Part shown: piece by piece, positions 1 to 64,000 of the stretch
How the letters are laid out: each line of letters starts with the position of its first letter
How positions within the stretch are numbered: position 1 is the stretch's first letter
Assembly: GCA_024276275.1 (NCBI GenBank)
Contig: JAJRXM010000006.1
Location: forward strand, 12,907 to 76,906
Length of the DNA stretch: 64,000 nucleotides
Direction of reading: 5' to 3'
Source: Candidatus Zixiibacteriota bacterium
Lineage (GTDB): Bacteria > Zixibacteria > MSB-5A5 > GN15 > FEB-12
Notes under the pieces: generated by a model
What the model was told of the DNA's origin: nothing
Database searches by the model: none
Seen by the model: the letters and a program-made list of their open reading frames with translations, nothing else
Made by a program: the position numbers and the translations under genes

Positions 1-316
1 AATGAGCAAAAAGAACTGCTATATCGGAATCTTGTAGAATAGTCACCAGTTTTTCAGGGTGTAGCGAAGTGTCCAAAGGAACTATAGTATATCCTGCTTT
101 TGAGATAGCAAAATAAGCTGTAATATAATCTATGGAATTTTCCAGAAAAATTCCTATACGAGAATCTTTCGGTAGTTGTAGAGTTAAAATATAATCGGAT
201 AAAGTAGATACATTGTCATATAATTCTTGATATGTTATTTTGTTATCATAATAAATAACCGCTCTATTTGCAGGAAACAGAGCGGTTGTTTTTTCTAAAA
301 TTTGAAAGAGATTCAT
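1..316 (-). CDS. AMP-binding (acyl-CoA ligase/adenylation) protein, 5' part only; runs off the window edge
   Basis: Not in the ORF track. Manual translation from ATG at 316: MNLFQILEKTTALFPANRAVIYYDNKITYQELYDNV...RIGIFLENSIDYITAYFAISKAGYTIVPLD, a typical ANL-family N-terminus. Directly downstream of the ACP gene. Confidence 0.85.
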   Translation of the reverse strand, partial: MNLFQILEKTTALFPANRAVIYYDNKITYQELYDNVSTLSDYILTLQLPKDSRIGIFLENSIDYITAYFAISKAGYTIVPLDTSLHPEKLVTILQDSDIAVLFAH

Positions 317-331
317 TGTATCAATACAAGA

Positions 332-589
332 TTATCCGTTTACTTTTTTGCTGATAAATGTGACTAAGTTATCAACCGAATCTAAATTCACCGGAGTCAT
401 TTCTTCATTTTCTATAGAAAAGTTAAATTTCTCTTCTATAAAACCGGTTACTTCTAAAATCCCTGTCGAGTCAACAATTCCAGTCTGCATAAATGAATCG
501 GTGTCAGTAAAACTATCGGCACCTTCACCAAACAAAAACGTATCTACTATAAATTCTCTGATTTCTTTTTTTAGTGTATCTTTGTCCAT
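332..589 (-). CDS. Acyl/peptidyl carrier protein
   Basis: 85 aa, acidic, with GIVDSTGILE phosphopantetheine-Ser motif. Confidence 0.9.
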   Translation of the reverse strand: MDKDTLKKEIREFIVDTFLFGEGADSFTDTDSFMQTGIVDSTGILEVTGFIEEKFNFSIENEEMTPVNLDSVDNLVTFISKKVNG

Positions 590-598
590 TCTAAATTC

Positions 599-1567
599 CT
601 ATCCCTTGATTTCCAAAGGCTCCATGCGTAAATATTCAGTTGCTGTAATTTTTCTTTGAATGTTATAAAATGCTCTTTCAACCTGTTCAACAGTAAGGTC
701 AAGAACTTCTGCCGCTTTTTCTTTTGGCACATTGTTTTCCATGGCATGCCATAACATATCCATGCGGTAGAAATCAAGCCCATAGAAAAATTCTTCTTGT
801 GTTACTTCTGAGCTATATGTATCGGTTGTCGGAATACGATCTACGATTTCTTTCGGCACTCCGAGATACCTTGCAAGTTGGAAAACTTGAATTTTATACA
901 AATGAGCTATAGGTTTTAAATCGGTACCGCCGTCGCCGTATTTCACAAAGAATCCTTGCATGTGTTCATCTTTGTTTCCCGTTCCCATGACTGCCCAATT
1001 TCTTTTTTCAGCATGGTAATAGAGTGTTGTCATTCTCAAACGTTGTTTATAGTTTGTGGCAGCTACAATTTGCAAATATGGTTTTAACGGTAGGCGTTCT
1101 TCTCTAATTTCACCTGTATCTGTTTCTACAACTACAGTAAAGAAATTAAATGTTTCTTTTTCTAAGAGATTTGTCGGAGTTATAATTTTTGATTTCCAGG
1201 TTGGTTGATAATCAGGGAAAACTTGTTTGATTGCTTCATCACGTTTATTATAGACCCCTAAACCCTCACAACCGTCATAGATTGATTCAAGAGTTGTATC
1301 AAAACCAAAATGCTCTGCTAAAACTTCTGCCAAAGATTTGCTTTCATCGGCTGAATCTTTTTCAGGCATCATAACACCAAAAACTCTTTTTGGTCCGAGA
1401 GCTTTAACGCAGAGAGCGGCGACTACCGATGAGTCGATTCCTCCGGAAATACCGACAACTGCACCAGTTTTGTGCATGTCATTTTTTAACTGAGAACGGA
1501 TTTGTGTACAAATAGTATCACAAACTTTTTCCGCATCAATATTTAAAACATCTTTATGAAATTCCAA
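599..1567 (-). CDS. nadE: NH3-dependent NAD(+) synthetase-like protein (NadE family)
   Basis: GISGGIDSS PP-loop, N.KQRLRM, GTGNKDE, GFFVKYGDG motifs; TTG start. May be a paralog given its context. Confidence 0.8.
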   Translation of the reverse strand: MEFHKDVLNIDAEKVCDTICTQIRSQLKNDMHKTGAVVGISGGIDSSVVAALCVKALGPKRVFGVMMPEKDSADESKSLAEVLAEHFGFDTTLESIYDGCEGLGVYNKRDEAIKQVFPDYQPTWKSKIITPTNLLEKETFNFFTVVVETDTGEIREERLPLKPYLQIVAATNYKQRLRMTTLYYHAEKRNWAVMGTGNKDEHMQGFFVKYGDGGTDLKPIAHLYKIQVFQLARYLGVPKEIVDRIPTTDTYSSEVTQEEFFYGLDFYRMDMLWHAMENNVPKEKAAEVLDLTVEQVERAFYNIQRKITATEYLRMEPLEIKG

Positions 1568-1639
1568 AATATATGCCCTTTGTTCCGTGTCGTTAGAATT
1601 TGTTTTTATTCTTTATATAAAACATACTATATACAACTA

Positions 1640-1666
1640 GTATCGGTCATTATAAATGTTTCTTGA
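1640..1666 (-). promoter_or_regulatory. Putative sigma28 (FliA/WhiG-type) promoter for the nadE-like/ACP/ligase cluster
   Basis: Minus strand reads TCAAG-N14-ACCGATAC. Confidence 0.65.
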
Positions 1667-1677
1667 TTTGAGAACAA

Positions 1678-2487
1678 TTAAAAAATCAACTCATTTGCAA
1701 GAGGAGAATATGCTACAAACAGCTTGATTTTTCTATTCTCTCCGGTGCCGGAAAAGCCTTTTATCTTCAGTAAGGCATTTTTATTATCTGCTGTTTTCAG
1801 CTGTATCCAGTCATTTTTAACAACCTGCAATTTATCTTCTGAAGCTGTTTTTGTATACTTTTTTATTCTCTTTCTCAAGTCATTAAATTCACCTTTAAAA
1901 GCTAATTTCACCAGTTTATTGACTCTTAAAAAACCGTCTAATTTATGAGGAGAGGCAATATAATCAACACCGTTTTTTGAATAGAAATACAGGTCATTTG
2001 CCACATTATCGGCTCTGACATAACTATTTTTATCAAAAGAATAACCGTCTTTTTCAGATTTATATCTTATAGATAGTTCGATATTTTCTCTTGGGCCACA
2101 GACCGCCACAACTTCATCTGACCTCTTTGATTCAGTTTGACCGGGGTTTACAATCGCAACAGAGACATAATATTTTTTACCGTTTTCAAGATGATCAGCT
2201 TGGTAATTTTCGATACCGTCTTCAGGATTTGTATCACCGTCAAACGGTGTTTGATTAAACGGTTTATCATCAGAATTTTGGTTTTCAGAAATATAGATAT
2301 TGTATCCTGCAATAGTTTTTTCACAGCCGTTCACCCAACTAACATTCATCATCTTGTCATTGACTTCAACACGAACATTTGATACAGCACAATCTACTTG
2401 TTCGACTACATTTGGTTTAGGTGGCGGACAACCAAATAAGAGAAGTCCTGATAAGATAGAGCTTATGGCTAGTAATTTTTTATTCAT
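1678..2487 (-). CDS. Lipoprotein with fibronectin type III-like domain
   Basis: Lipobox LLFGC; FN3-like pattern (VSW, GYNIY, LENGKKYYVSV). Confidence 0.7.
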   Translation of the reverse strand: MNKKLLAISSILSGLLLFGCPPPKPNVVEQVDCAVSNVRVEVNDKMMNVSWVNGCEKTIAGYNIYISENQNSDDKPFNQTPFDGDTNPEDGIENYQADHLENGKKYYVSVAIVNPGQTESKRSDEVVAVCGPRENIELSIRYKSEKDGYSFDKNSYVRADNVANDLYFYSKNGVDYIASPHKLDGFLRVNKLVKLAFKGEFNDLRKRIKKYTKTASEDKLQVVKNDWIQLKTADNKNALLKIKGFSGTGENRKIKLFVAYSPLANELIF

Positions 2488-2494
2488 AAAACGA

Positions 2495-3652
2495 TTAACT
2501 CCGTTTGTCTGGGGCAGAGAAACTCTCCGCCGTTTTTGTTATGACAATATCTTCCTCAAGTCCGACACAACCGATACCCGGAAGTAAAATTTCTAATTCA
2601 AGTGTAAATACATTGTTTTCTTCTAAAGGAATAGAAGTTGACTGACCGTACCTTTCCCATTTAGGTCCGATAAGTGCCGCTCCATCATGAACATCTCTTC
2701 CCAGTTGATGCCCTAAGGCATGTTCATAAGCATTATATCCGTTATCAGCTAAAATTTTTCTGGCTTCGGCATCAATTTCAAAGCCTTTTACACCCGGTTT
2801 ACATATTTTTGAAGTCGTTGTAATAATATCGACAACTGTTTGAAATGCATCTAAAAGCTCAGGTGGTGCTTCGTTTTCATTCGGTCGTTTAAAATATGCT
2901 AATCGTTGAATATCAGAGCAGAACTCTTTATACTTTATACCAAAATCAACATGTAAAAGATCCCCACCGGTTAAAGTAGCTTTGGTAGGTAGAGAATGTC
3001 CGGGCTTTGTCTTATCACCTGCATTTACAATAGTTGGGAAAGATAGTTTATTTTTCCCTGATAAAATATAATAATTAATAACTGCCGCAACCTGCTCCTC
3101 AGACATACCGTTTCTAATATCCTCAACTGTCTTCTTCCAGACATCGTCTGCTAATTCAGCAGCTATTCTAAGGTTTTCTATCTCCAGAGGTAGTTTTCTG
3201 CTTCTTAGTTTTGCAAGAAGATTATCAGAAGAAACTAACCTTTCTACGAACGGTGTGTTTGACAGATATTTTTGTAATAACAAATACATGCCGTGTGATA
3301 AACCGTCAGCAGCAACATTGTCGGTTGAGTAATTGATAGCTATTTTTTTTGGGTTTAATTTTTTTAGGATTTTTTGAATTTCCTCAGATGCATCGGCTGT
3401 ATACGATTTCACTTCTGAAAAACAGCCCGACCTTATAAACTTTTCCTGATCACAATTACCGACTAAAGCAATTGCATCTTTTTGTCTGGTGTAGATGAAA
3501 AATGACTGCCAGGTAACATCATGTCCGACAACTAAAGGCATCGACGGGTCAGGTGCCATAGTGCTTTCACGGACAAAGATAATCCAGCAATCAAGAGTCA
3601 GCTCATCCAGAATCTGAAATGTCTGAGCAATTTTGTCTTTTAACAGGTTCAT
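2495..3652 (-). CDS. Xaa-Pro aminopeptidase (M24 family); probable frameshift near the 3' end
   Basis: HVDFG, SDIQR, HALGHQLGRDVHD, TLELE and LEEDIV metal-ligand motifs. Likely start MNLLKDK at 3652. Confidence 0.9.
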   Translation of the reverse strand: MNLLKDKIAQTFQILDELTLDCWIIFVRESTMAPDPSMPLVVGHDVTWQSFFIYTRQKDAIALVGNCDQEKFIRSGCFSEVKSYTADASEEIQKILKKLNPKKIAINYSTDNVAADGLSHGMYLLLQKYLSNTPFVERLVSSDNLLAKLRSRKLPLEIENLRIAAELADDVWKKTVEDIRNGMSEEQVAAVINYYILSGKNKLSFPTIVNAGDKTKPGHSLPTKATLTGGDLLHVDFGIKYKEFCSDIQRLAYFKRPNENEAPPELLDAFQTVVDIITTTSKICKPGVKGFEIDAEARKILADNGYNAYEHALGHQLGRDVHDGAALIGPKWERYGQSTSIPLEENNVFTLELEILLPGIGCVGLEEDIVITKTAESFSAPDKRS

Positions 3653-3716
3653 AAGAAGTGATAATACTTTAAAAAAGATGCTGAAACAAGGTCTTTTTCT
3701 GTCTCTGTTGTACCTC

Positions 3717-4490
3717 TCACAACGGTATTTCCATCCCATCCATAGCAACGATTAAATTCTGAAGCCCTAATTGATTTGCTCTTTCTACATATTGACGGAT
3801 TTCATCATTTTTGCCTAAATGTGTAGCTATTATTTGATTGATACTTTTCCCCTGAGCAGCTGCATGTACATCTTCGATTTTGATATGAGTTGTTTCTATT
3901 ATAAGATAGTCTAAATTATGTAAATAATTATCTATAGGTGTTATTGTAGCAAGGTCGGATGAATATAATAATGTTTTCTGACCTGTATTTATAAGAAAAG
4001 AGAAAGACTGCATTTTATTAGGTAAATCAAGTTTTTCAATCAACTCTTTATAGCCAGATAGATGATCGGTAAGAATAGCTTTTATCTCAAAACCTTCATT
4101 ATTCAAAACAAAATTATTAGTAATCGGATGAAAATTCAACTTAAACGGCAACTTCTCTTCCATTAAATAAACAGCCTGTAAGTAATTTCGAAAGGGAGAA
4201 ATAAACTCTTCGGGTAGGTATAAATCGAGCGGTTTTGTACGTTTATGAAGATAAATGAGTTGTAAAAATAGCGTTAATTCACATACATGGTCTGAATGAG
4301 TATGACTTATACAAATCCTGTCGATTTCCAGGGGGTTAAATCCTCTTTTGAGAAAAGACTGGGTAACACCACCTCCGCAATCAATCAGAGTTAAGCTGTC
4401 CCCTGTTTTGAGCAAATAGCCTGAGGTTGCTTTATCGGCAACAGGTAATCCCCCTGAGGATGTTCCTAAGATATAAAATGAGTTTGCCAA
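3717..4490 (-). CDS. MBL-fold metallo-hydrolase, RNase Z/BN-like
   Basis: LGTS, LIDCG, SHTHSDH motifs. Confidence 0.8.
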   Translation of the reverse strand: MANSFYILGTSSGGLPVADKATSGYLLKTGDSLTLIDCGGGVTQSFLKRGFNPLEIDRICISHTHSDHVCELTLFLQLIYLHKRTKPLDLYLPEEFISPFRNYLQAVYLMEEKLPFKLNFHPITNNFVLNNEGFEIKAILTDHLSGYKELIEKLDLPNKMQSFSFLINTGQKTLLYSSDLATITPIDNYLHNLDYLIIETTHIKIEDVHAAAQGKSINQIIATHLGKNDEIRQYVERANQLGLQNLIVAMDGMEIPL

Positions 4491-4547
4491 TTTATAAATC
4501 CTTACGTGTTTCTATTTTCATTATCTTATTATTCACATTTTTCTCTA

Positions 4548-4574
4548 TAAATCTACTTAAAAATTTGCCGATAA
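4548..4574 (+). promoter_or_regulatory. Putative sigma28 promoter for the hemerythrin gene
   Basis: Exact consensus TAAA-N15-GCCGATAA, 41 bp before the ATG. Confidence 0.8.
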
Positions 4575-4615
4575 TTAATATAAATGCTGGATAGTAATAT
4601 AGTTAAAGGGAACAA

Positions 4616-5470
4616 ATGCCTCTCATAGATTGGATTCCGTCCTATAATATCGGAATACCTGAAATAGATACAGATAATCAACAGTTAGTAGGAATGATAA
4701 ATCTCCTTCATGATTCGATTTCAAAAAAAGATAATCATGAAATAGTCAATCATGTGATATATCAATTAGTGCAAAATTATCAAGATCATTGTACATTAAC
4801 TTTGCAGGTTTTGCAAAATATACAGTATACAAACTTAACCCAGCAGCAAGAGTCACACAAAAAATTCGGAAGAGTTATTTCAGGATATTTACATCGGTTA
4901 AAAAAAGATGAAAAAGTATCAATAATGGAGCTAATAGGTTTTTTACGAAACTGGTTTGATAAACATGTCTTACTGGAAGATCAAAAAATAAAAGCCTTTT
5001 TAAAACAAATAAATAACACTCAAACTGAGACTGATATTACTAAATCTCACGTTAAAACTATCAAAGATTCTGACATCTTTCAACTACATAACAATAAAAT
5101 GGATGGGCAGCACAAAGATTTAGCCAACATATATAATAAACTTTACCATGCGGTTGAGCTAAAGATGAGTAAGAAAATAATTTTGAAAATTATTGACACT
5201 TTTAAACATTACGCTGAGATACATTTTAAAGATGAAGAACAGCTTATGATTGATGTCGGCTATGATCAATACAAAGAACATCTTATCTTGCATAATAAGC
5301 TACTGAAAGAATTTGACAAGTTCCTGATAAAAATAAACGAGGACGAGACTATTTCACATATTAAGATATTAGGGTATATCAGAAATTGGCTCTTAAATCA
5401 TATAGCAATCGAAGATAAAAAAGTGTTTGCATTTATATCCTCCCAAAAGAAAGAAAATTCTCACGCGTAA
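4616..5470 (+). CDS. Tandem bacteriohemerythrin-domain protein
   Basis: Domain 2 has D.QH, HFKDEE.LM, H...H and WLLNHIAIED. Domain 1 has the same fold pattern but is degenerate. Confidence 0.9.
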   Translation: MPLIDWIPSYNIGIPEIDTDNQQLVGMINLLHDSISKKDNHEIVNHVIYQLVQNYQDHCTLTLQVLQNIQYTNLTQQQESHKKFGRVISGYLHRLKKDEKVSIMELIGFLRNWFDKHVLLEDQKIKAFLKQINNTQTETDITKSHVKTIKDSDIFQLHNNKMDGQHKDLANIYNKLYHAVELKMSKKIILKIIDTFKHYAEIHFKDEEQLMIDVGYDQYKEHLILHNKLLKEFDKFLIKINEDETISHIKILGYIRNWLLNHIAIEDKKVFAFISSQKKENSHA

Positions 5471-6489
5471 ATTGAGTCTATCCTATCAACAACTTCACTG
5501 ATATCTTCTTTAGAAACATCCAAATGAGTTACAAACCGAATCTTCGTAGGAGATGTCGGAATCGCTCCAATTTGCGATTCGGATAATTTTTCATGTACAG
5601 TTTGTGAATCTTCTTTGCCGACTATATTGGCAATAACAATATTTGTTTGTATCCAATTTAAATCAATGTCAAAATTATCTAGTCGGTTAAGTCTTTCAGC
5701 TAAGTAATAAGCATTTTCATGGTCAGCTTGTAATTTTTTTAAATTATGTTCAATAGCATACAATCCGGCGGCAGCAAGCATACCGGACTGACGCATCCCA
5801 CCACCAAACAGTTTTCTTTCACGACGGCATTTTTCTATAAAATTATGTGAACCTAAGGCAAGTGAACCGACCGGGGCTCCCAGACCTTTTGACAAACAAA
5901 CTGAGATTGAATCAAACGGAGCCGATAATTCAGCCAGGGAAATTCCGGTAGCAATATGTGCATTCCATATTCTGGCACCGTCAAGATGATATATAAGAGA
6001 AAACTGATCACAAACTTTTTTTACTTTCAGCACCTCATCTTGTGGAAGAATAGTACCACCGTGCCGATTATGTGTATTTTCTAATGCTACAATTTTTGTA
6101 AGAGGACAATGTATATTAAGAGGACGTACAGAATTTTTAATCAGCTCTGCTGAAATCATTCCATGTTCAGTAGTAAGTAAATTAACAAGTAATTGTGAAT
6201 GTACGGCCGGTCCACCGACTTCATAGTTTACAATATGACATTCACGTTCACACAGCAATTCCCACCCCGGTTCACTATGTGCTTTTAGACAAATTTGATT
6301 TCCCATAGTACCCGATGGAACAAACAGAGCTGCCTCTTTTTGAAACAATTCGGCGGTATATTTCTCGAGTTTCGTAACTGTAGGGTCATCACCTAAGACA
6401 TCATCACCTAACTCGGCACAACACATAGCTTGTCTCATTGCATCGGAGGGCTTGGTGACGGTATCAGAACGTAAATCAATAACTTTCAT
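5461..6489 (-). CDS. ltaE: Low-specificity L-threonine aldolase
   Basis: IDLRSDTVTKP, PSGTMGN, LENTHN, HLDGARIWNA, CLSKGLGAPVGS. Confidence 0.95.
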   Translation of the reverse strand: MKVIDLRSDTVTKPSDAMRQAMCCAELGDDVLGDDPTVTKLEKYTAELFQKEAALFVPSGTMGNQICLKAHSEPGWELLCERECHIVNYEVGGPAVHSQLLVNLLTTEHGMISAELIKNSVRPLNIHCPLTKIVALENTHNRHGGTILPQDEVLKVKKVCDQFSLIYHLDGARIWNAHIATGISLAELSAPFDSISVCLSKGLGAPVGSLALGSHNFIEKCRRERKLFGGGMRQSGMLAAAGLYAIEHNLKKLQADHENAYYLAERLNRLDNFDIDLNWIQTNIVIANIVGKEDSQTVHEKLSESQIGAIPTSPTKIRFVTHLDVSKEDISEVVDRIDSIYA

Positions 6490-6535
6490 AGGTGTAGTAT
6501 AGTATAAAACTGTTTAATTGACAACTCTGAGACAT

Positions 6536-6568
6536 AAAAAAAGCTGACGAAGAATGGCAGCTTTTTTT
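6536..6568 (-). terminator. Intrinsic terminator downstream of the cold-shock gene (bidirectional type)
   Basis: AAAAAAAGCTG...CAGCTTTTTTT inverted repeat with A/T tracts. Confidence 0.7.
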
Positions 6569-6605
6569 ATAAAATTTTAGATGTAAGACAAGGAGTACGT
6601 GTGTG

Positions 6606-6812
6606 TTATTGATCCACCATAACATTTTGTGCTTTGTATCCGCCGACAGTATCAGCAAGTTCATAAATAACTTCCTGGCCTTCCTTCAAGGTCTTATAAC
6701 CATCCATGTTAATCTGGGTGTAATGGACATAAACATCCTTGTCCAACCCATCACTGGAAATAAACCCCCAGCCTTTTCTGTCGTTGAAATACTTAACTTT
6801 ACCTTTAGACAT
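6606..6812 (-). CDS. Cold-shock protein
   Basis: GKVKYFNDRKGWGFI (RNP1) and DVYVHY (RNP2); GGAGGA RBS. Confidence 0.95.
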   Translation of the reverse strand: MSKGKVKYFNDRKGWGFISSDGLDKDVYVHYTQINMDGYKTLKEGQEVIYELADTVGGYKAQNVMVDQ

Positions 6813-6902
6813 GTAAATCCTCCATATTGAAGATTAACTGTTCCCACACTCATATTGAGTATAACAGTTATACGCAAAAGACACAAGAAAGAACTAAAAA
6901 AT

Positions 6903-7559
6903 TTACAAATTTTGTGATATTTTTATTAATAAAGTCATGAATAAACCAGAGAGAATCGGTACCGTAACATTGTCATCTATACCGAAAGAAAACGCTTCAA
7001 AAAACGTTCCGACAAACGCCCCTAAAAGCAGAATCGGCAATGTTACCTCAGGAACAGCTAACCCCATATAAAACACTAACATAGAGACGATTGCCATACC
7101 GACATAACACCCTATTGAACCGGCAATAGATTTGTTCTTATAGAATTTTGGAGATTTGATTTTACGACCAATTAATGCGGCAAAAGTATCCCCGACAATG
7201 ATAAAACTAATTGCTGTAATGGCTACCGACTTCTCATATAAAGCGATAGTTAAACAGAACGACATAAGTATATATGATGCACCGGTAAAGTCTCCTTTTG
7301 CCTCATGAGACCGTACCATCGGAGATAAAACTTTACGGATAATCTCTTGTCTCCAAAACCACCAATTTCTTAATCGAGAGACATCGGCAAATAAAATCAG
7401 AATAGCAAAAGGTATCATAATTGATAACATTTGTACTTTACTCAATTCTAAAAGATAATAAGTACCGGGAACAACTAAGGCACCCATGTGTGTACTTTTT
7501 CTAATTATCTCGTAAAAAAAACTAATTTGAGCAGGTTGCTCCTCTGCTGATTTCCCCAT
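6903..7559 (-). CDS. CTP-dependent lipid kinase (dolichol/phytol/diacylglycerol kinase family), membrane protein
   Basis: RKSTH, GDTFAALIG, KSIAGS, DDNVTVP motifs; multiple TM segments. Confidence 0.8.
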   Translation of the reverse strand: MGKSAEEQPAQISFFYEIIRKSTHMGALVVPGTYYLLELSKVQMLSIMIPFAILILFADVSRLRNWWFWRQEIIRKVLSPMVRSHEAKGDFTGASYILMSFCLTIALYEKSVAITAISFIIVGDTFAALIGRKIKSPKFYKNKSIAGSIGCYVGMAIVSMLVFYMGLAVPEVTLPILLLGAFVGTFFEAFSFGIDDNVTVPILSGLFMTLLIKISQNL

Positions 7560-7565
7560 TAAGCT

Positions 7566-9311
7566 TTATTTCCTTAAAGATTTCGGCTTCAGATGAACAG
7601 GATATAAAGTACCTTTGGATTGCACATGATATTTAGTGAACAATCGATCTTTAAAGTTTTTAAATACATTTTCTTTGTGTTCTTTTTTAAGAATAGGAAT
7701 AATCGTTCGTTTTGCTTCATCTAAAGTTTGTTCTTTTGCTATCTCTAAAACTTTAATCAAGTGATACCCAAATTCAGTTTTCACCGGATGAGACACTTCA
7801 CCGATTCGAGTCATTAAAGCAGCATTATAAAACTCTTTTGAAACATCATTTTCTCCGATATATCCCAAATTAGCCAAATCTTCTCTGATTGATTCTTCAC
7901 CCGGATAATGTTCTTTTGCCAACTGCATAAAATCAATCCCGGACATAGCTTGATCTCTTAAAAATTCACCAAAAACAGAATCCTCAACAATGATATGCTG
8001 TACTTTTAAAGGTTTTAAAACTTCAAAGTCAGCTGTATGACTGTTGTAATAATCCTCAATCATACTATCAGAAGGAGCCCATTGAGCATCAACCATTTGT
8101 TTGCTGACAACGGTTCTCGCATACTTATGATTTAGTTTTTCTCTTTGGTCTGTTAGAGCAGAATCTTTTTCAATACCTATTGCACGACCAGCCTGAACAA
8201 GTACATATCTTTCGCCAATTTGCCTGAACATCGCTTCTTTCATTTCAGCAGTAGTATTATCTACTTGGTACTTTTCTCTGAAAGTTAGTTCTAAAGACCG
8301 AGCTTCATTACAGTCAATTGTATCTATCCCGTTTATAATAGCTCCCCAAGTCCTACCTTTAATAACATAAATATTTCCATCTACAATCTCAGGATTCAGT
8401 TGTACATCAAAATCAGATAGTAAAGAATCTATCAGCTTATTACCTATCTCATTTGTTTTAACAGTTTGGAGTGTGGTTTTTGCGGCGATATATAAATTTT
8501 CATTTAGTTCCGGTAGACCGGCAGGATAGTACTCATTTGCCATAATAATATGCCAACCATTATTATCGCGATATGGTTCGGCTATATCACCGGCTCTTAG
8601 TTCAAACGCAATCGAATCAAAAGGATACGGATGTACTCCTTTTTTAGTCCAGCCAAGATACCCGCCTGTTCGTGCTGCGACTTCATCTTCTGTAAATTGT
8701 TTCGCTATTTCAGGGAATTTATCAGGTGAAGTAATAAGAGATTTAATAGAGTCGGCAAATTTAAACAATGCATCTTCCAAATCAACTTTGCTAAATTTTC
8801 TATACCGAAGAGAATCGGGACCAAATAATAATGTGTTTTTAGTTATAGCGATGTGATATAAATCAATCTGTTCTTCTATCGCGAATTTATCTTCATTGGC
8901 ATAATAATAGTCAACAATTTCCAGAGAGTCAGATTCAGCTTTATCATATACCATTTTTTTCAAATAGAGTCTGAGTAATATATCATAGTAACGGAGTTTA
9001 AACATTCTATACTGGCTATAATAGTCCGATAAATTAACTTCTGATGCTTCAAATCCCATCATCGAATCTAAAACTAATGAGTCTATAAATCCTCTTACCC
9101 GAGCTGTATCCAATACTCCACCCAGATTGAGTATTTTACTTTTATAAAGAGCATCGTATACTGTGTTCATTTCCAGACTATATCCATTATCTGCCGTAGC
9201 TACTAAAAACGGATAATCTTGATAATTTTTTTGAGAGATATTAAACGACGGTTTACATCCTAAAACTGCAATTAGAAGTAAAGCTGTTATTATTAGTTGT
9301 AACTTTTTCAA
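7566..9311 (-). CDS. Parvulin-type peptidyl-prolyl isomerase lipoprotein (SurA/PrsA-like, two rotamase domains)
   Basis: Lipobox AVLGC; GGYLGW...GWHII and LGYI...PVKTEFGYHLIKV. Confidence 0.85.
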   Translation of the reverse strand: MKKLQLIITALLLIAVLGCKPSFNISQKNYQDYPFLVATADNGYSLEMNTVYDALYKSKILNLGGVLDTARVRGFIDSLVLDSMMGFEASEVNLSDYYSQYRMFKLRYYDILLRLYLKKMVYDKAESDSLEIVDYYYANEDKFAIEEQIDLYHIAITKNTLLFGPDSLRYRKFSKVDLEDALFKFADSIKSLITSPDKFPEIAKQFTEDEVAARTGGYLGWTKKGVHPYPFDSIAFELRAGDIAEPYRDNNGWHIIMANEYYPAGLPELNENLYIAAKTTLQTVKTNEIGNKLIDSLLSDFDVQLNPEIVDGNIYVIKGRTWGAIINGIDTIDCNEARSLELTFREKYQVDNTTAEMKEAMFRQIGERYVLVQAGRAIGIEKDSALTDQREKLNHKYARTVVSKQMVDAQWAPSDSMIEDYYNSHTADFEVLKPLKVQHIIVEDSVFGEFLRDQAMSGIDFMQLAKEHYPGEESIREDLANLGYIGENDVSKEFYNAALMTRIGEVSHPVKTEFGYHLIKVLEIAKEQTLDEAKRTIIPILKKEHKENVFKNFKDRLFTKYHVQSKGTLYPVHLKPKSLRK

Positions 9312-9403
9312 TCTGAAACTCCATATTTATTTTATTGTTTTGCACAATAAATTATACACATTAATAGAAAAAACAAGGAGAATTCATTGAAAAAAATGAA
9401 AAA

Positions 9404-11089
9404 TTAGGCGTTTTGCGTAACGGGTAAAGTTGCCGAGTTGTTTTGAGGAATATATTTATTCAATTCTACCATAAATGTAGTACCTTCTCCCATTTGAGAG
9501 CTAATACTGATCGAGAGGTTTTGTGCTGAGCAAATTCTATGTACTATAGCTAACCCAAGTCCGGTACCTTCTTTTTTAGTAGAATAAAAGGGCTGGTATA
9601 TATGCTTCAGATGATGACTTTCAATTCCCGGGCCGTTATCTTGAATATACAATTCTACAATATCAGTAGAATCATGGACTGCTAATCTGAAAGTTAATTC
9701 ACCGCCTTTCTCCCCCATTGCTTCACAAGCATTCATAGCTAAGTTCAAGAGAAGCTGCTTGAAAAGGCTTTCATCCCCAATTACATACATCATCGATTCA
9801 TCTGATTCTATATTTATTTTAATACCGGAATGAAAAGACTTATGGTGATATAGTATCTCGATTACTTCCGATATAAGATGCAGAAGTTCTACTTTATTAT
9901 ATGACGGTCTATCTATTCTGGCATAAACTAAAAACTCGTTTAAAATATGGGACAACCTATCGGATTCTTTCACAATCAAAGACATAAGTTTAGCGTTTTC
10001 TTCAGATACATCTAGCTCGCTTTTTAGCACTTCAACCGAACCGGAAATAGCAGCTAATGGGTTTCGAATTTCATGAGCAATAGATGCTGACAGTTCTCCG
10101 ACAGCTGCCAGTTGGTCTGACATCCGTACTTTTTCCTCCAGCACTTTAGCATCAGTTAAATCCGAAAAAATTGCTATCACCCCACGAATCTGATTATTTT
10201 TTTCGGTTAAAACCGATGTAGATAACCCGACCGGTTTGCTTTGATTTTTATTATTAACAACAAATATTTCTTTTCTCGGATATGCAACATGGTTTTGAAT
10301 CCCCTGCATTAATATCTCAGCAAGGTCCGGCATTCTCTCGGAGAAAACTGTTGTGCAGGCAACTCCTTTTATATTTTCCTCTTTATAGTCCAGAATTCTT
10401 TCAGCTGCTTTGTTGAAATAAATTATTGCTCCGGTACTATCTATAGATAAAAGTCCTGAGTTTAAATGCTTTAAAATATCATCGGTCTCCAGTTTAGCTT
10501 TTTGCAATGCTAATGAAGCATCGGCAAGTTCTATATCTCTTTTTCGCAATCTTTCCGCCAAGTAACCCGAGATAAATGCTATCAGATAAAAAATAAGTAT
10601 ATGCATGAAAATCGGATAGAATATTGAATCACCGACAGAAAAAATTGTTTGTAGTGATTTCATAGAGAGATGCTGTACATTGTCTCCCCCAAACCCAAAC
10701 CAGATAATTAGTGCATAGGCTGCTGAAACAGTTGATGCTAAGAGTAAAGTACCGATTAGTCTAAAGACTAAAGAAGCTGAAATAATTGTTAAAATTAAGA
10801 GTATAGAATATTGAGAGTTGATATTTCCGGTAGTATATATAATACTTGATTCAATAAAAATTTCTAGAATAAATTGACAGCCGATTAAAAAGGATGTCAG
10901 GTTTTGTAAATTGTGACGTTTGTCCGTTGCTAGAAGAATTGAAAATCCAAGCGTTGCTATTGAATACAGTACAAATTGAAAATGCATAAAGTCGGGGAAT
11001 TCCATCGAGACACCGACAATAGCTGTCAATATTATATATTGTGCTAGTCGAAACGGAAGAAATAAGTTTTGTACTTTTAAGGTATTCAT
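9404..11089 (-). CDS. pilS: PilS-like membrane sensor histidine kinase (TM-PAS-HisKA-HATPase)
   Basis: TM region with TGNINSQYS, PAS domain, AHEIRNPL H-box, N/G1/F/G2 boxes; follows pilC. Confidence 0.8.
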   Translation of the reverse strand: MNTLKVQNLFLPFRLAQYIILTAIVGVSMEFPDFMHFQFVLYSIATLGFSILLATDKRHNLQNLTSFLIGCQFILEIFIESSIIYTTGNINSQYSILLILTIISASLVFRLIGTLLLASTVSAAYALIIWFGFGGDNVQHLSMKSLQTIFSVGDSIFYPIFMHILIFYLIAFISGYLAERLRKRDIELADASLALQKAKLETDDILKHLNSGLLSIDSTGAIIYFNKAAERILDYKEENIKGVACTTVFSERMPDLAEILMQGIQNHVAYPRKEIFVVNNKNQSKPVGLSTSVLTEKNNQIRGVIAIFSDLTDAKVLEEKVRMSDQLAAVGELSASIAHEIRNPLAAISGSVEVLKSELDVSEENAKLMSLIVKESDRLSHILNEFLVYARIDRPSYNKVELLHLISEVIEILYHHKSFHSGIKINIESDESMMYVIGDESLFKQLLLNLAMNACEAMGEKGGELTFRLAVHDSTDIVELYIQDNGPGIESHHLKHIYQPFYSTKKEGTGLGLAIVHRICSAQNLSISISSQMGEGTTFMVELNKYIPQNNSATLPVTQNA

Positions 11090-11098
11090 GTAATAAAG

Positions 11099-11126
11099 AA
11101 GCGGTGCTTATTAGGCACCGCTTTTT
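11099..11126 (-). terminator. Terminator-like hairpin between pilC and pilS
   Basis: AAGCGGTGC-N7-GCACCGCTT, followed by a weak U tract on the minus strand. Confidence 0.65.
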
Positions 11127-11150
11127 ACAATCGTTTGTTTATTAATATTT

Positions 11151-12347
11151 TTATATTTTTCCAATAATATCAAACATTGGAAGATACATAGCTATCAAGA
11201 TACCACCGATAACAACACCCATGAACACAATAATAATCGGTTCAATAACTGATGTTAAGGCAGTCACTGCTTCATCTACTTCTTCGTCGTAGAAGTCAGC
11301 AATTTTGTTAAGCATTTCATCAAGCCCACCTGTTTTTTCACCTACGGCAATCATCTGAGTTACCATTGGAGGGAATACCCCGGTTTCTTTTAACGGAGCA
11401 GTAATAGTATCACCCTCGGCAATAGCAAGAACCGATTTGTTAATAGCATTTGCTATTACCAAGTTACCCGCTGTTTTCGCAGTAATTTCCAGAGCTTCTA
11501 AAATTGATACACCTGAAGCCAACAGAGTACCGAGAGTTCTTGTAAACCGGGCAACAGATGACTTTCTTACTAACGTACCGATAACCGGCATGTGCAGTAA
11601 GATTTTATCCCACATCAAAGCACCTTGAGGTGTTTTTTTCCACCATATAAACAACGCTCCTAAACCGATTCCACCCAAAGTGAGATACATCATATTATCT
11701 TGTAAGAAATTCGATATTATTAAAACGACTTGTGTAGGCATCGGAAGCTCAGCATTCAAACCTCCAAACATCTTTGCAAATACAGGTACAATAAAGGCTA
11801 ACATACCGATAGTTACACCGGCGGCAACGACAACAATAACAGCCGGGTAAATCATGGCACCCTTTACTTTTCGAATCAATTGATCAGCTTTTTCACGATA
11901 GACAGCTAGTCTGTTTAGAATAGCATCTAAAGCACCACCGACTTCACCCGCTTCAACCATGTTGGTATATAATGTATCAAAAATTTTCGGATGACGAGCC
12001 AATGCTTCTGATAAAGTTGCACCGCCTTGTACTGAATCTTTTACTTGCACAACGATTTTTGCCAGTTCTTTATTTTCCATCTGAGAAGATAGAATATCTA
12101 AACATTGTACCATCGGTAAACCTGCACCGATCATAGTAGCAAATTGTCTTGTAAATCTTGATACATCAAGCCTTGCAACACCAGTACCGAATTTAATTTC
12201 GATATTAGCAGCTTTTTTTGATATAGATTTTACAATAATTCTATTCTGTCTGAGAATCCGCTCTAGGTCAGCTTTATTATCTGCTTTAATTTCGCCTGAA
12301 ACAGCAGCTCCTGCGAGAGTTTTTCCTTTATATTCAAATACCGGCAC
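11151..12347 (-). CDS. pilC: Type IV pilus platform protein PilC (T2SS F family)
   Basis: FTRQFATMIGAG, MVEAGEVGGALD, VGEKTGGLD, EPIII...MYLPMF. Confidence 0.95.
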   Translation of the reverse strand: MPVFEYKGKTLAGAAVSGEIKADNKADLERILRQNRIIVKSISKKAANIEIKFGTGVARLDVSRFTRQFATMIGAGLPMVQCLDILSSQMENKELAKIVVQVKDSVQGGATLSEALARHPKIFDTLYTNMVEAGEVGGALDAILNRLAVYREKADQLIRKVKGAMIYPAVIVVVAAGVTIGMLAFIVPVFAKMFGGLNAELPMPTQVVLIISNFLQDNMMYLTLGGIGLGALFIWWKKTPQGALMWDKILLHMPVIGTLVRKSSVARFTRTLGTLLASGVSILEALEITAKTAGNLVIANAINKSVLAIAEGDTITAPLKETGVFPPMVTQMIAVGEKTGGLDEMLNKIADFYDEEVDEAVTALTSVIEPIIIVFMGVVIGGILIAMYLPMFDIIGKI

Positions 12348-12373
12348 AGCTTATTCCTTTCCTTAAACTTTCT

Positions 12374-13450
12374 TTAGAAAGCAGGTGCTTTCTGATGTTT
12401 AGACATCATCTCACCCAATTCCTGTGCATTATGACTATAGTTCATCGCGTCATTTATTGTTATTTTATTATTTGTATATGATTCAAGTAATGATTGATTC
12501 ATTGTTCTCATACCGTATTTTTGTCCACCTTGCAGCATTGAATAAATTTGGTGTACTTTGTCATCACGAATTAAAGCACGAATAGCCGGAGTTACGACCA
12601 TTATCTCCATAGCCATCACACGTCCGCCACCTATTTTGGGAATCAAGGTTTGAGAAATTATCGCTTGTAAACTAAATGAAAGTGAAACGCGTATCTGTGC
12701 TTGTTGGTTAGCCGGAAAAGCATCGATAATTCTGTTGATAGATTCTGCTGCCGAGTTTGTATGCAAGGTTGCAAATGCCAAGTGACCTGTTTCGGCAATT
12801 GACAAGGCTGATTCAATTGTTTCTAAATCCCTCATCTCACCAATTAGGACTACATCGGGGTCTTCGCGAAGTGCGTACTTTAATGCCGATGCAAATGAAG
12901 GTGTATCTGAAAATACCTCGCGTTGATTTATGATAGCGGTTTGATGCCTGTGCAGATACTCAATAGGGTCCTCAACAGTAATAATATGAACCGGACGTTC
13001 ACGATTTACTTTATCAATAATTGATGCAAGCGTAGTTGATTTACCAGAGCCTGTCGGTCCTGTTACTAATACTAATCCACGTGGTAGCTTTGAAAGGTCT
13101 GCAATTACTTTAGGCAGGCCTAACTCTTCAAATGACTTTATCTCGTACGGAATCTGCCTGATAGCAATAGCCATGTTCCCTCGTTGCATAAACACATTAC
13201 AGCGAAAGCGACTCATTTGTTCAATACCAAAAGAGAAATCTAATTCTGAATTCTGTTCAAATTTCAGTTTTTGTTTTTCATTTAACATTGAATAACCAAT
13301 TTTTTTTGTTTGGTCAGATGTTAGAGCATCAAAATTTAACCGTTGTAACTTCCCGTCTACTCTTACAACAGGAGGGATACCTACTGTAATATGCAAATCA
13401 GAGGCGTTCATTTTAACCATTAATTCAAGTAATTCACGTAAAGAAACCAT
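12374..13450 (-). CDS. pilT: Type IV pilus retraction ATPase PilT
   Basis: GPTGSGKSTT, ALREDPD, TLHTNSA, AIRALIRD (AIRNLIRE-type motif), GMRTM. Confidence 0.97.
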   Translation of the reverse strand: MVSLRELLELMVKMNASDLHITVGIPPVVRVDGKLQRLNFDALTSDQTKKIGYSMLNEKQKLKFEQNSELDFSFGIEQMSRFRCNVFMQRGNMAIAIRQIPYEIKSFEELGLPKVIADLSKLPRGLVLVTGPTGSGKSTTLASIIDKVNRERPVHIITVEDPIEYLHRHQTAIINQREVFSDTPSFASALKYALREDPDVVLIGEMRDLETIESALSIAETGHLAFATLHTNSAAESINRIIDAFPANQQAQIRVSLSFSLQAIISQTLIPKIGGGRVMAMEIMVVTPAIRALIRDDKVHQIYSMLQGGQKYGMRTMNQSLLESYTNNKITINDAMNYSHNAQELGEMMSKHQKAPAF

Positions 13451-13505
13451 ACTTATATCTCCAGATAGATTTATAGTCGTAAGTAAAATTTGTATTTCTC
13501 TACTA

Positions 13506-13532
13506 TTATCGGTAAAAAAGCCGAATTCTTGA
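13506..13532 (-). promoter_or_regulatory. Putative sigma28 promoter for pilT-pilC
   Basis: Minus strand reads TCAAG-N14-ACCGATAA in the pilB-pilT gap. Confidence 0.7.
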
Positions 13533-13595
13533 AAGAAAAATAGACGTTTTTTGAATGATAAGTGGTTGAAAGACAGTTAATTTAGAATAGTGCAG

Positions 13596-15296
13596 CTAAC
13601 TTGAGACAGAAGTTGTAGAAACGACTTCCTCAAGTGCAACATCGCCGTTTTTCATTTTCTCAACAGCGCACATACGTAAAGAGAACATACCCTCACTTAA
13701 AGCACATTTACGTATATCAGAATCAGGTGCTTTTTTAAGTATCAAATGTTCGATATCGCTGGAAATAGGCATTACTTCATAAATACCGGTACGCCCCGCT
13801 TTTCCGGTTTGATTGCAGTCAGAACAGCCTTTCCCCTTAAATGCTCGAATTCCTTTTAATACATCATCCGGTACTTTAAGGTTTTTTACCTGTTCTTCAG
13901 TAAGATTTATTTCTTCTTTGCAGTTTTTACAAATCTTTTTCATCATTCTCTGAGCCATAATAAGTTTTGTGGCAGATGCAACCAGATAAAAAGGAACATC
14001 CATATCAATCAGACGATTTATAGACGATGGAGCATCGTTGGTATGTAGAGTCGAGAAAACTAAGTGACCTGTAAGAGCAGCACGAATAGCAATCTCGGCA
14101 GTTTCACCGTCACGAATCTCACCGACCATGATTACATCAGGATCCTGACGAAGGAACGATCTTAAGGCAGCTGCGAAAGTCATACCGATTTCCGATTTCA
14201 CCGCAACCTGATTGATTCCATCAAAGTTAAACTCAACAGGATCTTCCGCAGTCATAATATTAATATCAATAGTATTGATTTGCTTTAATGCCGAATACAA
14301 TGTTGTAGTTTTACCCGAACCGGTTGGCCCTGTTACTAAGATTATTCCGTAAGGTAAATGTATTTTATCTTCAAACTTTTTTAAATCTTCTTTTCTGAAC
14401 CCCAGTATAGTCATATCGACCATGAGTGCCATCGGGTCTAAAATACGCATTACGACTTTTTCACCGAAGATTGTAGGAAGAACAGAGACACGCAAATCAA
14501 CAGTACGCCCTGAAATTTTAATTTTAATACGTCCATCCTGCGGTAATCGTCGTTCGGAGATATCAAGTTCTGACATGATTTTAATACGAGAAACTATGGC
14601 AGCTCGGTATTTAAACGGAAGAGGTGCCATCTCACGAAGTTCCCCATCAATTCTGTAACGCACTCGAATACGTTTCTCATACATTTCAAAGTGAATATCA
14701 GATGCGCCCATACGAATAGCATCAGAAATAATTGAGTCAACTAATTTAACAAGAGGTTTATCTTGAATTTGCGAAAGTAAATCAGATTCAGACGGACCGT
14801 CATCTTCTGAAACAACTTCTAAATCAGAATCTTCTTCAAGCCCTTTCACTATTTCAGATAATGCTCCTGCGTCGACATAATAAGTATCAATTGCCTTTTC
14901 AATAGCTTTCTCGGGAGAGATAACCGGTTGAACAGTACAGCCGGTAATAAATTTAATCGCATCTAAAACATAGATGTTATTAGGGTCAGAAATAGCGACT
15001 AATAAATTTTTATTTAATTTAGTAATTGCAATTACTTTAAATTTACGGGCAATATCAAGAGGGATAAGTTTAACTACAGAGGGATTGAGTTCAATATCGT
15101 TGAGACGTAATGTACCGATTTTAAGGTTTTTTCCAACTAACTTTGCAATTTCATCCTGCGATGCAATAGCACCGATACTAACTAAGGCATCCTGAAAGTT
15201 TTCTTTATTCTTCGTAGCATGTGCTTTAGCTTTTTCAGCTTGTTCTGTTGTTATTTTACCGGCTTGCACCAGCATGGTGCTTAAATCTGATGACAT
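13596..15296 (-). CDS. pilB: Type IV pilus extension ATPase PilB
   Basis: ERRLPQDGRI, GPTGSGKTTT, LRQDPD, tetracysteine motif CKNC/CSDC. Confidence 0.95.
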   Translation of the reverse strand: MSSDLSTMLVQAGKITTEQAEKAKAHATKNKENFQDALVSIGAIASQDEIAKLVGKNLKIGTLRLNDIELNPSVVKLIPLDIARKFKVIAITKLNKNLLVAISDPNNIYVLDAIKFITGCTVQPVISPEKAIEKAIDTYYVDAGALSEIVKGLEEDSDLEVVSEDDGPSESDLLSQIQDKPLVKLVDSIISDAIRMGASDIHFEMYEKRIRVRYRIDGELREMAPLPFKYRAAIVSRIKIMSELDISERRLPQDGRIKIKISGRTVDLRVSVLPTIFGEKVVMRILDPMALMVDMTILGFRKEDLKKFEDKIHLPYGIILVTGPTGSGKTTTLYSALKQINTIDINIMTAEDPVEFNFDGINQVAVKSEIGMTFAAALRSFLRQDPDVIMVGEIRDGETAEIAIRAALTGHLVFSTLHTNDAPSSINRLIDMDVPFYLVASATKLIMAQRMMKKICKNCKEEINLTEEQVKNLKVPDDVLKGIRAFKGKGCSDCNQTGKAGRTGIYEVMPISSDIEHLILKKAPDSDIRKCALSEGMFSLRMCAVEKMKNGDVALEEVVSTTSVSS

Positions 15297-15339
15297 TACT
15301 TACATTCTCTTTTTTATATTTTTACAACTGTCTTTTAAG

Positions 15340-15828
15340 TTAATCCTGAAAAATATCATCAAGTTTATCTTCTGCTTGAGCAGCAAAATCTGAATCAATT
15401 CCGGATTGTTTATCCCGATCAGAATTTTGAATATCTGTAAAAACTTTTCTGAGTTCGGCACTAGTTTCTTTTGCATACAAACGTACCATACCGATTGTAG
15501 TTCTGTCATCAAAGATTACAACTAGAATTGACCTTTCTCCAACAATAGACATGTGGATATGATCTTTTTTTCCCTGATGAAACAAAACAGAGAACTCGGG
15601 TTCGCCGACTAATTTGGCAATTTCTTTTGTTGAAGCAAATGACCCTGCCAACAAAGCTGCCAAGGCAGTTGTATCTAATGAGTGCGTAAATCCCTGACGA
15701 GTTATCAGATGTCCGTCTTTATCAACTAAAAGAGCACATTTTGCTTCAGCACCTTTTAACATTTTTGAAATCAACGCATCAATCTTGTTAATCTCTTCTT
15801 CGTAGAAAATTAAATTATCTTCAGCCAT
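15340..15828 (-). CDS. mglB: MglB roadblock/LC7 GTPase-activating protein
   Basis: Closely resembles Myxococcus MglB (YEEE..KI, LVDKDG, DTTALAAL.AG, VVIFD.RT..G.VRL) including the acidic C-terminal helix DDIF. Confidence 0.9.
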   Translation of the reverse strand: MAEDNLIFYEEEINKIDALISKMLKGAEAKCALLVDKDGHLITRQGFTHSLDTTALAALLAGSFASTKEIAKLVGEPEFSVLFHQGKKDHIHMSIVGERSILVVIFDDRTTIGMVRLYAKETSAELRKVFTDIQNSDRDKQSGIDSDFAAQAEDKLDDIFQD

Positions 15829-15845
15829 TTTGACCTCCGTGAGGA

Positions 15846-16832
15846 CTATTTTAAACCGAACAATCTTTTAAAGAATCCTCGTTTTTTCTCCTTACGTGTT
15901 TTCATAGAAGGAGCCATCGAGGGAACATGCACTGATGTATCATCGGCATTATTCTTCGCAGGTTGTTCAATATTTTTTACTTGTTGAGTAGAAGCACCGT
16001 CAGTCGCTGATTGTTGCGATTGGGATGGTTCCGTTTTAACTTGTTTTATTTTTTGAGACATACTTCCCGGATACGGTCTGTGTTGTTCGTCAACATCAGA
16101 AACCGCAGTTGCGGTAGCCGAGGAAACAGGTTGCATCGGTTCATTTGGTTGTTGTAAGACCGGAGGAACTGAATCTTGTATACCTTGTTGAGCAGGTTGT
16201 ACATCATCCGGTTGTTCAAGTACAACAGCTTTCTTAGCAGCAGGTGAAGCAGTATCTTTTGCTTTGTTCAAAACAATTTTGATAATACCTTTTAGAGTAT
16301 CAAAGACTCCGTTACCAACTGTAGCAGATGCGACAAAGAATGGACGTCCTTTAGGGTTCAATTGTGGATTTAGTTGCTCAGGTCCTAAGACACCCGGTAA
16401 ATCACATTTGTTATATTGAATCACAAAAGGGAGCTCATCTATATCATATCCGTATTCAACGAGGTTATCTTCTAAGTTAGAAAGAGATTCAATATTTTCA
16501 TCCATTTTATCAGGTTGACTATCAGCCACAAATACAACACCGTCAACACCACGTAAAACTAATTTACGTGTAGCATTATAATACACCTGTCCCGGAACAG
16601 TATAGAGTTGAAATTTTGCCGCAAATCCATTTATAGAACCGATATTTATCGGCAGGAAGTCAAAATACAACGTTCGGTCAGCTTCAGTCGCCAGCGAAAT
16701 CATTTTTCCGCGAGTATTAGACGGTACTTTGGAATGTACATAGAGCAAGTTTGTGGTCTTGCCTGACAAACCGGGACCGTAATACACAATTTTGCAACAA
16801 ACTTCTCTTGATGAATAGTTTATCGATACCAT
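15846..16832 (-). CDS. mglA: MglA small Ras-like GTPase with ~135-aa C-terminal extension
   Basis: KIVYYGPGLSGKTTNL, DRTLYFDFLP, YTVPGQVYY, NKCD; tail ends KKRGFFKRLFGLK. Confidence 0.92.
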   Translation of the reverse strand: MVSINYSSREVCCKIVYYGPGLSGKTTNLLYVHSKVPSNTRGKMISLATEADRTLYFDFLPINIGSINGFAAKFQLYTVPGQVYYNATRKLVLRGVDGVVFVADSQPDKMDENIESLSNLEDNLVEYGYDIDELPFVIQYNKCDLPGVLGPEQLNPQLNPKGRPFFVASATVGNGVFDTLKGIIKIVLNKAKDTASPAAKKAVVLEQPDDVQPAQQGIQDSVPPVLQQPNEPMQPVSSATATAVSDVDEQHRPYPGSMSQKIKQVKTEPSQSQQSATDGASTQQVKNIEQPAKNNADDTSVHVPSMAPSMKTRKEKKRGFFKRLFGLK

Positions 16833-16847
16833 AGTGATATTCCTGTT

Positions 16848-17189
16848 TTATGCATTCACTTTTAACTTACTGATTGCATTTTTAATCTCTAATCGGATCA
16901 ATCCGATATTAACCGATTTTTCGGTTGTAACGACTAATATCCCTAAGCCGGCATCAGTAAAAAACAACTTACCTTCATCCGCTTCAATAGTAACTTGTTT
17001 GAGCGGTGTAGTTTTTAATCTATCCAAAGATTTTTGGATGTTTGCGGTTATTGATGCCGCCAAAGCACCAATAGTATCGCCTTCAAATGATTCATCGAGA
17101 TCAGCGGCAATAACAATACCGTCGTGTCCGACAACCATAGAACCGGTAATACCGGTTGTTTTGTTTAGTTCATTTAATACATCATACAT
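16848..17189 (-). CDS. Stand-alone roadblock/LC7 protein (MglB/MglC-like)
   Basis: GITGSMVVGHDGIVIAA...GALAA...NIGLIRLEI. Start MYDVL at 17189 after GGAGAG, overlapping the upstream stop. Confidence 0.85.
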   Translation of the reverse strand: MYDVLNELNKTTGITGSMVVGHDGIVIAADLDESFEGDTIGALAASITANIQKSLDRLKTTPLKQVTIEADEGKLFFTDAGLGILVVTTEKSVNIGLIRLEIKNAISKLKVNA

Positions 17190-18168
17190 ATATTCTCTCC
17201 GCGTTCCCGATAAGTTTTTCATCATATCGTTCTGCTGTATAGATTCTTATCATTTCAAGAGCCTGGTTAATACGTATATTTAAAATGTCATCCATGGAAC
17301 GTTCCGAGATGACAACCAAGGTATAATAGTTTTCAGATGCGATAATCAATCTTTGATTTTCAAACATCATATCAGTTTTTTCAGGTACAGTCAGTTGCAT
17401 TTTATGTAATGTCATTTTGTTTTGTTCAACAATCGGTAACACCAACGGTGCAATATCTTCCGCCTCAAACATTGCTCTTTGATAACTTGACAACAACAGA
17501 CCTTCATAGTCAACAACTGCCGCCATTAGTACGGTACCGTTTTCACCGATATAATTCACCGCTTTCTGAAATCCGATTTCATTTACCGAACTCTTTTGTG
17601 ACGACCTAAACGGTTGGGATTCAGAAAGTTGCGAAGTAACTTGAGGTTGTTCTTTGTTGATGTTTTCTTTTGTAACAACAAACGATGACGCACCTGCTAA
17701 ATGGCTTTTATCAACAGTTGGCTCATTGAGAGATGCCGCAGGTTTCGGAGTAGTCGCGTAGAATTTTTTTTGAGCGATAAATATCGGTTTTAAAATAAAA
17801 GGTGTCGCTAAAACATGTGAACCGACTGCCGGCCAGAAAGATGATGTTCCAAACGATATAGTAACACCTAGATTCATGTCATACATTAAGGCAATCAATC
17901 CTCCCAACATAACACCCAAAACATATCGAGCGACAAAACAAATAGTAGCATTTGTAAACAATCTTGCTAAAGTCGTCTCTTTGTTAAAGAAGAAGAGACA
18001 AAAACCGTAAAATACTATTTCCAATGCTATGGTAGTAAAAGAGGCATTCACCATAGATGACTGCATTAATTTTGTACCCAATAATACAGGGAACAATACC
18101 ATCGGTATAATTAATACAAACAACGCAAACAAAACCATTTGTCTTATAATACGTCCATCAATTTCCAT
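17182..18168 (-). CDS. Membrane protein (about 4 TM) with C-terminal roadblock/LC7 domain
   Basis: Hydrophobic N-terminal ~130 aa, S/P/Q-rich linker, then VLMAAVVDYEGLLLS roadblock-like motif. Confidence 0.7.
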   Translation of the reverse strand: MEIDGRIIRQMVLFALFVLIIPMVLFPVLLGTKLMQSSMVNASFTTIALEIVFYGFCLFFFNKETTLARLFTNATICFVARYVLGVMLGGLIALMYDMNLGVTISFGTSSFWPAVGSHVLATPFILKPIFIAQKKFYATTPKPAASLNEPTVDKSHLAGASSFVVTKENINKEQPQVTSQLSESQPFRSSQKSSVNEIGFQKAVNYIGENGTVLMAAVVDYEGLLLSSYQRAMFEAEDIAPLVLPIVEQNKMTLHKMQLTVPEKTDMMFENQRLIIASENYYTLVVISERSMDDILNIRINQALEMIRIYTAERYDEKLIGNAERIYV

Positions 18169-18186
18169 ACTTTATCCTTCAACTAT

Positions 18187-19086
18187 TTACCGGTACATAC
18201 CGAGTAAACTTTCAATTTTCATTCGTAAACTACCGAGGTTCGATTTTTCACCTGCGACAAAAACAAATAGTCCGATATCAACCCGTTGTACATAGTAGGT
18301 ATATCCGGTTGCTTCAATCAAAACAGTTTTAAAGTTCCCAAAAGATGATTCCATCAATTCCTGAGAAAGAAGTAAACTTAAGTCGCCGAGTGTAGCCCCA
18401 CAAAGTTCTACCTCGGTTTTGAGTGTCCACTCAGACTCTAAGACCAGTCCTTCTTTGTTGACTAAAAAGAGTCCGTCAACACCAACAATTTTGATTCCTT
18501 GTTCAATAACATCTTGTGCTGAAAGCTCTGTTTTTTCAACTACAGGTTGTGCAATAACAGGTGTTGGTATTTCAGCTTTTTCAAATTCCTTACTTGTCGT
18601 CATAATAGTTTTTTCTTCGCTTGCATTACTATTATAATTTTCAGTCTGAATTAGCACCTTCTGTTCTTCAGGTATTTTTTTGGCAATATCTAAAAGTCTA
18701 TTTATTTGGGTATTATACGGGTCAGCGTTATGTAGTTTTTTCAACAATTTAATTGCTGTTTGAAATTCCCCCCGATAGATATAAATTTCAGATAACAACA
18801 ACTCAATAGTTCTACTTTTGCCGTCAATTTCGGCAGCTTTTTTCGCTTCAACCATAGCCCAATCATATAGACCTCTATCAAGGTTGATTTTAGCCATAAC
18901 AACGTGAGCAGCTCCGTAAGACGGATGTATTTTTAACCCGCTTTGACAGACCCGAAAAGCGTTATCAAAATCGCCTTTTTTTCGGTAAGCATCTGCTAAT
19001 GCGGCAAAAATCTGCGAATTAGGATCAACATCAAGAATCTTCCGACATTTATCAATCCGCTCATCTATTTCAATAGAACTTATCAT
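18187..19086 (-). CDS. TPR-repeat protein with C-terminal roadblock/LC7 domain
   Basis: DPNSQIFAALADAYRKKG TPRs; GVDGLFLVNKEGLVL...NLGSLRMKI roadblock pattern. Confidence 0.8.
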   Translation of the reverse strand: MISSIEIDERIDKCRKILDVDPNSQIFAALADAYRKKGDFDNAFRVCQSGLKIHPSYGAAHVVMAKINLDRGLYDWAMVEAKKAAEIDGKSRTIELLLSEIYIYRGEFQTAIKLLKKLHNADPYNTQINRLLDIAKKIPEEQKVLIQTENYNSNASEEKTIMTTSKEFEKAEIPTPVIAQPVVEKTELSAQDVIEQGIKIVGVDGLFLVNKEGLVLESEWTLKTEVELCGATLGDLSLLLSQELMESSFGNFKTVLIEATGYTYYVQRVDIGLFVFVAGEKSNLGSLRMKIESLLGMYR

Positions 19087-19147
19087 ATATCTTATAACTG
19101 TTTTCCAATTAAAACGTTACGAAAATCTCATATTTCTCTAAAGGGTA

Positions 19148-19176
19148 AATATATACCATATAAAAACTTATGTCAA
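19148..19176 (-). promoter_or_regulatory. Putative sigma70 promoter internal to the mgl cluster
   Basis: TTGACA-N17-TATATT upstream of the TPR-roadblock gene. Confidence 0.55.
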
Positions 19177-19189
19177 CTTTATAATACTA

Positions 19190-19546
19190 TTATTCCAAAG
19201 TCTTTTTTGTCTCAAATACTCCAAACATAAACAAACCGAGTGCTAATAGTAAAAGAGCCGGAACGGCAAAAGAAGGCAACATAAAAATCTCAAAATCGTG
19301 CAGTAAATTTGCAAGTTGAGAAATCATGAGTACAGCAAAAGCTGAAAGAAAGATTTGCCAACTTTTAAAAAGTAGCCCTCCTCGAAGAAGAGACAATATC
19401 TTTACACTTCCGACCAAACAACCAAGTCCTACTAATAAAAGAACAGCACTTAACATTGTTGGAGGTTGAGTAATTACCGCAAAATTGGCAGCATGTGCAT
19501 CAGCACCAAGCAATAATAAACTAAATAGAACATAATTTTTTTTCAT
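19190..19546 (-). CDS. Small membrane protein (signal peptide plus about 3 TM)
   Basis: AHA-A cleavage-like site and three hydrophobic segments; starts 1 bp after the DUF4388 stop. Confidence 0.75.
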   Translation of the reverse strand: MKKNYVLFSLLLLGADAHAANFAVITQPPTMLSAVLLLVGLGCLVGSVKILSLLRGGLLFKSWQIFLSAFAVLMISQLANLLHDFEIFMLPSFAVPALLLLALGLFMFGVFETKKTLE

Positions 19547-19547
19547 T

Positions 19548-20753
19548 TTATCCTCGAACCATTTTTATGACTTTATCGGCACGTTTAATTGATTTATAAA
19601 AGTTTTCGTCTATTGCATATCGTTTTACTAGTTCTCTCCGAAAAGCGATAGGTTCAGCTATCTCTTTTTTCACTTTACTCACCGCATGATGATAAACCCC
19701 GTCACCCAATAGTTGAAAGACAAATTCCAATTGTTCCGACAGCATTGATTCAAGACCGGACATTAATTTATGATATCTGTTTTCTTTCGGAAGTGCATGT
19801 ACAGCCTCGATAAATTTATCTAGTTTAGGTCCAAGTTCAGAATTTGGATCGGTTCCGGGAAAGTATGCAAAAATTGAGCTCCTGTATTGCGAGACAAAGT
19901 CGTTAAAGCGTCTGTTTTCCATCCCCAAAATAGAGTCTACCGAATTTCTAATACGGTAAAAGCAGTTATTATACAGATTAAAAATTATCCCTAAGACAAC
20001 CTCTTCCTCATTTACTTTTATCTCTTCTTGGGCACTTTCAACTTTTCCGTTTGATTCAATCAGCTTGCTTAATATAAGTTTATAAACTGCCCGACAAGTT
20101 ACAAATTCACCTAATGGAGAGATACTCATTAAATCGGTCAAGGTTCTTTCACCGTTTATAAGTGTAACAACTCGGTACTCTTCCATACTAAAACGAACTT
20201 CTTCATTTTTAGTTTTTGGAGATGTTGCCAAGGCTAAACGAACATCATCGGGAGGGAGAACTTTTTGAATTTCAAGCCACTCATCAATACGACGAGTACC
20301 TTCCATAACAACATTCATCGTACTCAACTCTATCAGAAAAGGAGCATTTTTAGGTTTGCTACCTTCGTGAAAATAGAAATCACCCTCCTGCCAAGAAAAG
20401 AGATTATAGACGACCTCTTCAATTTGCAGTTTTAAACATTCGGCAATTTCTTCTTTATCAAAAAGATTCATATCAATAAGTGTAGTGCCTAATTGACGTC
20501 CGGTTTGTTTGTGCAACGTAATAGCTCTGTTGAGATCCTCTTTGGTTATTCTTCCACGATGTAGAAGCATATTCCCAAGTAAATCTTCAGAGGCGTTTAC
20601 TGATGAGGCATAAATGATATTTCCGTTCTTAAAGGAAACTTCTTTTTGTCTCGTAGAGGTCTTCAGCTCCAGAATACCGGTCTTTTTACCGGTTGCCAAT
20701 AGTTGTAAAATGTCTGGAAAAGATACTGTTTTTAAATTGCCCGCTAAACTCAT
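19548..20753 (-). CDS. DUF4388 (PatA_N-like) domain protein with internal MshEN-like repeat
   Basis: MSLAGNLKTVSFPDILQLL...KKTGIL, LFSWQEGDFYF, MEGTRRIDEW. Confidence 0.85.
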   Translation of the reverse strand: MSLAGNLKTVSFPDILQLLATGKKTGILELKTSTRQKEVSFKNGNIIYASSVNASEDLLGNMLLHRGRITKEDLNRAITLHKQTGRQLGTTLIDMNLFDKEEIAECLKLQIEEVVYNLFSWQEGDFYFHEGSKPKNAPFLIELSTMNVVMEGTRRIDEWLEIQKVLPPDDVRLALATSPKTKNEEVRFSMEEYRVVTLINGERTLTDLMSISPLGEFVTCRAVYKLILSKLIESNGKVESAQEEIKVNEEEVVLGIIFNLYNNCFYRIRNSVDSILGMENRRFNDFVSQYRSSIFAYFPGTDPNSELGPKLDKFIEAVHALPKENRYHKLMSGLESMLSEQLEFVFQLLGDGVYHHAVSKVKKEIAEPIAFRRELVKRYAIDENFYKSIKRADKVIKMVRG

Positions 20754-20811
20754 ATTATGCCCTCAAATGCATTAAATAGCGTTTTTATTCACTATGGATA
20801 TTTCTTAATAT

Positions 20812-20839
20812 ATATCGGGAAAAAAGAAGGATTTCTTAA
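20812..20839 (-). promoter_or_regulatory. Putative sigma28 promoter heading the DUF4388-mgl-pil cluster
   Basis: Minus strand reads TAAG-N15-CCCGATAT. Confidence 0.6.
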
Positions 20840-20872
20840 TTAATAAAGAAGAAAAAGAATAGTATTGTTGTC

Positions 20873-23134
20873 TTAAAACGGTATTTGAATAAGATATTCC
20901 GAATGATTATATAAATCAACGAATAAGTCCTCTGCCAACAGGTCTACATCTTCATTACCGGGAATATTTGTCTGTGCAATTTTTGAACAAATGACCTTTT
21001 CATATTGTAAATCTTTCAAAGTGAGATAGTCGTGTAGTGATATGTTCCAACTTGAACCAATTATTAAAATTCGTTTAAGCTTATCATTAAACGGTTGTAA
21101 ATTCTTTTGGGAAATTTTATCTACAAAGGTAATTTCATAACCTGTTGTTTTGAGTGAAAAACTGTTTTCATACAGTGAATAACCTATATCAAAATCCTCA
21201 GATTCAAGTTCTTGTAAAACTTCTAATTTTATTGCTAGTAATCCCTCGACAGTATTTTTTATTTTGTCGATAAAACTATTTTGAAGGCTCTTCGGCAGAT
21301 AGATACTATTTACTTCATACCTCTCCGCAATTCTAAGTAAGTCATCAATAGCCGAATAATCTGATTTGAGTACAATCAGTTTATCAATTTTCTTAATTTT
21401 TCTACTTTCTAGTTTCGGTATAATGATTTTTTCATCAATCAGATATGACTTCCCTTTGATACCGTTGATAATAAGATCAACTTCATTGTTTTCTATATTC
21501 ACAATCGCCATATTCCCTCCCGGAACAGTTGTACAAAGTACACTAATGTAATCATAACGATTCAAAGCAGTTATAGCTTGATTAATGGCGAATATGTTTA
21601 AAAACACCAACATGACAATCAAAGTTTTTCGACGGTTTGTTTTAGAGAGCAGAGCAAACGGAGCCATAAACAAGACTATATATAGACAAATAACCCCTAT
21701 GATTGTCCAATCATACACCTTTATCATCGGCATAGAACCTGCCCCGAAAATATCAACTATATAAACGGTAAAAGTAAGCAGCAGATTTAAAAAAGCTCCG
21801 ACAAAAAGCCCTAATAAAGGCAAAATAAAATCTGCCACGAGCAGAACCAAAACCCCTATTACTGCTGCCGAGACTAACGGTACAACAAATAGATTAGCTA
21901 TCGGAGATAACAAAGGTATCTGTTTGAAATAAAGCCCTATTAAGCCGAATGAAAATATCTGAGCAGTTAAAGAAATAAGAAACGGAAATAATAGAAATTC
22001 ATACCATTTTTTCAGGTGGTGTTTTTCAAGTAAGATATTCAACTTAGGAACAACTAAAATTAAACCCCAGGCAATTACAAATGAAAGCTGAAAACCTAAA
22101 TCAAATAGTTGGGACGGATCATACAAAAGGATCAGAAAGGCAGCAACAGCAATAAGGTTTTGCAGTTGATACCTTCTTTCTACCAAGCCTGCCCCTAAAA
22201 CCAACCCTGCCATAAGCGATGCCCGCAACACCGAAGGTTCTCCATAAGATAATAAAGAGAAAAGTATAACAACAGCCATCAAAAACAGAGCCCTCTTTTT
22301 TGTGTTCTTAAGAAGAGGATTAAACAAAAAACTAAAAAAAGTAATGACCAAAATAACATTTGAACCGGAAACTGCCAATAAATGTAATGTTCCGGAATCT
22401 TTAAAGCGTGTATATAATTCCGGAGGGATATCGCGAGTTTCACCGATTAAAAACCCTGAAGCTAATGCCGCCGAAACAGGTGAAAGGTTCCTATAAAGAC
22501 TCTTTGTAATAGCATTTCGTAATTGTTCAACAAGTGGAATTAAGGAATATCGACCTACCTTGTCATGTAAAACATTTAGTGGTGTAGTTAGATAGACAAC
22601 TCCACAAATTTCTTTGTATCGCAAAAACCGATTATAATTAAATTCCTTTGAAAAGCTTTTCCCCTCAACCGCATATATCCGACCTTCAAGAACAAGATTA
22701 TCTCCTCGTTGAAAAGAAGTTGTAAGACTGTTTATTTTTAAAAGAATTTTACCACGTACTGATACAGTCTTTACGTTTTCTAACGAATCAACATCTATGG
22801 TCAGTTCCGTTCTTTCTGATTTTAATTCCGGCCAATCAGCAACTTTGCCATAAATAACATAGGTCGATTTACTGTCAATATAGTTTGATATATGATTAGG
22901 TCCTGACTCATAATACATAGATGCAAACCGGACTCCCACAAACGATAACAGCCCAAGACCTATAGATATCAGTAGAAGTTTTTCTTTTTGAGATTTATAA
23001 CAGAATAAAGAACCGACAACAAACAGAACCAAAGAAAGAAAAAAGTAAGAGATGTCAAAACGATAATAATCAGCAACAAGAATTCCGGTTACAACAAAAA
23101 TCAAAAGAAACAACGCCGGAGATTTCTTAAACAT
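20873..23134 (-). CDS. comEC: ComEC/Rec2 DNA uptake channel
   Basis: DUF4131/OB region, GTLHLLAVSGSN, PSVLRA, DLGFQLSF; C-terminal MBL-like region is degenerate. Confidence 0.9.
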   Translation of the reverse strand: MFKKSPALFLLIFVVTGILVADYYRFDISYFFLSLVLFVVGSLFCYKSQKEKLLLISIGLGLLSFVGVRFASMYYESGPNHISNYIDSKSTYVIYGKVADWPELKSERTELTIDVDSLENVKTVSVRGKILLKINSLTTSFQRGDNLVLEGRIYAVEGKSFSKEFNYNRFLRYKEICGVVYLTTPLNVLHDKVGRYSLIPLVEQLRNAITKSLYRNLSPVSAALASGFLIGETRDIPPELYTRFKDSGTLHLLAVSGSNVILVITFFSFLFNPLLKNTKKRALFLMAVVILFSLLSYGEPSVLRASLMAGLVLGAGLVERRYQLQNLIAVAAFLILLYDPSQLFDLGFQLSFVIAWGLILVVPKLNILLEKHHLKKWYEFLLFPFLISLTAQIFSFGLIGLYFKQIPLLSPIANLFVVPLVSAAVIGVLVLLVADFILPLLGLFVGAFLNLLLTFTVYIVDIFGAGSMPMIKVYDWTIIGVICLYIVLFMAPFALLSKTNRRKTLIVMLVFLNIFAINQAITALNRYDYISVLCTTVPGGNMAIVNIENNEVDLIINGIKGKSYLIDEKIIIPKLESRKIKKIDKLIVLKSDYSAIDDLLRIAERYEVNSIYLPKSLQNSFIDKIKNTVEGLLAIKLEVLQELESEDFDIGYSLYENSFSLKTTGYEITFVDKISQKNLQPFNDKLKRILIIGSSWNISLHDYLTLKDLQYEKVICSKIAQTNIPGNEDVDLLAEDLFVDLYNHSEYLIQIPF

Positions 23135-23140
23135 AGTTTT

Positions 23141-24706
23141 TTATTTTCTTTTAAACCGTGCTAAGAAATCGATTAAGATAGGTACTCGGAATATAAATAC
23201 AAAAATCAGATATAACAGGATTGCTGAAATAAGAGGTACAACGAGAACCTCGATTCTTATAAGAAGCTCTTGGGAACCGTCATACAATCTAAACGGATTC
23301 AATTTTGCTATATAAAAAGCTAAAAATGATGCAATTGTTATTCTAAAAACAGAAAGAAACAATTTGCCAAAACCACAATTAATTCCTTTTTTAGGTAAAT
23401 AATAAAGCAAAACAGCAAGGTTAGCTAATCCGGCAAACGATGTTGCCGCAGCTAATCCGGCAAAATTGAGCATTTTCACAAAAGGATAATAAAGAGCGAT
23501 ATTCACCACAACAGCAGTAAGAGATGCTCTCATAGGGATTTTTGAATCAGAATGAGCATAGAAAAACGGTACAACCACCCGTACTGCCGCAAAAGCTACC
23601 AGGCCATAAGAATAATGTAATAATGCAAGGGAAGTATTTTGTACATCAGTTGCTGTAAAAGCTCCCCAGGCAAATATCAATTCGACAATTTCTTTTCCCA
23701 TAAAAGCTAAAAACATCGCCGAAGGAATTACTATAAACAGATTAAGACCAAACGTTTTTTCAAAAGTTGTATCTAACTTTTCCTTTTCACCTTTTGCCAC
23801 CATTTCGGTAACATTTGGAAGAGCTACTGTTCCCAGAGCAACCGCAAACACACCGAGAGGAAAATGCATCAGCCGATAAGAGTAGCTTAAGAATGAAATA
23901 GATCCTTCAATTAAAAATGATGCTACCAATGTATTTATCAGGATATTTATTCTTGATGCCGAAAGTCCGATTATCATCGGACCAAGTAATCTTGTTATTT
24001 TTTTGAAGTTTTCATCTAAAAAGTCAATTGTCGGTTTAAACCGATATCCGATTTTTAGTAAAACCGGTAATTGTATAACCAGCTGCCCTACCCCCCCGAT
24101 TAACACCCCGACTGCCAAAGAATATATCGGTTGTGGAAAATAGGAATGAAACCCGATGACTGTTACTATAATCCCGAGATTAAAAAGAGCCGGTGATAAT
24201 GCCGGTATTCCGAATTTTCCGAACGAGTTTAACATCTCCATCACAATAGCTGATAAATAGACTAAAAGCAGATAGACCATCATAATTCGGGTTAATTCTA
24301 CTGTCAGGTCAAATTTATCGGGAGTATCCACAAAGCCGTTGGCAAACATAAAAATCAACACAGGAGCAGCTATAATCCCCAGTAAAACAATTAAACCGAC
24401 CACCAGCAGAAGTGCGGTAAAGACAATATCGGCGATTCTAAATGCTTCCTTGTTGGAACCGTTTATGATTTTTTCTTTAAAAATAGGTATAAATGCTTGT
24501 GAGAGAGCACCTTCGGCAAACATATCTCTCAGTAAATTCGGGATACGAAATGCTGTCACAAAAGCATCGGTAGCCATTGAAGCACCAAAATAATACGCCA
24601 TAACCTGTTCTCTCACAAGTCCTAGGACACGTGAAAAGGCTGTTGATGAGGCAACCACCGAGGCTGAGCCGAGAATTGAATTTTTCTTTTCTTTATTTAT
24701 TGACAA
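23141..24706 (-). CDS. murJ: Lipid II flippase MurJ
   Basis: SRVLGLVRE, AFRIPNLLRDMFAEGAL, RLMHFPLGVF. Confidence 0.95.
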   Translation of the reverse strand: MSINKEKKNSILGSASVVASSTAFSRVLGLVREQVMAYYFGASMATDAFVTAFRIPNLLRDMFAEGALSQAFIPIFKEKIINGSNKEAFRIADIVFTALLLVVGLIVLLGIIAAPVLIFMFANGFVDTPDKFDLTVELTRIMMVYLLLVYLSAIVMEMLNSFGKFGIPALSPALFNLGIIVTVIGFHSYFPQPIYSLAVGVLIGGVGQLVIQLPVLLKIGYRFKPTIDFLDENFKKITRLLGPMIIGLSASRINILINTLVASFLIEGSISFLSYSYRLMHFPLGVFAVALGTVALPNVTEMVAKGEKEKLDTTFEKTFGLNLFIVIPSAMFLAFMGKEIVELIFAWGAFTATDVQNTSLALLHYSYGLVAFAAVRVVVPFFYAHSDSKIPMRASLTAVVVNIALYYPFVKMLNFAGLAAATSFAGLANLAVLLYYLPKKGINCGFGKLFLSVFRITIASFLAFYIAKLNPFRLYDGSQELLIRIEVLVVPLISAILLYLIFVFIFRVPILIDFLARFKRK

Positions 24707-24771
24707 ATTATTAATTCCGTGTATTTTAATGGACTGAAATATTTTAACAAACCGACTTGAAAGGGTTTAGA

Positions 24772-25026
24772 TTGCCACAACACAAATCTTGTAAGAAACG
24801 GATGAAAACTTCTGAAAAAGAACGTCTCCGCAACCGCGGTTACCGTACGACTCTTCGTCATGCTATCCGTGATCTTCACAATGAAACAAACAAAGACGAA
24901 GCATTGAAACAATACAAACAAGTTTCTATACTTTTTGATAAGGCTGCTTCTTACGGTCTGCTTCACAAGAAAAACGCCGCTCGTAATAAATCTCGTTTGG
25001 CTAAATTCGTACAGACTATCTCTTAG
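24772..25026 (+). CDS. rpsT: 30S ribosomal protein S20
   Basis: PQHKSCKKR...DKAA..GLLHKKNAARNKSRL; TTG start at 24772. Confidence 0.95.
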   Translation: MPQHKSCKKRMKTSEKERLRNRGYRTTLRHAIRDLHNETNKDEALKQYKQVSILFDKAASYGLLHKKNAARNKSRLAKFVQTIS

Positions 25027-25076
25027 TTCCATTGTGACTTATACCTCAAGCATAAATTGGGGTTGATATAAATACA

Positions 25077-25108
25077 AAAAGCTACATTAGATTTCTAATG
25101 TAGCTTTT
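25077..25108. terminator. Bidirectional intrinsic terminator between convergent rpsT and the hypothetical gene
   Basis: AAAAGCTACATTAGA-TT-TCTAATGTAGCTTTT inverted repeat. Confidence 0.8.
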
Positions 25109-25132
25109 CTGATTTTAACTATCAACTATAAT

Positions 25133-25936
25133 TTATCGATTGAGTAAGTAGACTTTCCCCTGATAAATAGATGTTTTTTCCGCTTGTTCTCTTAATAGTA
25201 TTAATTCTCTCAAAAATACTTCTTTTTCAGCAGAAGAATTCTCGGCAATTAATGTAGAAACAGGAAAATCAATATAGAGAATTCTAACATCAGCACCTAC
25301 TTTTAGAATAGACGGCGGGAATAAGCAATTTTTCTGAGCTGCCAGCATTAAATCATCAATCGTAACTTCAGGTAATTCTATTGAAGCAGCAAATTGATGA
25401 ATTTTCATCAGGCTTTCAGAAAGCTCTTCTTTCTGATTAATCATTCGATAGCCACCGTTTTTTTCGATATATTCGAATAATTTTGAAACAGCTGTCGGGC
25501 ATCCTTCACGAGTGGTAGGTATTGAATTCAGGAGATATTTTTTCTCCGACATCAACAAACGAACTGAATCTTTTTCGTTTGTATCGGAAGTTACAGTCTG
25601 ACACAAAACCTGACCAGAGTTACCGGTTAGAATTTCACCGAGATCATTTTCATCAAATGAATGTAATCCGATTACCTTCTGATAGATTTGTATTTGTTTT
25701 TTCTGAATAATCTGAACCGGAAGCAGTCTGATACCTGCCTGTAGGAGGGTATAAAATTCGGCCGATTCTTCTAAAAGCAAATAGGTACCGTCAGCTAAAG
25801 GTGTTACCAAAAAAGGGTGTCTTATATGTTGAATATCTTCAAACTCAACAGTATCAGTCGGAAATGCATTCCACTCGAAAGGACAAATAAGGTCAATCGG
25901 TAGAATTTTCATTGTTTGTATTAATTGTTTGTTCAT
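25133..25936 (-). CDS. Hypothetical protein, N-terminus resembles a degenerate ParB/sulfiredoxin fold
   Basis: Long ORF; ILPIDLICPFE...IRHPFLVTPLADGTYLLLE...LPVQ pattern. The GTG at 25960 lies inside the sigma54 motif, so the start is more likely 25936 or 25912. Confidence 0.55.
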   Translation of the reverse strand: MNKQLIQTMKILPIDLICPFEWNAFPTDTVEFEDIQHIRHPFLVTPLADGTYLLLEESAEFYTLLQAGIRLLPVQIIQKKQIQIYQKVIGLHSFDENDLGEILTGNSGQVLCQTVTSDTNEKDSVRLLMSEKKYLLNSIPTTREGCPTAVSKLFEYIEKNGGYRMINQKEELSESLMKIHQFAASIELPEVTIDDLMLAAQKNCLFPPSILKVGADVRILYIDFPVSTLIAENSSAEKEVFLRELILLREQAEKTSIYQGKVYLLNR

Positions 25937-25952
25937 GATAGAAAATGTAAAA

Positions 25953-25967
25953 GCAAGCACCGTGCCG
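25953..25967 (-). promoter_or_regulatory. Putative sigma54 -24/-12 promoter
   Basis: Minus strand reads CGGCAC-GGTGC-TTGC(T). Confidence 0.7.
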
Positions 25968-26100
25968 TAATAAAATGCGTTTGTTATCTAACTGAACAAC
26001 ATCAAGATAGAGATGTCTTGAGCTTATGTAACATCTACGATACTTTAGTAATTGTGAAGTACATTTCTATTTAGAAGTATAAAATGTGCAATATATTTCT

Positions 26101-28857
26101 TTAACGTACACAACCTGCCACAGGATTTGGACCGGCAGGTGCACCGAAGAGATAGCTGACATAATATACTAAGTCTGAGATATTGATTTCGCACGACCCG
26201 TCTACATCAGCAGTATTAATATCCAGTGGTGAGATATTTGTAATAAAGAAATAATCGACAAGAGCTACAAGGTCGGCAATATTTAATACTCCAGAATTAT
26301 CCAAATCTCCCGGTAACAGAGTTACAGTTTCACCGAAAAGAGAAGTCACATGATTTATAATATTCGCTGCTGATTCAGCAGTTAAAAAATAGAGTGGGAA
26401 AGCTAATAAGACTCTTTTTCCATTTGCTGTTTCATACATAATACCGCACGGTTCTCCCTCAACACTTGGGTCATCGGTTGCCGAGTCATATCGATAGATT
26501 ACTGTCGCTCCGCTTTTTGGTTGCAACTTCAGAATGTAAGGCAAATTACCTAATGGATTTGCAGAGTCTACTTGAACAGACGGGAACCCGTTCTCGCCAA
26601 CTGCTCCTGCAAAGTCAAACGGATCATATTCTTCATAAGAAAGAAGTCCGAACTCTTGATTCAAAAAATGATTTTGAGGTATATTAGAGTTCATCCAAAA
26701 ACTCAGAGTTCTAAATCCTGACAAAAACATATTGTTATTATATGAAGTGTACCAAGTTAATGGAGTTTCATTGATAGGTATATACTTGATACTAAAATCA
26801 TCATCAAAATAGAACATAGAGGAATATCTTCCTAAATTACTTTCTTGTAATTGGTCCGAAATTCCATTCATCTCGATAAGACTATACGGTTGTCCTCCGA
26901 AGATAGAATCAAAATATGCTACCTGTTCATCTTGTTGTGGAAAAGCCCCACCCGCAGCAATTTCATCAACAACTAAAATACCTCCATCAAAAGTAGCCGG
27001 GTATGATGAACTTTTATTTGAGAAATTAGATTCATACAAATCATTATCAACCGCTGTCACAAGATATTCATACTTTTTTTGACTGAAGGTATTCGTATCT
27101 ACAAAAAATGTATCAGCAATATTATCAGCATATAGCTCCAAAAAAGAACCGTCGTTTCTGTATACACGGTAGCCAGCTAAGTCCCCCTCATTGTTTTTTT
27201 GCCATGTGACTAATATTGCATTTAATTCAGGATTAGCATTCATATTTCGAGGAGTACGTGGAACAATGTAAGGAGTGCCGTTTGATACAACAGAGTAAAC
27301 AGCAGGATACCCATCAGGTATAGAACCGGTAACCGAGAAATAATATCTTTGCCCTTCAATAAGTCCATTAACTTTATAAGAACAATTACCTGATGGAACA
27401 ACAACAGAATCTGTTAGGGCATCAACAGCAGTACCATAGTAAATAACATAATCATACGCAGAGTTACAATCAGACCAAATAATTTCAAGTGATTGTCCGT
27501 CACCTACATCAACGACAGATTCGATAGCAGTCGGAAAAGCTGAATTTGCAACTACTCCGATAGCAGCAGCAGACATTCTTACAATATCGGTAATATATGG
27601 GAAATCCATTCGGGATGTTAAATCTAAATTAGTATGCCAACCTAAAGTATTAAAATCACTCTCCGCAGTATAACAAATATTAAATCCTTGCTGATAAAAT
27701 GACCAATGATCCGAAGAACCTCTTAGGGCGGCATCAACCGGAATTAGGCTAGTTACACGAGCGGCGGCATCTTTTGAGGCTTGTACATACCCGTCAATAG
27801 AACCACTCATTAGGTTTACATCCCAATAGGAATCATCTGTAAAACCGACCATATCAAAATTATACATAACCTCTATTTTTGTCGAATCGGCAACAAATGC
27901 CGATGCTGCTGCATTTGAACCGACTAAACCTACTTCTTCAGCAGAAAAAGGCATAAAGATAATTGTTTTTCGAAGCGGGACTCCCGCCAGAATTCTTGCC
28001 AGCTCTAAAGTAACAGTAGTACCTGAACCGTTATCATCAGAACCGGGGGCAAAAACTAAAGGACTTTGAGGTTGTCCGTATACTATAGAATCGTAATGCC
28101 CACCGATTACTATTACTTTATCAGGTTCAGCATAGCCAAGTTTGACTGCCATGACATTATAATGAGTGCCGTCTCCCCAACTAAACGAAGGTGTCGTAAT
28201 ATCGGTATAACCCCAGTCTGTCAATTTTTGTACAATCCAATCTCTGACAGCAATTATTGAATCGCTCCAAATATACCGAGTTTGAAACCCTTCCAAACGA
28301 GTATTAATTGCTATAATAGAATCTAATGAGACTTTATCAGCGAGAGAATCAGTAGGAAAATCTAAGAGTTGAAGATAGGTAGAAACTGTTGGAGGAATAT
28401 ATGAAAACCTTATTTGTGTTTCATCGAGCTTTCTAAAAACATAACCGGATTGTTCTGCGGTGGCTTTTGATGTCGTTTGAGTTAAGTCTGTAAGATTTAA
28501 ATCATTTACGAGAGGGATAAAGTTCCCAAGTTTTTCTAATCGCAGAAAAGATTCCGTCGGTTTATCGGGAGGAAAGACAAGAGAGTAATCCGATATATTA
28601 ACATCTTCTAAGAAAACTTCAAACTCAATACCTGCTCTTTGTAAGGTCTGTTGCTGTGATGTATTTAAGGATACTAAAAATTTATTTTCAGACCTTGAAT
28701 GGGCGTTAGGCACAATTTGGTTTACTACCTGCACCTGGAAATTATTTTTGATTGTAAGATATGCTAAATCATCTGCTGAAACAGTTGATACTATGAATAA
28801 AACAGCAAAACCTATATATTTTATTTTTATTAAAAGTGACATGTTGACTCCAATCAT
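26101..28857 (-). CDS. Secreted M28 family peptidase with FN3 domains and C-terminal dockerin-like module
   Basis: GGHYDS, GSDDNGSG, SAEEVGLVGS, SSDH; tail GDLDNSGVLNIADLVALVDYFF...ADVDGSCEINISDLVYYVSYLF. Confidence 0.9.
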   Translation of the reverse strand: MIGVNMSLLIKIKYIGFAVLFIVSTVSADDLAYLTIKNNFQVQVVNQIVPNAHSRSENKFLVSLNTSQQQTLQRAGIEFEVFLEDVNISDYSLVFPPDKPTESFLRLEKLGNFIPLVNDLNLTDLTQTTSKATAEQSGYVFRKLDETQIRFSYIPPTVSTYLQLLDFPTDSLADKVSLDSIIAINTRLEGFQTRYIWSDSIIAVRDWIVQKLTDWGYTDITTPSFSWGDGTHYNVMAVKLGYAEPDKVIVIGGHYDSIVYGQPQSPLVFAPGSDDNGSGTTVTLELARILAGVPLRKTIIFMPFSAEEVGLVGSNAAASAFVADSTKIEVMYNFDMVGFTDDSYWDVNLMSGSIDGYVQASKDAAARVTSLIPVDAALRGSSDHWSFYQQGFNICYTAESDFNTLGWHTNLDLTSRMDFPYITDIVRMSAAAIGVVANSAFPTAIESVVDVGDGQSLEIIWSDCNSAYDYVIYYGTAVDALTDSVVVPSGNCSYKVNGLIEGQRYYFSVTGSIPDGYPAVYSVVSNGTPYIVPRTPRNMNANPELNAILVTWQKNNEGDLAGYRVYRNDGSFLELYADNIADTFFVDTNTFSQKKYEYLVTAVDNDLYESNFSNKSSSYPATFDGGILVVDEIAAGGAFPQQDEQVAYFDSIFGGQPYSLIEMNGISDQLQESNLGRYSSMFYFDDDFSIKYIPINETPLTWYTSYNNNMFLSGFRTLSFWMNSNIPQNHFLNQEFGLLSYEEYDPFDFAGAVGENGFPSVQVDSANPLGNLPYILKLQPKSGATVIYRYDSATDDPSVEGEPCGIMYETANGKRVLLAFPLYFLTAESAANIINHVTSLFGETVTLLPGDLDNSGVLNIADLVALVDYFFITNISPLDINTADVDGSCEINISDLVYYVSYLFGAPAGPNPVAGCVR

Positions 28858-28951
28858 ATTCTTTTCGAATAGACGAAAATTCGAAGTAATTTGTTGTACA
28901 AACTATAATGTAATAAGAATATGTGGAAAAGCAAGGAGTGGAATTTAAAAC

Positions 28952-29464
28952 CTACAACTTTATCCCTTTTTGAAGGGACTTAAATTCAGCTTTTAATAGC
29001 TCATCCCGACTGAGGTTTAAGTCAACCGTTTTATCTTTAGGAATAGAAGGACAGTCAATTGTAGAATAGAGAGCTTGATTACTTTTCGGTTTAATATAGC
29101 CAACCTGTATTGACATATTTTTCATATAGGAATCAAGCAGTTGTCTATAGGCAGTACCTTTTCTTAAAGAATCTGAATAAGATGTAAACGAGACAACAAA
29201 GTGAGGATTTGAAGATAAGACTTGAACAGTTTTAATTTGTTCATCTACTAATTTCGTTTGCAAAAATTCAAGCAATGAGAAGAAAGTAGAAAACTCCATC
29301 GTAAGAGCATTCCCCTCACCGATACAGCGAAAGATAACTCCCAGGTTTGGAATAGCAAAAGATATCAATCCATTAGCTACCCCATGTTTTTGCAAAACTA
29401 AATCTTGTTTTGGATATGTAAAAGAAGCAATAAAACACTTTGTAATTTTGTTTTGTTTGGTCAT
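28952..29464 (-). CDS. Hypothetical protein, degenerate RNase HI-like fold
   Basis: Pattern G.ISF.IP..G...T.EF...LEF...V.V.SS....V...GYI....NQA parallels RNase HI but lacks most catalytic Asp residues. Confidence 0.55.
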   Translation of the reverse strand: MTKQNKITKCFIASFTYPKQDLVLQKHGVANGLISFAIPNLGVIFRCIGEGNALTMEFSTFFSLLEFLQTKLVDEQIKTVQVLSSNPHFVVSFTSYSDSLRKGTAYRQLLDSYMKNMSIQVGYIKPKSNQALYSTIDCPSIPKDKTVDLNLSRDELLKAEFKSLQKGIKL

Positions 29465-29477
29465 AGAGATATATAAA

Positions 29478-29492
29478 GCAATCTATATGCCA
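29478..29492 (-). promoter_or_regulatory. Putative sigma54 -24/-12 promoter
   Basis: Minus strand reads (T)TGGCAT-ATAGA-TTGC(T); IHF-like TTTCAACAAGTTA at 29521-29533. Confidence 0.75.
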
Positions 29493-29583
29493 ATATAATG
29501 TCGTTACTTAAGCACTCTTATTTCAACAAGTTATAGACTACGAATCTACTACACATTTACAACCATGAAACAGACTGTCAATA

Positions 29584-30015
29584 TTAGTCTATTGATTTCA
29601 TCAATTGTGCTTTAAAAGTATCATTTGCCTTGATATATTTTCCTGTAGCGGAAGCATATAAAACATTGTCATCATCTCTGAGTTCACCTTCGGTATAATA
29701 CAGTTTCCCTTTTTGATTAATCAGAGACCCGGTAAATCTTAATTTTGTACCTATTTGTACAGGACGTTTATATTTAATTGTCATCTCAGCAGTAACTGCA
29801 ATAATTTCTTGTGCTAATAATACTTTTATCATGACCTCATCTAATAAAGATGCAATCACTCCCCCGTGATATATGTTATTATATCCTTCAAAATTATCTG
29901 TAGCGACAACATCGGTGAAGGCATTTTCTCCATCAAAGAAAAATTTTGCCTTTAATCCTCCAATATTTTTTTCACCGCAAACAAAACAATTTTTATATCT
30001 CAATATTTCTTTCAT
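29584..30015 (-). CDS. PaaI family hotdog-fold thioesterase
   Basis: CFVCG.KN..GL, HGGVIASLLDE, VTAEMTIKYKRPV; start MKEIL at 30015. Confidence 0.9.
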   Translation of the reverse strand: MKEILRYKNCFVCGEKNIGGLKAKFFFDGENAFTDVVATDNFEGYNNIYHGGVIASLLDEVMIKVLLAQEIIAVTAEMTIKYKRPVQIGTKLRFTGSLINQKGKLYYTEGELRDDDNVLYASATGKYIKANDTFKAQLMKSID

Positions 30016-30059
30016 GATATAAAGTAACAGAAGAGACTCTAAAGAGTCAACAATTAGGC

Positions 30060-30097
30060 AAAAAAAAGTCCGCCTATTATAAAAATAGTCGGACTTT
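30060..30097 (-). terminator. Intrinsic terminator after the lipoprotein gene
   Basis: Minus strand AAAGTCCGACTATT...AATAGGCGGACTTTTTTTT. Confidence 0.7.
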
Positions 30098-30119
30098 ATA
30101 ATATATAATATTTTATTTT

Positions 30120-30962
30120 TTAATTGATAGCGATACAAACATCTGAATTGTATTGCCATACAACATCACCACTTCTGACGGAAATAGCAGCGGCACCGTC
30201 AGTAAATGTCATTGTTACTGTCCAGTTTGATACTACAGCAGCAGCCTCATCTTTGGTATAACTCATACTTACCGTTGATGTAATTGTACCACCGTTCGGA
30301 CAAGCTTGATCCCAACCGGTAGGTGTACTATTTATTGTCAGGTTTGTTACTTCTGTACTGAAAATAAATTGTCTTGTTACTGTTGAATCTACTGAGATGA
30401 ATTTATCATTTACTGTTAAATCATTAGTTCCGTCAATAGTTGCTTGATTTGCATTTAACCCTCTATAATCAAATCCTGCTGAACCGTCAAAAGTAGTATA
30501 TGAAACGGCTTTGTCAGCAACGTCATATGTCCAATTATGTCTATACCACATAGAGTCAGAACCGACTCCTGTTTGCGATAGAGCATCATTGCTATAAAAT
30601 TGTACTGAGTCATAAATATTTAATGCATAATCAGCAGTACTTTTGGTAAGGCTTACAATATGCCAGCCGTTTACATACGAAATAGTAACTTGATCGCTGT
30701 CTGAAAAAACCGGACCGTATAGAATAGGGTCTACGTTACCACCTGATGAAATTGAACTTAATGAATTCATACCGGTTAAAACAAAACCTAAAGTAGAATC
30801 GACAAGTGATTCAATTTGACCTTGTACAGCTACAAATTCCGGGTCAGTTAAAGAACCGGCAAGACTTGTAGTACCTTTATCAGAACCACAACCGACAACG
30901 AGTAAACTCAAACTTAAAAGAAGTACTAAACCTAAAACTGTAAAAAATTTTGCAGAGCGCAT
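30120..30962 (-). CDS. Hypothetical lipoprotein (beta-rich, S/T-rich)
   Basis: Start MRSAKFF after AGGAG; lipobox VVGC. Confidence 0.75.
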   Translation of the reverse strand: MRSAKFFTVLGLVLLLSLSLLVVGCGSDKGTTSLAGSLTDPEFVAVQGQIESLVDSTLGFVLTGMNSLSSISSGGNVDPILYGPVFSDSDQVTISYVNGWHIVSLTKSTADYALNIYDSVQFYSNDALSQTGVGSDSMWYRHNWTYDVADKAVSYTTFDGSAGFDYRGLNANQATIDGTNDLTVNDKFISVDSTVTRQFIFSTEVTNLTINSTPTGWDQACPNGGTITSTVSMSYTKDEAAAVVSNWTVTMTFTDGAAAISVRSGDVVWQYNSDVCIAIN

Positions 30963-31015
30963 TATGCGTCTCCTTTCCTTTTCTGTTGCTACCGTTTTAG
31001 GTTTATTCAAAAGTT

Positions 31016-31918
31016 TTATTGTAACAGATATGCCATGATGGCTTTCTGAATATGCAGCCTGTTTTCCGCTTCATCGAAAACTACTGATTGCGGTCCATCC
31101 ATTACCTCTTCAGTAATTTCTTTTCCTCTTTCAGCCGGTAAACAGTGCATCACAATTGCTTTTGAGTTGGCAACCTCCAACAGCGAGCTATTGAGTTGAT
31201 ATTTTTGTAATTTACTTTCTTTTTCTTCTTTTAAATGTTTCTGCCCCATAGAGGCCCAAACATCTGTATAAATTACATCGGCATCTGCACATGCTTCTTT
31301 AGGGTCGGAAGTTACAAGAATTTTACTGTTAGGATTAGACTTAGCTTTTTCCATGATTTCAGCATCAGGATGGCAATCTTCGGCTGTTCCGATTCTAAAA
31401 TCAATAGGAATTAAAGAGGCTAAATTGAGCCAGGAAGTGGTAATATTGTTTCCGTCACCGACATAAGCAACTTTATATCTCTCTTTTTTCTCTAAATGCT
31501 CTGTCATAGTAAAATAATCACCTAAAATCTGACAAGGATGTACTAAATCTGTTAAGCCGTTTACAATAGGGACAGAGGCATATTTGGCTAACTCTTCAAC
31601 ATCAGATTGTTCAAAAGTACGAATCATTATAAGACCGACATACCTGGAAAGCACTTGAGCAGCATCGGAAACAGTTTCTCTTTGCCCTAACTTTATCTCT
31701 CCTCCGGTGACATAAATCGGCGTACCGCCCAGTTCCGAAATTCCGACTTCAAAAGAGATACGGGTTCTGAGCGATTCTTTGGCAAAAATGCAGGCAACAG
31801 ACTTATCGGCAAGTGGTTTCGGTGCAATTTCACCGGATTTCATTTTTTTACAAAGGTCGAAAATTTCTTGAATTTCTTTTGCGGTAAAATCTGTTATTTG
31901 ACAGAGAGAACGAGGCAT
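31016..31918 (-). CDS. argF: Ornithine carbamoyltransferase
   Basis: SLRTR, HPCQ, DGNN, DVWASMG, HCLP, FDEAENRLH. Confidence 0.93.
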   Translation of the reverse strand: MPRSLCQITDFTAKEIQEIFDLCKKMKSGEIAPKPLADKSVACIFAKESLRTRISFEVGISELGGTPIYVTGGEIKLGQRETVSDAAQVLSRYVGLIMIRTFEQSDVEELAKYASVPIVNGLTDLVHPCQILGDYFTMTEHLEKKERYKVAYVGDGNNITTSWLNLASLIPIDFRIGTAEDCHPDAEIMEKAKSNPNSKILVTSDPKEACADADVIYTDVWASMGQKHLKEEKESKLQKYQLNSSLLEVANSKAIVMHCLPAERGKEITEEVMDGPQSVVFDEAENRLHIQKAIMAYLLQ

Positions 31919-32058
31919 GTGAACTCCTTTATTAAAATTGGTTTCTTTTTTATTTAAAATTCGTGTGAAATAAATCTCTTTTTACCTTATTGTCAAGTAG
32001 GAATATACTTCTATTCAATACAAAAATGACGCAAGTTTAACCCTTTTTTTTATATTGC

Positions 32059-32072
32059 TTAACAAAAGTCAA
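32059..32072. promoter_or_regulatory. Possible Crp/Fnr-family box upstream of the porin gene
   Basis: TTAAC-AAAA-GTCAA, one mismatch from the TTGAC-N4-GTCAA box at 33567. Confidence 0.4.
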
Positions 32073-32178
32073 ATCATTAGATATAAAACAGAATTTATTA
32101 GCAGGAGATGAAAATAAAGTATACAAATGAAAATAAAACTAATAAACCTTTAAAGAAAGTTTAACCAGGAGGTAAAAC

Positions 32179-33489
32179 TTGAAAAAACTGTTAATTTTAA
32201 CCGTCTCTGCTTTACTTGTATTTGCTTTTGCTTTTACCGCTTATGCTGAAACAAAAATTACAGTCACCGGACAACTTCGTTCAAGAGGTGAAGGTACACA
32301 AAAATCTTTTGATGCCGCCAACGAACATATCGGAACAATCGGTTATTTACGTACACGTATCAATATTAATGCTGAAGTAGCTGAAAACGCTTCTGCATTT
32401 GTTCAGTTACAAGATTCTCGCATGTATGGTGTTGCCGGGCAATCCGGATCACTAAATAATGACACTAACGTAGGAGTTCATCAAGCATTCATTAAATACA
32501 ATCTTTGGACAAAAGAAAACTGGTCAATCGGGGTTTTAGCCGGTCGGTTTGAATTTAACTGGGGTAACCAAAGATTATTAGGTGCTGTCGGCTGGAGTAA
32601 TGTCGGTCGTTCATGGGAAGGTGAACTAGCTTGGTATGACGCTAAAAAATTCTCTATTACTTTAGGAGTATTAAAAATAGCTGAGAAATCAAAAGCCGGA
32701 TATGACGGTGATTTTGACGCATATGTTTTAGCGGCCAGTATCAAAGATATAGGTCTTGATCTTCTTGCTTTTACTGAAGACAATAAAGATACATCATTTG
32801 CTACAGTACAGCCTTTGAAAAGAACTACATTAGCTGCTTATTATAAAAGAAGAATGGAACAGGTAGATGTTGAATTTAATGTAGCTGCTCAAACCGGTAC
32901 AATAGCAAATAGCGATTCAACAGAGTTAGACATCTCCGCAATGCTGTTTGCCGGTGAAATCGGTTATTCTTTTGAAGGTGAAAGAAATGCTCGCTTGGCA
33001 ATCGCAATCGATTATGCCTCAGGTAACGACGGTTCCGATCCTACCAAATTTAAAAGATTTAATAACTTATATTGGACAGGTCATAAGTTTAACGGTTATA
33101 TGGATTACTTCACCGGTGCCGGTTCAAATGTAAGCCCGAACGGCTTAGTTGATATGATATTTAGAGGTAAAATTGATATTACAAACGGCTGGACACTTGG
33201 TGCTGATGTTCACATCTTCTCAGCAGCTCAAGAATATTCGTTTATAGATTATTCTACAGCTACTCCGACCAATATAACAACAAAGGATATTGGTTCAGAA
33301 GTAGATTTTACAGTAAAAACAAAAAGAGTTAAAGGTATTGCTTTACAATGGGGTGTTTCTGTATTTACTGCTAAAGATAATTTTTCTCTATATAAAGAAA
33401 TGCCTATTTTTGATATTACTCCGGGGGCAAAACAATTTTCATCACAATCCGGCACCTGGGTTTATAGTCAGGCAACAATGAATTTCTAA
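32179..33489 (+). CDS. Outer-membrane beta-barrel, alginate-export (AlgE-like) family
   Basis: Signal peptide; LRTR, FVQLQDSR, VHQAF, GNQRLLGAVGWSNVGRSWEG, DYASG.D, GHKFNGYMD; C-terminal Phe; AGGAGG RBS with TTG start. Confidence 0.85.
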   Translation: MKKLLILTVSALLVFAFAFTAYAETKITVTGQLRSRGEGTQKSFDAANEHIGTIGYLRTRININAEVAENASAFVQLQDSRMYGVAGQSGSLNNDTNVGVHQAFIKYNLWTKENWSIGVLAGRFEFNWGNQRLLGAVGWSNVGRSWEGELAWYDAKKFSITLGVLKIAEKSKAGYDGDFDAYVLAASIKDIGLDLLAFTEDNKDTSFATVQPLKRTTLAAYYKRRMEQVDVEFNVAAQTGTIANSDSTELDISAMLFAGEIGYSFEGERNARLAIAIDYASGNDGSDPTKFKRFNNLYWTGHKFNGYMDYFTGAGSNVSPNGLVDMIFRGKIDITNGWTLGADVHIFSAAQEYSFIDYSTATPTNITTKDIGSEVDFTVKTKRVKGIALQWGVSVFTAKDNFSLYKEMPIFDITPGAKQFSSQSGTWVYSQATMNF

Positions 33490-33510
33490 TTATCATTACA
33501 GAATAATAAA

Positions 33511-33537
33511 AAAGCCCGCTTCATGCGGGTTTTTTTA
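33511..33537 (+). terminator. Intrinsic terminator after the porin gene
   Basis: AAAGCCCGC-TTCAT-GCGGGTTTTTTT. Confidence 0.85.
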
Positions 33538-33564
33538 TTGACATTTCTGTGATAAATCAAACAT

Positions 33565-33582
33565 CTTTGACTAATGTCAAAG
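33565..33582. promoter_or_regulatory. Crp/Fnr-family (Fnr/Dnr/HcpR-like) operator upstream of the octaheme cytochrome
   Basis: Palindrome CTTTGAC-TAAT-GTCAAAG (TTGAC-N4-GTCAA). Confidence 0.7.
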
Positions 33583-33664
33583 TTATTAACTATTGAAATA
33601 ACGATACTTATTACTATAAAACTTAGTGATTTTTTTCACCAACTTTTTAGAGGAGAAATAAGGT

Positions 33665-35074
33665 ATGAAAGGGTTTAAAATCTTTTTCATCGTTGTGGCC
33701 GTACTTCTACTGGCAGCAATGGTAATCGCAAAGCAGGAATATCGCTCTATTCCATCAACATTGACTGAAGAGTCAAAAGCATGTTTGGAATGTCATGAGA
33801 CTGAAATACCTGCCATGGTTAAAGAATGGCGTTACAGTCGTCATTATGGTGCAAACGTAGGTTGTTACGAATGTCATGCGGCTGACCCAAAAGATGTCGA
33901 TGCGTTCGAACATAACGGGTTTAACATTGCTACTATTGTTTCTCCAAAAGATTGTTCAAAATGTCATCAAACTGAATATCAAGAATTTCAAGACTCGCAT
34001 CACGCTGATGCCGGAAATATTCTCGGCTCACTTGATAATGTATTAGGTGAAGTTGTAGAGGGTCCTATGGCAGCTGTAAACGGATGTAAACAATGTCACG
34101 GTTCAATTGTTGAAGTAAATGATGACGGCACACTCACTCCCGAAACATGGCCAAATACAGGAATCGGTCGTATTAATCCGGATGGGTCAAAGGGTGCATG
34201 CTCTGCCTGTCACTCCCGTCATTCATTTGAAGCTGCCTTGGCACGGCAACCTGAAAACTGTGGAAAATGTCATTTAGGCCCTGATCATCCACAAAAAGAA
34301 ATCTACGAAGAATCAAAACATGGTATAGCATATTACGCAAACATTGACCGGATGAATTTAAATAGCTCTTCATGGGTAGTCGGTGTTGATTATTCGGCCG
34401 CCCCGACTTGTGCGACCTGTCATATGTCTGCTACAAGAGACCTTCCTCTTACTCACGATGTCGGCTCCCGTATCAGTTGGACTCTTCGTCCTCCTGTATC
34501 CCAAAAAATTGATGCTGCCGCTAAAGCAAAAGGCAAAGTTGTAAAGTCATGGGAAGACCGTCGAGATGATATGAAAAATGTTTGTTCTGCTTGCCATACA
34601 TCAAATTATGTCGATAATTTTTATGTCCAGTTTGACGGTGCAATTGATTTATACAATAACAAATTCGGTAAGCCTGCAACTGCTATTTACAAAAAAGTAC
34701 GCGGAAGCGGATTAATTACCAACGATACAAACTTTGATGATGAATTAGAATGGACTTATTTCTATCTCTGGCATCATGAAGGTCGTCGTGCCAGAATGGG
34801 AGCCGCTATGTTTGCTCCGGACTACACTCAATGGCACGGATTTTATGAAATTGCCGAAAGATTCTATATGGAATTTATTCCACAGGTTAATGAGATTTTA
34901 GAACATGCTAAAGCTGAAGGTATAAACCCGACTGCTGTTGCTGAAGTCGAAGCATTAATTAAAAAGACTTTTGAAATGGATGAACATAAATGGTTCACCG
35001 GTGATGTTTCTGCCGAAGATAAAGCTGCCCGCAAAAAAGCTCGTGAAGAGTTTAAAAAACGGTACGCAAAATAG
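33665..35074 (+). CDS. Octaheme cytochrome c, hydroxylamine oxidoreductase (HAO) family
   Basis: Signal peptide; eight CxxCH (CLECH, CYECH, CSKCH, CKQCH, CSACH, CGKCH, CATCH, CSACH); HLGPDHPQKEIYEESKHG, APTCATCH, HHEGRRAR. Confidence 0.93.
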   Translation: MKGFKIFFIVVAVLLLAAMVIAKQEYRSIPSTLTEESKACLECHETEIPAMVKEWRYSRHYGANVGCYECHAADPKDVDAFEHNGFNIATIVSPKDCSKCHQTEYQEFQDSHHADAGNILGSLDNVLGEVVEGPMAAVNGCKQCHGSIVEVNDDGTLTPETWPNTGIGRINPDGSKGACSACHSRHSFEAALARQPENCGKCHLGPDHPQKEIYEESKHGIAYYANIDRMNLNSSSWVVGVDYSAAPTCATCHMSATRDLPLTHDVGSRISWTLRPPVSQKIDAAAKAKGKVVKSWEDRRDDMKNVCSACHTSNYVDNFYVQFDGAIDLYNNKFGKPATAIYKKVRGSGLITNDTNFDDELEWTYFYLWHHEGRRARMGAAMFAPDYTQWHGFYEIAERFYMEFIPQVNEILEHAKAEGINPTAVAEVEALIKKTFEMDEHKWFTGDVSAEDKAARKKAREEFKKRYAK

Positions 35075-35100
35075 TATCTTTGCTTAAAACAATACTTTTG

Positions 35101-35127
35101 AAAAAGCCCGTCACCGACGGGTTTTTT
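35101..35127 (+). terminator. Intrinsic terminator after the cytochrome gene
   Basis: AAAAAGCCCGTC-ACC-GACGGGTTTTTT. Confidence 0.85.
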
Positions 35128-35216
35128 CTTGTTTAAATTCTTAGGATTCATTACTTTAGGATTGATTGCGTAACAAAACAGAGCTCTCTGCGTATAAGTT
35201 TAATATGGAGATTAAG

Positions 35217-36002
35217 TTGAAAAAGAATAATTCAGGAAAAGTCATAGTTGGAATAGTACTTATTTTTGTAGGACTATTACTACTAGAAGATACTTTTGGA
35301 TTTGATTTTTCCGGCCAGATAATCCCGCTCGCATTAATCGGACTCGGTATAGCACACATGATACGTCGTCGTAACAAAGACTTAAAATCTCCGACTGATA
35401 AATTTCATCAAAAAGTAAATGATTTTCAAACTAAAGTTGACGAATTTCAAACAAAAGTACATAAGAAATTTAACGAAACGAATTCTTCGTTAGATCAAAA
35501 AATAAATCAGTTTGAACGGTCTATAGACAATTTAGATGAAAAATTAAGTAACTTTGATAGTGGTTTTAATGACGGTTTTAAAAATGATAAGAATTCCGAT
35601 AAAACGCATACCGGAGCTTCTCAGAAAAACGGTAAATTAAAATACGAAAAAGCATTCGGTGATTTGTTTGTCAACTTCAAAGCTGTTAATGTTGAGAATA
35701 TTGAAGTATCTTCAGCTATTGGAGACATTGAACTACAAATGCGGGAAGCAGTATTTACTGACGGGCTTAATCGTTTGATAATATCAAGTTTCATCGGTGA
35801 TATAAAAATATATCTACCAAAAGATTTAGCTATTTTTGTCAACTGCTCAAGTTTCATCGGTGATACAGAAGCTTTAAATAAACGTACAAATGGTTTTGGT
35901 AATAAAGTTGAAGTCCATTCAACTGATTATGATTCAGCCACAAAAAAACTTTATATCGCATGTAGCTGCTTCATCGGTGATATTCATATTTATTCCGTAT
36001 AA
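35217..36002 (+). CDS. LiaF-like cell-envelope stress membrane protein (DUF2154-type C-terminal domain)
   Basis: Two TM helices (GIVLIFVGLLLL, ALIGLG), coiled coil, repeated S.(F/A)IGD beta motifs. Start uncertain (TTG after GGAG at 35217). Confidence 0.75.
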   Translation: MKKNNSGKVIVGIVLIFVGLLLLEDTFGFDFSGQIIPLALIGLGIAHMIRRRNKDLKSPTDKFHQKVNDFQTKVDEFQTKVHKKFNETNSSLDQKINQFERSIDNLDEKLSNFDSGFNDGFKNDKNSDKTHTGASQKNGKLKYEKAFGDLFVNFKAVNVENIEVSSAIGDIELQMREAVFTDGLNRLIISSFIGDIKIYLPKDLAIFVNCSSFIGDTEALNKRTNGFGNKVEVHSTDYDSATKKLYIACSCFIGDIHIYSV

Positions 36003-36005
36003 GCC

Positions 36006-37361
36006 TTACAAAATATATCTGCTTAAATCCTCATCCTCTATAATATCAGCCAGTTGTTTTTCAACAGTTTTTGCAGTGATAACTGCTTTTTTCTTTCTGA
36101 CAGGCGGAGTAAACAATAAATCTTCCAACAATGTCGTCATAATTGTGTGCAGACGTCTAGCCCCGATATTTTCAGTATTTTTATTCACTTGTTCCGCATA
36201 AAAGGCTATTTTTTTTATAGCATCATCAGCAAATTCCAAAGTTACTTTTTCTGTAGCTAAAAGAGCCTGATATTGTTTCACAAGCGATGCTTCAGGTTCT
36301 ACGAGAATTCTTTCTAAGTCTTTGCCGTCAAGAGAATCCAGCTCAACTCTGATAGGGAACCTTCCCTGAAGCTCAGGAATTAAATCAGACGGAGACGATG
36401 TATGAAAAGCACCGGCTGCAATAAACAGGATATGATCGGTACGAACCATGCCATATTTTGTAGATACAGAACAACCCTCTACTATAGGTAAAATATCACG
36501 CTGAACACCCTCACGACTTACGTCAGGACCTGTTTTAGAGACATCCCCTACAATCTTATCTATTTCATCAATAAAGACAATGCCCGATTCCTGCATGCGA
36601 AACATCGCTTCAGAAATAACATCATCCATATCAATTAGTTTGTTCATTTCTTCATTAAACAAAATTTTACGTGCTTCTTTGATAGATACTTTTCTCAATT
36701 TTGTTTTTTTAGGCATAAGTTCCGAGAACATTTCCTGGAAATTAGCACCGAGTTCTTCCATACCCATAGGAGACAAAATTTCGACAACCGGCATCTGGCT
36801 TTGTGTTGTATTCAGTTCAACTTCTCTATCTTCCAGTTTCCCATCTTCAAGTCTTTTTCTGAATTTCTCACGGGTACGAGCAAATGATTCCGGTATATCA
36901 CTTAAATCCTTCTCTCCCTTTTTCGGTTGTTTTATCGGAGTAGGCATAAGAAGTAAATCAAGTAATCGTTCATGAGTATTCTGTTTTGCTTTTTTTTCAT
37001 ATCTTTCGGACATCTCTTTTTTTACCATGTTAACCGAGATGTCAGTCAAGTCACGTACCATCGCCTCAACATCCCGACCGACATAACCGACCTCGGTAAA
37101 CTTTGATGCTTCCACTTTTATAAAAGGTGCCGCGGCTAAATCGGCAAGTCTTCGGGCAATTTCTGTTTTACCGACACCGGTCGGTCCCATCATGATTATA
37201 TTGTTCGGCATGATTTCCTGACGGATATTCTCAGGAGCGTTTTGACGTCTCCATCTGTTTCTCAAAGCTATCGCTACCGATTTTTTAGCATCTTCCTGAC
37301 CTATAATATATTTATCTAAATGAGCTACTATCTCTTTAGGCATCAAATAATTCTTATTCAT
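36006..37361 (-). CDS. hslU: ATP-dependent protease ATPase subunit HslU
   Basis: [46 protein letters not shown]. Confidence 0.98.
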
Positions 37362-37897
37362 TTAAGACTTTCCACCGTTATGTTTTTGTTAGTGTAAATA
37401 CAAATATCTGCAGCAACTTCAAGTGCTGTTTTCGCAATTTTTTCAGCTGTCATTTTTGGATTGGCAATAATCAATGCTCTGGCAGCAGCAAGAGCAAACT
37501 CACCTCCTGAACCGATTCCGATAATACCGTCATCCGGTTCGATAACATCACCGGTTCCACTAACTAGCAAAATATGTTTACCGTCAGTAACTCCGATAAC
37601 AGCCTCAAGTTTCTGCAGTGACCTGTCCGTACGCCATTCTTTTGCAAGTTCGACACAGGCTTTCGGCAGGTTACCTTCGTACTCTTCTATTTTCTTTTCA
37701 AGCAGTTCATATAATGCTAACGCATCAGCAGCAGTTCCGGCAAAACCGGTCAGAATTTTTCCGTCATACATAGTACGAATTTTCTTCGCTGTTGACTTCA
37801 AAACTGTCTCGCCGTAGGTAACCTGACCGTCACCGGCAAAAGCTGCTTTTCCTTTATGTATCAAACCGACAATAGTCGTTGCTTTGGTAGTTTTCAT
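37358..37897 (-). CDS. hslV: ATP-dependent protease peptidase subunit HslV
   Basis: [29 protein letters not shown]. Confidence 0.98.
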
Positions 37898-37907
37898 CTA
37901 ATCCTCT

Positions 37908-38822
37908 TTATTTTTTCGCACCCGAACGGGGATGTGCCCGGTTATAAACTTTTTTCATGGCCTCTGCCGTAACATGAGTATATTTTTGCGTTGTCGAAAG
38001 CGAGGCGTGTCCTAGTATTTCTTTTATCAAAAGTAAGTCGGCACCGTTTTCTAACAGATGCGTCGCAAATGAATGTCTGAGAGTATGCGGAGTAAAATCC
38101 ATTCCTTCTTTTTGGGCAAACTTTTTCACTATCCTATTTACGGAACGAACAGATAAAGGTTTACCGAATTTATTCAAGAGCAAATACGGAGATTTCATAT
38201 TTTTTTTCAGAAGAAAATCTTCTCTAACAGATAGATAACTCGATAACTCCTCAAATGTATTTTCTCCGGTGGGAACTATCCGAACTTTGTTCCCTTTTCC
38301 AAGTACTGTAATGGTCTGAACCGACTTGTCAATATCAGAAAGTTTAATATTGGCAAGCTCTTCTCTTCTCATACCGGTAGCATATAAAAGAGCAATCATA
38401 ATATAGTCACGATGGAAAAAATACTTTTCTGACTGAGTTATTTTTTTATCTGTTGCAAAAAGCTTCTCAATTTCACCCATCGGAATAAAATCGGGGATTT
38501 TAGAACTGAATTTCATTTTAGGGAGCTTGAACAAGTAATAGAGATTAGCATCGTTTCTTGACAAAAACTGCTGAAAGGTTGACAATACAGACAAAAAACG
38601 TGCGAGTGAACGGTTAGAGATATTTGCCTCGACCCGTCCCTGTAAATATAGTCTTAGATATAACGGATCATTTTTCTTATTACCTGAAAATTCCTTATGC
38701 TTTATTTCCAAAAACTGTATCCATGGTTTTAAATCTCTTGCATAAGCTGTAATTGTATTTACGGAGTATGATTTCTGTTCGCTAATATCTGTGATAAATT
38801 TTTCAAATAGTTTTGCTATCAT
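37908..38822 (-). CDS. xerC: Tyrosine recombinase XerC
   Basis: LYATGMR, GKGNK.R, HTLRHSFATHLL, LGH...TTQKYTH; conserved topA-xerC-hslVU synteny. Confidence 0.88.
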   Translation of the reverse strand: MIAKLFEKFITDISEQKSYSVNTITAYARDLKPWIQFLEIKHKEFSGNKKNDPLYLRLYLQGRVEANISNRSLARFLSVLSTFQQFLSRNDANLYYLFKLPKMKFSSKIPDFIPMGEIEKLFATDKKITQSEKYFFHRDYIMIALLYATGMRREELANIKLSDIDKSVQTITVLGKGNKVRIVPTGENTFEELSSYLSVREDFLLKKNMKSPYLLLNKFGKPLSVRSVNRIVKKFAQKEGMDFTPHTLRHSFATHLLENGADLLLIKEILGHASLSTTQKYTHVTAEAMKKVYNRAHPRSGAKK

Positions 38823-38870
38823 AAATATAAGATATTTAATAAAAAGAAGTTAATCAATAAAATTAGGAAT

Positions 38871-38900
38871 AAAAAAACCGGGCGTGTAACCCGGTTTTCT
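38871..38900 (-). terminator. Intrinsic terminator after topA
   Basis: Minus strand AAAACCGGG-TTACACG-CCCGGTTTTTTT. Confidence 0.75.
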
Positions 38901-38915
38901 TCATCATATATAAGT

Positions 38916-41198
38916 CTAGGCAGAAGCTGATTCTTCGGTCTGAGGCGGAGTAACTTCGTGCTTGCACTCCGGACAGCGGTGGAATTCACCTTTTGCTTTG
39001 GTAACTTTAAGAACCATAAACGGGTTTTTGCAAGCCGGACAAGCTTCTTTGACTGGCATATCCCAACTGGCAAAATCGCATTTAGGGTATTTTGAACAAC
39101 CGTAAAATAGCCTGCGTCCTTTGGTCTGTTTTTCAACAAGATCGCCGGTGCATCCTTCTTTTGTGCATTTAATACCGAGAGTAACCGGTTTTGTATTTTT
39201 ACAATCAGGATAACCCGAGCAAGCCAAAAATCTGCCAAACCGACCGGTCTTAATAACCATATCGGATCCGCATTTTTCACATTTTTGGTCTGTTTTCGAA
39301 CGGGCTTCTTCTTCAGGTAACGGTTTTGTTGATTTACATTCAGGATATGAGGAGCAAGCCAAGAAACGACCGTTACGACCCCATTTAATAATCATATGGG
39401 AACCGCATTTTTCACATTTTTGGTCGGTCTTTTCTTCCATCGATTCTTTGATCGCTTTTTCTTTACCTTTTAAACCATCAATAGTTTTTATAAAAGGAGT
39501 ATAGAAATCAGAAAGAACTTTTTTCCAATCATCGGTACCGTCTTCAATCAAATCAAGATCTTTTTCCATCTCGGCAGTAAATTTCACATTAATAATATTC
39601 GGGAAATTTTCTACCAAAATTTTACTGACTGTTGTACCGAGTTCCGTCGGATGTAATCGCCGTTCGTTTATTTCAACATATTTGCGGTCTTTTAAAGTAG
39701 AAATAATTGATGCGTACGTTGATGGTCGTCCTATGCCTTCTGCTTCCAGTTCTTTCACAAGCATTGCCTCAGAGAACCGTGCAGGTGGTTTTGTAAATGA
39801 TTGTGTCTTTTCTAATTTCTTAAGTTCAATAGCTTGGTCTTTTGAAAGATTAGGAAGTTTGACAACGTTATCACCGTTTCCGGTATCATCTTCTTCTTTC
39901 TCGATATGATACACTTTTAGAAAACCGTCAAAAGTAATCTTTTGCGAGGAGACTCTAAAGAGGTAATCTCCTGCATCTATATCAACTGAAGTAAGTTTAT
40001 ATTTTGCCGGATTCATTTGAGATGCAACAAAGCGGTTCCATATCAATGAATAGAGTTTTAACTGACGAGGTGTAAGTTTCTTTTTTAAGGCTTCAGGTGA
40101 ATGATCCATATAGGTAGGACGAATAGCTTCATGAGCATCCTGAGCAGCTTTTTTCTTACCGTACGGTATCGGTTTATTAGGTAGATAGTCATCGCCAAAT
40201 TCTTTTTTAATATAATCCCGTACATTTGTCATCGCTTCAACAGAAATACGTGTTGAATCAGTACGCATATAAGTAATCAAACCAACTTGTCCTTCATTAC
40301 CCAATTCAATTCCTTCATATAATTGCTGAGCAATCGACATAGTAACTTTGGCAGTAAAGCCGAATTTCTTAGCAGCTTCCTGTTGAAGTGTCGATGTAAT
40401 AAAAGGAGCGTTTGATTTTTTAGTTTTTGAAGTTTCTTTGATTTCAGAAACAACAAAGTTTTCTTTTTTTATAGCAGTAAGATGTTTTTTAACTTCAGCT
40501 TCTGATTTAATAAAAGTTTTTTTAGCACCTTTTTCATTAGGACTTGATAAAGTTTTATCTTTAATCCGTACTAATCTTGCTACAAACTTTTCATTTTTTT
40601 CAGTTTCAAGATTAGCGGCAATCTGCCAATATTCCTGAGGCTTAAATGCTAATACCGCAACTTCTCTTTCACATATTAAACGGAGAGCCACAGACTGCAC
40701 TCTACCTGCTGAAAGATTACGGGCTACAGTTTTCCATAAAAATGGAGATACTTTGTATCCTACTATACGGTCAAGTACTCGTCGTGCCTGTTGAGCATTC
40801 ACAAGATTCATATTGATTGTACGAGGATTGTTGATAGCTTCTGTTACAGCTGATTTTGTAATTTCATTAAATGTAACTCGAACAATTTCAGCCTTAGTAC
40901 CTTGGATTGCTGTGGCAACATGCCAGGCGATAGCTTCACCTTCACGATCCGGATCGGGTGCCAGAAACACTTTGTCAGCTTTTTTACATGCTTTTTTTAG
41001 TTCGTTGAGGATTTTTTCTTTGCCTTTAATCGCTGTATAATCTATTTCAAAATTATTTTCAGGGTCAACCCCAAGTTTGGATTTTGGCAAATCCATTAAA
41101 TGTCCAATGGTCGCTTTAATATCAAAATCTTTACCTAAAAAGCGGGCAAGAGTTTTTGTCTTTGCAGGGGACTCAACAATAAGAAGATTTTTTGCCAT
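38916..41198 (-). CDS. topA: DNA topoisomerase I
   Basis: IVESPAK, DPDREGEAI, SAGRVQS, LITYMRTDS, C-terminal zinc ribbons. Confidence 0.98.
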   Translation of the reverse strand: MAKNLLIVESPAKTKTLARFLGKDFDIKATIGHLMDLPKSKLGVDPENNFEIDYTAIKGKEKILNELKKACKKADKVFLAPDPDREGEAIAWHVATAIQGTKAEIVRVTFNEITKSAVTEAINNPRTINMNLVNAQQARRVLDRIVGYKVSPFLWKTVARNLSAGRVQSVALRLICEREVAVLAFKPQEYWQIAANLETEKNEKFVARLVRIKDKTLSSPNEKGAKKTFIKSEAEVKKHLTAIKKENFVVSEIKETSKTKKSNAPFITSTLQQEAAKKFGFTAKVTMSIAQQLYEGIELGNEGQVGLITYMRTDSTRISVEAMTNVRDYIKKEFGDDYLPNKPIPYGKKKAAQDAHEAIRPTYMDHSPEALKKKLTPRQLKLYSLIWNRFVASQMNPAKYKLTSVDIDAGDYLFRVSSQKITFDGFLKVYHIEKEEDDTGNGDNVVKLPNLSKDQAIELKKLEKTQSFTKPPARFSEAMLVKELEAEGIGRPSTYASIISTLKDRKYVEINERRLHPTELGTTVSKILVENFPNIINVKFTAEMEKDLDLIEDGTDDWKKVLSDFYTPFIKTIDGLKGKEKAIKESMEEKTDQKCEKCGSHMIIKWGRNGRFLACSSYPECKSTKPLPEEEARSKTDQKCEKCGSDMVIKTGRFGRFLACSGYPDCKNTKPVTLGIKCTKEGCTGDLVEKQTKGRRLFYGCSKYPKCDFASWDMPVKEACPACKNPFMVLKVTKAKGEFHRCPECKHEVTPPQTEESASA

Positions 41199-41240
41199 TT
41201 TTTTCCTTATAATCTTTCGCAGATAAATCTACTTGTCGTG

Positions 41241-41468
41241 TTATACCGAATCAGGTCTGGTAAACTTCACATTTCCTGCTAATAAATCCCGAAGTGCACA
41301 CATGGTCATCTTACGTGATTCAATTTCTAAGTCCGGGTTTTCTTCCATTTGCTCAAGAGTTTTGAGTCTCAAGTTATTTAAATGTCTTGCGTGTTGTGAT
41401 GCTACAATTATAGCCTCATAACGATTTAGTCCAAATTTTTCAAATTCTTCAATTGGTAGAGAATGCAT
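41241..41468 (-). CDS. rpoZ: RNA polymerase omega subunit
   Basis: NRYEAIIVASQHARHL; follows gmk. Confidence 0.8.
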   Translation of the reverse strand: MHSLPIEEFEKFGLNRYEAIIVASQHARHLNNLRLKTLEQMEENPDLEIESRKMTMCALRDLLAGNVKFTRPDSV

Positions 41469-41492
41469 ACTGCCTCCAGTGATTTATTATAT

Positions 41493-42113
41493 TTAAACGC
41501 CTATTTTCTTAATTTGTTCCGCACTCATTTTATCGGTCCGACAATGATGACACTGTATAATTGCCAGAACTTCCGACACTGCTGTCTTTAGCTCATTATT
41601 GACGACGGCATAGTCAAATTTGTTGAATAATTTCATTTCATCTCTTGCATTTTTAAATCTCACTGCAAGTTGTTTTTTTGTTTCGGTACCTCGCTGAATC
41701 AATCTTTTCCGAAGTTCTTTTACCGAGGGAGGAAGAATAAAAATAGTAATCGCTTCGGGATATTCTTTTTTCAATTTTTTGGCACCTTGTACATCAACAT
41801 CCAAAAGCATCACTCCGCCTTTTTGCAGCACTTTCTCCAAAGGTTTACGTGGGGTTCCATAGCTATATAAATGTACTTTAAAATACTCGGCATAATAGTT
41901 CGCAGCAATTTTTTGTTCAAATTCTTTTTCTGTTTTAAAATTGTATTCCCTACCATCTTTTTCACCGGTTCGTATTTGACGAGTAGTATCAGAAAGCGAA
42001 AATTGCCATCCTGCTTTTCTTCTAGTCGGTGATAGCAGTTTTCGACAAATTGAAGTTTTCCCGCCGCCGGATGGTGATGATATGATAACTATTTTTCCTT
42101 TATGAGCACTCAT
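41493..42113 (-). CDS. gmk: Guanylate kinase
   Basis: SSPSGGGKTS, TTR..R.GE.DGREY, YGTP, LDVDVQG, FILPPS. Confidence 0.97.
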   Translation of the reverse strand: MSAHKGKIVIISSPSGGGKTSICRKLLSPTRRKAGWQFSLSDTTRQIRTGEKDGREYNFKTEKEFEQKIAANYYAEYFKVHLYSYGTPRKPLEKVLQKGGVMLLDVDVQGAKKLKKEYPEAITIFILPPSVKELRKRLIQRGTETKKQLAVRFKNARDEMKLFNKFDYAVVNNELKTAVSEVLAIIQCHHCRTDKMSAEQIKKIGV

Positions 42114-42116
42114 CTA

Positions 42117-42992
42117 TTATTCAATATTCTGTACTTGTTCACGTAATTTTTCGATCTCTTCTTTCATTTGAATAACTGTAGATGAGATAGAAATATCAGA
42201 ACATTTAGATGCTATCGTATTTACTTCACGGTTTAGTTCTTGTAAGATAAAATTCATTTTTTTTCCAACCGGATTTTTATCTTCCAATGCCGACTTATAT
42301 TGTTTCAAGTGCGAATATGTACGGATGCACTCTTCGGCAATATCAGTTCTTTCGGCTAAAATTGCAATCTCTTCTTCAATGCGAACTGAGTTATCATGTG
42401 AGTCTTTTAATATATCTTGCAGTTTCTGAGTTACTTTTTCACGTCGACTGTTTACACACTGTGCCGAGAGTTTCTCTATTTCTTTGATGTTTGTAGAAAG
42501 TATCTTGAGTCTCTTTTTCATGTCATTCTTTAACTCTTGTCCCTCTTTTTTACGCATCACTATTAATTCTGCCAATGCTTTCCGAAGAGTCTTTTCTAAT
42601 GCTGCCCAGATTGCTTTTTCATCAAAAGTAGCAGTTTCCGGTTTGGTGATTTCAGGAATTAAAAGAAGGTCATGTATTGTAATCTCGGATGTAATCTTCA
42701 ATTCTTTTTTCAATTTAGTCAACTGATTAAAAAGTACTTTTGACAAATCTTTATTTATATAATTTTTTGATGAATCATCAATTTTTTCTTCAAATGAAAT
42801 ATATAGATTTATTTTCCCTCTGCTGATCATTTGGGAAATAACATCTTTAATTTTAGGGTCAAACCCAAAAAATGATCTTGGTGTTCTGGGAGATATTTCA
42901 AGGTATCTGTTATTTACAGAAGAAATTTCTACTCTTATTTTACCTAATTTTGTCTTTAATTCCGCTTTACCAAATCCGGTCATCGAATTCAT
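42117..42992 (-). CDS. yicC: YicC/YloC family endoribonuclease
   Basis: SMTGFG, SVNNRYLE, QELNREVNTIASK, LREQVQNIE. Confidence 0.95.
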   Translation of the reverse strand: MNSMTGFGKAELKTKLGKIRVEISSVNNRYLEISPRTPRSFFGFDPKIKDVISQMISRGKINLYISFEEKIDDSSKNYINKDLSKVLFNQLTKLKKELKITSEITIHDLLLIPEITKPETATFDEKAIWAALEKTLRKALAELIVMRKKEGQELKNDMKKRLKILSTNIKEIEKLSAQCVNSRREKVTQKLQDILKDSHDNSVRIEEEIAILAERTDIAEECIRTYSHLKQYKSALEDKNPVGKKMNFILQELNREVNTIASKCSDISISSTVIQMKEEIEKLREQVQNIE

Positions 42993-43052
42993 ATATTGTT
43001 ATCCTCAATTAATAGGCTGAAAAATAGAAATAAACGGCGAATTGTCAACAAA

Positions 43053-43772
43053 TTATTCAGTTTCGCTCAATTTAACCTTTGTTTTTGTATAAATTCTTGA
43101 TTTTAGAGGGTCAATCATCACCCCGACAGGAGTTTTATGATAAACAGGGGTTGATATATGAGACATACGGTGAGTACTTTTTTGAATCCGAAGAGCTGAT
43201 TTTTGAATTGTTTTAATCTTTTTTATCAAATCTTTATCAATTCCCAACTGATCATCCAGAATAAGTTCTGTAATACCCAAAATAGTCATAAGTGGATTAT
43301 TAATTTCATGTGAAAGAGTTCTGGATGTCAACTTTAGAAGTTCCGATTGCTTACTGTTCCTTTTTGATGACTGTACTTCTCTAGACTTAACCTCTCGAGA
43401 TAAAACTTCTTTTAGAAGCTGTGGTACTACGACATAAAAAGTCTCGTTCTTTTGTAATAATTCAGTTACTCCAATCTCAAGCATTTCCTTTGAGAATTTA
43501 TCGGAAGTATCGTCCACAAATGCAATTATCGGCATATCAGTGTTAGCAAAGTGAAGGTGATGAACATTACAAATATCTTCTTGTTCGCTAGAATTAATAT
43601 CAACTAATACAGCTTGTATTAATTCTGAAGCTATAACTTTGATTGCCTCTGATTTAGTTTGTACAGAAATTATATTATACTCAGGTAATCGTAACTGTAT
43701 CTCTTTTATTAGCAATAATTCATGAAAGTTATTTTGAACAAATAAGAGAATGTTTATTTTTTTTATTTTCAT
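43053..43772 (-). CDS. Atypical receiver domain plus HisKA (DHp) protein without HATPase domain
   Basis: REC-like N-terminus (VLVD), then LSHEINNPLMTILG; protein ends without N/G boxes. Confidence 0.75.
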   Translation of the reverse strand: MKIKKINILLFVQNNFHELLLIKEIQLRLPEYNIISVQTKSEAIKVIASELIQAVLVDINSSEQEDICNVHHLHFANTDMPIIAFVDDTSDKFSKEMLEIGVTELLQKNETFYVVVPQLLKEVLSREVKSREVQSSKRNSKQSELLKLTSRTLSHEINNPLMTILGITELILDDQLGIDKDLIKKIKTIQKSALRIQKSTHRMSHISTPVYHKTPVGVMIDPLKSRIYTKTKVKLSETE

Positions 43773-43809
43773 AATTCTGAGCCATATAAATATATGTATT
43801 CTATATATA

Positions 43810-43836
43810 GTATCGGCCGAGTACGCACGAACTACA
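43810..43836 (-). promoter_or_regulatory. Possible sigma28 promoter for the REC-HisKA gene
   Basis: Minus strand reads TGTAG-N14-GCCGATAC (good -10, weak -35). Confidence 0.5.
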
Positions 43837-43894
43837 CACTGCGGGCTAACCGCATTGAATTCACTGACTTAACGAGGATTAGAGATTACTGTTT

Positions 43895-45091
43895 TTAGAC
43901 AAGAACAAAGCAGGCGGAACGGTCTGTTTCTTTATCGCCTATTTTTAACACAGTCAATTTTTTAACTTTGGTTTTGCTTAAAAATAACTCAAACTGTTTA
44001 TCGGAGGATTGTGATGGGTCAAACGGTGAATTGACATAATCTGAAATTGAATCTATTAGATTTTTTTTGTTATGTTTTGTTAATGATTTAAAAAGATTAA
44101 AATAACTACCGTTTAAAATATTTTCAGAGAAATATTCTCTCATAGATGGATTATAACCGATTATATCTCCTTCAGGATTTGTTAAAAAAGCAGGGATATT
44201 AATAGATTCTAAAAAACCGATTGTAAACTTTATATCGACTGAATCTTCAGCAGAGCCGTATTCGTTTTGCAAAGTTAGAATTTTTTCAACTACTGATGAT
44301 GCTAAAAGAAGTTTCTTATAAATTTTTTCAAGTCGGGTGATATTATACGTCGACGGATAATTCATCCGCATCAGACATCTGAAGCCGTCTGAGATAATTA
44401 ACGGCAAAAGAAATTCGTTCGGAGCTTTTTGATATTTTTCAATTGCTAAACTGACATCTTTGTCATTGAGAAATGAATATCTCTTTCCGGATTCAGCATA
44501 ATCAAAATGAATTTGAGATGTTTCGGTCAAAGTTTTTTCTATGATATTTTCAATATTTGAACCTTCTGATGTAGCTACCAACTCAAGTTGATTTTCATTG
44601 GATAAATACATTGCGGTACTGTCAGCATTTGATAGTTCATGAAAAAATTTGATTAAAATATTTGTGTCCGATAAAGTCTCAGTACTTAAAGAAGAAATAA
44701 TATCCAGTATCTCTTTTTCATCAATTGTATCTCTTGAAACAGTTTGCGTAGTTATATTTTCAGTATCAATTATCAATTGAAAATTCACCGGATTTCCGGC
44801 AATAAAATTTAAAGAGGTAACGACTTTGAGACAGAATGATTTATTATTTTTATTAATGAAATGCAGTATTGTTGTGTCGTAAAATGATTCATAATTGTTT
44901 CTGACATTCAGGATATCATCTAACACTGCAGCAGATTTTTTATCTAAAAAGTCATGGAGGGGTTTACCAAAAAGATTTTCTTTTGAATACCCAAGTAGCT
45001 GCTCTACCAGGTCATCGATAAATACAAATTTTCCTTTTAGGTCAATTTTGCATACCGCACAACGAGTAATAACTTGTTTTGTTTGCGGCAT
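43895..45091 (-). CDS. PAS (plus GAF-like and PAS) sensor protein without output domain
   Basis: IDLKGKFVFI...LLGYSKENLFGKPL; C-terminal PAFLTNPEGDIIGYN. Confidence 0.7.
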   Translation of the reverse strand: MPQTKQVITRCAVCKIDLKGKFVFIDDLVEQLLGYSKENLFGKPLHDFLDKKSAAVLDDILNVRNNYESFYDTTILHFINKNNKSFCLKVVTSLNFIAGNPVNFQLIIDTENITTQTVSRDTIDEKEILDIISSLSTETLSDTNILIKFFHELSNADSTAMYLSNENQLELVATSEGSNIENIIEKTLTETSQIHFDYAESGKRYSFLNDKDVSLAIEKYQKAPNEFLLPLIISDGFRCLMRMNYPSTYNITRLEKIYKKLLLASSVVEKILTLQNEYGSAEDSVDIKFTIGFLESINIPAFLTNPEGDIIGYNPSMREYFSENILNGSYFNLFKSLTKHNKKNLIDSISDYVNSPFDPSQSSDKQFELFLSKTKVKKLTVLKIGDKETDRSACFVLV

Positions 45092-45108
45092 CTTTTTTTC
45101 GACCTCTT

Positions 45109-47085
45109 TTATTTAATCTTTAACACGTTTTGATGAAACTGCTTTCCCCCTGCTGAAACGACAATAACATACACACCGTCAGCAACAACCGCACCTGTTT
45201 GGTTGTCACAATTCCATCTTGCTTCTATTCTATTAATGTCGGCATCGACAGTGTAATTATTGAATAATTCCCATATTTTTTCACCGGAAATCGCATGAAT
45301 TGTTAGTGACTCAAAATTTAATGCATCATAAAAATAGATATTGAGAAAATCAGAACACGGATTTGGACCGACAACTAACTTACTTTGCAGCAATTCTTTG
45401 GAAAATAAGACAAAGTCTGCTGTATCAGCAAAATACCCGACATCTGCAGCAAGCCTTATGAGTTTGGTTGATTTTAAATTAACAGATGAGTTAATATCTA
45501 AATAGCCTGTACCGTCATTATTGTCAGAAAATGATACTCCGAATACTGTATCGATAAGGGTTAAAGTAGGAATTACACCTGTTCGACCTCCGGTTTCAAT
45601 TAAAAACCTATTAACTCCTTCAATGCTTAATACAAGAGAGTACGGTTTCAGAAACCGAATAATATCAGCTGTTTTTAATGCATCAAATAATCCATAACCG
45701 AAGTCATTATCAGGATTTTCATACCTGTCGCCTGATTGTCTAATCAGGTCTCTTAGTTCATCGGCAGTAAGGGTTGAATCATGTTCAATTGCCAATGCGG
45801 CACTACCTGCGACTAACGGTGCCGAAAATGATGTTCCACCGATACCGGTTACATATCCACCCACAAAATTAGGAGCAGATATTGCCGTTCCCAATGCTAC
45901 AATATCTGGTTTAATTCTTCCGTCAGCACTTGGACCCGGAGAAGAAAAACCCGCCAAGCTTGAGTCTAAATTTACTGCTCCTACAGCAATTACTGAATCT
46001 CCATCGGCAGGAGTGACAATATGGTTCCAGTCACTTCCCCGCTCGTTTCCTGCCGAATTGATAACTAGTATATTTTTTGAGGCGGCAATATCGGCCGCAG
46101 TTGTTATTCGAGGAATATCACCGTCTAAATCAGCAAAAGTATATCCGACCGAATCCTGAAATGTTATATACCCTAGAGATGAGCTGATAATATCGGCACC
46201 CTGCTGATCTGCCCATTGAGCAGCTGCAATCCAGTTATCTTCTTCTTGGAAAATTTCTATATTGCCGCAGGTAATTTCTGTTTTTGCCAATAAATACTCG
46301 GCATTATACGCTACACCTATTAATGAATCAGGAACATAGCTTCCTATAACTCCTAAAGTAAAAGTACCGTGACGTAATTGCGATAAAAGCCCTGAGCATT
46401 CGGCTTGGGTTACATCTGAGATATTATCAATAAAATTATATGTATTTATTATATTTAGTGAGTCAAAAGCAGGATGATTAGTATTACATCCTGAATCAAA
46501 CATGGCTATTCGGATACCTCTTCCGCTCAAACCTGAGGCATGCAATTTATCTGCTTTGATAAATCTATTTTGAGAATATGAAAGACCATAAGAAAGTGCT
46601 GATGATTTACTTCGAGAACTTTTTGTTTCAAAGAGAGAATCGTTATCAAATTTTCTTTGAGATGAAAACTTTCGTATTAAATCTATCTCTAGTATAGTTG
46701 AAAACGATGATAAAGAAGATAAATCATTAGCAGAGATATCAACTGTAACAGCGTTTAACCAATACAAAACGTGTCGTATCTCGGCACCTAATTGAATCAG
46801 AGAATCTATAACAGATTGTGAAAAGGTCGAGTCTGAACTAGTAATTAAATTGTTGAATAGATCGACTTTTTTTCTTCTCTGTATAGATTTTTCAGAAAGA
46901 ACTATCGGGATTTTATCAACTTTGTTCACATCAAGAGTCAGCCATAATGAAAGAGTACTGTCAGATGATATTGATAAAGAAGCTATCTTATTTTGTAGTT
47001 CAGGTGTTAATTTATCTATCTGAAATTCAGTCGCCGTGACATTTGTGCTGATAAGAGTTGCGAGTATATAGCAAATAATCCGCAT
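45109..47085 (-). CDS. Secreted S8 (subtilisin-like) serine peptidase with FlgD-Ig/T9SS-like C-terminal domain
   Basis: IAMFDSG, HGT, SAGNE, GTSFSAP; tail PNP...WNCDNQTGAVVADGVY. Start MRIIC at 47085. Confidence 0.9.
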   Translation of the reverse strand: MRIICYILATLISTNVTATEFQIDKLTPELQNKIASLSISSDSTLSLWLTLDVNKVDKIPIVLSEKSIQRRKKVDLFNNLITSSDSTFSQSVIDSLIQLGAEIRHVLYWLNAVTVDISANDLSSLSSFSTILEIDLIRKFSSQRKFDNDSLFETKSSRSKSSALSYGLSYSQNRFIKADKLHASGLSGRGIRIAMFDSGCNTNHPAFDSLNIINTYNFIDNISDVTQAECSGLLSQLRHGTFTLGVIGSYVPDSLIGVAYNAEYLLAKTEITCGNIEIFQEEDNWIAAAQWADQQGADIISSSLGYITFQDSVGYTFADLDGDIPRITTAADIAASKNILVINSAGNERGSDWNHIVTPADGDSVIAVGAVNLDSSLAGFSSPGPSADGRIKPDIVALGTAISAPNFVGGYVTGIGGTSFSAPLVAGSAALAIEHDSTLTADELRDLIRQSGDRYENPDNDFGYGLFDALKTADIIRFLKPYSLVLSIEGVNRFLIETGGRTGVIPTLTLIDTVFGVSFSDNNDGTGYLDINSSVNLKSTKLIRLAADVGYFADTADFVLFSKELLQSKLVVGPNPCSDFLNIYFYDALNFESLTIHAISGEKIWELFNNYTVDADINRIEARWNCDNQTGAVVADGVYVIVVSAGGKQFHQNVLKIK

Positions 47086-47086
47086 A

Positions 47087-47812
47087 TTAGAGAACTTTAG
47101 CCAAAAATTCTTTTGCACGTTCAGTTTTGGGGAAGCTGAAAAAATCAGTCGGATTATTATCTTCCACTATCTTACCCTCATCAAGAAAGACAATACGGTC
47201 GGCTACCTCTTTGGCGAAACCGATTTCATGAGTTACAACAAGCATTGTCATACCTTCAGATGCTAACTGTTTCATAACATCCAACACCTCTCCTATCATC
47301 TCAGGGTCCAAGGCGGAGGTTACCTCATCAAATAACATTATTTTCGGATTCATTGCTAGCGCTCGTGAAATAGCAACTCTTTGTTTTTGTCCGCCTGATA
47401 ACTGCCCGGGAAATACATCTAATTTGTCATCCATCTCTACTTTATTAAGCAGTTCTATAGAAATTTTTCTCGCTTCTTGGTCAGTACGTTTTCTGACAAT
47501 TTTTTGAGCAATGTTTACATTTTCTATGACCGTAAGATGTGGAAATAAATTAAACTGCTGGAAAACCATCCCGACCTCTAAACGAATTTCATGGATTTGG
47601 AGATGCTCTTTATCAATTCGAAACCCGTCAATATTCAATTCGCCCGACTGAATTTCTTCCAACGCATTGAGACATCTTAAAAGTGTCGACTTACCTGAAC
47701 CGGAAGGTCCAAGTATTACTACAACTTCACCGCTGTCTACAGTAAGAGAGACATCTTTGAGTGCCTGAACATTTCCAAAACGACAGGAAATATTTTTTAT
47801 ATCAATTAGCAT
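47087..47812 (-). CDS. Polar amino acid ABC transporter ATP-binding protein (GlnQ-like)
   Basis: [38 protein letters not shown]. Confidence 0.95.
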
Positions 47813-48488
47813 TCTTTTTAACTCCATAACCGTGTATCGCAAATTTCTTTTCTATCACTTTCACAACCCGTGAAAGTGATATAGTCATTATCAAATATAA
47901 AAGTCCTACAACCAACCATGTATGAAAGTCCAAAAAATTCTGATTAGCATACTCACGTCCTGCTTGAGTAATTTCCCGTAACCCGATTATCATGACTAAA
48001 GATGAATCTTTGAGACAGGCGATAAACTCATTGGCAGCCGGGGGTACTACAATTCGAAAAGATTGCGGAAGAATAATATGCCGCATCGCTTGCCATTTTG
48101 TCATTCCTAACGACATTGCGGCTTCATGTTGTCCATAGTCTATAGCTAAAATTCCTGAACGAAGAATTTCGGCCATATAAGCACCGTAACATACTCCTAT
48201 AGCCAATACACCCGCAACAAAACGGTCGAGGTTGATAATTTTACCTAACCCAAAGTAAAAGAAAAAAATCAACACCAATAACGGAATGCCGCGAAAAACA
48301 TTTATATAGGCACCCGATAATGCTTTGATAAATCTGTTTTGTGATATTCTGCCGAGACCAAAGATAAGGCCAAACAATAAAGCGACAACATAGGCACAGA
48401 CCGAAATCAGAATAGTCCAATGCACTACCTGAATTAGATAGAAAAATATTTTAGATAAAATTGTAAATTGTTCGCTTAACCAATCCAT
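47802..48488 (-). CDS. Polar amino acid ABC transporter permease
   Basis: [30 protein letters not shown]. Confidence 0.95.
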
Positions 48489-48543
48489 AAGAAATTAATG
48501 ATACAACAGAACAAACTGTTTGTCACTCGGTTTTAATATATTT

Positions 48544-51294
48544 TTATTTTCGTAATTTATCGTATAAACTTTCTATCGAGTTTTTTAGAACAGACTGTTT
48601 ATCAATTTTAAGTTGAGGGTTATCAACTGTACCTGACACAGACCAAGACATGGAGGGAACGCTTAAGAGTCCCATCTTACTTTTAAGCTTCTTTGAAAAT
48701 ATTGTTTTTATATCGTAAGAAACAGTATTGTTAAAATTATAATAACCGTCAATCTCCAAATCACCAATACTTCCAAGCTGTGTCTTAAGTTTGTCAAATG
48801 ATACGGTTCCATCCTTTACAATTATATTAGTAAAGAAATTTTGTATAGTCTGTTCTTTTTGTAAAGTTGAATCAAATGCTTTAAACAATTCATTTGCTTT
48901 TGTGTAAAATGCTCCTGACAGGGATATCTTACCCTGACGTAAACTTGAAGTTGAATTCATAGTCAAAGACTGCAAAAATTGTTTCGGCTCCCAACCATTG
49001 GCAGAATACGTACCGTTCATGTCGACTTTGCCATAGACAATATCATGAAGTTTCGAAAAACGGTTAGCAAAATCGTTTACCTCTATTTGTATTGCATTAA
49101 AAGTTCCGACATACTGAGGATTATCAAAATCGGTAAGGTCTATGGTTGTATTACCCTCAATTTTACCTGAATACACATTACCGTTTACATCGTAGCATTC
49201 TATTTTTTTATCTTCTATAGTTACTTTACCGACTAATGATGTTAATTCCAGTTCCGCATAAATCAAAGTGTCTATTTCGAAAGTTCCTCTGCCGTCAATG
49301 TCAGGTAATATAATCGTGGAGATTGAATCAACCGATGCTGTCATGTTTTCATCTGCTACACCGAGAACAGCTTCGGGAAATAATTTGTCCGCATCAAAAC
49401 GATTTGACTTAAAGCTGAAAACAAACAATGGTTTTTTAGAACTATTTCTATTAATATTTTTTAGTGGCAAAAGATATGGGAAAGGATTTATCAGCTTGCC
49501 CTGAAAAAACGCATCACTTGTTTCAAACTCGGTCTTAAGATTTTCTACAATAATAGTGTCAGGTAAAATTGTTAGTTCCGCATCAAACTTTTCTATTTTT
49601 TCGGGAAGCAAAGCATCTGAATATGAACCATTCGTTATTCTGACTTTTCCGAACGGTTTAAATAGAGATAGGTTATTAATCGATCCTGATAATTGCAAGT
49701 CTACTCTTAAATTCCCGTTTAAATCAGGCTTCCCTTTTGGAGGAAGAATTGTATTTAACAAAGACAGCTGCATTTCACCTAACAGGGTAGCATCAATTGT
49801 CGGATTAATTTTCTTATTTGAAATAGAATCAGCTAGAAAGTACTGCATCAAAGATGTAATCCTTCCATCCAAAGAAAAAGACCCTGACTGCATAGAAGCT
49901 GTTAATTTTTTAATCGAAATAATTTCATTATCAAAATAGATATCCAACATCAATGAATCTATCGGTTCCGGTATAAATGTAGAGTTATAAAAAATATTAT
50001 CTGAACGCAGTTTACCATTAAATTTTAAATCATTTATACTATTTATATTCCCGGATGTTTTTATATCAAAATCAGCACCCCCTGATATTGTATGCTTTTC
50101 GTTCGGTGGAAGAAACGGTTCCAGATATTTTAAATTTAACGTGCCTGCAAAAGCTGAATTTATAAAAGGGCTCTCAAAGTCATCAATAGTAAGATGCCCC
50201 TTAATCGGCTTCCCGTCAAACTCACCTTCTTTTATATTAAACCTGAGATTATCATTTTTTATATCAACCAACGCCTCTTTACAAATCAATTTCCCCGGTA
50301 AATCTTTATGAGCAGCTGAAAAATCCTGCAGGATTAAATTACCGTAGTATAAAAACTGTTTTATAGAATACTCGATATCAAAATTAAAACTTAGGTTACC
50401 CTCTAAAACATAAGTCTCAAGAAAATCCTTTTTATCAGCAGGAATTAATGATGTAAGTTTTTTTATATTAGTCTGCTCGGATTGTATATTTATTTTTGTA
50501 TGCATCTCAGTAAAAACATTTTCAACAGTTCCGGTTATCTGTGTAGGTATTCCATTAATGGAAAAATCCGCATGAGATATTGTAAGCAGGTTTTCTAATG
50601 TGTTAAACTTCGATTGATATTTTAGGACAAGATTTATATCAGGTAGATTTTTATTATCATTTATTGATATTGAATTAATCGACAAATCACCGTTAGATAT
50701 ATATTCATTTGCAAAGGGATGTGTCAGAGTTGATTGCAAATCAAGACCTGTTACTGATATAGTTAATTTAGTACTATCATCAATATACCCCAAAGTCCCA
50801 TTCTGAATTTCAATATTTTCAAATGTAACAATCGCTGCAACCGCCTTGGTCTCCGGACTTACTTTTTCCGTTATATTTTGAGGAACATCTTTTTCAAGTC
50901 GTTTGAAAGTAAAGTTATTATTACCACTTTTCTGTTTATATAAATTTATTTTCGGTTCTTTTAAAATCAGTCGGTCAATAGCAACATCGCCTGAAATCAA
51001 TGGCCAAAACTGCAGTTTCACATCAAGAGATTTTGCTGTCAAGAAATTTTCATTTGAAAAACCGTTTTGATTTTTAATCACGATATTATCAAGTTGAATA
51101 CCTATCCCGCCCCAAAATGAAACCGAGGCTGTTTCAATTTCAATTTCCCGCTCTAGTAGTTCCGTCCCTTTTTCTATCGCAATCTGTTTTGCCTTTTCAA
51201 CCGGGAAAAAGAGCCATAGAGAAACTCCTACTAAAATTAAAAGAGCAAATGATATTAACAATGTCCATTTACAAATTTTGCCGACTGTAGTCAT
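48544..51294 (-). CDS. AsmA family protein
   Basis: N-terminal TM anchor, LDVKLQFWPLISG, long beta-rich body, C-terminal GTVDNPQ. Confidence 0.85.
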   Translation of the reverse strand: MTTVGKICKWTLLISFALLILVGVSLWLFFPVEKAKQIAIEKGTELLEREIEIETASVSFWGGIGIQLDNIVIKNQNGFSNENFLTAKSLDVKLQFWPLISGDVAIDRLILKEPKINLYKQKSGNNNFTFKRLEKDVPQNITEKVSPETKAVAAIVTFENIEIQNGTLGYIDDSTKLTISVTGLDLQSTLTHPFANEYISNGDLSINSISINDNKNLPDINLVLKYQSKFNTLENLLTISHADFSINGIPTQITGTVENVFTEMHTKINIQSEQTNIKKLTSLIPADKKDFLETYVLEGNLSFNFDIEYSIKQFLYYGNLILQDFSAAHKDLPGKLICKEALVDIKNDNLRFNIKEGEFDGKPIKGHLTIDDFESPFINSAFAGTLNLKYLEPFLPPNEKHTISGGADFDIKTSGNINSINDLKFNGKLRSDNIFYNSTFIPEPIDSLMLDIYFDNEIISIKKLTASMQSGSFSLDGRITSLMQYFLADSISNKKINPTIDATLLGEMQLSLLNTILPPKGKPDLNGNLRVDLQLSGSINNLSLFKPFGKVRITNGSYSDALLPEKIEKFDAELTILPDTIIVENLKTEFETSDAFFQGKLINPFPYLLPLKNINRNSSKKPLFVFSFKSNRFDADKLFPEAVLGVADENMTASVDSISTIILPDIDGRGTFEIDTLIYAELELTSLVGKVTIEDKKIECYDVNGNVYSGKIEGNTTIDLTDFDNPQYVGTFNAIQIEVNDFANRFSKLHDIVYGKVDMNGTYSANGWEPKQFLQSLTMNSTSSLRQGKISLSGAFYTKANELFKAFDSTLQKEQTIQNFFTNIIVKDGTVSFDKLKTQLGSIGDLEIDGYYNFNNTVSYDIKTIFSKKLKSKMGLLSVPSMSWSVSGTVDNPQLKIDKQSVLKNSIESLYDKLRK

Positions 51295-51317
51295 ATTTGT
51301 TTTTGTACCCGCAAAAT

Positions 51318-51995
51318 TTATAATGTTAATGACTTACCGGGGTCCAACATAACAACGTCAGAGCCGGTGACTTTTTCGGCAAATTTATTTGGATCGCACT
51401 CTATAATTTCCCAGGTGTCATAGTGAAACGGTACAACTTTTTTCGCCTGTAAAAACTCCGCAGCTTTGACGGCATCATCAATTCCCATTGTAAAATTGTC
51501 TCCAATCGGAAGAAACGCTAAATCTATGTTATTCATTTCTCCGATTAGTTTCATATCATAAAACAGACCGGTATCTCCCGGATGATAAATTGTCTTCCCT
51601 CCGATTGTAATTAAGAATCCTACCGGAGGACCGGTGTATCGTGAGGCATCTTCCCCGTATCCGCCGCCGTGATGGGCTATTGTCAGCTTGACTCTCCCAA
51701 AGGGAAAATTGAACGCTCCACCGACGTGCATCGGATGAATCTCGCATCCTTCGCTTGCACAAAGATGCGTCAGTTCAAATGTACCGATTATCGGGGCTTT
51801 GTTTTGTTTGGATAAAAAGATCGCATCGCCGATATGATCACCGTGGCCATGTGTTACCAAAATATGGGTAGCATCGATATTGGCAACATCGGCCGTTGCT
51901 TGCGGGTTAACGCTTAGAAATGGGTCGATGATAACCGAATGGTCACCATCTTTTATGGTCACACAGGAATGACCGAGAAATGTTACTTCAGGCAT
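51318..51995 (-). CDS. Metal-dependent hydrolase (UPF0173/YtkL-like, MBL fold)
   Basis: FLGHS, IDPF, THGHGDH, YHPGDT, LPIGDNFTMG, PFHY. Confidence 0.9.
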   Translation of the reverse strand: MPEVTFLGHSCVTIKDGDHSVIIDPFLSVNPQATADVANIDATHILVTHGHGDHIGDAIFLSKQNKAPIIGTFELTHLCASEGCEIHPMHVGGAFNFPFGRVKLTIAHHGGGYGEDASRYTGPPVGFLITIGGKTIYHPGDTGLFYDMKLIGEMNNIDLAFLPIGDNFTMGIDDAVKAAEFLQAKKVVPFHYDTWEIIECDPNKFAEKVTGSDVVMLDPGKSLTL

Positions 51996-52114
51996 AATTT
52001 ACTCCTCATAATTTTATTAAACCCCTAAAGGGTATTCTATTTTATGAGGATAATATTAGGAAATTAGAGTCTGAAATCAAATAAAACTTCAACTGCTATT
52101 AGGAGAATCGACTT

Positions 52115-53242
52115 TTATTTTTCCATAAGAAATAGATATTCTTTATATTTGCCGTCGCTGTTTATCCAGTCATTTGTCCAACGCATATTTGCCATGACGT
52201 TTTTTTTGTAATCAATTTCTACAACCTTGAGTAATTTTCCGGATTCGCTGATAATATCGCTCAATTCCTGCTTGGTTGCTCTTCCCCCTGAACTGTAAGA
52301 CAATAAAATATAGTGAGCTTTTGTCTTTTTGATAAGTTTCCGCAAGGCATTCATAGCCATAAATTTGCCGTCAGCATCTTTTCTGAATTCCTCAAAAACA
52401 GATGCCGCCACCAAATCTCTACTGTCTTCCCGTCTGTTAACTTTTCCAAAAACATCAGGTTTATCATGTTGTATAATTGTTGTCCAGATATGATAATAAG
52501 ATGCGTACCGTACACGACTCGGAGGCATTTTTTCATTGTTGGAACCGTAGGGAGGATCAAAATAGACAAAATCAAATTCACTTTTTGCAACAGTATCAAA
52601 AATATCACCTCGTATAATTTTATGTTTGCCTTTATGCACAAAACGCTTCGGCAGTTTGAGATATAAATCTTTATGAGAACGAGGTGACCATTTTGCTAAA
52701 TATGAAACATAATGCCCCAGTGTACTATCGACCGAATCAAGAGCATATATCAAACTTGTAAGAATCAGACATTTATCAACCCACTGCAATCCAAGTTTTT
52801 CTATTTCCTCTCTGATAGAATCTAACTTACGAGTGTTTTTTGCTTGAAACGGTTGTTTTGTTCCTTGCAATTCGGCTCCGTAGTGAGCAGTATACCAACC
52901 GTCATAACTTTTTAAATTATTAAGATGATCTAATATCTCTTGGTAGTATCTGTCTTTTCTTTTTGATTTTAGATAGCAGGTTGCAAATACTTCTGACCAG
53001 ACAGCAATATCGCTTGAGGTTATGTTATATCCTAATTGGGCAAATGATTGGGAGACTCTTGTAGAACCGCTGAAGCCGTCTAAAATATTTTTGACATCGT
53101 CTAATTCACTCAAGATTTTAATTATATATGGTAATATCTTGAGTTTAGAGCCGGCATATTTAATTCCCTCAGTTTTTGGGGTCAGCAGAGGTTCATTAAG
53201 AATAACAGGTTGTTTTGTTATCATATTGTTATTCGTATGCAT
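52115..53242 (-). CDS. DNA adenine methyltransferase (alpha/D12 class), apparently orphan
   Basis: IKYAGSK, LDGFSGS (motif I) N-terminal, FDPPY (motif IV) C-terminal, LLSYS. Start could be 53224. Confidence 0.88.
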   Translation of the reverse strand: MHTNNNMITKQPVILNEPLLTPKTEGIKYAGSKLKILPYIIKILSELDDVKNILDGFSGSTRVSQSFAQLGYNITSSDIAVWSEVFATCYLKSKRKDRYYQEILDHLNNLKSYDGWYTAHYGAELQGTKQPFQAKNTRKLDSIREEIEKLGLQWVDKCLILTSLIYALDSVDSTLGHYVSYLAKWSPRSHKDLYLKLPKRFVHKGKHKIIRGDIFDTVAKSEFDFVYFDPPYGSNNEKMPPSRVRYASYYHIWTTIIQHDKPDVFGKVNRREDSRDLVAASVFEEFRKDADGKFMAMNALRKLIKKTKAHYILLSYSSGGRATKQELSDIISESGKLLKVVEIDYKKNVMANMRWTNDWINSDGKYKEYLFLMEK

Positions 53243-53314
53243 TTTTGTATATATACATTATTTCAACCTGTTAAATAATAGTTTGCTATACATTCACATT
53301 AGCTTAGGAATACA

Positions 53315-53848
53315 CTATCTTTTATCATAATTAATCTGTTTGATATCGCCCAAATCAGTCGGTTTAACTTTCAAAGCGATTTCTATATCGTAAAGCACTT
53401 TATCAGATGGGTTAAATAGAGCTATCAGTTTGTCGGTGATATCAACTTTTTCGACAACAATCCCTGAACCGACAAAATCGGGATACCATCCAATCACATC
53501 AACCTCGGCTTCCTCTGCTACTTCGCTAAGCCTATCTTTTACAAAGGCCAGAAGGTCGTCTACCGGCACTCGACAAAACCCCTGAAATTGTAGCTGTCTT
53601 TGAAATTTCGGACCCCATAGCTCTAATTCTTTGATACGTGCCGAATCTCCTGCTTCTTTGGCTGCCTTGAATTCAACTTGTTTCTGCATAAGAGGATTAT
53701 ATTCAGACCCAAAATAAGCTAATGCGATCGCACGGTTATCATACACGCCTATACGTATTTTCTTTGTTGTTTCTTGTGCCTTGATAGCTGGTATCATAGC
53801 AAAGAGCATCATGCAAACAATAGCAGTAGTAATAATTTTTTGTTTCAT
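53315..53848 (-). CDS. Secreted hypothetical protein, possibly a divergent Skp/OmpH-like chaperone
   Basis: Signal peptide; RIGVYD...short coiled coil...EVAEEAEVDVI...DITDKLI resembles the Skp layout. Confidence 0.5.
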   Translation of the reverse strand: MKQKIITTAIVCMMLFAMIPAIKAQETTKKIRIGVYDNRAIALAYFGSEYNPLMQKQVEFKAAKEAGDSARIKELELWGPKFQRQLQFQGFCRVPVDDLLAFVKDRLSEVAEEAEVDVIGWYPDFVGSGIVVEKVDITDKLIALFNPSDKVLYDIEIALKVKPTDLGDIKQINYDKR

Positions 53849-54271
53849 AATTTTATTCCTTATTTTTTTTAAGTATTGTTGTCATACAAGTATCTATATT
53901 ATATGGATGAAAAGAAAAATCAATTAAAATATAGAGTATCCGTCTATCTTAATTGATGATTGGCTTTCAGCTTTTAAAATGGGTTCAGTCACATATAAAG
54001 GGAACCTAAAACTGCCATTTTTCATAAGATTACATAAGTTAAACCGCATTATAGCAGAGAGTTATAACGAAATGGCTTTGTCCGAAAAAATGGCTTTAAG
54101 CCATTTTTAGTAATATTTATTGTAGTGATTTTGTGCATAGTAAAACTCTTTTGTTTTCGGTTCTTCACTCATGAAGTGATATGTTAATTAACATTGATAG
54201 ACTATAGTTTTTGCAGGAGAAAAAGTTAGGCTTATCAAATTTTATATATTATAAACGTCGACTTCCATTCT

Positions 54272-54415
54272 GCTACTTGGTTCAGGCAGGCCTGACCCCT
54301 ACAAAAGAAGAACAACTTCGACAGGTTCCGACATGTCAATCCGCACTTAATACGGAGTCTAACATTATTGTTTTAAAATCTTTTGAACTCCTCTGCGTGC
54401 TTGACACGGAGTCTA
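54272..54415. repeat. 144-bp REP-like mosaic, copy 1 of a direct repeat
   Basis: Ungapped match to 56290-56433 with 8 mismatches by manual count. Confidence 0.95.
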
Positions 54416-54525
54416 GTGCAGAAACAAGTTAAACAAATTTATTCTAGGTCAGAAAAAAACGAAAAAACAGATATATGTTTCTGTACTGGATCCCAAATCA
54501 AGTTTGGGAAGGAGTTCAAAAGATT
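54377..54525. repeat. REPIN-like inverted doublet of CTTGA-loop palindromes
   Basis: Outer arms AATCTTTTGAACTCC/GGAGTTCAAAAGATT and inner arms AGTGCAGAAACA/TGTTTCTGTACT enclose two inverted hairpins. Confidence 0.8.
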
Positions 54526-54578
54526 ATTTCGTTTAGGTTCCCCTGTAACAAGTTTCTACATCTCATTCCAGACTCCCC

Positions 54579-56141
54579 CTACTTCAACAACATCATTTTC
54601 TTTGATACAGATATTAAATCAGATTCTAACTTATACAAATAAACTCCCGAGGCAACTTCTTGTCCACCCTCGTTCTTACCATCCCATTCTACTCTATAAC
54701 TACCTACAGATAGTTCTTTGTTTAGCAGTGTCCGTATCTTTTGTCCAAGAGTATTATAAATAGAAAGAGATACTCGGTCTCGTTTTGGTATCTGAAACTC
54801 TATCGTTGTTGATGGATTAAACGGGTTTGGGTAATTTTGGCTTAAATCAAAATTGTCCGGTAAGTTAGGTTCATATTCATACGCAACATCTGTCGGATTA
54901 GAATTCCAACCGGCAAAAATATACACTTCTCCCTCTAAGGCAGGTCTCGCATGTACAGCAATATCATCTATTACGTCACCGTTAAAATCACCTATACCAC
55001 TAACTTCACTACCCATTTCACTATTGTTTCCGGGGACATCTAAACTTGTAATATGTATATCTGCCAATGAATCTCCGTTTGGTCCTCCAAGGTAGATAAA
55101 AAACTCATTAACCGATTGAGAAATAATTGTATAACCTACAATTATATCGGAGTAGCCGTCATTGTTTATATCTCCGGCATCATCACAAATAAGACTTCCA
55201 AAATATACATTATTTGCCAGTCGATTTATAGGAATATCTATTATTGAATCAAATAATGGTCCACCAAAATATAAACCATGCCTTTGCTCAGCACCATTAA
55301 TTATAATAAAATCTGAATAACCGTCACCGTTAAAATCTTTAACAGGTACTATCTGAGCCCCGAATTGTGGTACTGTACTCTTTATTATAAAATCTGGAAT
55401 AGTATCAAAATCAAGACCACCAAAATAAAATTTTACAAAGGGGGTGTCAATATTACTATATGATGCAACAGCAAAATCATCAAACCCGTCACCGTTAAAA
55501 TCACTCACTGACAGATTTTGACCAAAATTTGTAGCAGTATCAGGTATTACATATTCAGGTATTGTATCCCGAAGTGAATCAATACGATAAATGTTTACAA
55601 AATCACCATTAATAGAACGGCTAATAGGCAATTCCAAAATCCCGTCACCGTTAAAATCACCGGCTCTCGTAGATTGTGATAACATATTTTCAAAGGTTAA
55701 ATCAGAACTGTCAGAAAAGTTAGAACCACCGAAATATAATTCAAATTGTGGAATGGGTGCCGTCAAACCGCTAAAGTCATCAACTCCATCATTATTTATA
55801 TCGCCTATATTACCAAACAAAGTTGTAAAACGGGGGAATTGTTTATCGGGAATAGAGTCCGGTATTACACCACCATAAAAAAGATACCCGTACCAGTCAA
55901 TTGCAGAAAATCCGAGCCTTGAACGGATGCAGATAACATCATCTATACCGTCAGAGTTTTGGTCTCCGGCCGGAACAATCTTGATACCTATGTTTGAACT
56001 ATCCACCGGGTCGGTTAAGATTGCAATTCGTTCAAGTGAGTCAATTCCTGCTTCAGGAGTAAAACTCCCCTTAATCCAATCGGCAGATGCTGAAGCAGAA
56101 AAAATAATTACTAAGATGAATGTTTTAATATAAAGTCGCAT
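54579..56141 (-). CDS. Secreted FG-GAP (integrin alpha-like) repeat protein with FlgD-Ig/T9SS-like C-terminal domain
   Basis: Multiple (G)D(F/I)NxDGxxD repeats; tail LSQNYPNPFNPST...WDGKNEGGQEVASGVY...KKMMLLK. Start MRLYIK. Confidence 0.9.
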   Translation of the reverse strand: MRLYIKTFILVIIFSASASADWIKGSFTPEAGIDSLERIAILTDPVDSSNIGIKIVPAGDQNSDGIDDVICIRSRLGFSAIDWYGYLFYGGVIPDSIPDKQFPRFTTLFGNIGDINNDGVDDFSGLTAPIPQFELYFGGSNFSDSSDLTFENMLSQSTRAGDFNGDGILELPISRSINGDFVNIYRIDSLRDTIPEYVIPDTATNFGQNLSVSDFNGDGFDDFAVASYSNIDTPFVKFYFGGLDFDTIPDFIIKSTVPQFGAQIVPVKDFNGDGYSDFIIINGAEQRHGLYFGGPLFDSIIDIPINRLANNVYFGSLICDDAGDINNDGYSDIIVGYTIISQSVNEFFIYLGGPNGDSLADIHITSLDVPGNNSEMGSEVSGIGDFNGDVIDDIAVHARPALEGEVYIFAGWNSNPTDVAYEYEPNLPDNFDLSQNYPNPFNPSTTIEFQIPKRDRVSLSIYNTLGQKIRTLLNKELSVGSYRVEWDGKNEGGQEVASGVYLYKLESDLISVSKKMMLLK

Positions 56142-56239
56142 GGTATGCCTTCCCAATTGTATAACTACCGAAAGATACTATTTTTATTAATAATGAAAAG
56201 GATATTTTTTGCAGGGAACAGATTCTTCTGTTTCGTTAA

Positions 56240-56306
56240 GACAGGGCAATGCCCTGTCGCTACTTGGTTCAGGCAGGCAATGCCCTGTCGCTACTTGGTT
56301 CAGGCA
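56240..56306. repeat. GTAG-type REP palindrome and 31-bp tandem duplication
   Basis: GACAGGGCA-A-TGCCCTGTC followed by GCTAC (minus strand GTAGC...); 56245-56275 is identical to 56276-56306. Confidence 0.9.
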
Positions 56307-56433
56307 GGCCTGAACCCTACAAAAGAAGAACAACTTCGACAGGTTCCAACATGTCAATCCACACTTAATACGGAATCTAACATTGTTGTTTTAAAATCTT
56401 TTGAACTACTCTCCGTGCTTGACACGGAGCCTA
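56290..56433. repeat. 144-bp REP-like mosaic, copy 2 of a direct repeat
   Basis: Matches 54272-54415; contains GGTTCAGGC..GCCTGAACC-CTAC and CTCCGTG-CTTGA-CACGGAG. Confidence 0.95.
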
Positions 56434-56439
56434 ATTAAA

Positions 56440-56487
56440 GTAGGTCAGGGTTCCGATTCTAAATAATATAATTGTGAGAAACCTGAC
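56440..56487 (+). repeat. Additional GTAG-type REP-like element
   Basis: GTAG-GTCAGG...AT-rich loop...CCTGAC. Confidence 0.55.
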
Positions 56488-56500
56488 AAAATCATGCAAT

Positions 56501-56532
56501 AAAAAAAGCAGTATCACAAAGGATACTGCCTT
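56501..56532 (-). terminator. Intrinsic terminator after rny
   Basis: Minus strand GCAGTATC-CTTTGT-GATACTGC-TTTTTTT. Confidence 0.8.
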
Positions 56533-56578
56533 ATAAGTTTATTATCTCACCAATCTAGTCGAATATAGTGAACAGATA

Positions 56579-58144
56579 TTACTTGGCGTATTCGGTAGCT
56601 CTTGCCTCGCGAATAACCGTTACTTTAATCTGCCCCGGGTACTGCATCTCTTTTTCAATCTTGTCGGCAATGTCTGCTGCCAAAATTGAAGAACCGAGAT
56701 CGTCGAGAGTTTCATTTTCTACAATAACCCGAACTTCACGTCCCGCTTGAATAGCATACGCTTTGTTTACACCTTTAAACGAATCAGCTAATTCTTCAAG
56801 TTGCTGCAGACGTTTGACGTACGCTTCCAGAGGTTCACGTCTGGCACCTGGTCTGGCACCTGAAATAGCATCGGCTGCCTGTACCAAGACAGGATAAGCA
56901 GAAAGCATCGGTACATCATTGTGATGAGACTCGACAGCATTCACAACTTCCTCGGCTTCTTTATATCTTTTAATAAAGTCAGTACCGATTTGAGTATGAG
57001 TACCTTCTGTTTCACGATCTATTGCTTTTCCGATATCATGAAGGAGTCCGCATCGTTTAGCAAGCACCGGGTCGAGTTCAAGTTCGGCTGCCATAAGTCC
57101 ACATAGCATAGCGACCTCTTTTGAGTGAGCCAAAATATTTTGTCCATAGGAAGTTCTAAAATGTAGTTTTCCTAATTGGGCAACAATGTCAGAATGCAGG
57201 TTATGTATGCCGAGTTCAAAACAAGCTTGTTCGCCTGCTTCCCGAACAATCACTTCCATTTCAAGTTGAGATTTTTCGACCACTTCCTCAATACGGGTCG
57301 GGTGAATACGACCGTCGGAGATAAGTTTTTCCAATGACATACGGGCTATCTCACGCCGAACGGGGTCATAGCCTGAGAGAATAACAGCCTCGGGGGTATC
57401 ATCAACAATTACATCAACACCTGTCGCAGTTTCAAAGGAACGGATATTTCGACCTTCACGACCGATAATACGACCTTTCATTTCATCTGACGGCAGATTT
57501 ACTACCGACACCGTTGTTTCAACTGTATGGTCAGCGGCGCAACGATAAATTGAAGAAAGGATAATTTCTTTTACTTCTTTATCGGCATCTTTTTCCGCTT
57601 TATCTTTGATATCTTTAATATGTGCGGCAGCTTCCATTTTGGCATTGTTAATCATGTTATCCATCAGTTGCTTTTTAGCTTCTTCAGGAGTCATTTGTGC
57701 TATTTTTTGGAGCTGGTCATTTTGAGATGTAATTATTTTTTCAAGTTCGGTTTCCCGAATACTAATACCTTTTTCTCTTGTAGTTATATTATTTTCACGA
57801 TTTGAAAGATCTTTTTGACGAAGTTCAAGAAATTCCAGTTTTTTCTGCAAGTCAGTCTGCAGGTCTTTTTGTTTCTTGTCGATTTCATCTTGCTCTTTGC
57901 GGACTTTGTTAAAATGGTTATCATTTTCCCGCTTTTGTTTGAGCGCTTCTTCTTTCGCTTCTAAAATAGCTTCTTTTTTGGCTATCTTTGCTTCGCTAAC
58001 AGCTTCAGCTCTAATAGATTTAGCTTCGCTTTTCGCTTGTTCGATAACAGAACTGCTTGATTTTTTTCCTAAGTATGCAAATAGGAAAAAAGAAATTAAT
58101 CCTGATGCAATTGCGATACCTACGAAAACAGCAATATCATTCAT
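56579..58144 (-). CDS. rny: Ribonuclease Y
   Basis: N-terminal TM, coiled coil, KH (GRIIGREGRNIR), HD (LLHDIGK), SGARPGAR. Confidence 0.98.
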   Translation of the reverse strand: MNDIAVFVGIAIASGLISFFLFAYLGKKSSSSVIEQAKSEAKSIRAEAVSEAKIAKKEAILEAKEEALKQKRENDNHFNKVRKEQDEIDKKQKDLQTDLQKKLEFLELRQKDLSNRENNITTREKGISIRETELEKIITSQNDQLQKIAQMTPEEAKKQLMDNMINNAKMEAAAHIKDIKDKAEKDADKEVKEIILSSIYRCAADHTVETTVSVVNLPSDEMKGRIIGREGRNIRSFETATGVDVIVDDTPEAVILSGYDPVRREIARMSLEKLISDGRIHPTRIEEVVEKSQLEMEVIVREAGEQACFELGIHNLHSDIVAQLGKLHFRTSYGQNILAHSKEVAMLCGLMAAELELDPVLAKRCGLLHDIGKAIDRETEGTHTQIGTDFIKRYKEAEEVVNAVESHHNDVPMLSAYPVLVQAADAISGARPGARREPLEAYVKRLQQLEELADSFKGVNKAYAIQAGREVRVIVENETLDDLGSSILAADIADKIEKEMQYPGQIKVTVIREARATEYAK

Positions 58145-58244
58145 TAAAATCCTCCGATCCGAATAACCGGACTTTCATCTATATTAAAGTTATGGATGAG
58201 ATAAACGTGATTGAATTAGTGTGGTATGTTCAGAGACTGAGAGA

Positions 58245-58535
58245 TTATAAGACAGAATCCAACCTACAAATAAGGTTATCAATTTTAGAGTTGATTTGCT
58301 TCTGAACATCTTCTTTTGATTCATTGTTTTCATAAAATTCAGAGGCGATTGACATTGCTGCTAAAATAGCAACTTTATCACGAGCAGCAACACGAGAGTT
58401 CTTTGCTGTCTCTTTCATTCTTAAATCGACATAATCAGCAATTCTGGAAATATAGGAGGGGTCGGAGACACCAGTTATCGGGTATTCTTCACCGTATATA
58501 TTAACAGTTACTTTATTTTCATCGGAATTTGTCAT
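58245..58535 (-). CDS. zapA: Cell division protein ZapA
   Basis: VTVNIYGEEY, IADYVD.RM, AILAAMSIA; pheT-zapB-zapA-rny synteny. Confidence 0.9.
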   Translation of the reverse strand: MTNSDENKVTVNIYGEEYPITGVSDPSYISRIADYVDLRMKETAKNSRVAARDKVAILAAMSIASEFYENNESKEDVQKQINSKIDNLICRLDSVL

Positions 58536-58628
58536 CAGTTTCTTATTTTCACTAATTCTTGTATTATCTTATCCTTCTATTACTTAAATAGAACGTGATT
58601 TGGGCAATTTATGTCAAGTAAAAAATTA

Positions 58629-58871
58629 CTATGACGCCAGCTCTTCTAATTGGTCTAAACGATTTAAAATGGTCGTTAATTTAGTTTTGACCCTGTCATT
58701 ATTGTCAGTTGAGCTAATTTTTAAACTATCGTAATCACGTTTATATCTCTGCAATTCAGCAGATAAATTGTTATTTTCTTCTTTTAGTTCTTTATTTTCA
58801 GTTTGAATTGTTTCTAGTTTTGTAATAAGCAGTTCTATTTTTTCAGTCAAAAGTTCAAATTTTGTATCCAT
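58629..58871 (-). CDS. ZapB-like coiled-coil protein
   Basis: 80-aa heptad protein upstream of zapA. Confidence 0.7.
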   Translation of the reverse strand: MDTKFELLTEKIELLITKLETIQTENKELKEENNNLSAELQRYKRDYDSLKISSTDNNDRVKTKLTTILNRLDQLEELAS

Positions 58872-58873
58872 AA

Positions 58874-61261
58874 TTATTTATCCCTAATCTCCACATTAAA
58901 GTTTTTCACTAAACTGTCAACGACTTTCTTTTGTGCCGCATCGACTTGCGAGATTTCAAGCGAGCTATCTTTGGAACGATAGCTGATTGAAATTGCAATT
59001 GATTTTTTTCCTTTTTCAATCTGTTTTCCCTGATATAAATCGAAAATTTCAACAGATTCAGCTATTTTTCCTGCAGATTTTTTAACCTGCTGAATTAATT
59101 CACCTGCTTTAATATCTTCTTTTACTATCATAGCTAAATCGCGCAAGGCTGCAGGGTAAATAGGTAACTCTTTAAATGCTATCAGTTTATTGCTTAACGA
59201 AAGTAAATAGTCGAAATTGAGTTCGGCAGCAAAGACATCTTGTTTAATGCCGGCTTTTTTAGCAACTTTTGGATTAATCTTTCCGATTAAGCCACATACT
59301 TTACCCTGCAATAAGACTTCAAATGAAATTTCTTTTTCAAAAAATGAAAATTCTTTTGGCGAGAAGGAAAATTCTCCCCATCCAAAATGTTCTGCCAACG
59401 CTTCCATCGCTCCGGTAATATCATAAAAATCACGAGGACGTGGTTTCTCACGCCATGTATGTTGGGTATTACCTGTAACAGCAAGAACTAACGACTCATC
59501 TTCTGCCCAATAATCTTTTTCATCCGGCGGTAAATATGTTTTCCCGATTTCAAAAATTGATAAATCAAGCGAACGATGCGAAACATTATGATGTATGACT
59601 GTCAAAGCTGTCTGTAAAAGACAATTCCGCATGATGTTTAAATCTTCAGATATCGGATTGGCAATATTCAGTTGTGGTCGTTCGGTATGTAGGATATTAG
59701 CCAACTTACTATCTGCTAAACCGTGAGAAATGAATTCATCAAAACCGACAGATGTAAGAACAGTACGGGTTTCTTTTTTGAATTTATCTTCATAGTGAAT
59801 CGGTGTATATAATGAACCGATATTTGTATTTGAAGCAGGTATATTTTCAAAACCGATTATACGGGAGATTTCTTCAATTAAATCAATCTCGCGTTCGATA
59901 TCAGGTCTGAAAGTCGGAACGGTAACTTCAAAGTCAGAATCACCTGTTACAGAAAATTCAAGGTCTTCGAAGATTTGTTTCATCTTGTCAGATGAAAGTT
60001 CGGTTCCGATAATATCGTTGCATCGTTTTGGACGAAACTTAATTTTTAAAGGTTCAATGATATTTGGATAGCAATCGACAATTCCTGATAACACTTCCCC
60101 ACCGCAAAGAGACTGCATAAGCGAGGCGGCATAGTCGATAGCATATTCAATTATATTCGGGTCGGCACCTTTTTCAAACCGTTGTGATGATTCAGTTACA
60201 AACCCAAGTTGGCGACGACTTTTACGAATCATAGACGCATTAAAATAAGCAGCTTCAAGTAGAATATTCTTTGTGTCACTCTCAACCTCAGAATCAAATC
60301 CACCCATGACACCGCCTGCCGCGACAGCATCTTTGCCGTTTGTAATGAGTAACACTTCCGGCGTTAATTCATGGTCGGCACCGTCGAGAGATTTAAAATG
60401 TTCTTTCTCTTTTGCCATTCTAACAACGACTTCTTTCGAACCGAAACGGTCGTAGTCGAAAGCGTGCAGTGGTTGTCCAAGTTCCAGCATAACTAAATTA
60501 GTAATGTCGACAACATTTGAGATAGGACGGATGCCTGAAAGAATCAGTTTCTTTTTGAGCCAATACGGTGATTCACCGATTGTAACATTCTTTATAATAC
60601 GGGCAGCATAACGAGGGCAAGCAGTTTTGTCTTCGATTGCAACTTTTATATAGTCGGACGCTTTTTCATTTGATTCGGTTAATTCAAACTGCGGTTTGTT
60701 TACTTTGATAGATGCAAGTGCTGCCATGTCTCGAGCAATTCCGACAGCCGACATAGAGTCAGGGCGGTTCGGGGTCAACTCAAAAGTCAGCATGAAGTCA
60801 TCTTTATAACCGAGTAGTTCTGAAAGCTCTTGTCCTGGAGTTGCCGATGAATCAATGACTAATATCCCTGCATGTTCATCGGAGAGTCCGAGTTCTCTTT
60901 CGGAGCAAATCATAGCTTCGGATTCGATACCTCGGATTTTAGCTTTTTTTATAACAATGCCACCGTCAAGTTTTGCTCCTAATGTGGCAACCGGAACTTT
61001 GAGACCTACTTCAATATTGGGTGCACCGCAGACAACATCGAGCTGACGTTCCCCTAAGTTTACGGTAGCCAGCCTAATTTTATCGGCACCCTCGATTTTG
61101 TTTATGGCAAGAATTTCACCTACAATAACAGACTGCATATATTGGTCAGCCGGTTCGATATATTCGCAAGCTGTACCGCAAAGAGTCAGACGGTCGCCGA
61201 GTTCCTCGGGGTTCCAATCTAATCCGGTCAATTCTATAAGCCATTTATATGAAATTTTCAT
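58874..61261 (-). CDS. pheT: Phenylalanine-tRNA ligase beta subunit
   Basis: MKISYKWL, VCGAPN, TPNRPD, GQPLHAFD, RFEKG, RPDIEREIDLIEE. Confidence 0.98.
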   Translation of the reverse strand: MKISYKWLIELTGLDWNPEELGDRLTLCGTACEYIEPADQYMQSVIVGEILAINKIEGADKIRLATVNLGERQLDVVCGAPNIEVGLKVPVATLGAKLDGGIVIKKAKIRGIESEAMICSERELGLSDEHAGILVIDSSATPGQELSELLGYKDDFMLTFELTPNRPDSMSAVGIARDMAALASIKVNKPQFELTESNEKASDYIKVAIEDKTACPRYAARIIKNVTIGESPYWLKKKLILSGIRPISNVVDITNLVMLELGQPLHAFDYDRFGSKEVVVRMAKEKEHFKSLDGADHELTPEVLLITNGKDAVAAGGVMGGFDSEVESDTKNILLEAAYFNASMIRKSRRQLGFVTESSQRFEKGADPNIIEYAIDYAASLMQSLCGGEVLSGIVDCYPNIIEPLKIKFRPKRCNDIIGTELSSDKMKQIFEDLEFSVTGDSDFEVTVPTFRPDIEREIDLIEEISRIIGFENIPASNTNIGSLYTPIHYEDKFKKETRTVLTSVGFDEFISHGLADSKLANILHTERPQLNIANPISEDLNIMRNCLLQTALTVIHHNVSHRSLDLSIFEIGKTYLPPDEKDYWAEDESLVLAVTGNTQHTWREKPRPRDFYDITGAMEALAEHFGWGEFSFSPKEFSFFEKEISFEVLLQGKVCGLIGKINPKVAKKAGIKQDVFAAELNFDYLLSLSNKLIAFKELPIYPAALRDLAMIVKEDIKAGELIQQVKKSAGKIAESVEIFDLYQGKQIEKGKKSIAISISYRSKDSSLEISQVDAAQKKVVDSLVKNFNVEIRDK

Positions 61262-62274
61262 TACTTGAACTGCCTTAAAAACCGAGTGTCATTATTAAAG
61301 AAAAGTCTAATATCATTAATTTTGTATTTTAACATTGCAGGTCTTTCGACTCCCATACCAAATGCATATCCGGTATATCTTTCAGAGTCAATTCCTGCTT
61401 TTTCCAATACATTTGGGTCAATCATTCCGCATCCTAAAATCTCAAGCCATCCGGCATATTTACATACACGACAACCTTTACCGCTACAGAGGAAACAAGA
61501 GATGTCAACTTCGGCAGAAGGTTCGGTAAACGGGAAAAATGACGGGCGGAATTTCAGCTTGACATCTTCTGAGAAAAACGCTTTGCAAAATGCAAGTATA
61601 GCACCTTTCATGTCTGCCATTGTCACCCCTTCATCAACAACAAAACCGTCAACCTGATGAAAAGCAACATGTGAACGGGTCGAGATTGCCTCATTTCGGA
61701 AACAGATACCCGGAGTAATAATTTTAATCGGAGGTTTGTGTGTTTCCAAAAAGCGAGACTGTACCGGAGTTGTGTGAGTTCTCAACAGTCTGTCATGTTC
61801 GACAAACATAGTGTCCTGCATATCACGGGCAGGATGGTCCGGCGGGAAATTAAGAGCCTCGAAATTATAATAGTCGGTCTCTACATTTGGACCACGTGCT
61901 ATTTCAAATCCCATCCCATGAAACGTATTACAAATATCTTCTATAACCTGTGTGATAATATGCACGACACCTGACTGAGTTTGAGTCCCAGGCAAAGTAG
62001 GGTCAAAAGCAGAAAGTTTTTTACCGCCTGAGAAGTTTTCTTTTTTCTCTTTGATAAGATTGTCTAATGCAGCTCTGGCCTTATTGGCAGATGCACCTAC
62101 TTCTTTTCTTTGGTCGTTAGGTAAATCTTTAAGGGATTTTAAAACTGAGGTAATCAGACCTTTTCTACCGAGGTAGGCAATCTGAATATCATTTAAAGAA
62201 TCGAGCGAGTCAGCTTTGCCGATTCGCTCGAGAGCTTCTTCCTGCAATTGCGTAATTTTATCGAGAACAGACAT
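61261..62274 (-). CDS. pheS: Phenylalanine-tRNA ligase alpha subunit
   Basis: HPARDMQDT, LRTHT, FHQVDG, FPFTEPS, GYAFGMGVER. Confidence 0.98.
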   Translation of the reverse strand: MSVLDKITQLQEEALERIGKADSLDSLNDIQIAYLGRKGLITSVLKSLKDLPNDQRKEVGASANKARAALDNLIKEKKENFSGGKKLSAFDPTLPGTQTQSGVVHIITQVIEDICNTFHGMGFEIARGPNVETDYYNFEALNFPPDHPARDMQDTMFVEHDRLLRTHTTPVQSRFLETHKPPIKIITPGICFRNEAISTRSHVAFHQVDGFVVDEGVTMADMKGAILAFCKAFFSEDVKLKFRPSFFPFTEPSAEVDISCFLCSGKGCRVCKYAGWLEILGCGMIDPNVLEKAGIDSERYTGYAFGMGVERPAMLKYKINDIRLFFNNDTRFLRQFK

Positions 62275-62292
62275 ATTTTCGCCGTTCCGCGA

Positions 62293-62643
62293 TTAATTTT
62301 CAGTCGCAATTTTAACAAGATTGCTGAATGTTGCCATATCACGAGCAGCAATATCAGCTAAAATTTTCCGATCTAAATTAACACCGGCTTTTTTCAAACC
62401 ATGTATAAAAGTAGAGTAGTTAGTACCGCACATTTTTGTTCCGGCTGAGATTCTGGCAATCCAGAGTGAGCGGAAAACACGTTTTTTATTTCGACGGTCA
62501 CGGTAGGCATAGGTCATACCTTTATTGACAGTCTCTAAAGCAGTACGGTATAGTTTACTGCGACCATTAAAATTGCCTTTTGCTCTATCGAGCACTTTTT
62601 TATGGCGTTTATGGGCAGCTACATTATTTTTTGCGCGTGGCAT
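62293..62643 (-). CDS. rplT: 50S ribosomal protein L20
   Basis: [29 protein letters not shown]. Confidence 0.98.
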
Positions 62644-62674
62644 GTTCTATCTCCTAAAAACAATTCATTCTGAA

Positions 62675-62869
62675 TTAATACGGAAGCATTATTGCTAATT
62701 TGTTCATATCAGAAACAGATGCCAGCGTAGACTGACGAAGGTTTCTTTTTCTCTTGCGAGATTTTTTGGTCAAGATGTGTGAGCTGTACGCTTTGTGGCG
62801 TTTTAATTTACCGGTTCCGGTTCTTTTAAACCGCTTGGCAGCTGCACGATTTGTTTTCATTTTTGGCAT
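62675..62869 (-). CDS. rpmI: 50S ribosomal protein L35
   Basis: [28 protein letters not shown]. Confidence 0.98.
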
Positions 62870-62889
62870 TATACAAGCACCTTTATATA

Positions 62890-63522
62890 TTAATTACTTT
62901 CTTCTTTTACTGTATCTTCTGCTGTATCACTCAAGTTTTCAGTTTCTTTTTTCTGTCTTTTATCCGGTTTTGCCTGAGCTTCTTTTTGCAGTTTTCTCAA
63001 TTTCATTATTTCAGCATTCGGGCTAAGTACCATAATCATTTTACGACCTTCCTGCTTCGGCATACTGTCAACATTTGCAATATCTTTGAGTTCTTCGGCA
63101 AGTCTGTCTAAGACTTTGCGTCCATACTCAGTATGAGCCATTTCACGACCTCGGAACATGACAAATGCTTTCACTTTGGAACCTTCAGTAAGAAATTCGC
63201 GAACATGTTTTGTTTTAAACTGAAAATCATGTTCATCGATTTTCGGACGGTACCGCATTTCTTTCATTTGCATGGTATGCTGTTTTTTCTTCGACAGCTT
63301 ATCTTTTTTAGCCAACTCGTATTTGTATTTACCGTAATCCAAAATACGACATACCGGCGGGTTACTGTTCGGTGAAACTTCTACTAAATCTAACCCCATG
63401 TCAATCGCACGTTCAAGTGCTTCAGCTGTTGGAACAACGCCGAATTGGTCTCCATCCGGTCCTATAAGTCTGACCGGCGATATTCTAATACGGCTGTTTA
63501 TCCGCGGTTCCTTGGTGGCTAT
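62890..63522 (-). CDS. infC: Translation initiation factor IF-3 with non-canonical ATA start
   Basis: Frame stays open 41 codons upstream of the track start ([29 protein letters not shown]...) to ATA, 5 nt after AGGAGG; [20 protein letters not shown]. Confidence 0.95.
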
Positions 63523-63531
63523 ACTATCCTC

Positions 63532-64000
63532 CTAAAGGTTATTTTCTTCGTTTGTAATACCTTTTGATTTCAGCTCGGCTTGTAACATTTCCAAAGCTTC
63601 CTCAATAGATTTTGTACCGATATCACCTTGTCCGTGTCGTCTTATAGAGACTTGACCTGACTCAGCTTCTCTGGCACCTACTACAAACATATACGGTACC
63701 TTAAAAATTTCGGCATCCCGAATTTTGGCACCAACTTTTTCCGAACGTATATCAATTTCAGCTCGGAAATCGTTTTCTTTTAATTTCTTCGTTAATTCTT
63801 GAGCGTATTCATTTACCGAGTCGGTAATCGGTAAGACTTTTACCTGTGTAGGAGCAAGCCATAAAGGGAAATTACCGGCATAATGTTCAATGAGAACACC
63901 AAAGAATCTTTCAATAGAACCTAACAAAGCTCTATGTATCATAAACGGTCGCTTCTGCTGACCGGAAGAATCAATATACGACAAATCGAACCGTTCTGGC
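63532..64000 (-). CDS. thrS: Threonine-tRNA ligase, 3' part (gene starts beyond the window)
   Basis: [25 protein letters not shown], anticodon-binding domain. Confidence 0.97.

Follow-up and report, generated by a model that had tools for sequence, protein, structure and literature searches.

The late flagellar genes of enterobacteria and Bacillus are read by FliA/SigD, with the consensus TAAA-N15-GCCGATAA. The MglA/MglB polarity module, for its part, controls type IV pili in Myxococcus, Thermus and Bdellovibrio. A much broader use of the flagellar sigma factor has been reported for Bdellovibrio bacteriovorus, where 92 of 140 mapped attack-phase promoters carried TTAAG-N16-CCGATA, a motif ascribed to FliA, with TAAA-N15-GCCGATAA cited as the binding site of that factor (PMC3627812). 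The targets reported there beyond the late flagellar genes include chemotaxis genes, surface proteins, proteases and regulators (PMC3627812), and the Tad pilus genes were FliA-dependent in a reporter assay (PMC5430801). In Actinomycetota, WhiG regulons have been predicted by searching intergenic DNA for the consensus; the targets listed are chemotaxis, type IV pilus synthesis, c-di-GMP enzymes, response regulators and the sigma gene itself (PMC13595943).

The DNA analysed here, referred to as the window, is a stretch of 64,000 nucleotides from Candidatus Zixiibacteriota bacterium. To our knowledge, Zixibacteria are known from metagenome-assembled genomes only, and for this reason there has been no knowledge of their gene regulation. 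Direct reading of the letters located all five two-part motifs of the original prediction where it had placed them, each intergenic and on the strand of the downstream gene (Table 1). Our interpretation, with a probability of roughly 0.78, is that the five sites are promoters to which the one FliA/WhiG-type sigma factor of the genome (sigma28) directs RNA polymerase. Under this interpretation, FliA would recognise T(A/T/C)AA(G) at -35 and nCCGATA(A/T) at -10, 15–16 nt apart, and transcription would start a few bases past the -10, giving leaders of about 30–65 nt. Among described systems the Bdellovibrio FliA regulon comes nearest, and the Zixibacteria case joins this known kind.

Table 1. Candidate promoters and genes, in window coordinates unless a contig is named. 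Distances run to the start codon; scores come from a matrix trained without the window's contig.
Feature	Position	Strand	Boxes or evidence	Distance (nt)	Score (bits)
NAD(+) synthase NadE	599..1567	-	NF002048, 446.7 bits (cut-off 313)		
AMP-forming acyl-CoA ligase	C42:11669-13222		next gene downstream of nadE		
nadE sigma28-type promoter (candidate)	1640..1666	-	TCAA(G) 1666-1663, ACCGATAC 1647-1640	79 (to TTG at 1567)	15.6
Hemerythrin sigma28-type promoter (candidate)	4548..4574	+	TAAA 4548-4551, N15, GCCGATAA 4567-4574	48 (first C of CCGATA to ATG at 4616)	20.4
Tandem bacteriohemerythrin, 284 aa	4616..5470	+	Pfam Hemerythrin		
PilS-like histidine kinase	9404-11089	-	Pfam 6TM_PilS with PAS, HisKA, HATPase_c		
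pilC	11151-12347	-	Pfam T2SSF		
pilT	12374-13450	-	Pfam T2SSE		
pilT sigma28-type promoter (candidate)	13506..13532	-	TCAA(G) 13532-13529, ACCGATAA 13513-13506	62	19.5
Gene run from DUF4388 to pilB (probable operon)	13596..20753	-			
pilB	13596-15296	-	Pfam		
Roadblock	15340-15828	-	51.2 bits (cut-off 23)		
GTPase-like protein, 328 aa	15846-16832	-	below Pfam cut-offs		
Roadblock	16848-17225	-	50.7 bits (cut-off 23)		
328-aa ORF		-	between TPR gene and Roadblock 16848-17225		
TPR protein	18187-19086	-	Pfam		
118-aa ORF		-	between DUF4388 and TPR genes		
DUF4388	19548-20753	-	Pfam		
DUF4388 operon sigma28-type promoter (candidate)	20812..20839	-	(T)TAAG 20839-20835, CCCGATAT 20819-20812	65	8.8
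HisKA-domain protein, 239 aa	43053..43772	-	Pfam HisKA, E 5.9e-8		
HisKA-gene sigma28-type promoter (weakest candidate)	43810..43836	-	TGTA(G) 43836-43833, GCCGATAC 43817-43810	44	14.4

The motif class itself, TAAA/TnAAG-N15-nCCGATA, is real. Among the 168 correctly oriented upstream copies of CCGATA, T occupies -20 in 63% and A occupies -19 to -17 in 45–52%, compared with 31% and 27–34% at the same positions before CCGATA in coding DNA. At one mismatch or fewer to TAAA-N15-GCCGATAA, 20 intergenic sites face a gene and 3 face away; the hemerythrin site, a perfect consensus match, is the sole perfect match with a 15-nt spacer in intergenic gene-facing DNA. A position weight matrix was derived from 110 training promoters of this same genome. 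Trained without the window's contig, it shows T94/A50/A77/A76 % at -20 to -17 and 89–99% per position across CCGATA. Over the whole genome, 91 intergenic sites of at least 14 bits face a gene, 7 face away, 86 lie in coding DNA on the sense strand and 36 on the antisense strand; some of these coding and intergenic labels, and some start codons, are wrong because the gene calls are crude longest ORFs. The 91 sites have a median distance of 57 nt to the start codon, 69 of them lying within 100 nt, and shuffled intergenic DNA yielded 3.1 sites against 82 observed.

The sigma28-family gene that the original prediction called for is present. It lies at G000:C45:86810-87694 in the order flhA-flhF-flhG-fliA and is the sole FliA/WhiG-type gene found (TIGR02479, 262.9 bits against a cut-off of 189.6 in the genome profile search; NF004935, 289 bits, under its cut-off of 343); besides it, just one protein matches the family strongly, and that one is RpoD-like; several ECF-like sigma matches occur in the genome. 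By sequence, its best solved relatives include 6pfv and 6pfj, deposited as 'RNA polymerase sigma factor', and the FliA chains 9wsm, 6pmi and 1rp3. In a sample of 151 genomes from across the phylum, FliA scores above the cut-off in 149, which would be compatible with an indispensable FliA. The anti-sigma factor FlgM, which is short and divergent, was not found with PF04316 at E ≤ 0.01 in this 95% complete genome.

The regulon had originally been set apart from flagellar genes, and this is not supported: a complete flagellar system is encoded some 3.5 kb beyond the window on its own contig, and on C45, so that the apparent absence of flagellar genes reflects where the window ends. A site of 13.8 bits precedes the likely true start of motA, and fliA has its own upstream site of 17.2 bits with a spacer shorter by one; both genes are probably sigma28 targets. 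The best 80 targets include four MCP chemoreceptors, CheW and four single-domain receiver proteins (CheY-like), and none of their first genes is a flagellar structural gene. The system shares with classical FliA/SigD the consensus, the chemoreceptor, cheW, cheY-like and probably motA targets, and the placement of fliA in a flagellar cluster. It differs in that most predicted targets are non-flagellar and in that no sigma28 motif was found upstream of the flagellins and flgB (for the 725-aa flagellin, no site at ≥10.5 bits), one flagellin and the flgB operon having sigma54-type promoters instead. Given the chemotaxis targets genome-wide and the complete flagellum beyond the window, we would describe the regulon as expanded rather than non-flagellar. 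The original idea of a sigma28 regulon stands on the sigma gene, the oriented motif class and its conservation; 'non-flagellar', 'surface-modification' and the REC domain were overstated.

Could the motif class be real, but read by another sigma factor or by a DNA-binding regulator with a sigma28-like site? The link between FliA and these sites is drawn from consensus likeness, the genome offers ECF-like candidates, and with flagellin and flgB on sigma54-type promoters sigma28 does not show its customary late flagellar role. Nevertheless, we consider such a reader improbable, since the geometry, sequence and start-codon distance all match sigma28 promoters, the consensus hardly differs from that mapped in Bdellovibrio (PMC3627812) and given for WhiG (PMC13595943), the FliA/WhiG-family gene is single, and the motif stands before chemotaxis genes, which are classical targets. 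FliA is therefore our preferred reader, as far as likeness to the known sigma28 consensus can indicate one.

Chance is a rival account of single sites or of all five, as the genome is unusually rich in CCGATA and in -35-like words of high AT content. CCGATA occurs 77 times in the window, where shuffles predict 21.3 (3.6-fold over); among 180 hexamers of equal base composition it ranks second, and its counts vary strongly with codon phase, as expected if codon usage drives them. Its density per kb is 0.44 in coding sense, 0.61 in coding antisense and 0.53 in upstream DNA. The orientation check proposed with the original prediction accordingly gives a split answer: the two-part motif is strongly gene-facing (91 versus 7), but CCGATA alone is equally dense in coding DNA and, being codon-driven and very common here, is by itself no evidence of promoters. 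Also on the side of chance, the gene-facing excess falls to 1.3–1.8 fold at 2–3 mismatches, coding-sense sites of at least 14 bits are numerous, the HisKA and nadE sites belong to the score class with about 7 wrongly oriented members against 91, and the DUF4388 site scores lowest of all. However, at ≥18 bits, the class of the hemerythrin and pilT sites, there are 20 gene-facing sites, none facing away, 1 in coding sense and 0 in coding antisense; and when half of the contigs served for training and the remainder for testing, the matrix found, at ≥14 bits, 56 gene-facing sites and 6 facing away, an approximately ninefold enrichment.

Conservation weighs further against chance, which we regard as very improbable for some or all of the five sites. 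Of 26 pilT orthologs (70–92% identity), 23 retain TCAAG and CCGATA upstream while the spacer sequence varies, with controls at 0/26 (reverse complement) and 2/258 (coding windows). At the DUF4388 locus, T[ACT]A[AG]-N15-17-CCGATA occurs 56–79 nt before the start in 24/27 relatives and in 44 of 46 loci from Zixibacteria genome records, nearly always as CCCGATA, against less than 1% in controls. The nadE motif is found in 11/18 orthologs (2/18 in reverse complement, 14/3600 in shuffles), that of rpoN before 19/30, and that of hemerythrin in both orthologs found (same genus, 54–57% identity). Over all sets, controls gave 0–2 loci per set in reverse complement, 0–3 of 180–460 coding windows and <0.5% of shuffles; the ortholog counts overstate independent events, as the relatives are kin. 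Conservation of the motif extends across order and phylum for pilT and DUF4388/Roadblock, but is confined to the genus for HisKA, where two orthologs both keep the -10 and one keeps the -35 TGTA; more distant matches to the HisKA protein (≤36% identity) are probably paralogs.

The DUF4388 site fails the matrix, scoring low because a C at -1 is absent from the training set, yet none of the other four window sites is conserved as deeply, and conservation would rescue this weak-scoring candidate. Its block (TTAAG-N15-CCCGATAA) has features outside the sigma28 model: the extra C, nearly invariant in the 44 motif-bearing loci and found in none of the 110 training promoters, and a conserved A-rich block (AAGAA) some 8–12 nt after the -10. 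That the block, conserved more than typical promoters, is mainly an operator or leader-RNA element with a secondary likeness to sigma28 sites is likewise very improbable, since both boxes and the distance between them conform to the sigma28 class, the spacer letters change freely from locus to locus, the whole window gave no match to an Rfam family, and an added operator or start-site motif could coexist with a sigma28 promoter.

Downstream of this candidate promoter, the genes from DUF4388 to pilB share a strand and are separated by short gaps, from which we infer one operon. The original prediction named an Mgl module here. Two Roadblock/MglB-like proteins are consistent with this, but the GTPase-like protein falls under the Pfam cut-offs (Arf, 20.9 bits against 22.3; Ras, 18.0 against 21.6). 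Compared with the known MglA/MglB module, the Roadblock/LC7 and small-GTPase-like genes of this putative module keep company with pilus genes, adjoining pilB-pilT-pilC together with TPR and DUF4388 genes; differences are the 328-aa length and low Pfam scores of the GTPase-like protein and the presence of two Roadblock genes.

The sigma28 regulon of this Zixibacteria lineage would then be large, with about 60–90 promoters. Its chemotaxis part would comprise MCPs, CheW, CheY-like proteins and probably motA, along with fliA, and its type IV pilus part pilT, pilD and pilins. It would also take in the DUF4388/Roadblock/GTPase-like polarity operon, hemerythrins, c-di-GMP and two-component signalling genes, rpoN with three sigma54 activators, and some housekeeping genes such as nadE; pilD, pilins and rpoN are among the further targets found genome-wide. 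In scale this resembles the Bdellovibrio regulon, with around a hundred promoters, most before non-flagellar genes, and the consensus and the extension of the flagellar sigma factor to many non-flagellar genes are common to both (PMC3627812). The Bdellovibrio regulon is based on measured start sites and expression, and FliA resisted deletion there (PMC3627812), whereas the Zixibacteria regulon is computed from the genome of an uncultured organism. The pilus targets also differ, being type IVa motor and processing genes (pilT, pilD, pilins) and DUF4388/Roadblock rather than a Tad operon. The Actinomycetota WhiG work used the same approach and arrived at similar predicted targets in a different phylum (PMC13595943). 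Many WhiG2 factors are described there as controlled by the c-di-GMP-armed anti-sigma RsiG in the absence of flagella (PMC13595943); unlike these, the Zixibacteria factor sits in a flagellar cluster.

A bolder reading, which we offer only tentatively and consider somewhat doubtful, is that FliA acts throughout the phylum as master regulator of a motile or dispersal state instead of as a late flagellar factor, standing above sigma54 and directly transcribing the pilus motor, the polarity operon, hemerythrins and signalling genes. The placement above sigma54 comes from the conserved sigma28-type promoters predicted before rpoN and three sigma54 activators, while rod and flagellin genes would use sigma54. 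The rpoN promoter suggests an unusual order of sigma factors which, if true, would invert the usual sigma54-then-sigma28 flagellar hierarchy. The conserved promoter class would also constitute the first regulon map for the phylum, predicting joint activation of swimming-related chemotaxis, pilus movement, cell polarity and oxygen-binding proteins; it would make Zixibacteria, after Bdellovibrio, a second independent case of a flagellar sigma factor turned broad lifestyle regulator. The motif could be used for annotating promoters and operon starts in Zixibacteria assemblies.

Several gene assignments in the window can be made more precise. What had been taken for a surface-modification cluster encodes a genuine NAD(+) synthase and, after it, an acyl-CoA ligase. 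The protein first described as REC-HisKA does have a HisKA domain, but Pfam gave no REC domain at E ≤ 1e-5, and no NCBIfam family was matched. The pilT, pilC and PilS-like kinase genes together span 9404..13450 on the reverse strand. Finally, the NCBIfam bacteriohemerythrin model matches the 284-aa protein in two stretches, residues 3–137 and 152–274.

The five motifs of the original prediction are placed as it had described them: read in sequence, each lies in intergenic DNA on the strand of its downstream gene. Their two-part design, a TAAA-like −35 box and a CCGATA-type −10 box about 15 nt apart, is a real promoter-type class in this genome (3.39 Mb, 100 contigs, 36% G+C). Intergenic matches that differ from TAAA-N15-GCCGATAA at one position or none numbered 20 facing the neighbouring gene and 3 pointing away, over search spaces of similar length (425 and 454 kb), and the ratio shrank to 83:45 at two mismatches and 209:157 at three. 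A position weight matrix, cross-validated by training on half of the contigs and testing on the other half, returned 56 facing and 6 away sites with a threshold of 14 bits, and 107 and 30 when this was lowered to 12. Trained without C42 (the window's contig) and applied to the whole genome, the matrix again placed facing sites well above away sites at 14 bits or more (91 against 7), with 86 coding-sense and 36 coding-antisense hits; at 18 bits or more the four counts were 20, 0, 1 and 0. Since the 2912 gene calls were crude longest ORFs, some starts are misplaced and some of the coding-sense sites are probably true promoters. Real intergenic DNA had 82 sites and its shuffled versions 3.1 (sd 1.9 over 30 shuffles), although this comparison has some circularity, the same regions having served to train the matrix. 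The median distance from site to start codon was 57 nt.

The −10 hexamer by itself carries no such weight. The window contains 77 copies of CCGATA, where shuffles preserving dinucleotide content predict 21.3, and genome-wide it ranks second among 180 hexamers of the same composition (3426 copies, median 1077). Coding DNA is equally dense, however: there are 0.44 copies per kb in coding sense, 0.61 in coding antisense and 0.53 in correctly oriented upstream DNA. The counts are also bound to codon phase, with 1474 of the 1808 antisense copies (TATCGG) in one phase and 1237 of 1294 CCGATA copies within two. Hexamer counts were accordingly dropped as promoter evidence and, the abundance being due to coding bias, the case must rest on the two-part motif. 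What distinguishes the 168 correctly oriented upstream copies is the −35 region: position −20 is T in 63% of them, compared with 31% of 3102 coding copies, and A fills −19 to −17 in 45–52%, as against 27–34%.

Positions of the sites, genes and loci discussed. Window positions refer to the window, which spans 12907-76906 of contig C42; C31, C37, C42 and C45 are contigs of the genome under study. Distances for the first five sites are measured between the start codon and the initial C of CCGATA; bit scores come from the matrix, trained without C42 for those five; fractions are positions matched in a simple σ54 scan.
Feature	Location	Position (strand)	Distance to start (nt)	Score
Hemerythrin site	window	4548-4574 (+)	48	20.4 bits
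nadE site	window	1640-1666 (-)	79	15.6 bits
pilT site	window	13506-13532 (-)	62	19.5 bits
DUF4388 site	window	20812-20839 (-)	65	8.8 bits
HisKA site	window	43810-43836 (-)	44	14.4 bits
A-rich block, DUF4388 locus	window	20795-20811 (-)		
DUF4388 locus: DUF4388, 118-aa ORF, TPR, 328-aa ORF, Roadblock, 328-aa GTPase-like, second Roadblock, pilB	window	13596-20753 (-)		
Site in fn3-domain ORF	window	2005-2032 (-)		13.3 bits
fn3-domain ORF	window	1678-2487		
σ54-type match TGGCATATAGATTGCT	window	29477-29492 (-)		10/11
170-aa ORF	window	28952-29464		
fliA	C45	86810-87694		
rpoN	C31	42940-44343		
σ28-type site before rpoN	C31	44407 (-)	64 (from ATG)	16.8 bits
725-aa flagellin	C42	83316-85493		
flgB operon, TGGCAC-N5-TTGCT	C42	107841 (-)		11/11, perfect
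256-aa flagellin, σ54-type match	C37	63085 (-)		10/11
Flagellar cluster: fliS, fliD, 725-aa flagellin, fliW, flgL, csrA, flgK, flgI/H/A/G/F, fliJ/I/H/G/F/E, flgC/B, motAB, FlgR/FlgS-like pair, cheB	C42	80-113 kb		
gatD and gatE	C42	999-4353		

The motif recurs before orthologs of the key genes. T[ACT]A[AG]-N15-17-CCGATA was sought within 160–200 nt upstream in 30 same-order relatives, which are kin, so the counts that follow are not independent events. It precedes 23 of 26 pilT orthologs, against no reverse-complement hits, 2 of 258 coding windows and 10 of 5200 shuffles; for DUF4388 the figures are 24/27 in the relatives (0; 0/270; 21/5400) and 44/46 in public genome records (0; 3/460; 35/9200). 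Before nadE it is found in 11 of 18 orthologs, with two reverse-complement hits, 0/180 coding windows and 14/3600 shuffles. Aligned, these upstream regions preserve both boxes and the distance between them while the spacer sequence varies freely. Hemerythrin orthologs (E ≤ 1e-25) were found in only two of the 30 relatives and both carry the motif. For the HisKA gene only two matches, both in the same genus, look orthologous; both keep the −10 and one the TGTA −35. Matches at or below 36% identity (8 of the 10 relatives' loci) were judged paralogs and left out of the count.

Taken with the scores, these data leave the hemerythrin and pilT sites well supported by score and conservation, the nadE site well supported by score and partial conservation, and the HisKA site plausible but weak. 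The hemerythrin site is a perfect consensus, the single perfect match at that spacing in facing intergenic DNA. The DUF4388 site is well supported by its deep conservation; its low score arises mainly because it has a C at −1, a base absent there from all 110 training sites. Across Zixibacteria this extra C is part of a near-invariant CCCGATA at DUF4388 loci, where an A-rich block, approximately AAGAA(A/T), is also conserved some 8–12 nt past the −10; the σ28 model leaves both features unexplained. A perfect TAAA-N15-GCCGATAA also lies on the sense strand of an fn3-domain ORF, some 445 nt 5' of the nadE start. This match could reflect an internal promoter or chance; genome-wide there are four such perfect coding-sense matches.

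A suitable sigma factor is encoded. The genome has one FliA/WhiG-family gene (TIGR02479, 262.9 bits; cut-off 189.6), placed after flhA, flhF and a MinD-like flhG, whose product has as its best solved relatives by sequence 6pfv and 6pfj ("RNA polymerase sigma factor") and the FliA chains 9wsm, 6pmi and 1rp3. The next best family match, on contig C66, was considered as a rival σ28 and ruled out as RpoD-like. Of 31 relatives, 29 have a FliA scoring above the cut-off, as have 149 of 151 genomes sampled from the phylum. A search for FlgM (PF04316) at E ≤ 0.01 found none in this genome, which is 95% complete, and the window has no Rfam match that reaches the gathering score.

The labels of the genes behind the sites needed some revision. 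The hemerythrin, described in the original prediction as an O2-binding protein, is a tandem bacteriohemerythrin (NCBIfam). The supposed surface-modification cluster proved to be a genuine NAD(+) synthase gene (446.7 bits on NF002048, cut-off 313) with an AMP-forming acyl-CoA ligase as the next gene, and in the supposed REC-HisKA protein HisKA is the sole domain found. The Mgl module contains two Roadblock/LC7 genes, which stand on either side of a 328-aa GTPase-like ORF that falls just below the Arf and Ras cut-offs. Directly downstream are pilB, pilT, pilC and a PilS-like kinase; relatives share this gene order, DUF4388 through pilT, with pilB adjoining pilT and DUF4388 and pilT matches on one contig. 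On the best reading, FliA-bearing polymerase would initiate a few bases past each −10. The operon from DUF4388 to Roadblock would have one promoter, with transcription perhaps continuing into pilB, while pilT, perhaps together with pilC, would have its own. Such an arrangement would turn on hemerythrins and chemotaxis jointly with pilus retraction and polarity control. The proposed σ28 co-regulation is partly supported: it keeps its motif class, with the orientation, position and conservation of the sites, and its sigma gene, and it loses its surface-modification label; we infer the factor that reads the sites, the start sites, the extents of the operons and the co-expression.

Predicted genome-wide targets were taken as the first genes after the 80 best sites, annotated with Pfam, out of 88 genes at 14.3 bits or above. 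They include four MCPs, CheW, four single-domain receiver proteins, two HDOD proteins, a GGDEF-GAF protein and several sensor kinases. Among pilus genes are pilT, a prepilin peptidase, two pilin-like proteins and a second DUF4388-MshEN protein. Two hemerythrins, rpoN with three σ54 activators, sugar-nucleotide and polysaccharide-export genes, and SecA, Lon, ClpP, signal peptidase and nadE also appear; 15 of the 80 have no family.

The regulon had been proposed to cover such genes rather than flagellar ones. No flagellar structural gene is among these 80 first genes by Pfam. The contrast nevertheless reflects the window's limits: a full flagellar set exists, on C42, starting about 3.5 kb beyond the window end, and on C45 (flgD, flgE, fliL-R, flhB/A/F). 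Within these clusters the best σ28-type candidates precede the likely true motA start (13.8 bits) and lie just 5' of fliA (17.2 bits, spacer one base shorter). The FlgR/FlgS-like pair adjoins motAB. Upstream of the 725-aa flagellin there is neither a σ28 site of at least 10.5 bits nor a σ54 match of at least 9/11, and σ54-type matches precede the flgB operon and the 256-aa flagellin; genome-wide, that scan gave 33 facing and 15 away. Of 30 relatives, 19 have the σ28-type motif before rpoN (reverse complement 0), which may mean that σ28 acts above σ54. Within the window, the σ54-type TGGCATATAGATTGCT lies 28 nt 5' of an ORF without a Pfam family.

We see here a predicted expanded σ28 regulon, a known kind of regulon, in an uncultured phylum. 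In Bdellovibrio bacteriovorus, TTAAG-N16-CCGATA is reported in 92 of 140 mapped attack-phase promoters, and the authors conclude that FliA has turned global regulator (PMC3627812); its Tad pilus operon is reported as FliA-responsive in an E. coli reporter, and its fliA as not deletable (PMC5430801). A 2026 prediction assigns chemotaxis, type IV pilus synthesis, c-di-GMP enzymes and the sigma gene itself to WhiG-family regulons of Actinomycetota (PMC13595943). The Bdellovibrio motif comes from mapped promoters and that of Zixibacteria from genome sequence; whereas the pilus target reported in Bdellovibrio is the Tad operon, the conserved predicted targets here include the motor of type IVa pili and a Roadblock/GTPase polarity operon. 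Among the matches listed for Zixibacteria, titles and abstract beginnings held nothing on promoters or σ28, and those listed for FliA, σ28, type IV pili, regulons and Bdellovibrio included no Zixibacteria.

The window's contig also bears, outside the window, gatD (509.8 bits, cut-off 324) and gatE (489 bits, cut-off 456), encoding an archaeal-type Glu-tRNA(Gln) amidotransferase. GatDE is regarded as typical of archaea; the host genome is bacterial.

Follow-up and report, generated by a model that had tools for sequence, protein, structure and literature searches.

A conserved MglA/MglB gene block with additional roadblock-domain proteins at the type IVa pilus motor genes of Zixibacteria

Introduction

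Roadblock domains pair with one another and are known to regulate small GTPases. Among the closest described systems is the Myxococcus polarity module, which comprises MglA, MglB, MglC, RomR/RomX, and RomY, uses SgmX as its effector toward PilB, and has the type IVa pilus motor as its output. SgmX, a TPR protein, is reported to be a binding partner of MglA-GTP and to recruit PilB to the pole (PMC7519303, PMC11580455), and in Thermus, MglA and MglB are reported to affect pilus placement (PMC12024867). A PATAN domain of Synechocystis is described as binding PilB1 and the N terminus of PilC and as located at the membrane (bioRxiv 10.1101/2021.06.11.447907). Genes for MglA and MglB were found near PATAN genes (PMC4316618), and the same source describes the actinobacterial conservon (CvnA-D), in which the genes for a sensor kinase, a roadblock protein, and a GTPase of the MglA family form one operon. 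Links of MglA/MglB with PATAN proteins, of MglA with a TPR effector that targets PilB, and of PATAN proteins with PilB and PilC are hence already published.

In this study, we analyzed a locus in the genome of a Candidatus Zixiibacteriota bacterium and found seven genes, for a PATAN-MshEN protein, a small membrane protein, a TPR-roadblock protein, a 4TM-roadblock protein, a single-domain roadblock protein, MglA, and MglB, between comEC and pilB-pilT-pilC-pilS. The block is a previously undescribed version of the bacterial switch for cell polarity, and our literature search found no paper on it. On balance, it probably serves as a lineage-wide regulator that governs the timing or location of type IVa pilus motor activity.

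Results and discussion

All eleven genes, in the order PATAN/DUF4388 > small membrane protein > TPR-roadblock > 4TM-roadblock > roadblock > MglA > MglB > PilB > PilT > PilC > PilS, are located on the minus strand of the window (the whole stretch of 64,000 nucleotides analyzed here). Their intergenic distances range from −44 to 145 nt, with a 44-nt overlap at the tightest point, and the median gaps are 15 to 16 nt. The first-pass annotation had described this co-directional, tightly packed order, with roadblock genes adjoining mglA-mglB upstream of the pil genes, correctly. As far as contigs extend, it is kept in 50/50 Zixibacteria loci from 18 families, which goes beyond chance. At the order level it is retained in 30/30 loci, of which 26 extend to PilS and the other four stop at contig ends; at the class level it is retained in 20/20 loci through PilB and in 19/20 through PilS, and one class-level locus (L132) has no PilT, PilC, or PilS gene after PilB within 5.8 kb. 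The 4TM-roadblock protein was found in 40/41 relatives and in 199/201 sampled genomes of the phylum (18/19 families).

Since synteny in the phylum is generally high, with MurJ, ComEC, and a PPIase also holding their positions, a conserved gene order does little by itself to prove a joint function. In a genome of 96% completeness (G105), ComEC is followed, after a gap of 290 nt, by PilB-PilT-PilC-PilS. All seven upstream genes are missing there while the ComEC and PilB flanks stay joined, and searches of this genome revealed no MglA, no 4TM-roadblock protein, no Robl_LC7 domain, and no cluster-type PATAN protein. This indicates that gain or loss affects the block as a whole.

The gene immediately upstream encodes the DNA-uptake channel ComEC (positions 20873 to 23134, minus strand; Pfam Competence, 9.5e-53), and it holds this place in 29/30 order-level and 18/20 class-level loci. 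The block might therefore act on a pilus for DNA uptake (competence) instead of on the polarity of motility, with MglA/MglB and the roadblock proteins switching PilB/PilT together with ComEC. The fact that ComEC still adjoins PilB where the block is absent and the title of a paper by Salzer et al. count in favor of this explanation, but MurJ and the PPIase are likewise conserved neighbors, so the adjacency of ComEC may be mere synteny. In addition, comEC is separated from the PATAN gene by 119 nt in the window, and no further competence gene was identified within the block. We regard this explanation as unlikely. The competence and polarity readings are compatible with each other.

At the core of the proposed pilus regulator, MglA (15846 to 16832, minus strand; 328 aa) combines a G domain (residues 1 to 195) with a Q/S/P-rich tail. 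Residues 3 to 192 match Myxococcus xanthus MglA (5ymx_A) at 1.5e-75, and the G domain aligns with it residue for residue, with R53, T78, and Q82 kept. G19, G21, K25, T26, R53, T54, T78, G81, Q82, N141, and D144 show no variation across 47 sequences, and MglA retains all catalytic residues of the M. xanthus group. It is present in a single copy, and no other GTPase of the MglA type was found in the genome. MglB (15340 to 15828, minus strand; 162 aa) matches M. xanthus MglB (6izw_B) over residues 5 to 161 at 3.3e-40, including the C-terminal helix, and Robl_LC7 at 1e-13; by sequence, it is a close MglB orthologue and the predicted GAP of MglA.

The G domain is followed by a disordered tail of 120 to 285 aa, which the first-pass annotation had missed. 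In the window, MglA ends in KKRGFFKRLFGLK, near the membrane-targeting sequence KGFLKRLFGG of Escherichia coli MinD (PMC5471200); GFFKRLFG and GFLKRLFG are identical at 7/8 positions. The polybasic amphipathic end (15849 to 15893, minus strand) reads ...EKKRGFFKRLFGLK. Like the MinD sequence, it lies at the extreme C terminus, but it sits on a Ras-like GTPase by way of a disordered linker of 120 to 285 aa, a design reminiscent of KRas, whose hypervariable region carries a polybasic anchor. The last 30 residues are conserved in 30/30 order-level orthologues, and the C termini of the 20 class-level orthologues are likewise polybasic with aromatic residues. Over 51 sequences, the last 20 residues have a median net charge of +8 and a hydrophobic moment of 0.50, compared to 0.23 in the linker. 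Present in 51/51 sequences, this putative membrane-targeting sequence appears to be the commonest membrane tether of the block.

The TPR-roadblock protein (18187 to 19086, minus strand; 299 aa) consists of about three to four TPRs within residues 1 to 140 (Pfam TPR families at residues ~20 to 135), a variable linker, and a roadblock domain at residues ~190 to 299. Its C-terminal 118 residues gave no Pfam match as a single sequence, but a profile of 27 orthologues matched the Roadblock/LC7 structure 7yh1_D (8.3e-10) and LAMTOR2 (1.6e-4) in the PDB, and some orthologues have a precomputed PF03259 annotation. The 4TM-roadblock protein (17182 to 18168, minus strand; 328 aa) has four transmembrane helices at residues 5 to 125, a disordered linker at 146 to 196, and a roadblock domain at 199 to 314. 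No Pfam or NCBIfam family matched it, and its N-terminal membrane domain belongs to no recognizable family. The profile of its C terminus, however, matched a dynein roadblock protein (1.2e-4), with roadblock proteins making up 19 of the 20 matches listed, and aligned to the other two roadblock domains in hhalign (82% probability, E 1e-5). In the AF2 model, residues 199 to 314 have a pLDDT above 90 and adopt an a-b-b-a-b-b-b-a fold, for which Foldseek returned 130 matches at E ≤ 1e-3, among them 7yh1_A (E 1.1e-7, TM score 0.81), MglB, and LAMTOR2. Among 1.84 billion proteins, only 207 representatives match the protein at E ≤ 1e-3.

The single-domain roadblock protein was called at 16848 to 17225 (minus strand; 125 aa) and matches Robl_LC7 at 1.5e-13. 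Its true start is more likely the conserved Met13 at 17189, which leaves an 8-nt overlap with the preceding 4TM-roadblock gene. In 38/42 loci, the start of the one and the stop of the other overlap, and translation of the two genes is probably coupled. Its profile matched 7yh1_D (3.3e-13), MglB (0.03), and MglC (7ct3, 0.52), and assignment as an MglC orthologue was rejected because the sequence is not MglC-like. Its mean column identity is 72%, and with 55 to 68% identity at the class level, its conservation equals that of MglA and MglB.

Only two roadblock genes of the whole genome, those of the single-domain protein and MglB, are detectable with Pfam, and both lie inside the block. Profiles and, for the 4TM protein, structure recovered the two domains that the Robl_LC7 model misses in single sequences, and both are real. 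The first-pass annotation was thus right in counting four roadblock-domain proteins, one with a membrane domain and one with TPRs; each is encoded once in the genome. It had also placed the membrane tether in the 4TM protein. While this membrane domain exists, the protein lacks it in 3/50 loci (families f9 and f14), where it is a soluble roadblock protein of 133 to 160 aa, so the anchor is not universal and the MglA tail is the more widespread feature.

Three extra roadblock domains could also replace the RomR/RomX/MglC/RomY layer and mainly set the nucleotide state of MglA instead of forming a scaffold; they would then work as an exchange factor, a co-GAP, or an inhibitor of the GAP. Platforms of roadblock and longin domains are described as GEFs and GAPs of small GTPases (PMC3747258, PMC9481161), and the strong conservation of the single-domain protein fits such a role. 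It also fits that none of the 40 receiver-domain matches in the genome lies in the window. The 3 CheW matches likewise lie elsewhere, and the window has no Frz gene. The first-pass annotation had noted the lack of RomR, RomX, and Frz genes there; the family searches made here covered receiver-domain and CheW genes. As the main role, we consider this improbable.

The PATAN/DUF4388 protein (19548 to 20753, minus strand; 401 aa; Pfam PF14332, 1.3e-34) comprises a PATAN domain (residues 1 to 165), a winged-helix-like domain (~168 to 241), and a helical bundle (247 to 401); its AF2 model has a pLDDT of 82. A four-helix module resembling MshEN is inserted at residues ~54 to 113. Residues 59 to 110 reach 48.4 bits against NCBIfam NF053729, a c-di-GMP motif (cutoff, 38), and the insert superimposes on c-di-GMP-bound PilF GSPII-B (8pdk_B) over 52 columns with an rmsd of 1.0 and 35% identity in a local Foldseek comparison and on MshE (5htl_B) over 58 aligned residues with a Z score of 6.9 and an rmsd of 1.9. 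The motif is noncanonical, with no stretch fully fitting the published relaxed pattern, but 17/22 constrained positions fit, compared to a mean of 12.6 and a maximum of 16 in shuffled sequences. The protein may bind c-di-GMP. While the PATAN domain is clearly shared with PatA-type regulators of cyanobacteria, such as PixE and PixG, the block's protein differs from these in lacking a receiver domain, in the domains that follow PATAN, and in the MshEN-like insertion.

The adjacent small membrane protein (19190 to 19546, minus strand; 118 aa) has a signal-peptide-like N terminus and about three hydrophobic or transmembrane helices but no Pfam or NCBIfam match. A transmembrane-rich open reading frame of 86 to 160 aa occupies this position in 48/50 loci, the remaining two were recovered by tblastn, and its look-alikes in the atlas are hypothetical proteins of Zixibacteria only.

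Downstream, PilB, the extension ATPase of the type IVa pilus (13596 to 15296, minus strand), passes the cutoff of TIGR02538 (684.4 versus 675.65 bits), as does the retraction ATPase PilT (12374 to 13450, minus strand) for TIGR01420 (498 versus 319 bits). The platform protein PilC (11151 to 12347, minus strand) matches NF052606 at 1.2e-147 across its full length, yet under the equivalog cutoff. The PilS-type sensor kinase (9404 to 11089, minus strand) contains 6TM_PilS, PAS, HisKA, and HATPase_c domains, and no PilR gene adjoins it.

Besides MglA and MglB, the locus has in common with M. xanthus one TPR protein, a further paralogue with a roadblock domain, and, as the presumed output, the type IVa pilus motor. 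In Zixibacteria, however, mglA precedes mglB, both lie inside the pilBTC operon, three extra roadblock domains are present instead of one, two of them fused to 4TM and TPR regions, and MglA carries the long tail with its membrane-targeting-like end. The TPR protein, at 299 aa, includes a roadblock domain, whereas SgmX is given as 1,060 aa (PMC7519303). The block's roadblock domains match the conservon protein CvnB5 (3leq) weakly, but the block has no CvnC (DUF742), is tied to pilus genes, and encodes an MglA of the M. xanthus type (R53, Q82), which belongs to another MglA group. The first-pass annotation had likened the locus to eukaryotic Ragulator-Rag (LAMTOR1-5, RagA/C). This holds for the design, with several roadblock proteins beside a small GTPase, a membrane anchor, and LAMTOR2 among the matches of the new domains, but not beyond it: MglA is a single GTPase and not a heterodimer, lacks a C-terminal roadblock domain, and would be anchored through a polytopic membrane domain and its own amphipathic tail rather than a lipidated wrapping subunit, and no LAMTOR1-like protein was found. 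The first-pass proposal is thus supported in part: genes, domains, and conservation are as proposed, while a single roadblock complex, its contact with MglA or the pilus ATPases, and a role in polarity are predictions.

The block is best read as an MglA/MglB switch that is bound to the membrane, has further roadblock proteins as a scaffold, and gates the pilus motor. Judging from sequence, MglA would be held at the inner membrane via its tail, and the roadblock domains may pair into a membrane-bound platform that positions the TPR protein, tunes the nucleotide state of MglA beside MglB, or both. MglA-GTP could take the TPR protein as its effector, similar to SgmX in Myxococcus, and the TPR protein would bring PilB to the base formed by PilC, starting extension of the pilus until GTP hydrolysis puts an end to it. 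The PATAN protein might bind PilB/PilC, as in Synechocystis, and add a c-di-GMP input. It is very unlikely that MglA/MglB act as a conventional pair in the cytoplasm beside five mere neighbors with unrelated membrane or signaling tasks, as the high synteny of the phylum and the lack of recognizable families for the small membrane protein and for the 4TM region would allow, given the joint absence of all seven genes between joined flanks in G105, coding regions that overlap or almost abut, both Pfam-detectable roadblock genes lying in the block, and MglA being the sole GTPase of its type found for roadblock domains to regulate.

Two noncoding elements accompany the genes of the switch and the motor. 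A terminator-like hairpin 3′ of pilC (11099 to 11123, minus strand; consensus match only) has a 9-bp stem with six G-C pairs followed by a T-rich tail. Before the TPR-roadblock gene, a sigma-70-like promoter (19148 to 19176, minus strand), TTGACA-17-TATATT, fits the consensus at 11/12 positions and is the top promoter match within positions 7000 to 25000; its sequence, GTTGACATAA, is identical in 10/10 aligned relatives, while the surrounding intergenic DNA is variable.

Organization of the gene cluster

A co-oriented run of eleven genes occupies positions 9404 to 20753 of the window on its minus strand, with intergenic distances from a 44-nt overlap up to 145 nt, and this bears out the co-directional, tightly spaced eleven-gene order proposed in the first-pass annotation. 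The run is bordered by genes for ComEC and MurJ upstream and for a PPIase downstream. It opens with a PATAN/DUF4388 protein (19548-20753; Pfam DUF4388, 1.3e-34) and a small membrane protein of 118 aa (19190-19546) that begins like a signal peptide, contains about three hydrophobic helices and matched no Pfam or NCBIfam family. These are followed by a TPR-roadblock protein (18187-19086; TPR families and a C-terminal roadblock profile match), a four-transmembrane (4TM)-roadblock protein of 328 aa (17182-18168; no Pfam or NCBIfam match, profile and structure matches to roadblock), a free roadblock protein (16848-17225; Robl_LC7, 1.5e-13), MglA (15846-16832; 5ymx_A, 1.5e-75 over residues 3-192) and MglB (15340-15828; 6izw_B, 3.3e-40), which complete a block of seven genes. 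The run then continues with PilB (TIGR02538, 684 bits, above cut-off), PilT (TIGR01420, 498 bits, above cut-off), PilC (full-length matches at 1e-147, below equivalog cut-offs) and a PilS-type kinase (9404-11089) with 6TM_PilS, PAS, HisKA and HATPase_c domains.

The genome of the window encodes one copy each of MglA, of all four roadblock proteins (MglB included) and of the small membrane protein; its PilM gene is located on another contig. Away from the cluster it also has another PilT and another pair of proteins resembling PilB and PilC. The pair (41% identity for the PilB-like and 29% for the PilC-like protein; G000:C9:20865-25555) adjoins a PilM_2-like match and represents an additional type II secretion or pilus system.

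Analysis of expression signals between positions 7000 and 25000 revealed the best sigma-70-like match, TTGACA-17-TATATT, at 19176-19148 on the minus strand, in the 103-nt gap preceding the TPR-roadblock gene. An alignment of this gap from 10 relatives showed that GTTGACATAA is invariant and followed by a TATAAT-like box, the remainder being variable. In the window, a putative terminator hairpin with a T-rich tail, called by consensus match, is located 3' of pilC (11123-11099); promoter and hairpin would bound a predicted transcription unit. The free roadblock gene has a conserved start, which in 38 of 42 loci overlaps the stop codon of the 4TM-roadblock gene and suggests that the two are translationally coupled. 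An open reading frame of 149 aa (16834-17283, plus strand) runs antisense to the free roadblock gene and is most likely a by-product of the coding frame on the opposite strand.

Conservation of the block in Zixibacteria

The closest loci are labelled Zixibacteria in database records. An alignment-based search with the free roadblock protein returned at least 80 loci, all at least 71% identical and mostly with the same label; we take the remaining labels (Ignavibacteriales, Calditrichota, GN15, FCB group, Acidoferrum and "bacterium") to be those of the submitters. The 4TM-roadblock protein was found in 40 of 41 relatives and, in a phylum-wide sample, in 199 of 201 genomes (18 of 19 families). 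Its profile, searched against 1.84 billion representatives, matched just 207 proteins at E <= 1e-3, and it is thus a narrow family.

The gene order is kept in relatives. All 30 order-level loci (L021-L050) show, as far as their contigs reach, the order MurJ-ComEC-PATAN-small membrane protein-TPR-roadblock-4TM-roadblock-roadblock-MglA-MglB-PilB-PilT-PilC-PilS; PilS is reached in 26 of them, and the other 4 stop at contig ends. Among 20 class-level loci from 14 further families (L131-L150), the order from PATAN to PilB is preserved in every case and that through PilS in 19, the exception being L132 (G104, ~1-5856), where the 5.8 kb retrieved contain no PilT, PilC or PilS after PilB. An open reading frame and hydrophobicity scan placed the small membrane protein at its expected position in 48 of these 50 loci, and tblastn located it in the other two. 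In 3 of the 50 loci (families f9 and f14), the 4TM-roadblock protein is a soluble roadblock protein of 133 to 160 aa. MurJ and ComEC (20873-24706 in the window) also precede the block in both sets of loci, ComEC being found upstream in 29 of the 30 order-level and 18 of the 20 class-level loci, and the pilus of this operon may serve DNA uptake.

Two loci showed irregular genes. In L022 (G003, ~12541-13700), the PATAN gene matches as two pieces (residues 1-237 and 241-401), which suggests a frameshift or assembly error. In L032 (G018, ~1-7600), the matches to PilB, PilT and PilC are broken into many short fragments and the upstream genes are intact, probably reflecting indel errors of the assembly and not gene decay.

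Conservation of this extent could also be a general property of these genomes and say little about joint function: synteny in the phylum is generally high, and MurJ, ComEC and the PPIase keep their places, too. The two genomes of the 201 that are devoid of the 4TM-roadblock protein, G105 and G004, bear on this point, since both also have no MglA. In G105 (family f17, 96% complete), a gap of 290 nt separates ComEC from PilB (64% identical), and PilT, PilC and PilS come next (L157, G105:C30:49000-68900, at ~4864-13720). A search of the G105 genome for Robl_LC7 gave no match, and the PATAN profile matched there only with its MshEN-like part, in the N termini of PilB-type ATPases. All seven genes are thus absent from G105 with their flanks still joined; the block behaves as one unit. 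In G004, which belongs to the same genus, the orthologous PilB is missing as well (best match, 41%), and the entire locus may have been lost, or the assembly may have a gap here.

Four proteins with roadblock domains

A Pfam scan of the whole genome detected roadblock domains only in MglB and the free roadblock protein, both within the block. The first-pass annotation had counted four roadblock-domain proteins, and the count held: both doubtful domains, at the C termini of the TPR and 4TM proteins, match roadblock by profile or structure, so that the block encodes four such proteins.

For the TPR protein, whose TPR matches are generic, a profile of the last 118 residues built from 27 orthologues matched 7yh1_D (8.3e-10 over 108 residues) and also LAMTOR2 (1.6e-4), and several orthologues carry PF03259 in precomputed annotation. 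These profile matches to solved roadblocks over the whole domain assign a Roadblock/LC7 fold to its C terminus.

For the 4TM protein, the profile of the last 138 residues matched a dynein roadblock (1.2e-4), with roadblock proteins making up 19 of the 20 matches listed, and aligning this profile with those of the two other roadblock domains gave a probability of 82% (E = 1e-5). An AlphaFold2 model built from 26 sequences (mean pLDDT, 78) predicted helices at residues 5 to 138, a disordered stretch at 146 to 196 and an a-b-b-a-b-b-b-a domain at 199 to 314 with a pLDDT of >90 (H199-208, E213-220, E225-230, H236-256, E264-268, E272-278, E282-289 and H294-314). Foldseek placed this domain on the Asgard Roadblock 7yh1_A (E = 1.1e-7, TM score 0.81, rmsd 2.0) and matched MglB and LAMTOR2 as well, with 130 matches at E <= 1e-3. 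Model and profiles together identify a real roadblock domain. The N-terminal membrane domain reached a best score of 0.79 in the Protein Atlas, a value that shuffled proteins attain as well.

The free roadblock protein was also considered as a candidate MglC and rejected, as it matched M. xanthus MglC (7ct3_A) only with an E value of 0.52, compared with 3.3e-13 for Asgard Roadblock and 0.03 for MglB.

MglA and MglB

The G domain of MglA aligns one to one with 5ymx_A. Invariant in 47 sequences are GPGLSGKT at positions 19 to 26 (P-loop), R53, T54, T78, G81, Q82, and N141 and D144 (NKxD); we take R53 to be the intrinsic arginine finger and Q82 the catalytic glutamine. Judged from its sequence, the protein belongs to the M. 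xanthus-type MglA family, of which Thr78 in place of the Asp of DxxG is a hallmark (PMC3000849). The mglB gene begins 17 nt past mglA, and the two genes adjoin in 50 of 50 loci. MglB matched 6izw_B over residues 5 to 161 of 162, C-terminal helix included, and by this comparison resembles a solved MglB over its full length; its score against NCBIfam NF052242 (98 bits) is under the equivalog cut-off of 200 bits, a threshold tuned for Thermus.

A complex prediction for MglA residues 1 to 197 (with GTP and Mg) and the TPR domain (residues 1 to 145) gave scores of 0.20 and 0.12, compared with a threshold of 0.32, which is evidence neither for nor against binding.

A basic, amphipathic C terminus of MglA

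The first-pass annotation had missed a membrane-anchor-like tail that follows residue 195 of MglA. Among 51 sequences, MglA ranges from 314 to 480 aa (median, 366), with a linker that is variable in length and sequence, of low complexity, and rich in Q, S, P, V and A; no Pfam or NCBIfam family was found in the tail. The extreme C terminus is conserved in 30 of 30 order-level orthologues, resembling MAPS..(K/R)..KKRGFFKRLFG(I/L)K, and all 20 class-level orthologues end in a Lys/Arg run and then a stretch rich in aromatic residues. Net charge over the last 20 residues has a median of +8, and the best 11-residue hydrophobic moment at this end has a median of 0.50, compared with 0.23 in the linker (51 sequences each).

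GFFKRLFG in MglA of the window is identical at 7 of 8 residues to the membrane-targeting sequence of E. coli MinD, KGFLKRLFGG (PMC5471200). This published motif was used for comparison because a search of the window's own genome gave no MinD match above the family cut-off. From its basic, amphipathic and MinD-like sequence, the tail is strongly predicted to bind membrane.

The homologue search with the MglA G domain was filled by near relatives: all 120 matches listed are 83 to 100% identical, and 117 of them are at least 311 aa long. The MglA and TPR-protein searches cover near relatives only. Among the publications listed in a literature search on extended, amphipathic or membrane-targeting C termini of MglA, none dealt with MglA tails.

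Putative c-di-GMP site of the PATAN protein

The first protein of the block matched PF14332, the Pfam entry for PATAN or DUF4388 (PMC12448109), over residues 4 to 159 with 119.3 bits (gathering score, 25), and its AlphaFold2 model has a pLDDT of 82. Residues 59 to 110 matched NCBIfam NF053729, an MshE-related c-di-GMP motif, with 48.4 bits (cut-off, 38). The helical insertion superimposed on c-di-GMP-bound PilF GSPII-B over 52 columns (rmsd 1.0, 35% identity) and on MshE with c-di-GMP (Z 6.9, rmsd 1.9). Motif-like stretches start at residues 58 and 87, a spacing of 29 residues that is likewise found between MshEN motifs (PMC5013675). Conservation extends to LG, the turn Gly, the Leu positions and Q110; in both motifs the leading Arg is replaced by L or Q, and motif 1 ends in H. 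The sequence agrees with the published relaxed MshEN pattern at 17 of 22 positions, compared with a mean of 12.6 and a maximum of 16 for shuffles. Given the MshEN-like score and structure and yet an incomplete pattern, c-di-GMP binding by this protein is plausible, short of established.

A fold search with the whole protein gave no global match; residues 168 to 241 (winged-helix-like, Z ~7) and 247 to 401 (helical) have structure matches in the range of common arrangements, and GATOR1/SEA subunits matched weakly (probability, 0.2 to 0.6). Two further DUF4388/PATAN proteins are encoded in the same genome (G000:C13:29883-30581 and G000:C39:39130-39444, in open frames of 299 and 722 aa).

Discussion

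The component families of this cluster are already known, as is a connection between MglA and type IV pili. MglB is the GTPase-activating protein of MglA (PMC4316618). The TPR protein SgmX of M. xanthus is bound by MglA-GTP and recruits PilB to the pilus base (PMC7519303, PMC11580455); Bdellovibrio MglA binds the TPR protein Bd2492, and in Thermus, MglA and MglB influence the pole at which pili appear (PMC12024867). A PATAN domain of Synechocystis binds PilB1 and PilC (bioRxiv 10.1101/2021.06.11.447907). In the survey by Wuichet and Sogaard-Andersen, neighbourhoods of this MglA group are described as varying widely, with occasional PATAN genes (PMC4316618). Our literature search found no publication joining Zixibacteria with MglA, and the supplementary tables of that survey may list pilus-linked mglA loci. 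New are the four roadblock proteins with their 4TM and TPR fusions, the putative MinD-like MglA anchor, the embedding in a pilBTC operon and the conservation across the phylum.

With the anatomy, conservation and unit-like absence of the block in hand, we infer the following contacts. The tail would tether MglA to the inner membrane, where the roadblock domains would pair into a platform, held in the membrane via the 4TM protein where this is present. Such a platform may hold the TPR adaptor, tune the nucleotide state of MglA beside MglB, or both, and MglA-GTP would license PilB at PilC through the TPR protein. The PATAN protein may provide a second, possibly c-di-GMP-dependent input on PilB and PilC directly. 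Besides the generally high synteny, the missing 4TM anchor at three loci and a free roadblock protein that is not MglC-like count against this model.

A likeness to Ragulator-Rag had been proposed. It holds for the design; it fails in that the GTPase of Ragulator-Rag carries a C-terminal roadblock domain and none was found in the low-complexity MglA tail, nor was a wrapping scaffold seen in the block. A bolder reading, which we put forward as rather unlikely, is that Zixibacteria possess eukaryote-like membrane GTPase signalling, in which MglA on a hypervariable linker and polybasic anchor and a hetero-oligomeric roadblock platform (polytopic protein, TPR adaptor and free subunit) beside MglB license the extension ATPase locally, replacing the pole marking by RomR, RomX and MglC of Myxococcus. 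If true, this would be a bacterial counterpart to Ragulator-type scaffolds. The block itself offers a bacterial setting in which to ask how GTPase platforms of roadblock proteins on membranes, such as Ragulator, could arise.

MglA/MglB is the model for a Ras-like switch in bacterial polarity, with knowledge coming nearly all from one organism, and the block represents a second, compact and strongly conserved design of this switch. One operon combines the switch and the pilus motor with three additional roadblock proteins, a probable effector and a possible sensor of c-di-GMP, and a GTPase with its own putative anchor yields a short, testable parts list leading from a small GTPase to a pilus motor. 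The phylum is uncultured; the proteins of the block are small and suited to in vitro work, and the variant without the seven genes in one lineage provides a natural control.

Next to the PilS-type kinase gene (9404-11089) lies the PPIase gene, and no response-regulator gene adjoins the kinase gene. On the same contig, ~33 kb past the end of the window, a chemosensory cluster (L158, G000:C42:106000-121477) encodes CheA, CheB, CheR, a CheZ-like protein, several single-domain receivers and a HEAT-repeat protein, and is adjoined by genes for a sigma-54 response regulator and a PAS kinase. This cluster could provide a Frz- or Chp-like upstream input or the missing PilR partner.

Follow-up and report, generated by a model that had tools for sequence, protein, structure and literature searches.

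In a Zixibacteria MAG, the Ras-like GTPase MglA carries a 136-aa tail (residues 193-328) that ends in a conserved, cationic amphipathic peptide resembling the membrane-targeting sequence of MinD. The peptide fairly likely anchors MglA to the inner membrane by MinD-like insertion reinforced by a polybasic stretch, with the G domain leashed near the type IV pilus motor. The protein (328 aa) is encoded by one minus-strand ORF in the window, which is the whole stretch of 64,000 nucleotides that was analysed, and this ORF is the single MglA match in the source genome. Its features are as follows.

15846..16832, minus strand: mglA, G domain plus tail, 328 aa, stop codon at 15846-15848 (ORF list, PDB MglA matches)
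16257..16832, minus strand: MglA G domain, residues 1-192 (aligned to 5ymx_A residues 3-192)
15924..16256, minus strand: variable, predicted-disordered linker, residues 193-303, 111 aa (translation, AlphaFold, column identity)
16062..16079, minus strand: RPYPGS short motif in the linker, residues 252-257 (column identity 0.6-0.9)
15849..15923, minus strand: C-terminal module, residues 304-328, made up of P-x-MAPS-(L/M)-(K/R), a basic stretch and the amphipathic peptide (translation, column identity)
15849..15887, minus strand: putative membrane-targeting peptide KKRGFFKRLFGLK, residues 316-328 (likeness to the MinD tag, ortholog conservation)

Judged by the sequence of its G domain, the protein is a true MglA, belonging to group 1 of the Ras superfamily. 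Searches of the PDB with phmmer matched residues 1-192 to Myxococcus xanthus MglA (5ymx_A, E 1.5e-75) and the G domain also to Thermus thermophilus MglA (3t12_A, E 3e-70). The Pfam Arf and Ras models scored below their cut-offs, which is expected because the MglA family has no Pfam model of its own. The catalytic signature is complete, with the P-loop (G19-T26, pattern GxxxxGK(T)), the arginine finger, the TxxGQ G3 motif with its catalytic Gln, and NKxD. Residues K25, T26, R53, T78, G81, Q82, N141, K142 and D144 are invariant across 123 orthologs, and some of these we take to be the catalytic Gln, the Arg finger and the motif positions. The accessible part of PMC4316618 states what the intrinsic Gln and the Arg finger do in MglA. 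A coupled MglB (Roadblock/LC7) gene, a trait of the MglA family, is present next to mglA. The protein departs from the family in size: at 328 aa it exceeds the canonical single-domain length of ~195 aa (<240 aa) and is therefore called an MglA variant, not a canonical member. Solved chains from M. xanthus and T. thermophilus have 195-203 aa and no tail. The canonical length of ~195 aa given in the earlier note fits the characterised proteins, but metagenomes commonly contain extended MglAs.

The span to which that note had drawn attention (15846-16260) was checked by translation and consists of the stop codon and residues about 192-328. Its description of the tail as rich in P/Q/S/T/A agrees with the composition of residues 193-313 (Q 14%, S 11.6%, P 11.6%, A 10.7%, V 9.9%, T 6.6%), which have a net charge of -4. 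In the AlphaFold model the G domain is folded, with its last helix at 176-195, and residues 196-328 are disordered; the linker has no secondary structure and a block pLDDT of 49-66. Among orthologs the linker varies in sequence (column identity about 0.2) and in length (79-429 aa), with medians of 79% for disorder-prone residues and -5 for net charge. Cysteine is absent from residues 193-328, so the tail has no CaaX or CC/CxC prenylation site.

The tail is a general property of the phylum. Across Zixibacteria, MglA matches were detected in 270 of 285 genomes, with the caveat that all members are uncultured MAGs and that the sampled genomes are mutually related, so counts of this kind overstate independence. 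Among the matches listed, open frames of at least 313 aa were found in 148 of 150 MglA rows, and in the remaining two (G117 and G074) the frames are cut by contig ends. A true short MglA in G117, suggested by a 203-aa open frame, was rejected, as the contig stops there. MglA is 299-649 aa long in all 30 genomes sampled from 14 distant families, and across 20 Zixibacteria families it is always long, within this same range. In all 20 families sampled, the C-terminus is a polybasic cluster with an F/W/L-rich peptide after it. Lack of conservation among orthologs had been named in the earlier note as one outcome that would refute the membrane-binding reading, but the tail proved to be conserved phylum-wide, and the computational tests as a whole favour that reading.

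Among 124 unique orthologs, the exact string GFFKRLFG is present in 73, at least three consecutive K/R near the end in 111, and two hydrophobic pairs in the arrangement PhiPhi-x(1-2)-PhiPhi within the last 18 aa in 122; the stricter PhiPhi-xx-PhiPhi spacing is kept in 114. Over the last 16 aa, net charge has a median of +6 and the number of hydrophobic residues a median of 5 (n=124), and 117 orthologs combine a charge of at least +4 with at least 4 hydrophobic residues there. The best-scoring cationic amphipathic 18-mer of the tail falls within the last 25 aa in 121 of the 124. A D of at least 1.34, by the HeliQuest formula, was reached by just 0.6% of 15738 linker 18-mers. Where the sequence changes between families, as in the terminal variants GFFKRLFG, FFLFRWF, GLFGWLK and SLFSRLFGWLFGR, its physicochemical profile, polybasic with aromatic/hydrophobic residues spaced i,i+1,i+4,i+5, is kept throughout the 20 families. 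Chemistry that persists despite sequence change is the pattern expected for lipid binding, and less so for docking to a specific protein. A homolog search with the tail alone (residues 289-328) returned 16 candidates, all of them close Zixibacteria MglAs and none MinD, but a word-index search is too insensitive for so short a region and is uninformative on wider distribution.

In the query, residues 304-328, encoded by 15849-15923, read PSMAPSMKTRKEKKRGFFKRLFGLK. The most conserved part of the tail is K316-G326 (column identity 0.75-0.93, against about 0.2 in the linker), and upstream in the module P304 (0.90), M306 (0.86), A307 (0.81) and P308 (0.82) also stand out. The final 16 residues contain 8 K/R and 1 E. 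The earlier note had likened the tail end to the MinD tag, given as KGFLKRLFGG in the accessible part of PMC5471200; against this form RGFFKRLFGL is identical at 7 of 10 positions with 2 conservative changes, which bears the comparison out. According to the same text, the MinD tag holds a protein fused to it at the E. coli membrane, and two tags in tandem were used. The two peptides share an extreme C-terminal site, the Phi-Phi-K-R-Phi-Phi spacing between glycines, and close hydrophobic moments (0.47 in the query, 0.55 in the MinD tag). They differ in context: the query peptide is joined to a Ras-like GTPase by a long disordered linker, whereas the MinD tag directly follows its ParA/MinD ATPase, and the polybasic run before the query peptide is stronger than that in MinD.

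The MinD-like C-terminal motif on MglA is more than chance. Among 2387 ORFs of at least 150 aa in the source genome, mglA is the sole carrier of [KR]G[FLIW]2[KR]2[FLIW]2G; a loose filter for a cationic plus hydrophobic C-terminus is passed by 13 of these 2387. KRGFFKRLFGL has a moderate hydrophobic moment (0.47), which 25% of same-residue shuffles reach, and the moment alone does not discriminate, G-domain helices scoring higher than the tail peptide. The hydrophobic core of the peptide makes up only about two helical turns, with glycines on both sides. AlphaFold models the last 13 residues of the query as non-helical (pLDDT about 56-66) and predicts a terminal helix (319-326) for a distant ortholog.

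MinD (TIGR01968) was not found over its cut-off in the source genome, and a search of 81 Zixibacteria genomes gave no MinD at E <= 1e-30 either. The idea that the motif was taken over from a resident MinD was rejected on these grounds. With no MinD found in the 81 genomes, the likeness between the MglA and MinD peptides would most probably be convergent. MinD requires ATP-driven dimerisation for stable binding, and a single MinD tag binds weakly without it. In the accessible part of PMC4316618, MglA is described as monomeric. Since a single MinD tag is weak, a putative anchor on a monomeric MglA may hold only weakly or briefly if the polybasic stretch does not make up for it.

MglA is the model bacterial Ras-like polarity switch, and in the studied species it is a soluble protein of ~195 aa that is placed at the pole by partners. 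In M. xanthus it is cytosolic or polar, positioned by the protein partners RomR/RomX and MglB. With the M. xanthus and T. thermophilus proteins (PDB 5ymx, 6h17, 3t12) the query shares a homologous G domain with the same invariant residues, an adjacent MglB and genetic linkage to type IV pilus ATPases; it adds the 136-aa tail with its terminal cationic amphipathic peptide, whereas the solved MglAs are tail-free. The earlier note had also likened the tail to those of Ras and Rab proteins, which holds as an analogy only. As in Ras, Rho and Rab, and in K-Ras4B in particular, the G domain leads into a flexible, variable region with a basic cluster and a hydrophobic anchor (putative here). However, the query tail has neither cysteine nor a CaaX box, so its anchor would be a peptide and not a lipid, without prenylation, and its linker is far longer (79-429 aa among orthologs). 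Arf and Sar1 are small GTPases that likewise bind membranes with an amphipathic helix of their own (putative in the query). Their helix is N-terminal, coupled directly to the switch regions and exposed in the GTP state only, whereas the putative MglA helix is C-terminal and lies beyond a long, unconserved linker, making nucleotide gating unlikely. With 79-429 unconserved residues between G domain and anchor, the MglA tether is probably constitutive or lipid-dependent, not nucleotide-gated as in Arf/Sar1.

Two further GTPases help to place the tail. Archaeal Rab-like GTPases have no extended C-terminus, polybasic region or membrane signal according to the accessible part of Surkont and Pereira-Leal (PMC4915359), and as far as that text goes this points to the MglA tail as an independent bacterial invention. 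The accessible text of bioRxiv 10.1101/2023.08.29.555414 reports that the C-terminal amphipathic helix of Mycoplasma genitalium FtsZ binds liposomes and goes to the E. coli membrane. As described there, this is also a GTPase whose own terminal amphipathic peptide (predicted in the query) replaces protein-mediated attachment, but it is of the tubulin type, acts in the division ring and is restricted to 12 mycoplasma species, whereas the query is of the Ras type, belongs to polarity and pilus functions and occurs phylum-wide.

The proposed mechanism would work with a sole MglA in three parts: a complete G domain, a free spacer of ~110 aa and the conserved 25-residue module. The F/L-rich amphipathic peptide would lie in the cytoplasmic leaflet of the anionic inner membrane as in MinD, and the polybasic cluster would add an electrostatic hold, as the polybasic region does in K-Ras4B. 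Such direct membrane binding of the tail is predicted from sequence. The G domain would cycle between GTP and GDP under the adjacent MglB on a leash tens of nanometres long, and would search for its targets in two dimensions; the likeliest of these may be the PilB/PilT/PilC motor and the Roadblock, TPR and PATAN proteins of the cluster in which mglA lies. If the sole MglA of the cell does anchor itself, the physics of the switch would change, with two-dimensional diffusion, membrane charge or curvature as a cue, and proximity to the pilus motor. The genes of the cluster in the window are listed below.

15340..15828, minus strand: mglB (Roadblock GAP), 162 aa, 17 nt downstream of mglA (Robl_LC7 1e-13)
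16848..17225, minus strand: second Roadblock/LC7 protein, 125 aa (Robl_LC7 1.5e-13; PDB Roadblock 4e-9; syntenic in 7/7 loci)
17182..18168, minus strand: membrane protein, 328 aa, hydrophobic segments in residues 3-94, C-terminal region weakly Roadblock-like
18187..19086, minus strand: TPR protein with Roadblock-like C-terminus, 299 aa (TPR families)
19548..20753, minus strand: PATAN (DUF4388) protein with MshE-related c-di-GMP-binding motif, 401 aa (Pfam DUF4388 1.3e-34)
13596-15296, minus strand: pilB, type IV pilus motor (Pfam T2SSE 7e-134)
12374-13450, minus strand: pilT, type IV pilus motor (NCBIfam PilT family 1.2e-149)
11151-12347, minus strand: pilC, type IV pilus motor (NCBIfam PilC 1.2e-147)

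The cluster order is ComEC, PATAN, orf118, TPR-Roadblock, TM-Roadblock, Roadblock, MglA, MglB, PilB, PilT, PilC, with the three pil genes (11151..15296, minus strand) directly downstream of mglB. It is syntenic in 7/7 loci, including 5 distant families, and in one of the seven PilT and PilC were not seen. MglB matches M. xanthus MglB in the PDB (6izw_B, 3.3e-40) and NCBIfam MglB at 4.3e-28, the latter under its 200-bit cut-off. The membrane protein at 17182..18168 has no Pfam match, and its ortholog cross-matches the 125-aa Roadblock protein at 6e-6. The C-terminal 120 aa of the TPR protein give weak matches to Robl_LC7 (E 0.026) and LAMTOR5 (0.073), and its orthologs cross-match the 125-aa protein at about 1e-9. 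The PATAN protein also matches NCBIfam NF053729 (5.7e-13); DUF4388 is equated with PATAN in the accessible part of bioRxiv 10.1101/2021.06.11.447907.

Extended MglAs are also found outside the phylum. The best 150 of 7820 metagenomic matches to a tailed-MglA profile are all 255-717 aa long. Of these 150 representatives, 53 have K(K)GF(F/L)xxLF-like amphipathic ends and 18 a C-terminal transmembrane helix, as called by a rule that still admits one probable false positive (P0091). In a further set of other metagenomic MglAs, 16 of 79 loci have a transmembrane C-terminal end. These amphipathic and transmembrane ends indicate that C-terminal membrane attachment recurs in the MglA family. The chances appear evenly balanced that such anchoring is a widespread but overlooked state of MglA, present with the peptide in Zixibacteria and at least two metagenomic lineages and with a transmembrane helix in another, with a shared PATAN, Roadblock, MglA, MglB module. 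Were this true, the principle of G domain, hypervariable region and membrane anchor would have evolved independently in bacteria, in parallel to Ras, Rho and Rab with their hypervariable region and anchor. In these phyla MglA would then switch at the surface of the membrane and might take its polar cues from anionic lipids or curvature, in place of the RomR-type protein landmarks of other bacteria. The accessible part of the reference survey of prokaryotic small GTPases by Wuichet and Sogaard-Andersen (PMC4316618) states that sequences of >240 aa were left out and 449 of 488 kept. This points to a blind spot, since the best 150 of the 7820 metagenomic matches all exceed the limit and many of them have amphipathic or transmembrane ends. 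In the literature covered, openly accessible papers without their supplementary tables (e.g. PMC4316618 Table S2), there was no account of an MglA with a tail or a membrane anchor.

The C-terminal module could instead be a docking peptide on a flexible linker, any membrane localisation then being indirect. The layout is that of FtsZ, a globular GTPase with a disordered linker and a conserved C-terminal peptide for binding to FtsA or ZipA; the canonical form of this peptide, which interacts with FtsA, is described in the accessible part of bioRxiv 10.1101/2023.08.29.555414. P-x-MAPS (304-309) and RPYPGS (252-257) resemble short linear motifs, and in 7/7 loci mglA keeps synteny with genes for a TPR protein and three more proteins of Roadblock type. 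The partner could be TM-Roadblock, TPR-Roadblock or a component of the pilus. However, a docking peptide whose sequence changes across a phylum while its charge and aromatic/hydrophobic character are kept would be unusual, and this one matches a known lipid-binding tag (as given in the accessible text of PMC5471200) at 7 of 10 positions. In sister lineages a transmembrane helix replaces the peptide, suggesting selection for membrane attachment, and docking is considered unlikely. A tail that folds back on the G domain or on MglB, as an autoinhibitor or a GDI/GEF-like element, is less probable again. The C-terminal helix of M. xanthus MglB does bind MglA allosterically (accessible part of PMC6785124) and the C-terminal module is strongly conserved, but in both AlphaFold models the tail is a low-pLDDT coil without G-domain contact, a linker range of 79-429 aa is hard to square with a defined intramolecular interaction, and a net charge of +6 to +7 with aromatics suits lipid binding better.

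The 8 K/R in the last 16 residues and the ortholog median net charge of +6 would also fit binding of the polybasic end to DNA, RNA or polyphosphate in place of the membrane. Such binding does not require the conserved bulky i,i+1,i+4,i+5 pattern; the neighbours of mglA are pilus motor and polarity genes, and sister lineages have transmembrane anchors, making polyanion binding very improbable. It is scarcely credible that the extension is low-complexity sequence without function or arose from faulty ORF calling: the linker is indeed low-complexity and poorly conserved, but among the matches listed the frame is open to the conserved peptide in 83/83 Zixibacteria loci as well as in 148 of 150 rows, and these conservation data refute the idea.

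Anchoring by the terminal peptide, the preferred reading, leaves the P-x-MAPS-L-R and RPYPGS motifs unexplained by lipid binding, which suggests that protein partners also read the MglA tail. The linker pattern [RK]P[YFWH]P[GAS] was found in 130 of 161 loci and in 0/30 loci from distant Zixibacteria families. RPYPGS is similar to the C-terminal ELRPY(V/I)PK motifs of another MglA lineage.

The gene mglA encodes a genuine MglA, as judged from the G domain, the catalytic residues and the MglB partner. M. xanthus MglA (5ymx_A) aligns end to end with residues 3-192 at E 1.5e-75, and T. thermophilus MglA (3t12_A) matches the same residues (E 3e-70). Pfam lacks an MglA model, and its Arf and Ras matches to the product are sub-threshold. 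The solved M. xanthus and T. thermophilus proteins have 195-203 aa, whereas the Zixibacteria protein carries 136 tail residues on top and, at 328 aa, falls outside the definition of MglA as a single ~195-aa domain. The relevant features of the window (G+C 36%) are:

15846-16832, minus strand: mglA, 328-aa ORF
15924-16256, minus strand: MglA linker, 111 aa, Q/S/P/A-rich and slightly acidic
16062-16079, minus strand: RPYPGS linker motif, residues 252-257
16848-19086, minus strand: three Roadblock-type proteins besides MglB, flanking mglA
19548-20753, minus strand: PATAN (DUF4388) protein, 401 aa, with an MshE-related c-di-GMP-binding motif
20873-23134, minus strand: ComEC/Rec2-like competence channel gene, upstream of the cluster and syntenic with it
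7566-11089, minus strand: PAS/HisKA sensor kinase and PpiC/SurA-type peptidyl-prolyl isomerase, downstream of pilC

The earlier note had described the MglA tail as a disordered linker ending in a MinD-like membrane-targeting helix. Translation confirmed its coordinates and its account of the tail sequence; the last 25 residues are PSMAPSMKTRKEKKRGFFKRLFGLK. RGFFKRLFGL has 7/10 identities and two conservative changes relative to the E. coli MinD tag, given as KGFLKRLFGG in PMC5471200.

Conservation of the tail in orthologs, on which the earlier note had staked its claim, was found throughout the phylum, both for the long form and for the cationic/hydrophobic end. At the order level 39/41 genomes have an MglA match, and all 30 loci fetched encode 320-399 aa with K/R-rich runs followed by a GFFKRLFG-like end. 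In the phylum sample 270/285 genomes match at E <= 1e-20 (195/198 high-quality genomes), and among the matches listed 148/150 have open frames of at least 313 aa. Short MglAs in two genomes proved to be contig-end truncations (in G074 the frame begins at base 2 of the contig, in G117 the contig stops at base 19236). Within the genus, G004 (96% complete) is the one genome that has no MglA match to the query, either through a gap in its assembly or because the gene may really have been lost. In 14 more distant families all 30 chosen genomes possess a long MglA (299-649 aa), with terminal forms such as KKKFFLFRWF, KKSGLFGWLKGKK, RSLFSRLFGWLFGR and KGFFLWRFVNKLFNR.

Linker length ranges over 79-429 aa (median 137) in the 124 unique orthologs; at the median, 79% of linker residues are disorder-prone and the net charge is -5. 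For the final 16 residues the medians are a charge of +6 and 5 hydrophobic residues, and 117/124 combine a charge of at least +4 with at least 4 hydrophobics. GFFKRLFG occurs exactly in 73, the pattern Phi-Phi-xx-Phi-Phi (Phi, hydrophobic residue) in 114, Phi-Phi-x(1-2)-Phi-Phi in 122, and runs of at least 3 consecutive K/R in 111. In A1, an alignment of 123 sequences, column identity is 0.75-0.93 over K316-G326 and ~0.2 in the linker. Judged from these sequences, the terminal peptide is more conserved in chemistry than in sequence.

The source genome is 95% complete and has one MglA match. A loose cationic/hydrophobic C-terminus filter was passed by 13 of its 2387 ORFs of at least 150 aa, and MglA is the only one of the 2387 with a MinD-type motif. 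With a HeliQuest-style discriminant D (threshold 1.34), the top-scoring tail 18-mer lies inside the last 25 residues in 121/124 proteins, and 0.6% of 15738 linker 18-mers reach at least 1.34. However, the hydrophobic moment of the 11-mer (0.47) is equalled by 25% of shuffles, which counts against the membrane-anchor reading. In the AlphaFold2 model built on A1 the fold of the G domain runs to helix 176-195; residues 196-328, at block pLDDT 49-66, have no secondary structure, and the last 13 are non-helical. The query peptide is short and bracketed by glycines; the MinD tag is likewise unstructured before membrane contact. In the model of a distant ortholog (L073, alignment A3) pLDDT was <50 over the linker and a helix was predicted at 319-326, with confidence higher toward the end. 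These models support a disordered linker. The main rival explanation, that the terminal peptide docks a protein as in FtsZ, is considered unlikely. The closest experimental parallel is the C-terminal amphipathic helix of M. genitalium FtsZ, for which binding to both liposomes and the membrane of E. coli is reported (bioRxiv 10.1101/2023.08.29.555414).

The proposed membrane-anchoring role of the tail is supported, at the level of sequence and models, by every computational test available. By gene content the MglA/MglB switch is complete and linked to the pilus motor and Roadblock/PATAN genes; the spacer is phylum-wide, variable and predicted to be disordered, and the C-terminal peptide reads as cationic, aromatic and strongly constrained. 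The peptide would insert into the anionic leaflet of the inner membrane, and the resulting tether would concentrate MglA around the pilus base. Given a linker of such length and freedom to vary, tethering would be constitutive or lipid-dependent, free of nucleotide gating. A lone MinD-type peptide may bind weakly; the MinD tag has been used in tandem (PMC5471200) and MglA is described as monomeric (PMC4316618), so the polybasic run is probably essential for membrane binding, which may be transient or avidity-dependent. The protein would act like a MinD-type tag joined to a Ras-type hypervariable region while belonging to neither family. The survey in PMC4316618 excluded sequences >240 aa, kept 449/488 MglA-clade sequences, and does not mention an MglA tail in its main text. 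Surkont and Pereira-Leal (PMC4915359) found archaeal Rab-like GTPases to lack a C-terminal extension, a polybasic region and any other membrane signal. The literature search found no description of a tailed, membrane-anchored or Zixibacteria MglA, and the phylum-wide architecture points to anchored MglA GTPases as a class that is apparently undescribed.

Copying of the motif from a resident MinD is unlikely, since MinD (TIGR01968) was not found over cut-off in the source genome (best ParA/MinD-like match 80.6 bits, cut-off 212.9) or at E <= 1e-30 in 81 Zixibacteria genomes at least 90% complete; as a control, 6/14 reference genomes scored over cut-off. The resemblance is interpreted as convergent evolution toward a peptide that binds lipid well. 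From the same 81 genomes, Zixibacteria may lack a Min system. A 457-aa ORF of the source genome (contig C79, 93544-94917, minus strand) has the C-terminus ...LFKPRGFFKRSS, which partly recalls the MglA peptide.

The minus-strand cluster runs ComEC, PATAN protein, 118-aa ORF, TPR-Roadblock, membrane-Roadblock, Roadblock, MglA, MglB, PilB, PilT, PilC. The order is the same in 7/7 loci examined, five from distant families, with PilT/PilC unseen within the fetched stretch of one locus. Its MglB matches M. xanthus MglB at E 3.3e-40. The Roadblock trio comprises a 125-aa Roadblock, a 328-aa multi-pass membrane protein and a TPR protein, the latter two with a Roadblock-like C-terminus (weak LAMTOR5/Robl matches in the TPR protein). 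The trio is syntenic across the phylum and in its arrangement brings Ragulator/Rag to mind; loci L171 and L172, both distant, encode a membrane-protein homologue of just 136-160 aa. Preprint 10.1101/2021.06.11.447907 equates DUF4388 with the PATAN domain and reports an interaction of PATAN regulators with the type IV pilus motor, as well as MglA/MglB homologues regularly encoded alongside PATAN proteins; the cluster, given its content, is therefore a pilus-polarity module. Tailed MglA is accompanied by the PATAN/c-di-GMP protein both in Zixibacteria and in the metagenomic lineages with amphipathic or transmembrane tails, which suggests that c-di-GMP feeds into the module.

Conservation of P-x-MAPS (304-309) and RPYPGS is not accounted for by lipid binding, and proteins of the cluster may dock at both. 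RPYPGS is confined to the order (130/161 loci vs 0/30 distant loci). It resembles the extreme C-terminal (D/E)EIELRPY(V/I)PKKK of another MglA lineage and the acidic ends DSPF(I/L)DLQPF and DFDPYG of others (loci L200-L221 and metagenomic representatives P0074 and P0087), so MglA tails may have a short linear motif in common.

Searching 1.84 billion cluster representatives with the A1 profile gave 7820 matches at E <= 1e-3. The best 150 all have 255-717 aa, a ranking uninformative on the overall share of long MglAs because linker columns in the profile favor long forms. Their C-termini are cationic amphipathic in 53 (one probable false positive), transmembrane-like in 18, acidic 'x-P-Y/F' in 6, and other in 73. 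In a G-domain tree (FastTree, midpoint-rooted) Zixibacteria form one of several clades. A second clade (~45 representatives) begins MA[ST]INYAAREI and ends KKP(V/I)NPK...K(K)GF(F/L)xxLF, a terminal motif also visible in alignment A2. A small clade ends in PKKRGFFSRLFGG or KKKKGLLGRLFGMKG, the MVQINFA... clade in a hydrophobic helix, and additional clades carry other C-terminal domains. The MVQINFA... lineage (a subset of P0060-P0165), with a variable linker and then a transmembrane-like helix, looks like a tail-anchored small GTPase; its neighbors are MglB and Roadblock/PATAN genes.

The metagenome scan yielded 79 loci. The second clade lies in a PATAN-(Roadblock)-MglA-MglB context without pil genes. 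Transmembrane-ended MglAs occupy 16 loci (L193, L205, L209, L215, L216, L223, L224, L226, L228, L231, L241-L243, L245, L251, L252) in the order PATAN-(TPR-Roadblock)-Roadblock-MglA-MglB. (D/E)EIELRPY(V/I)PKKK ends were found in 11 of the 79, and canonical 195-203-aa MglAs in five.
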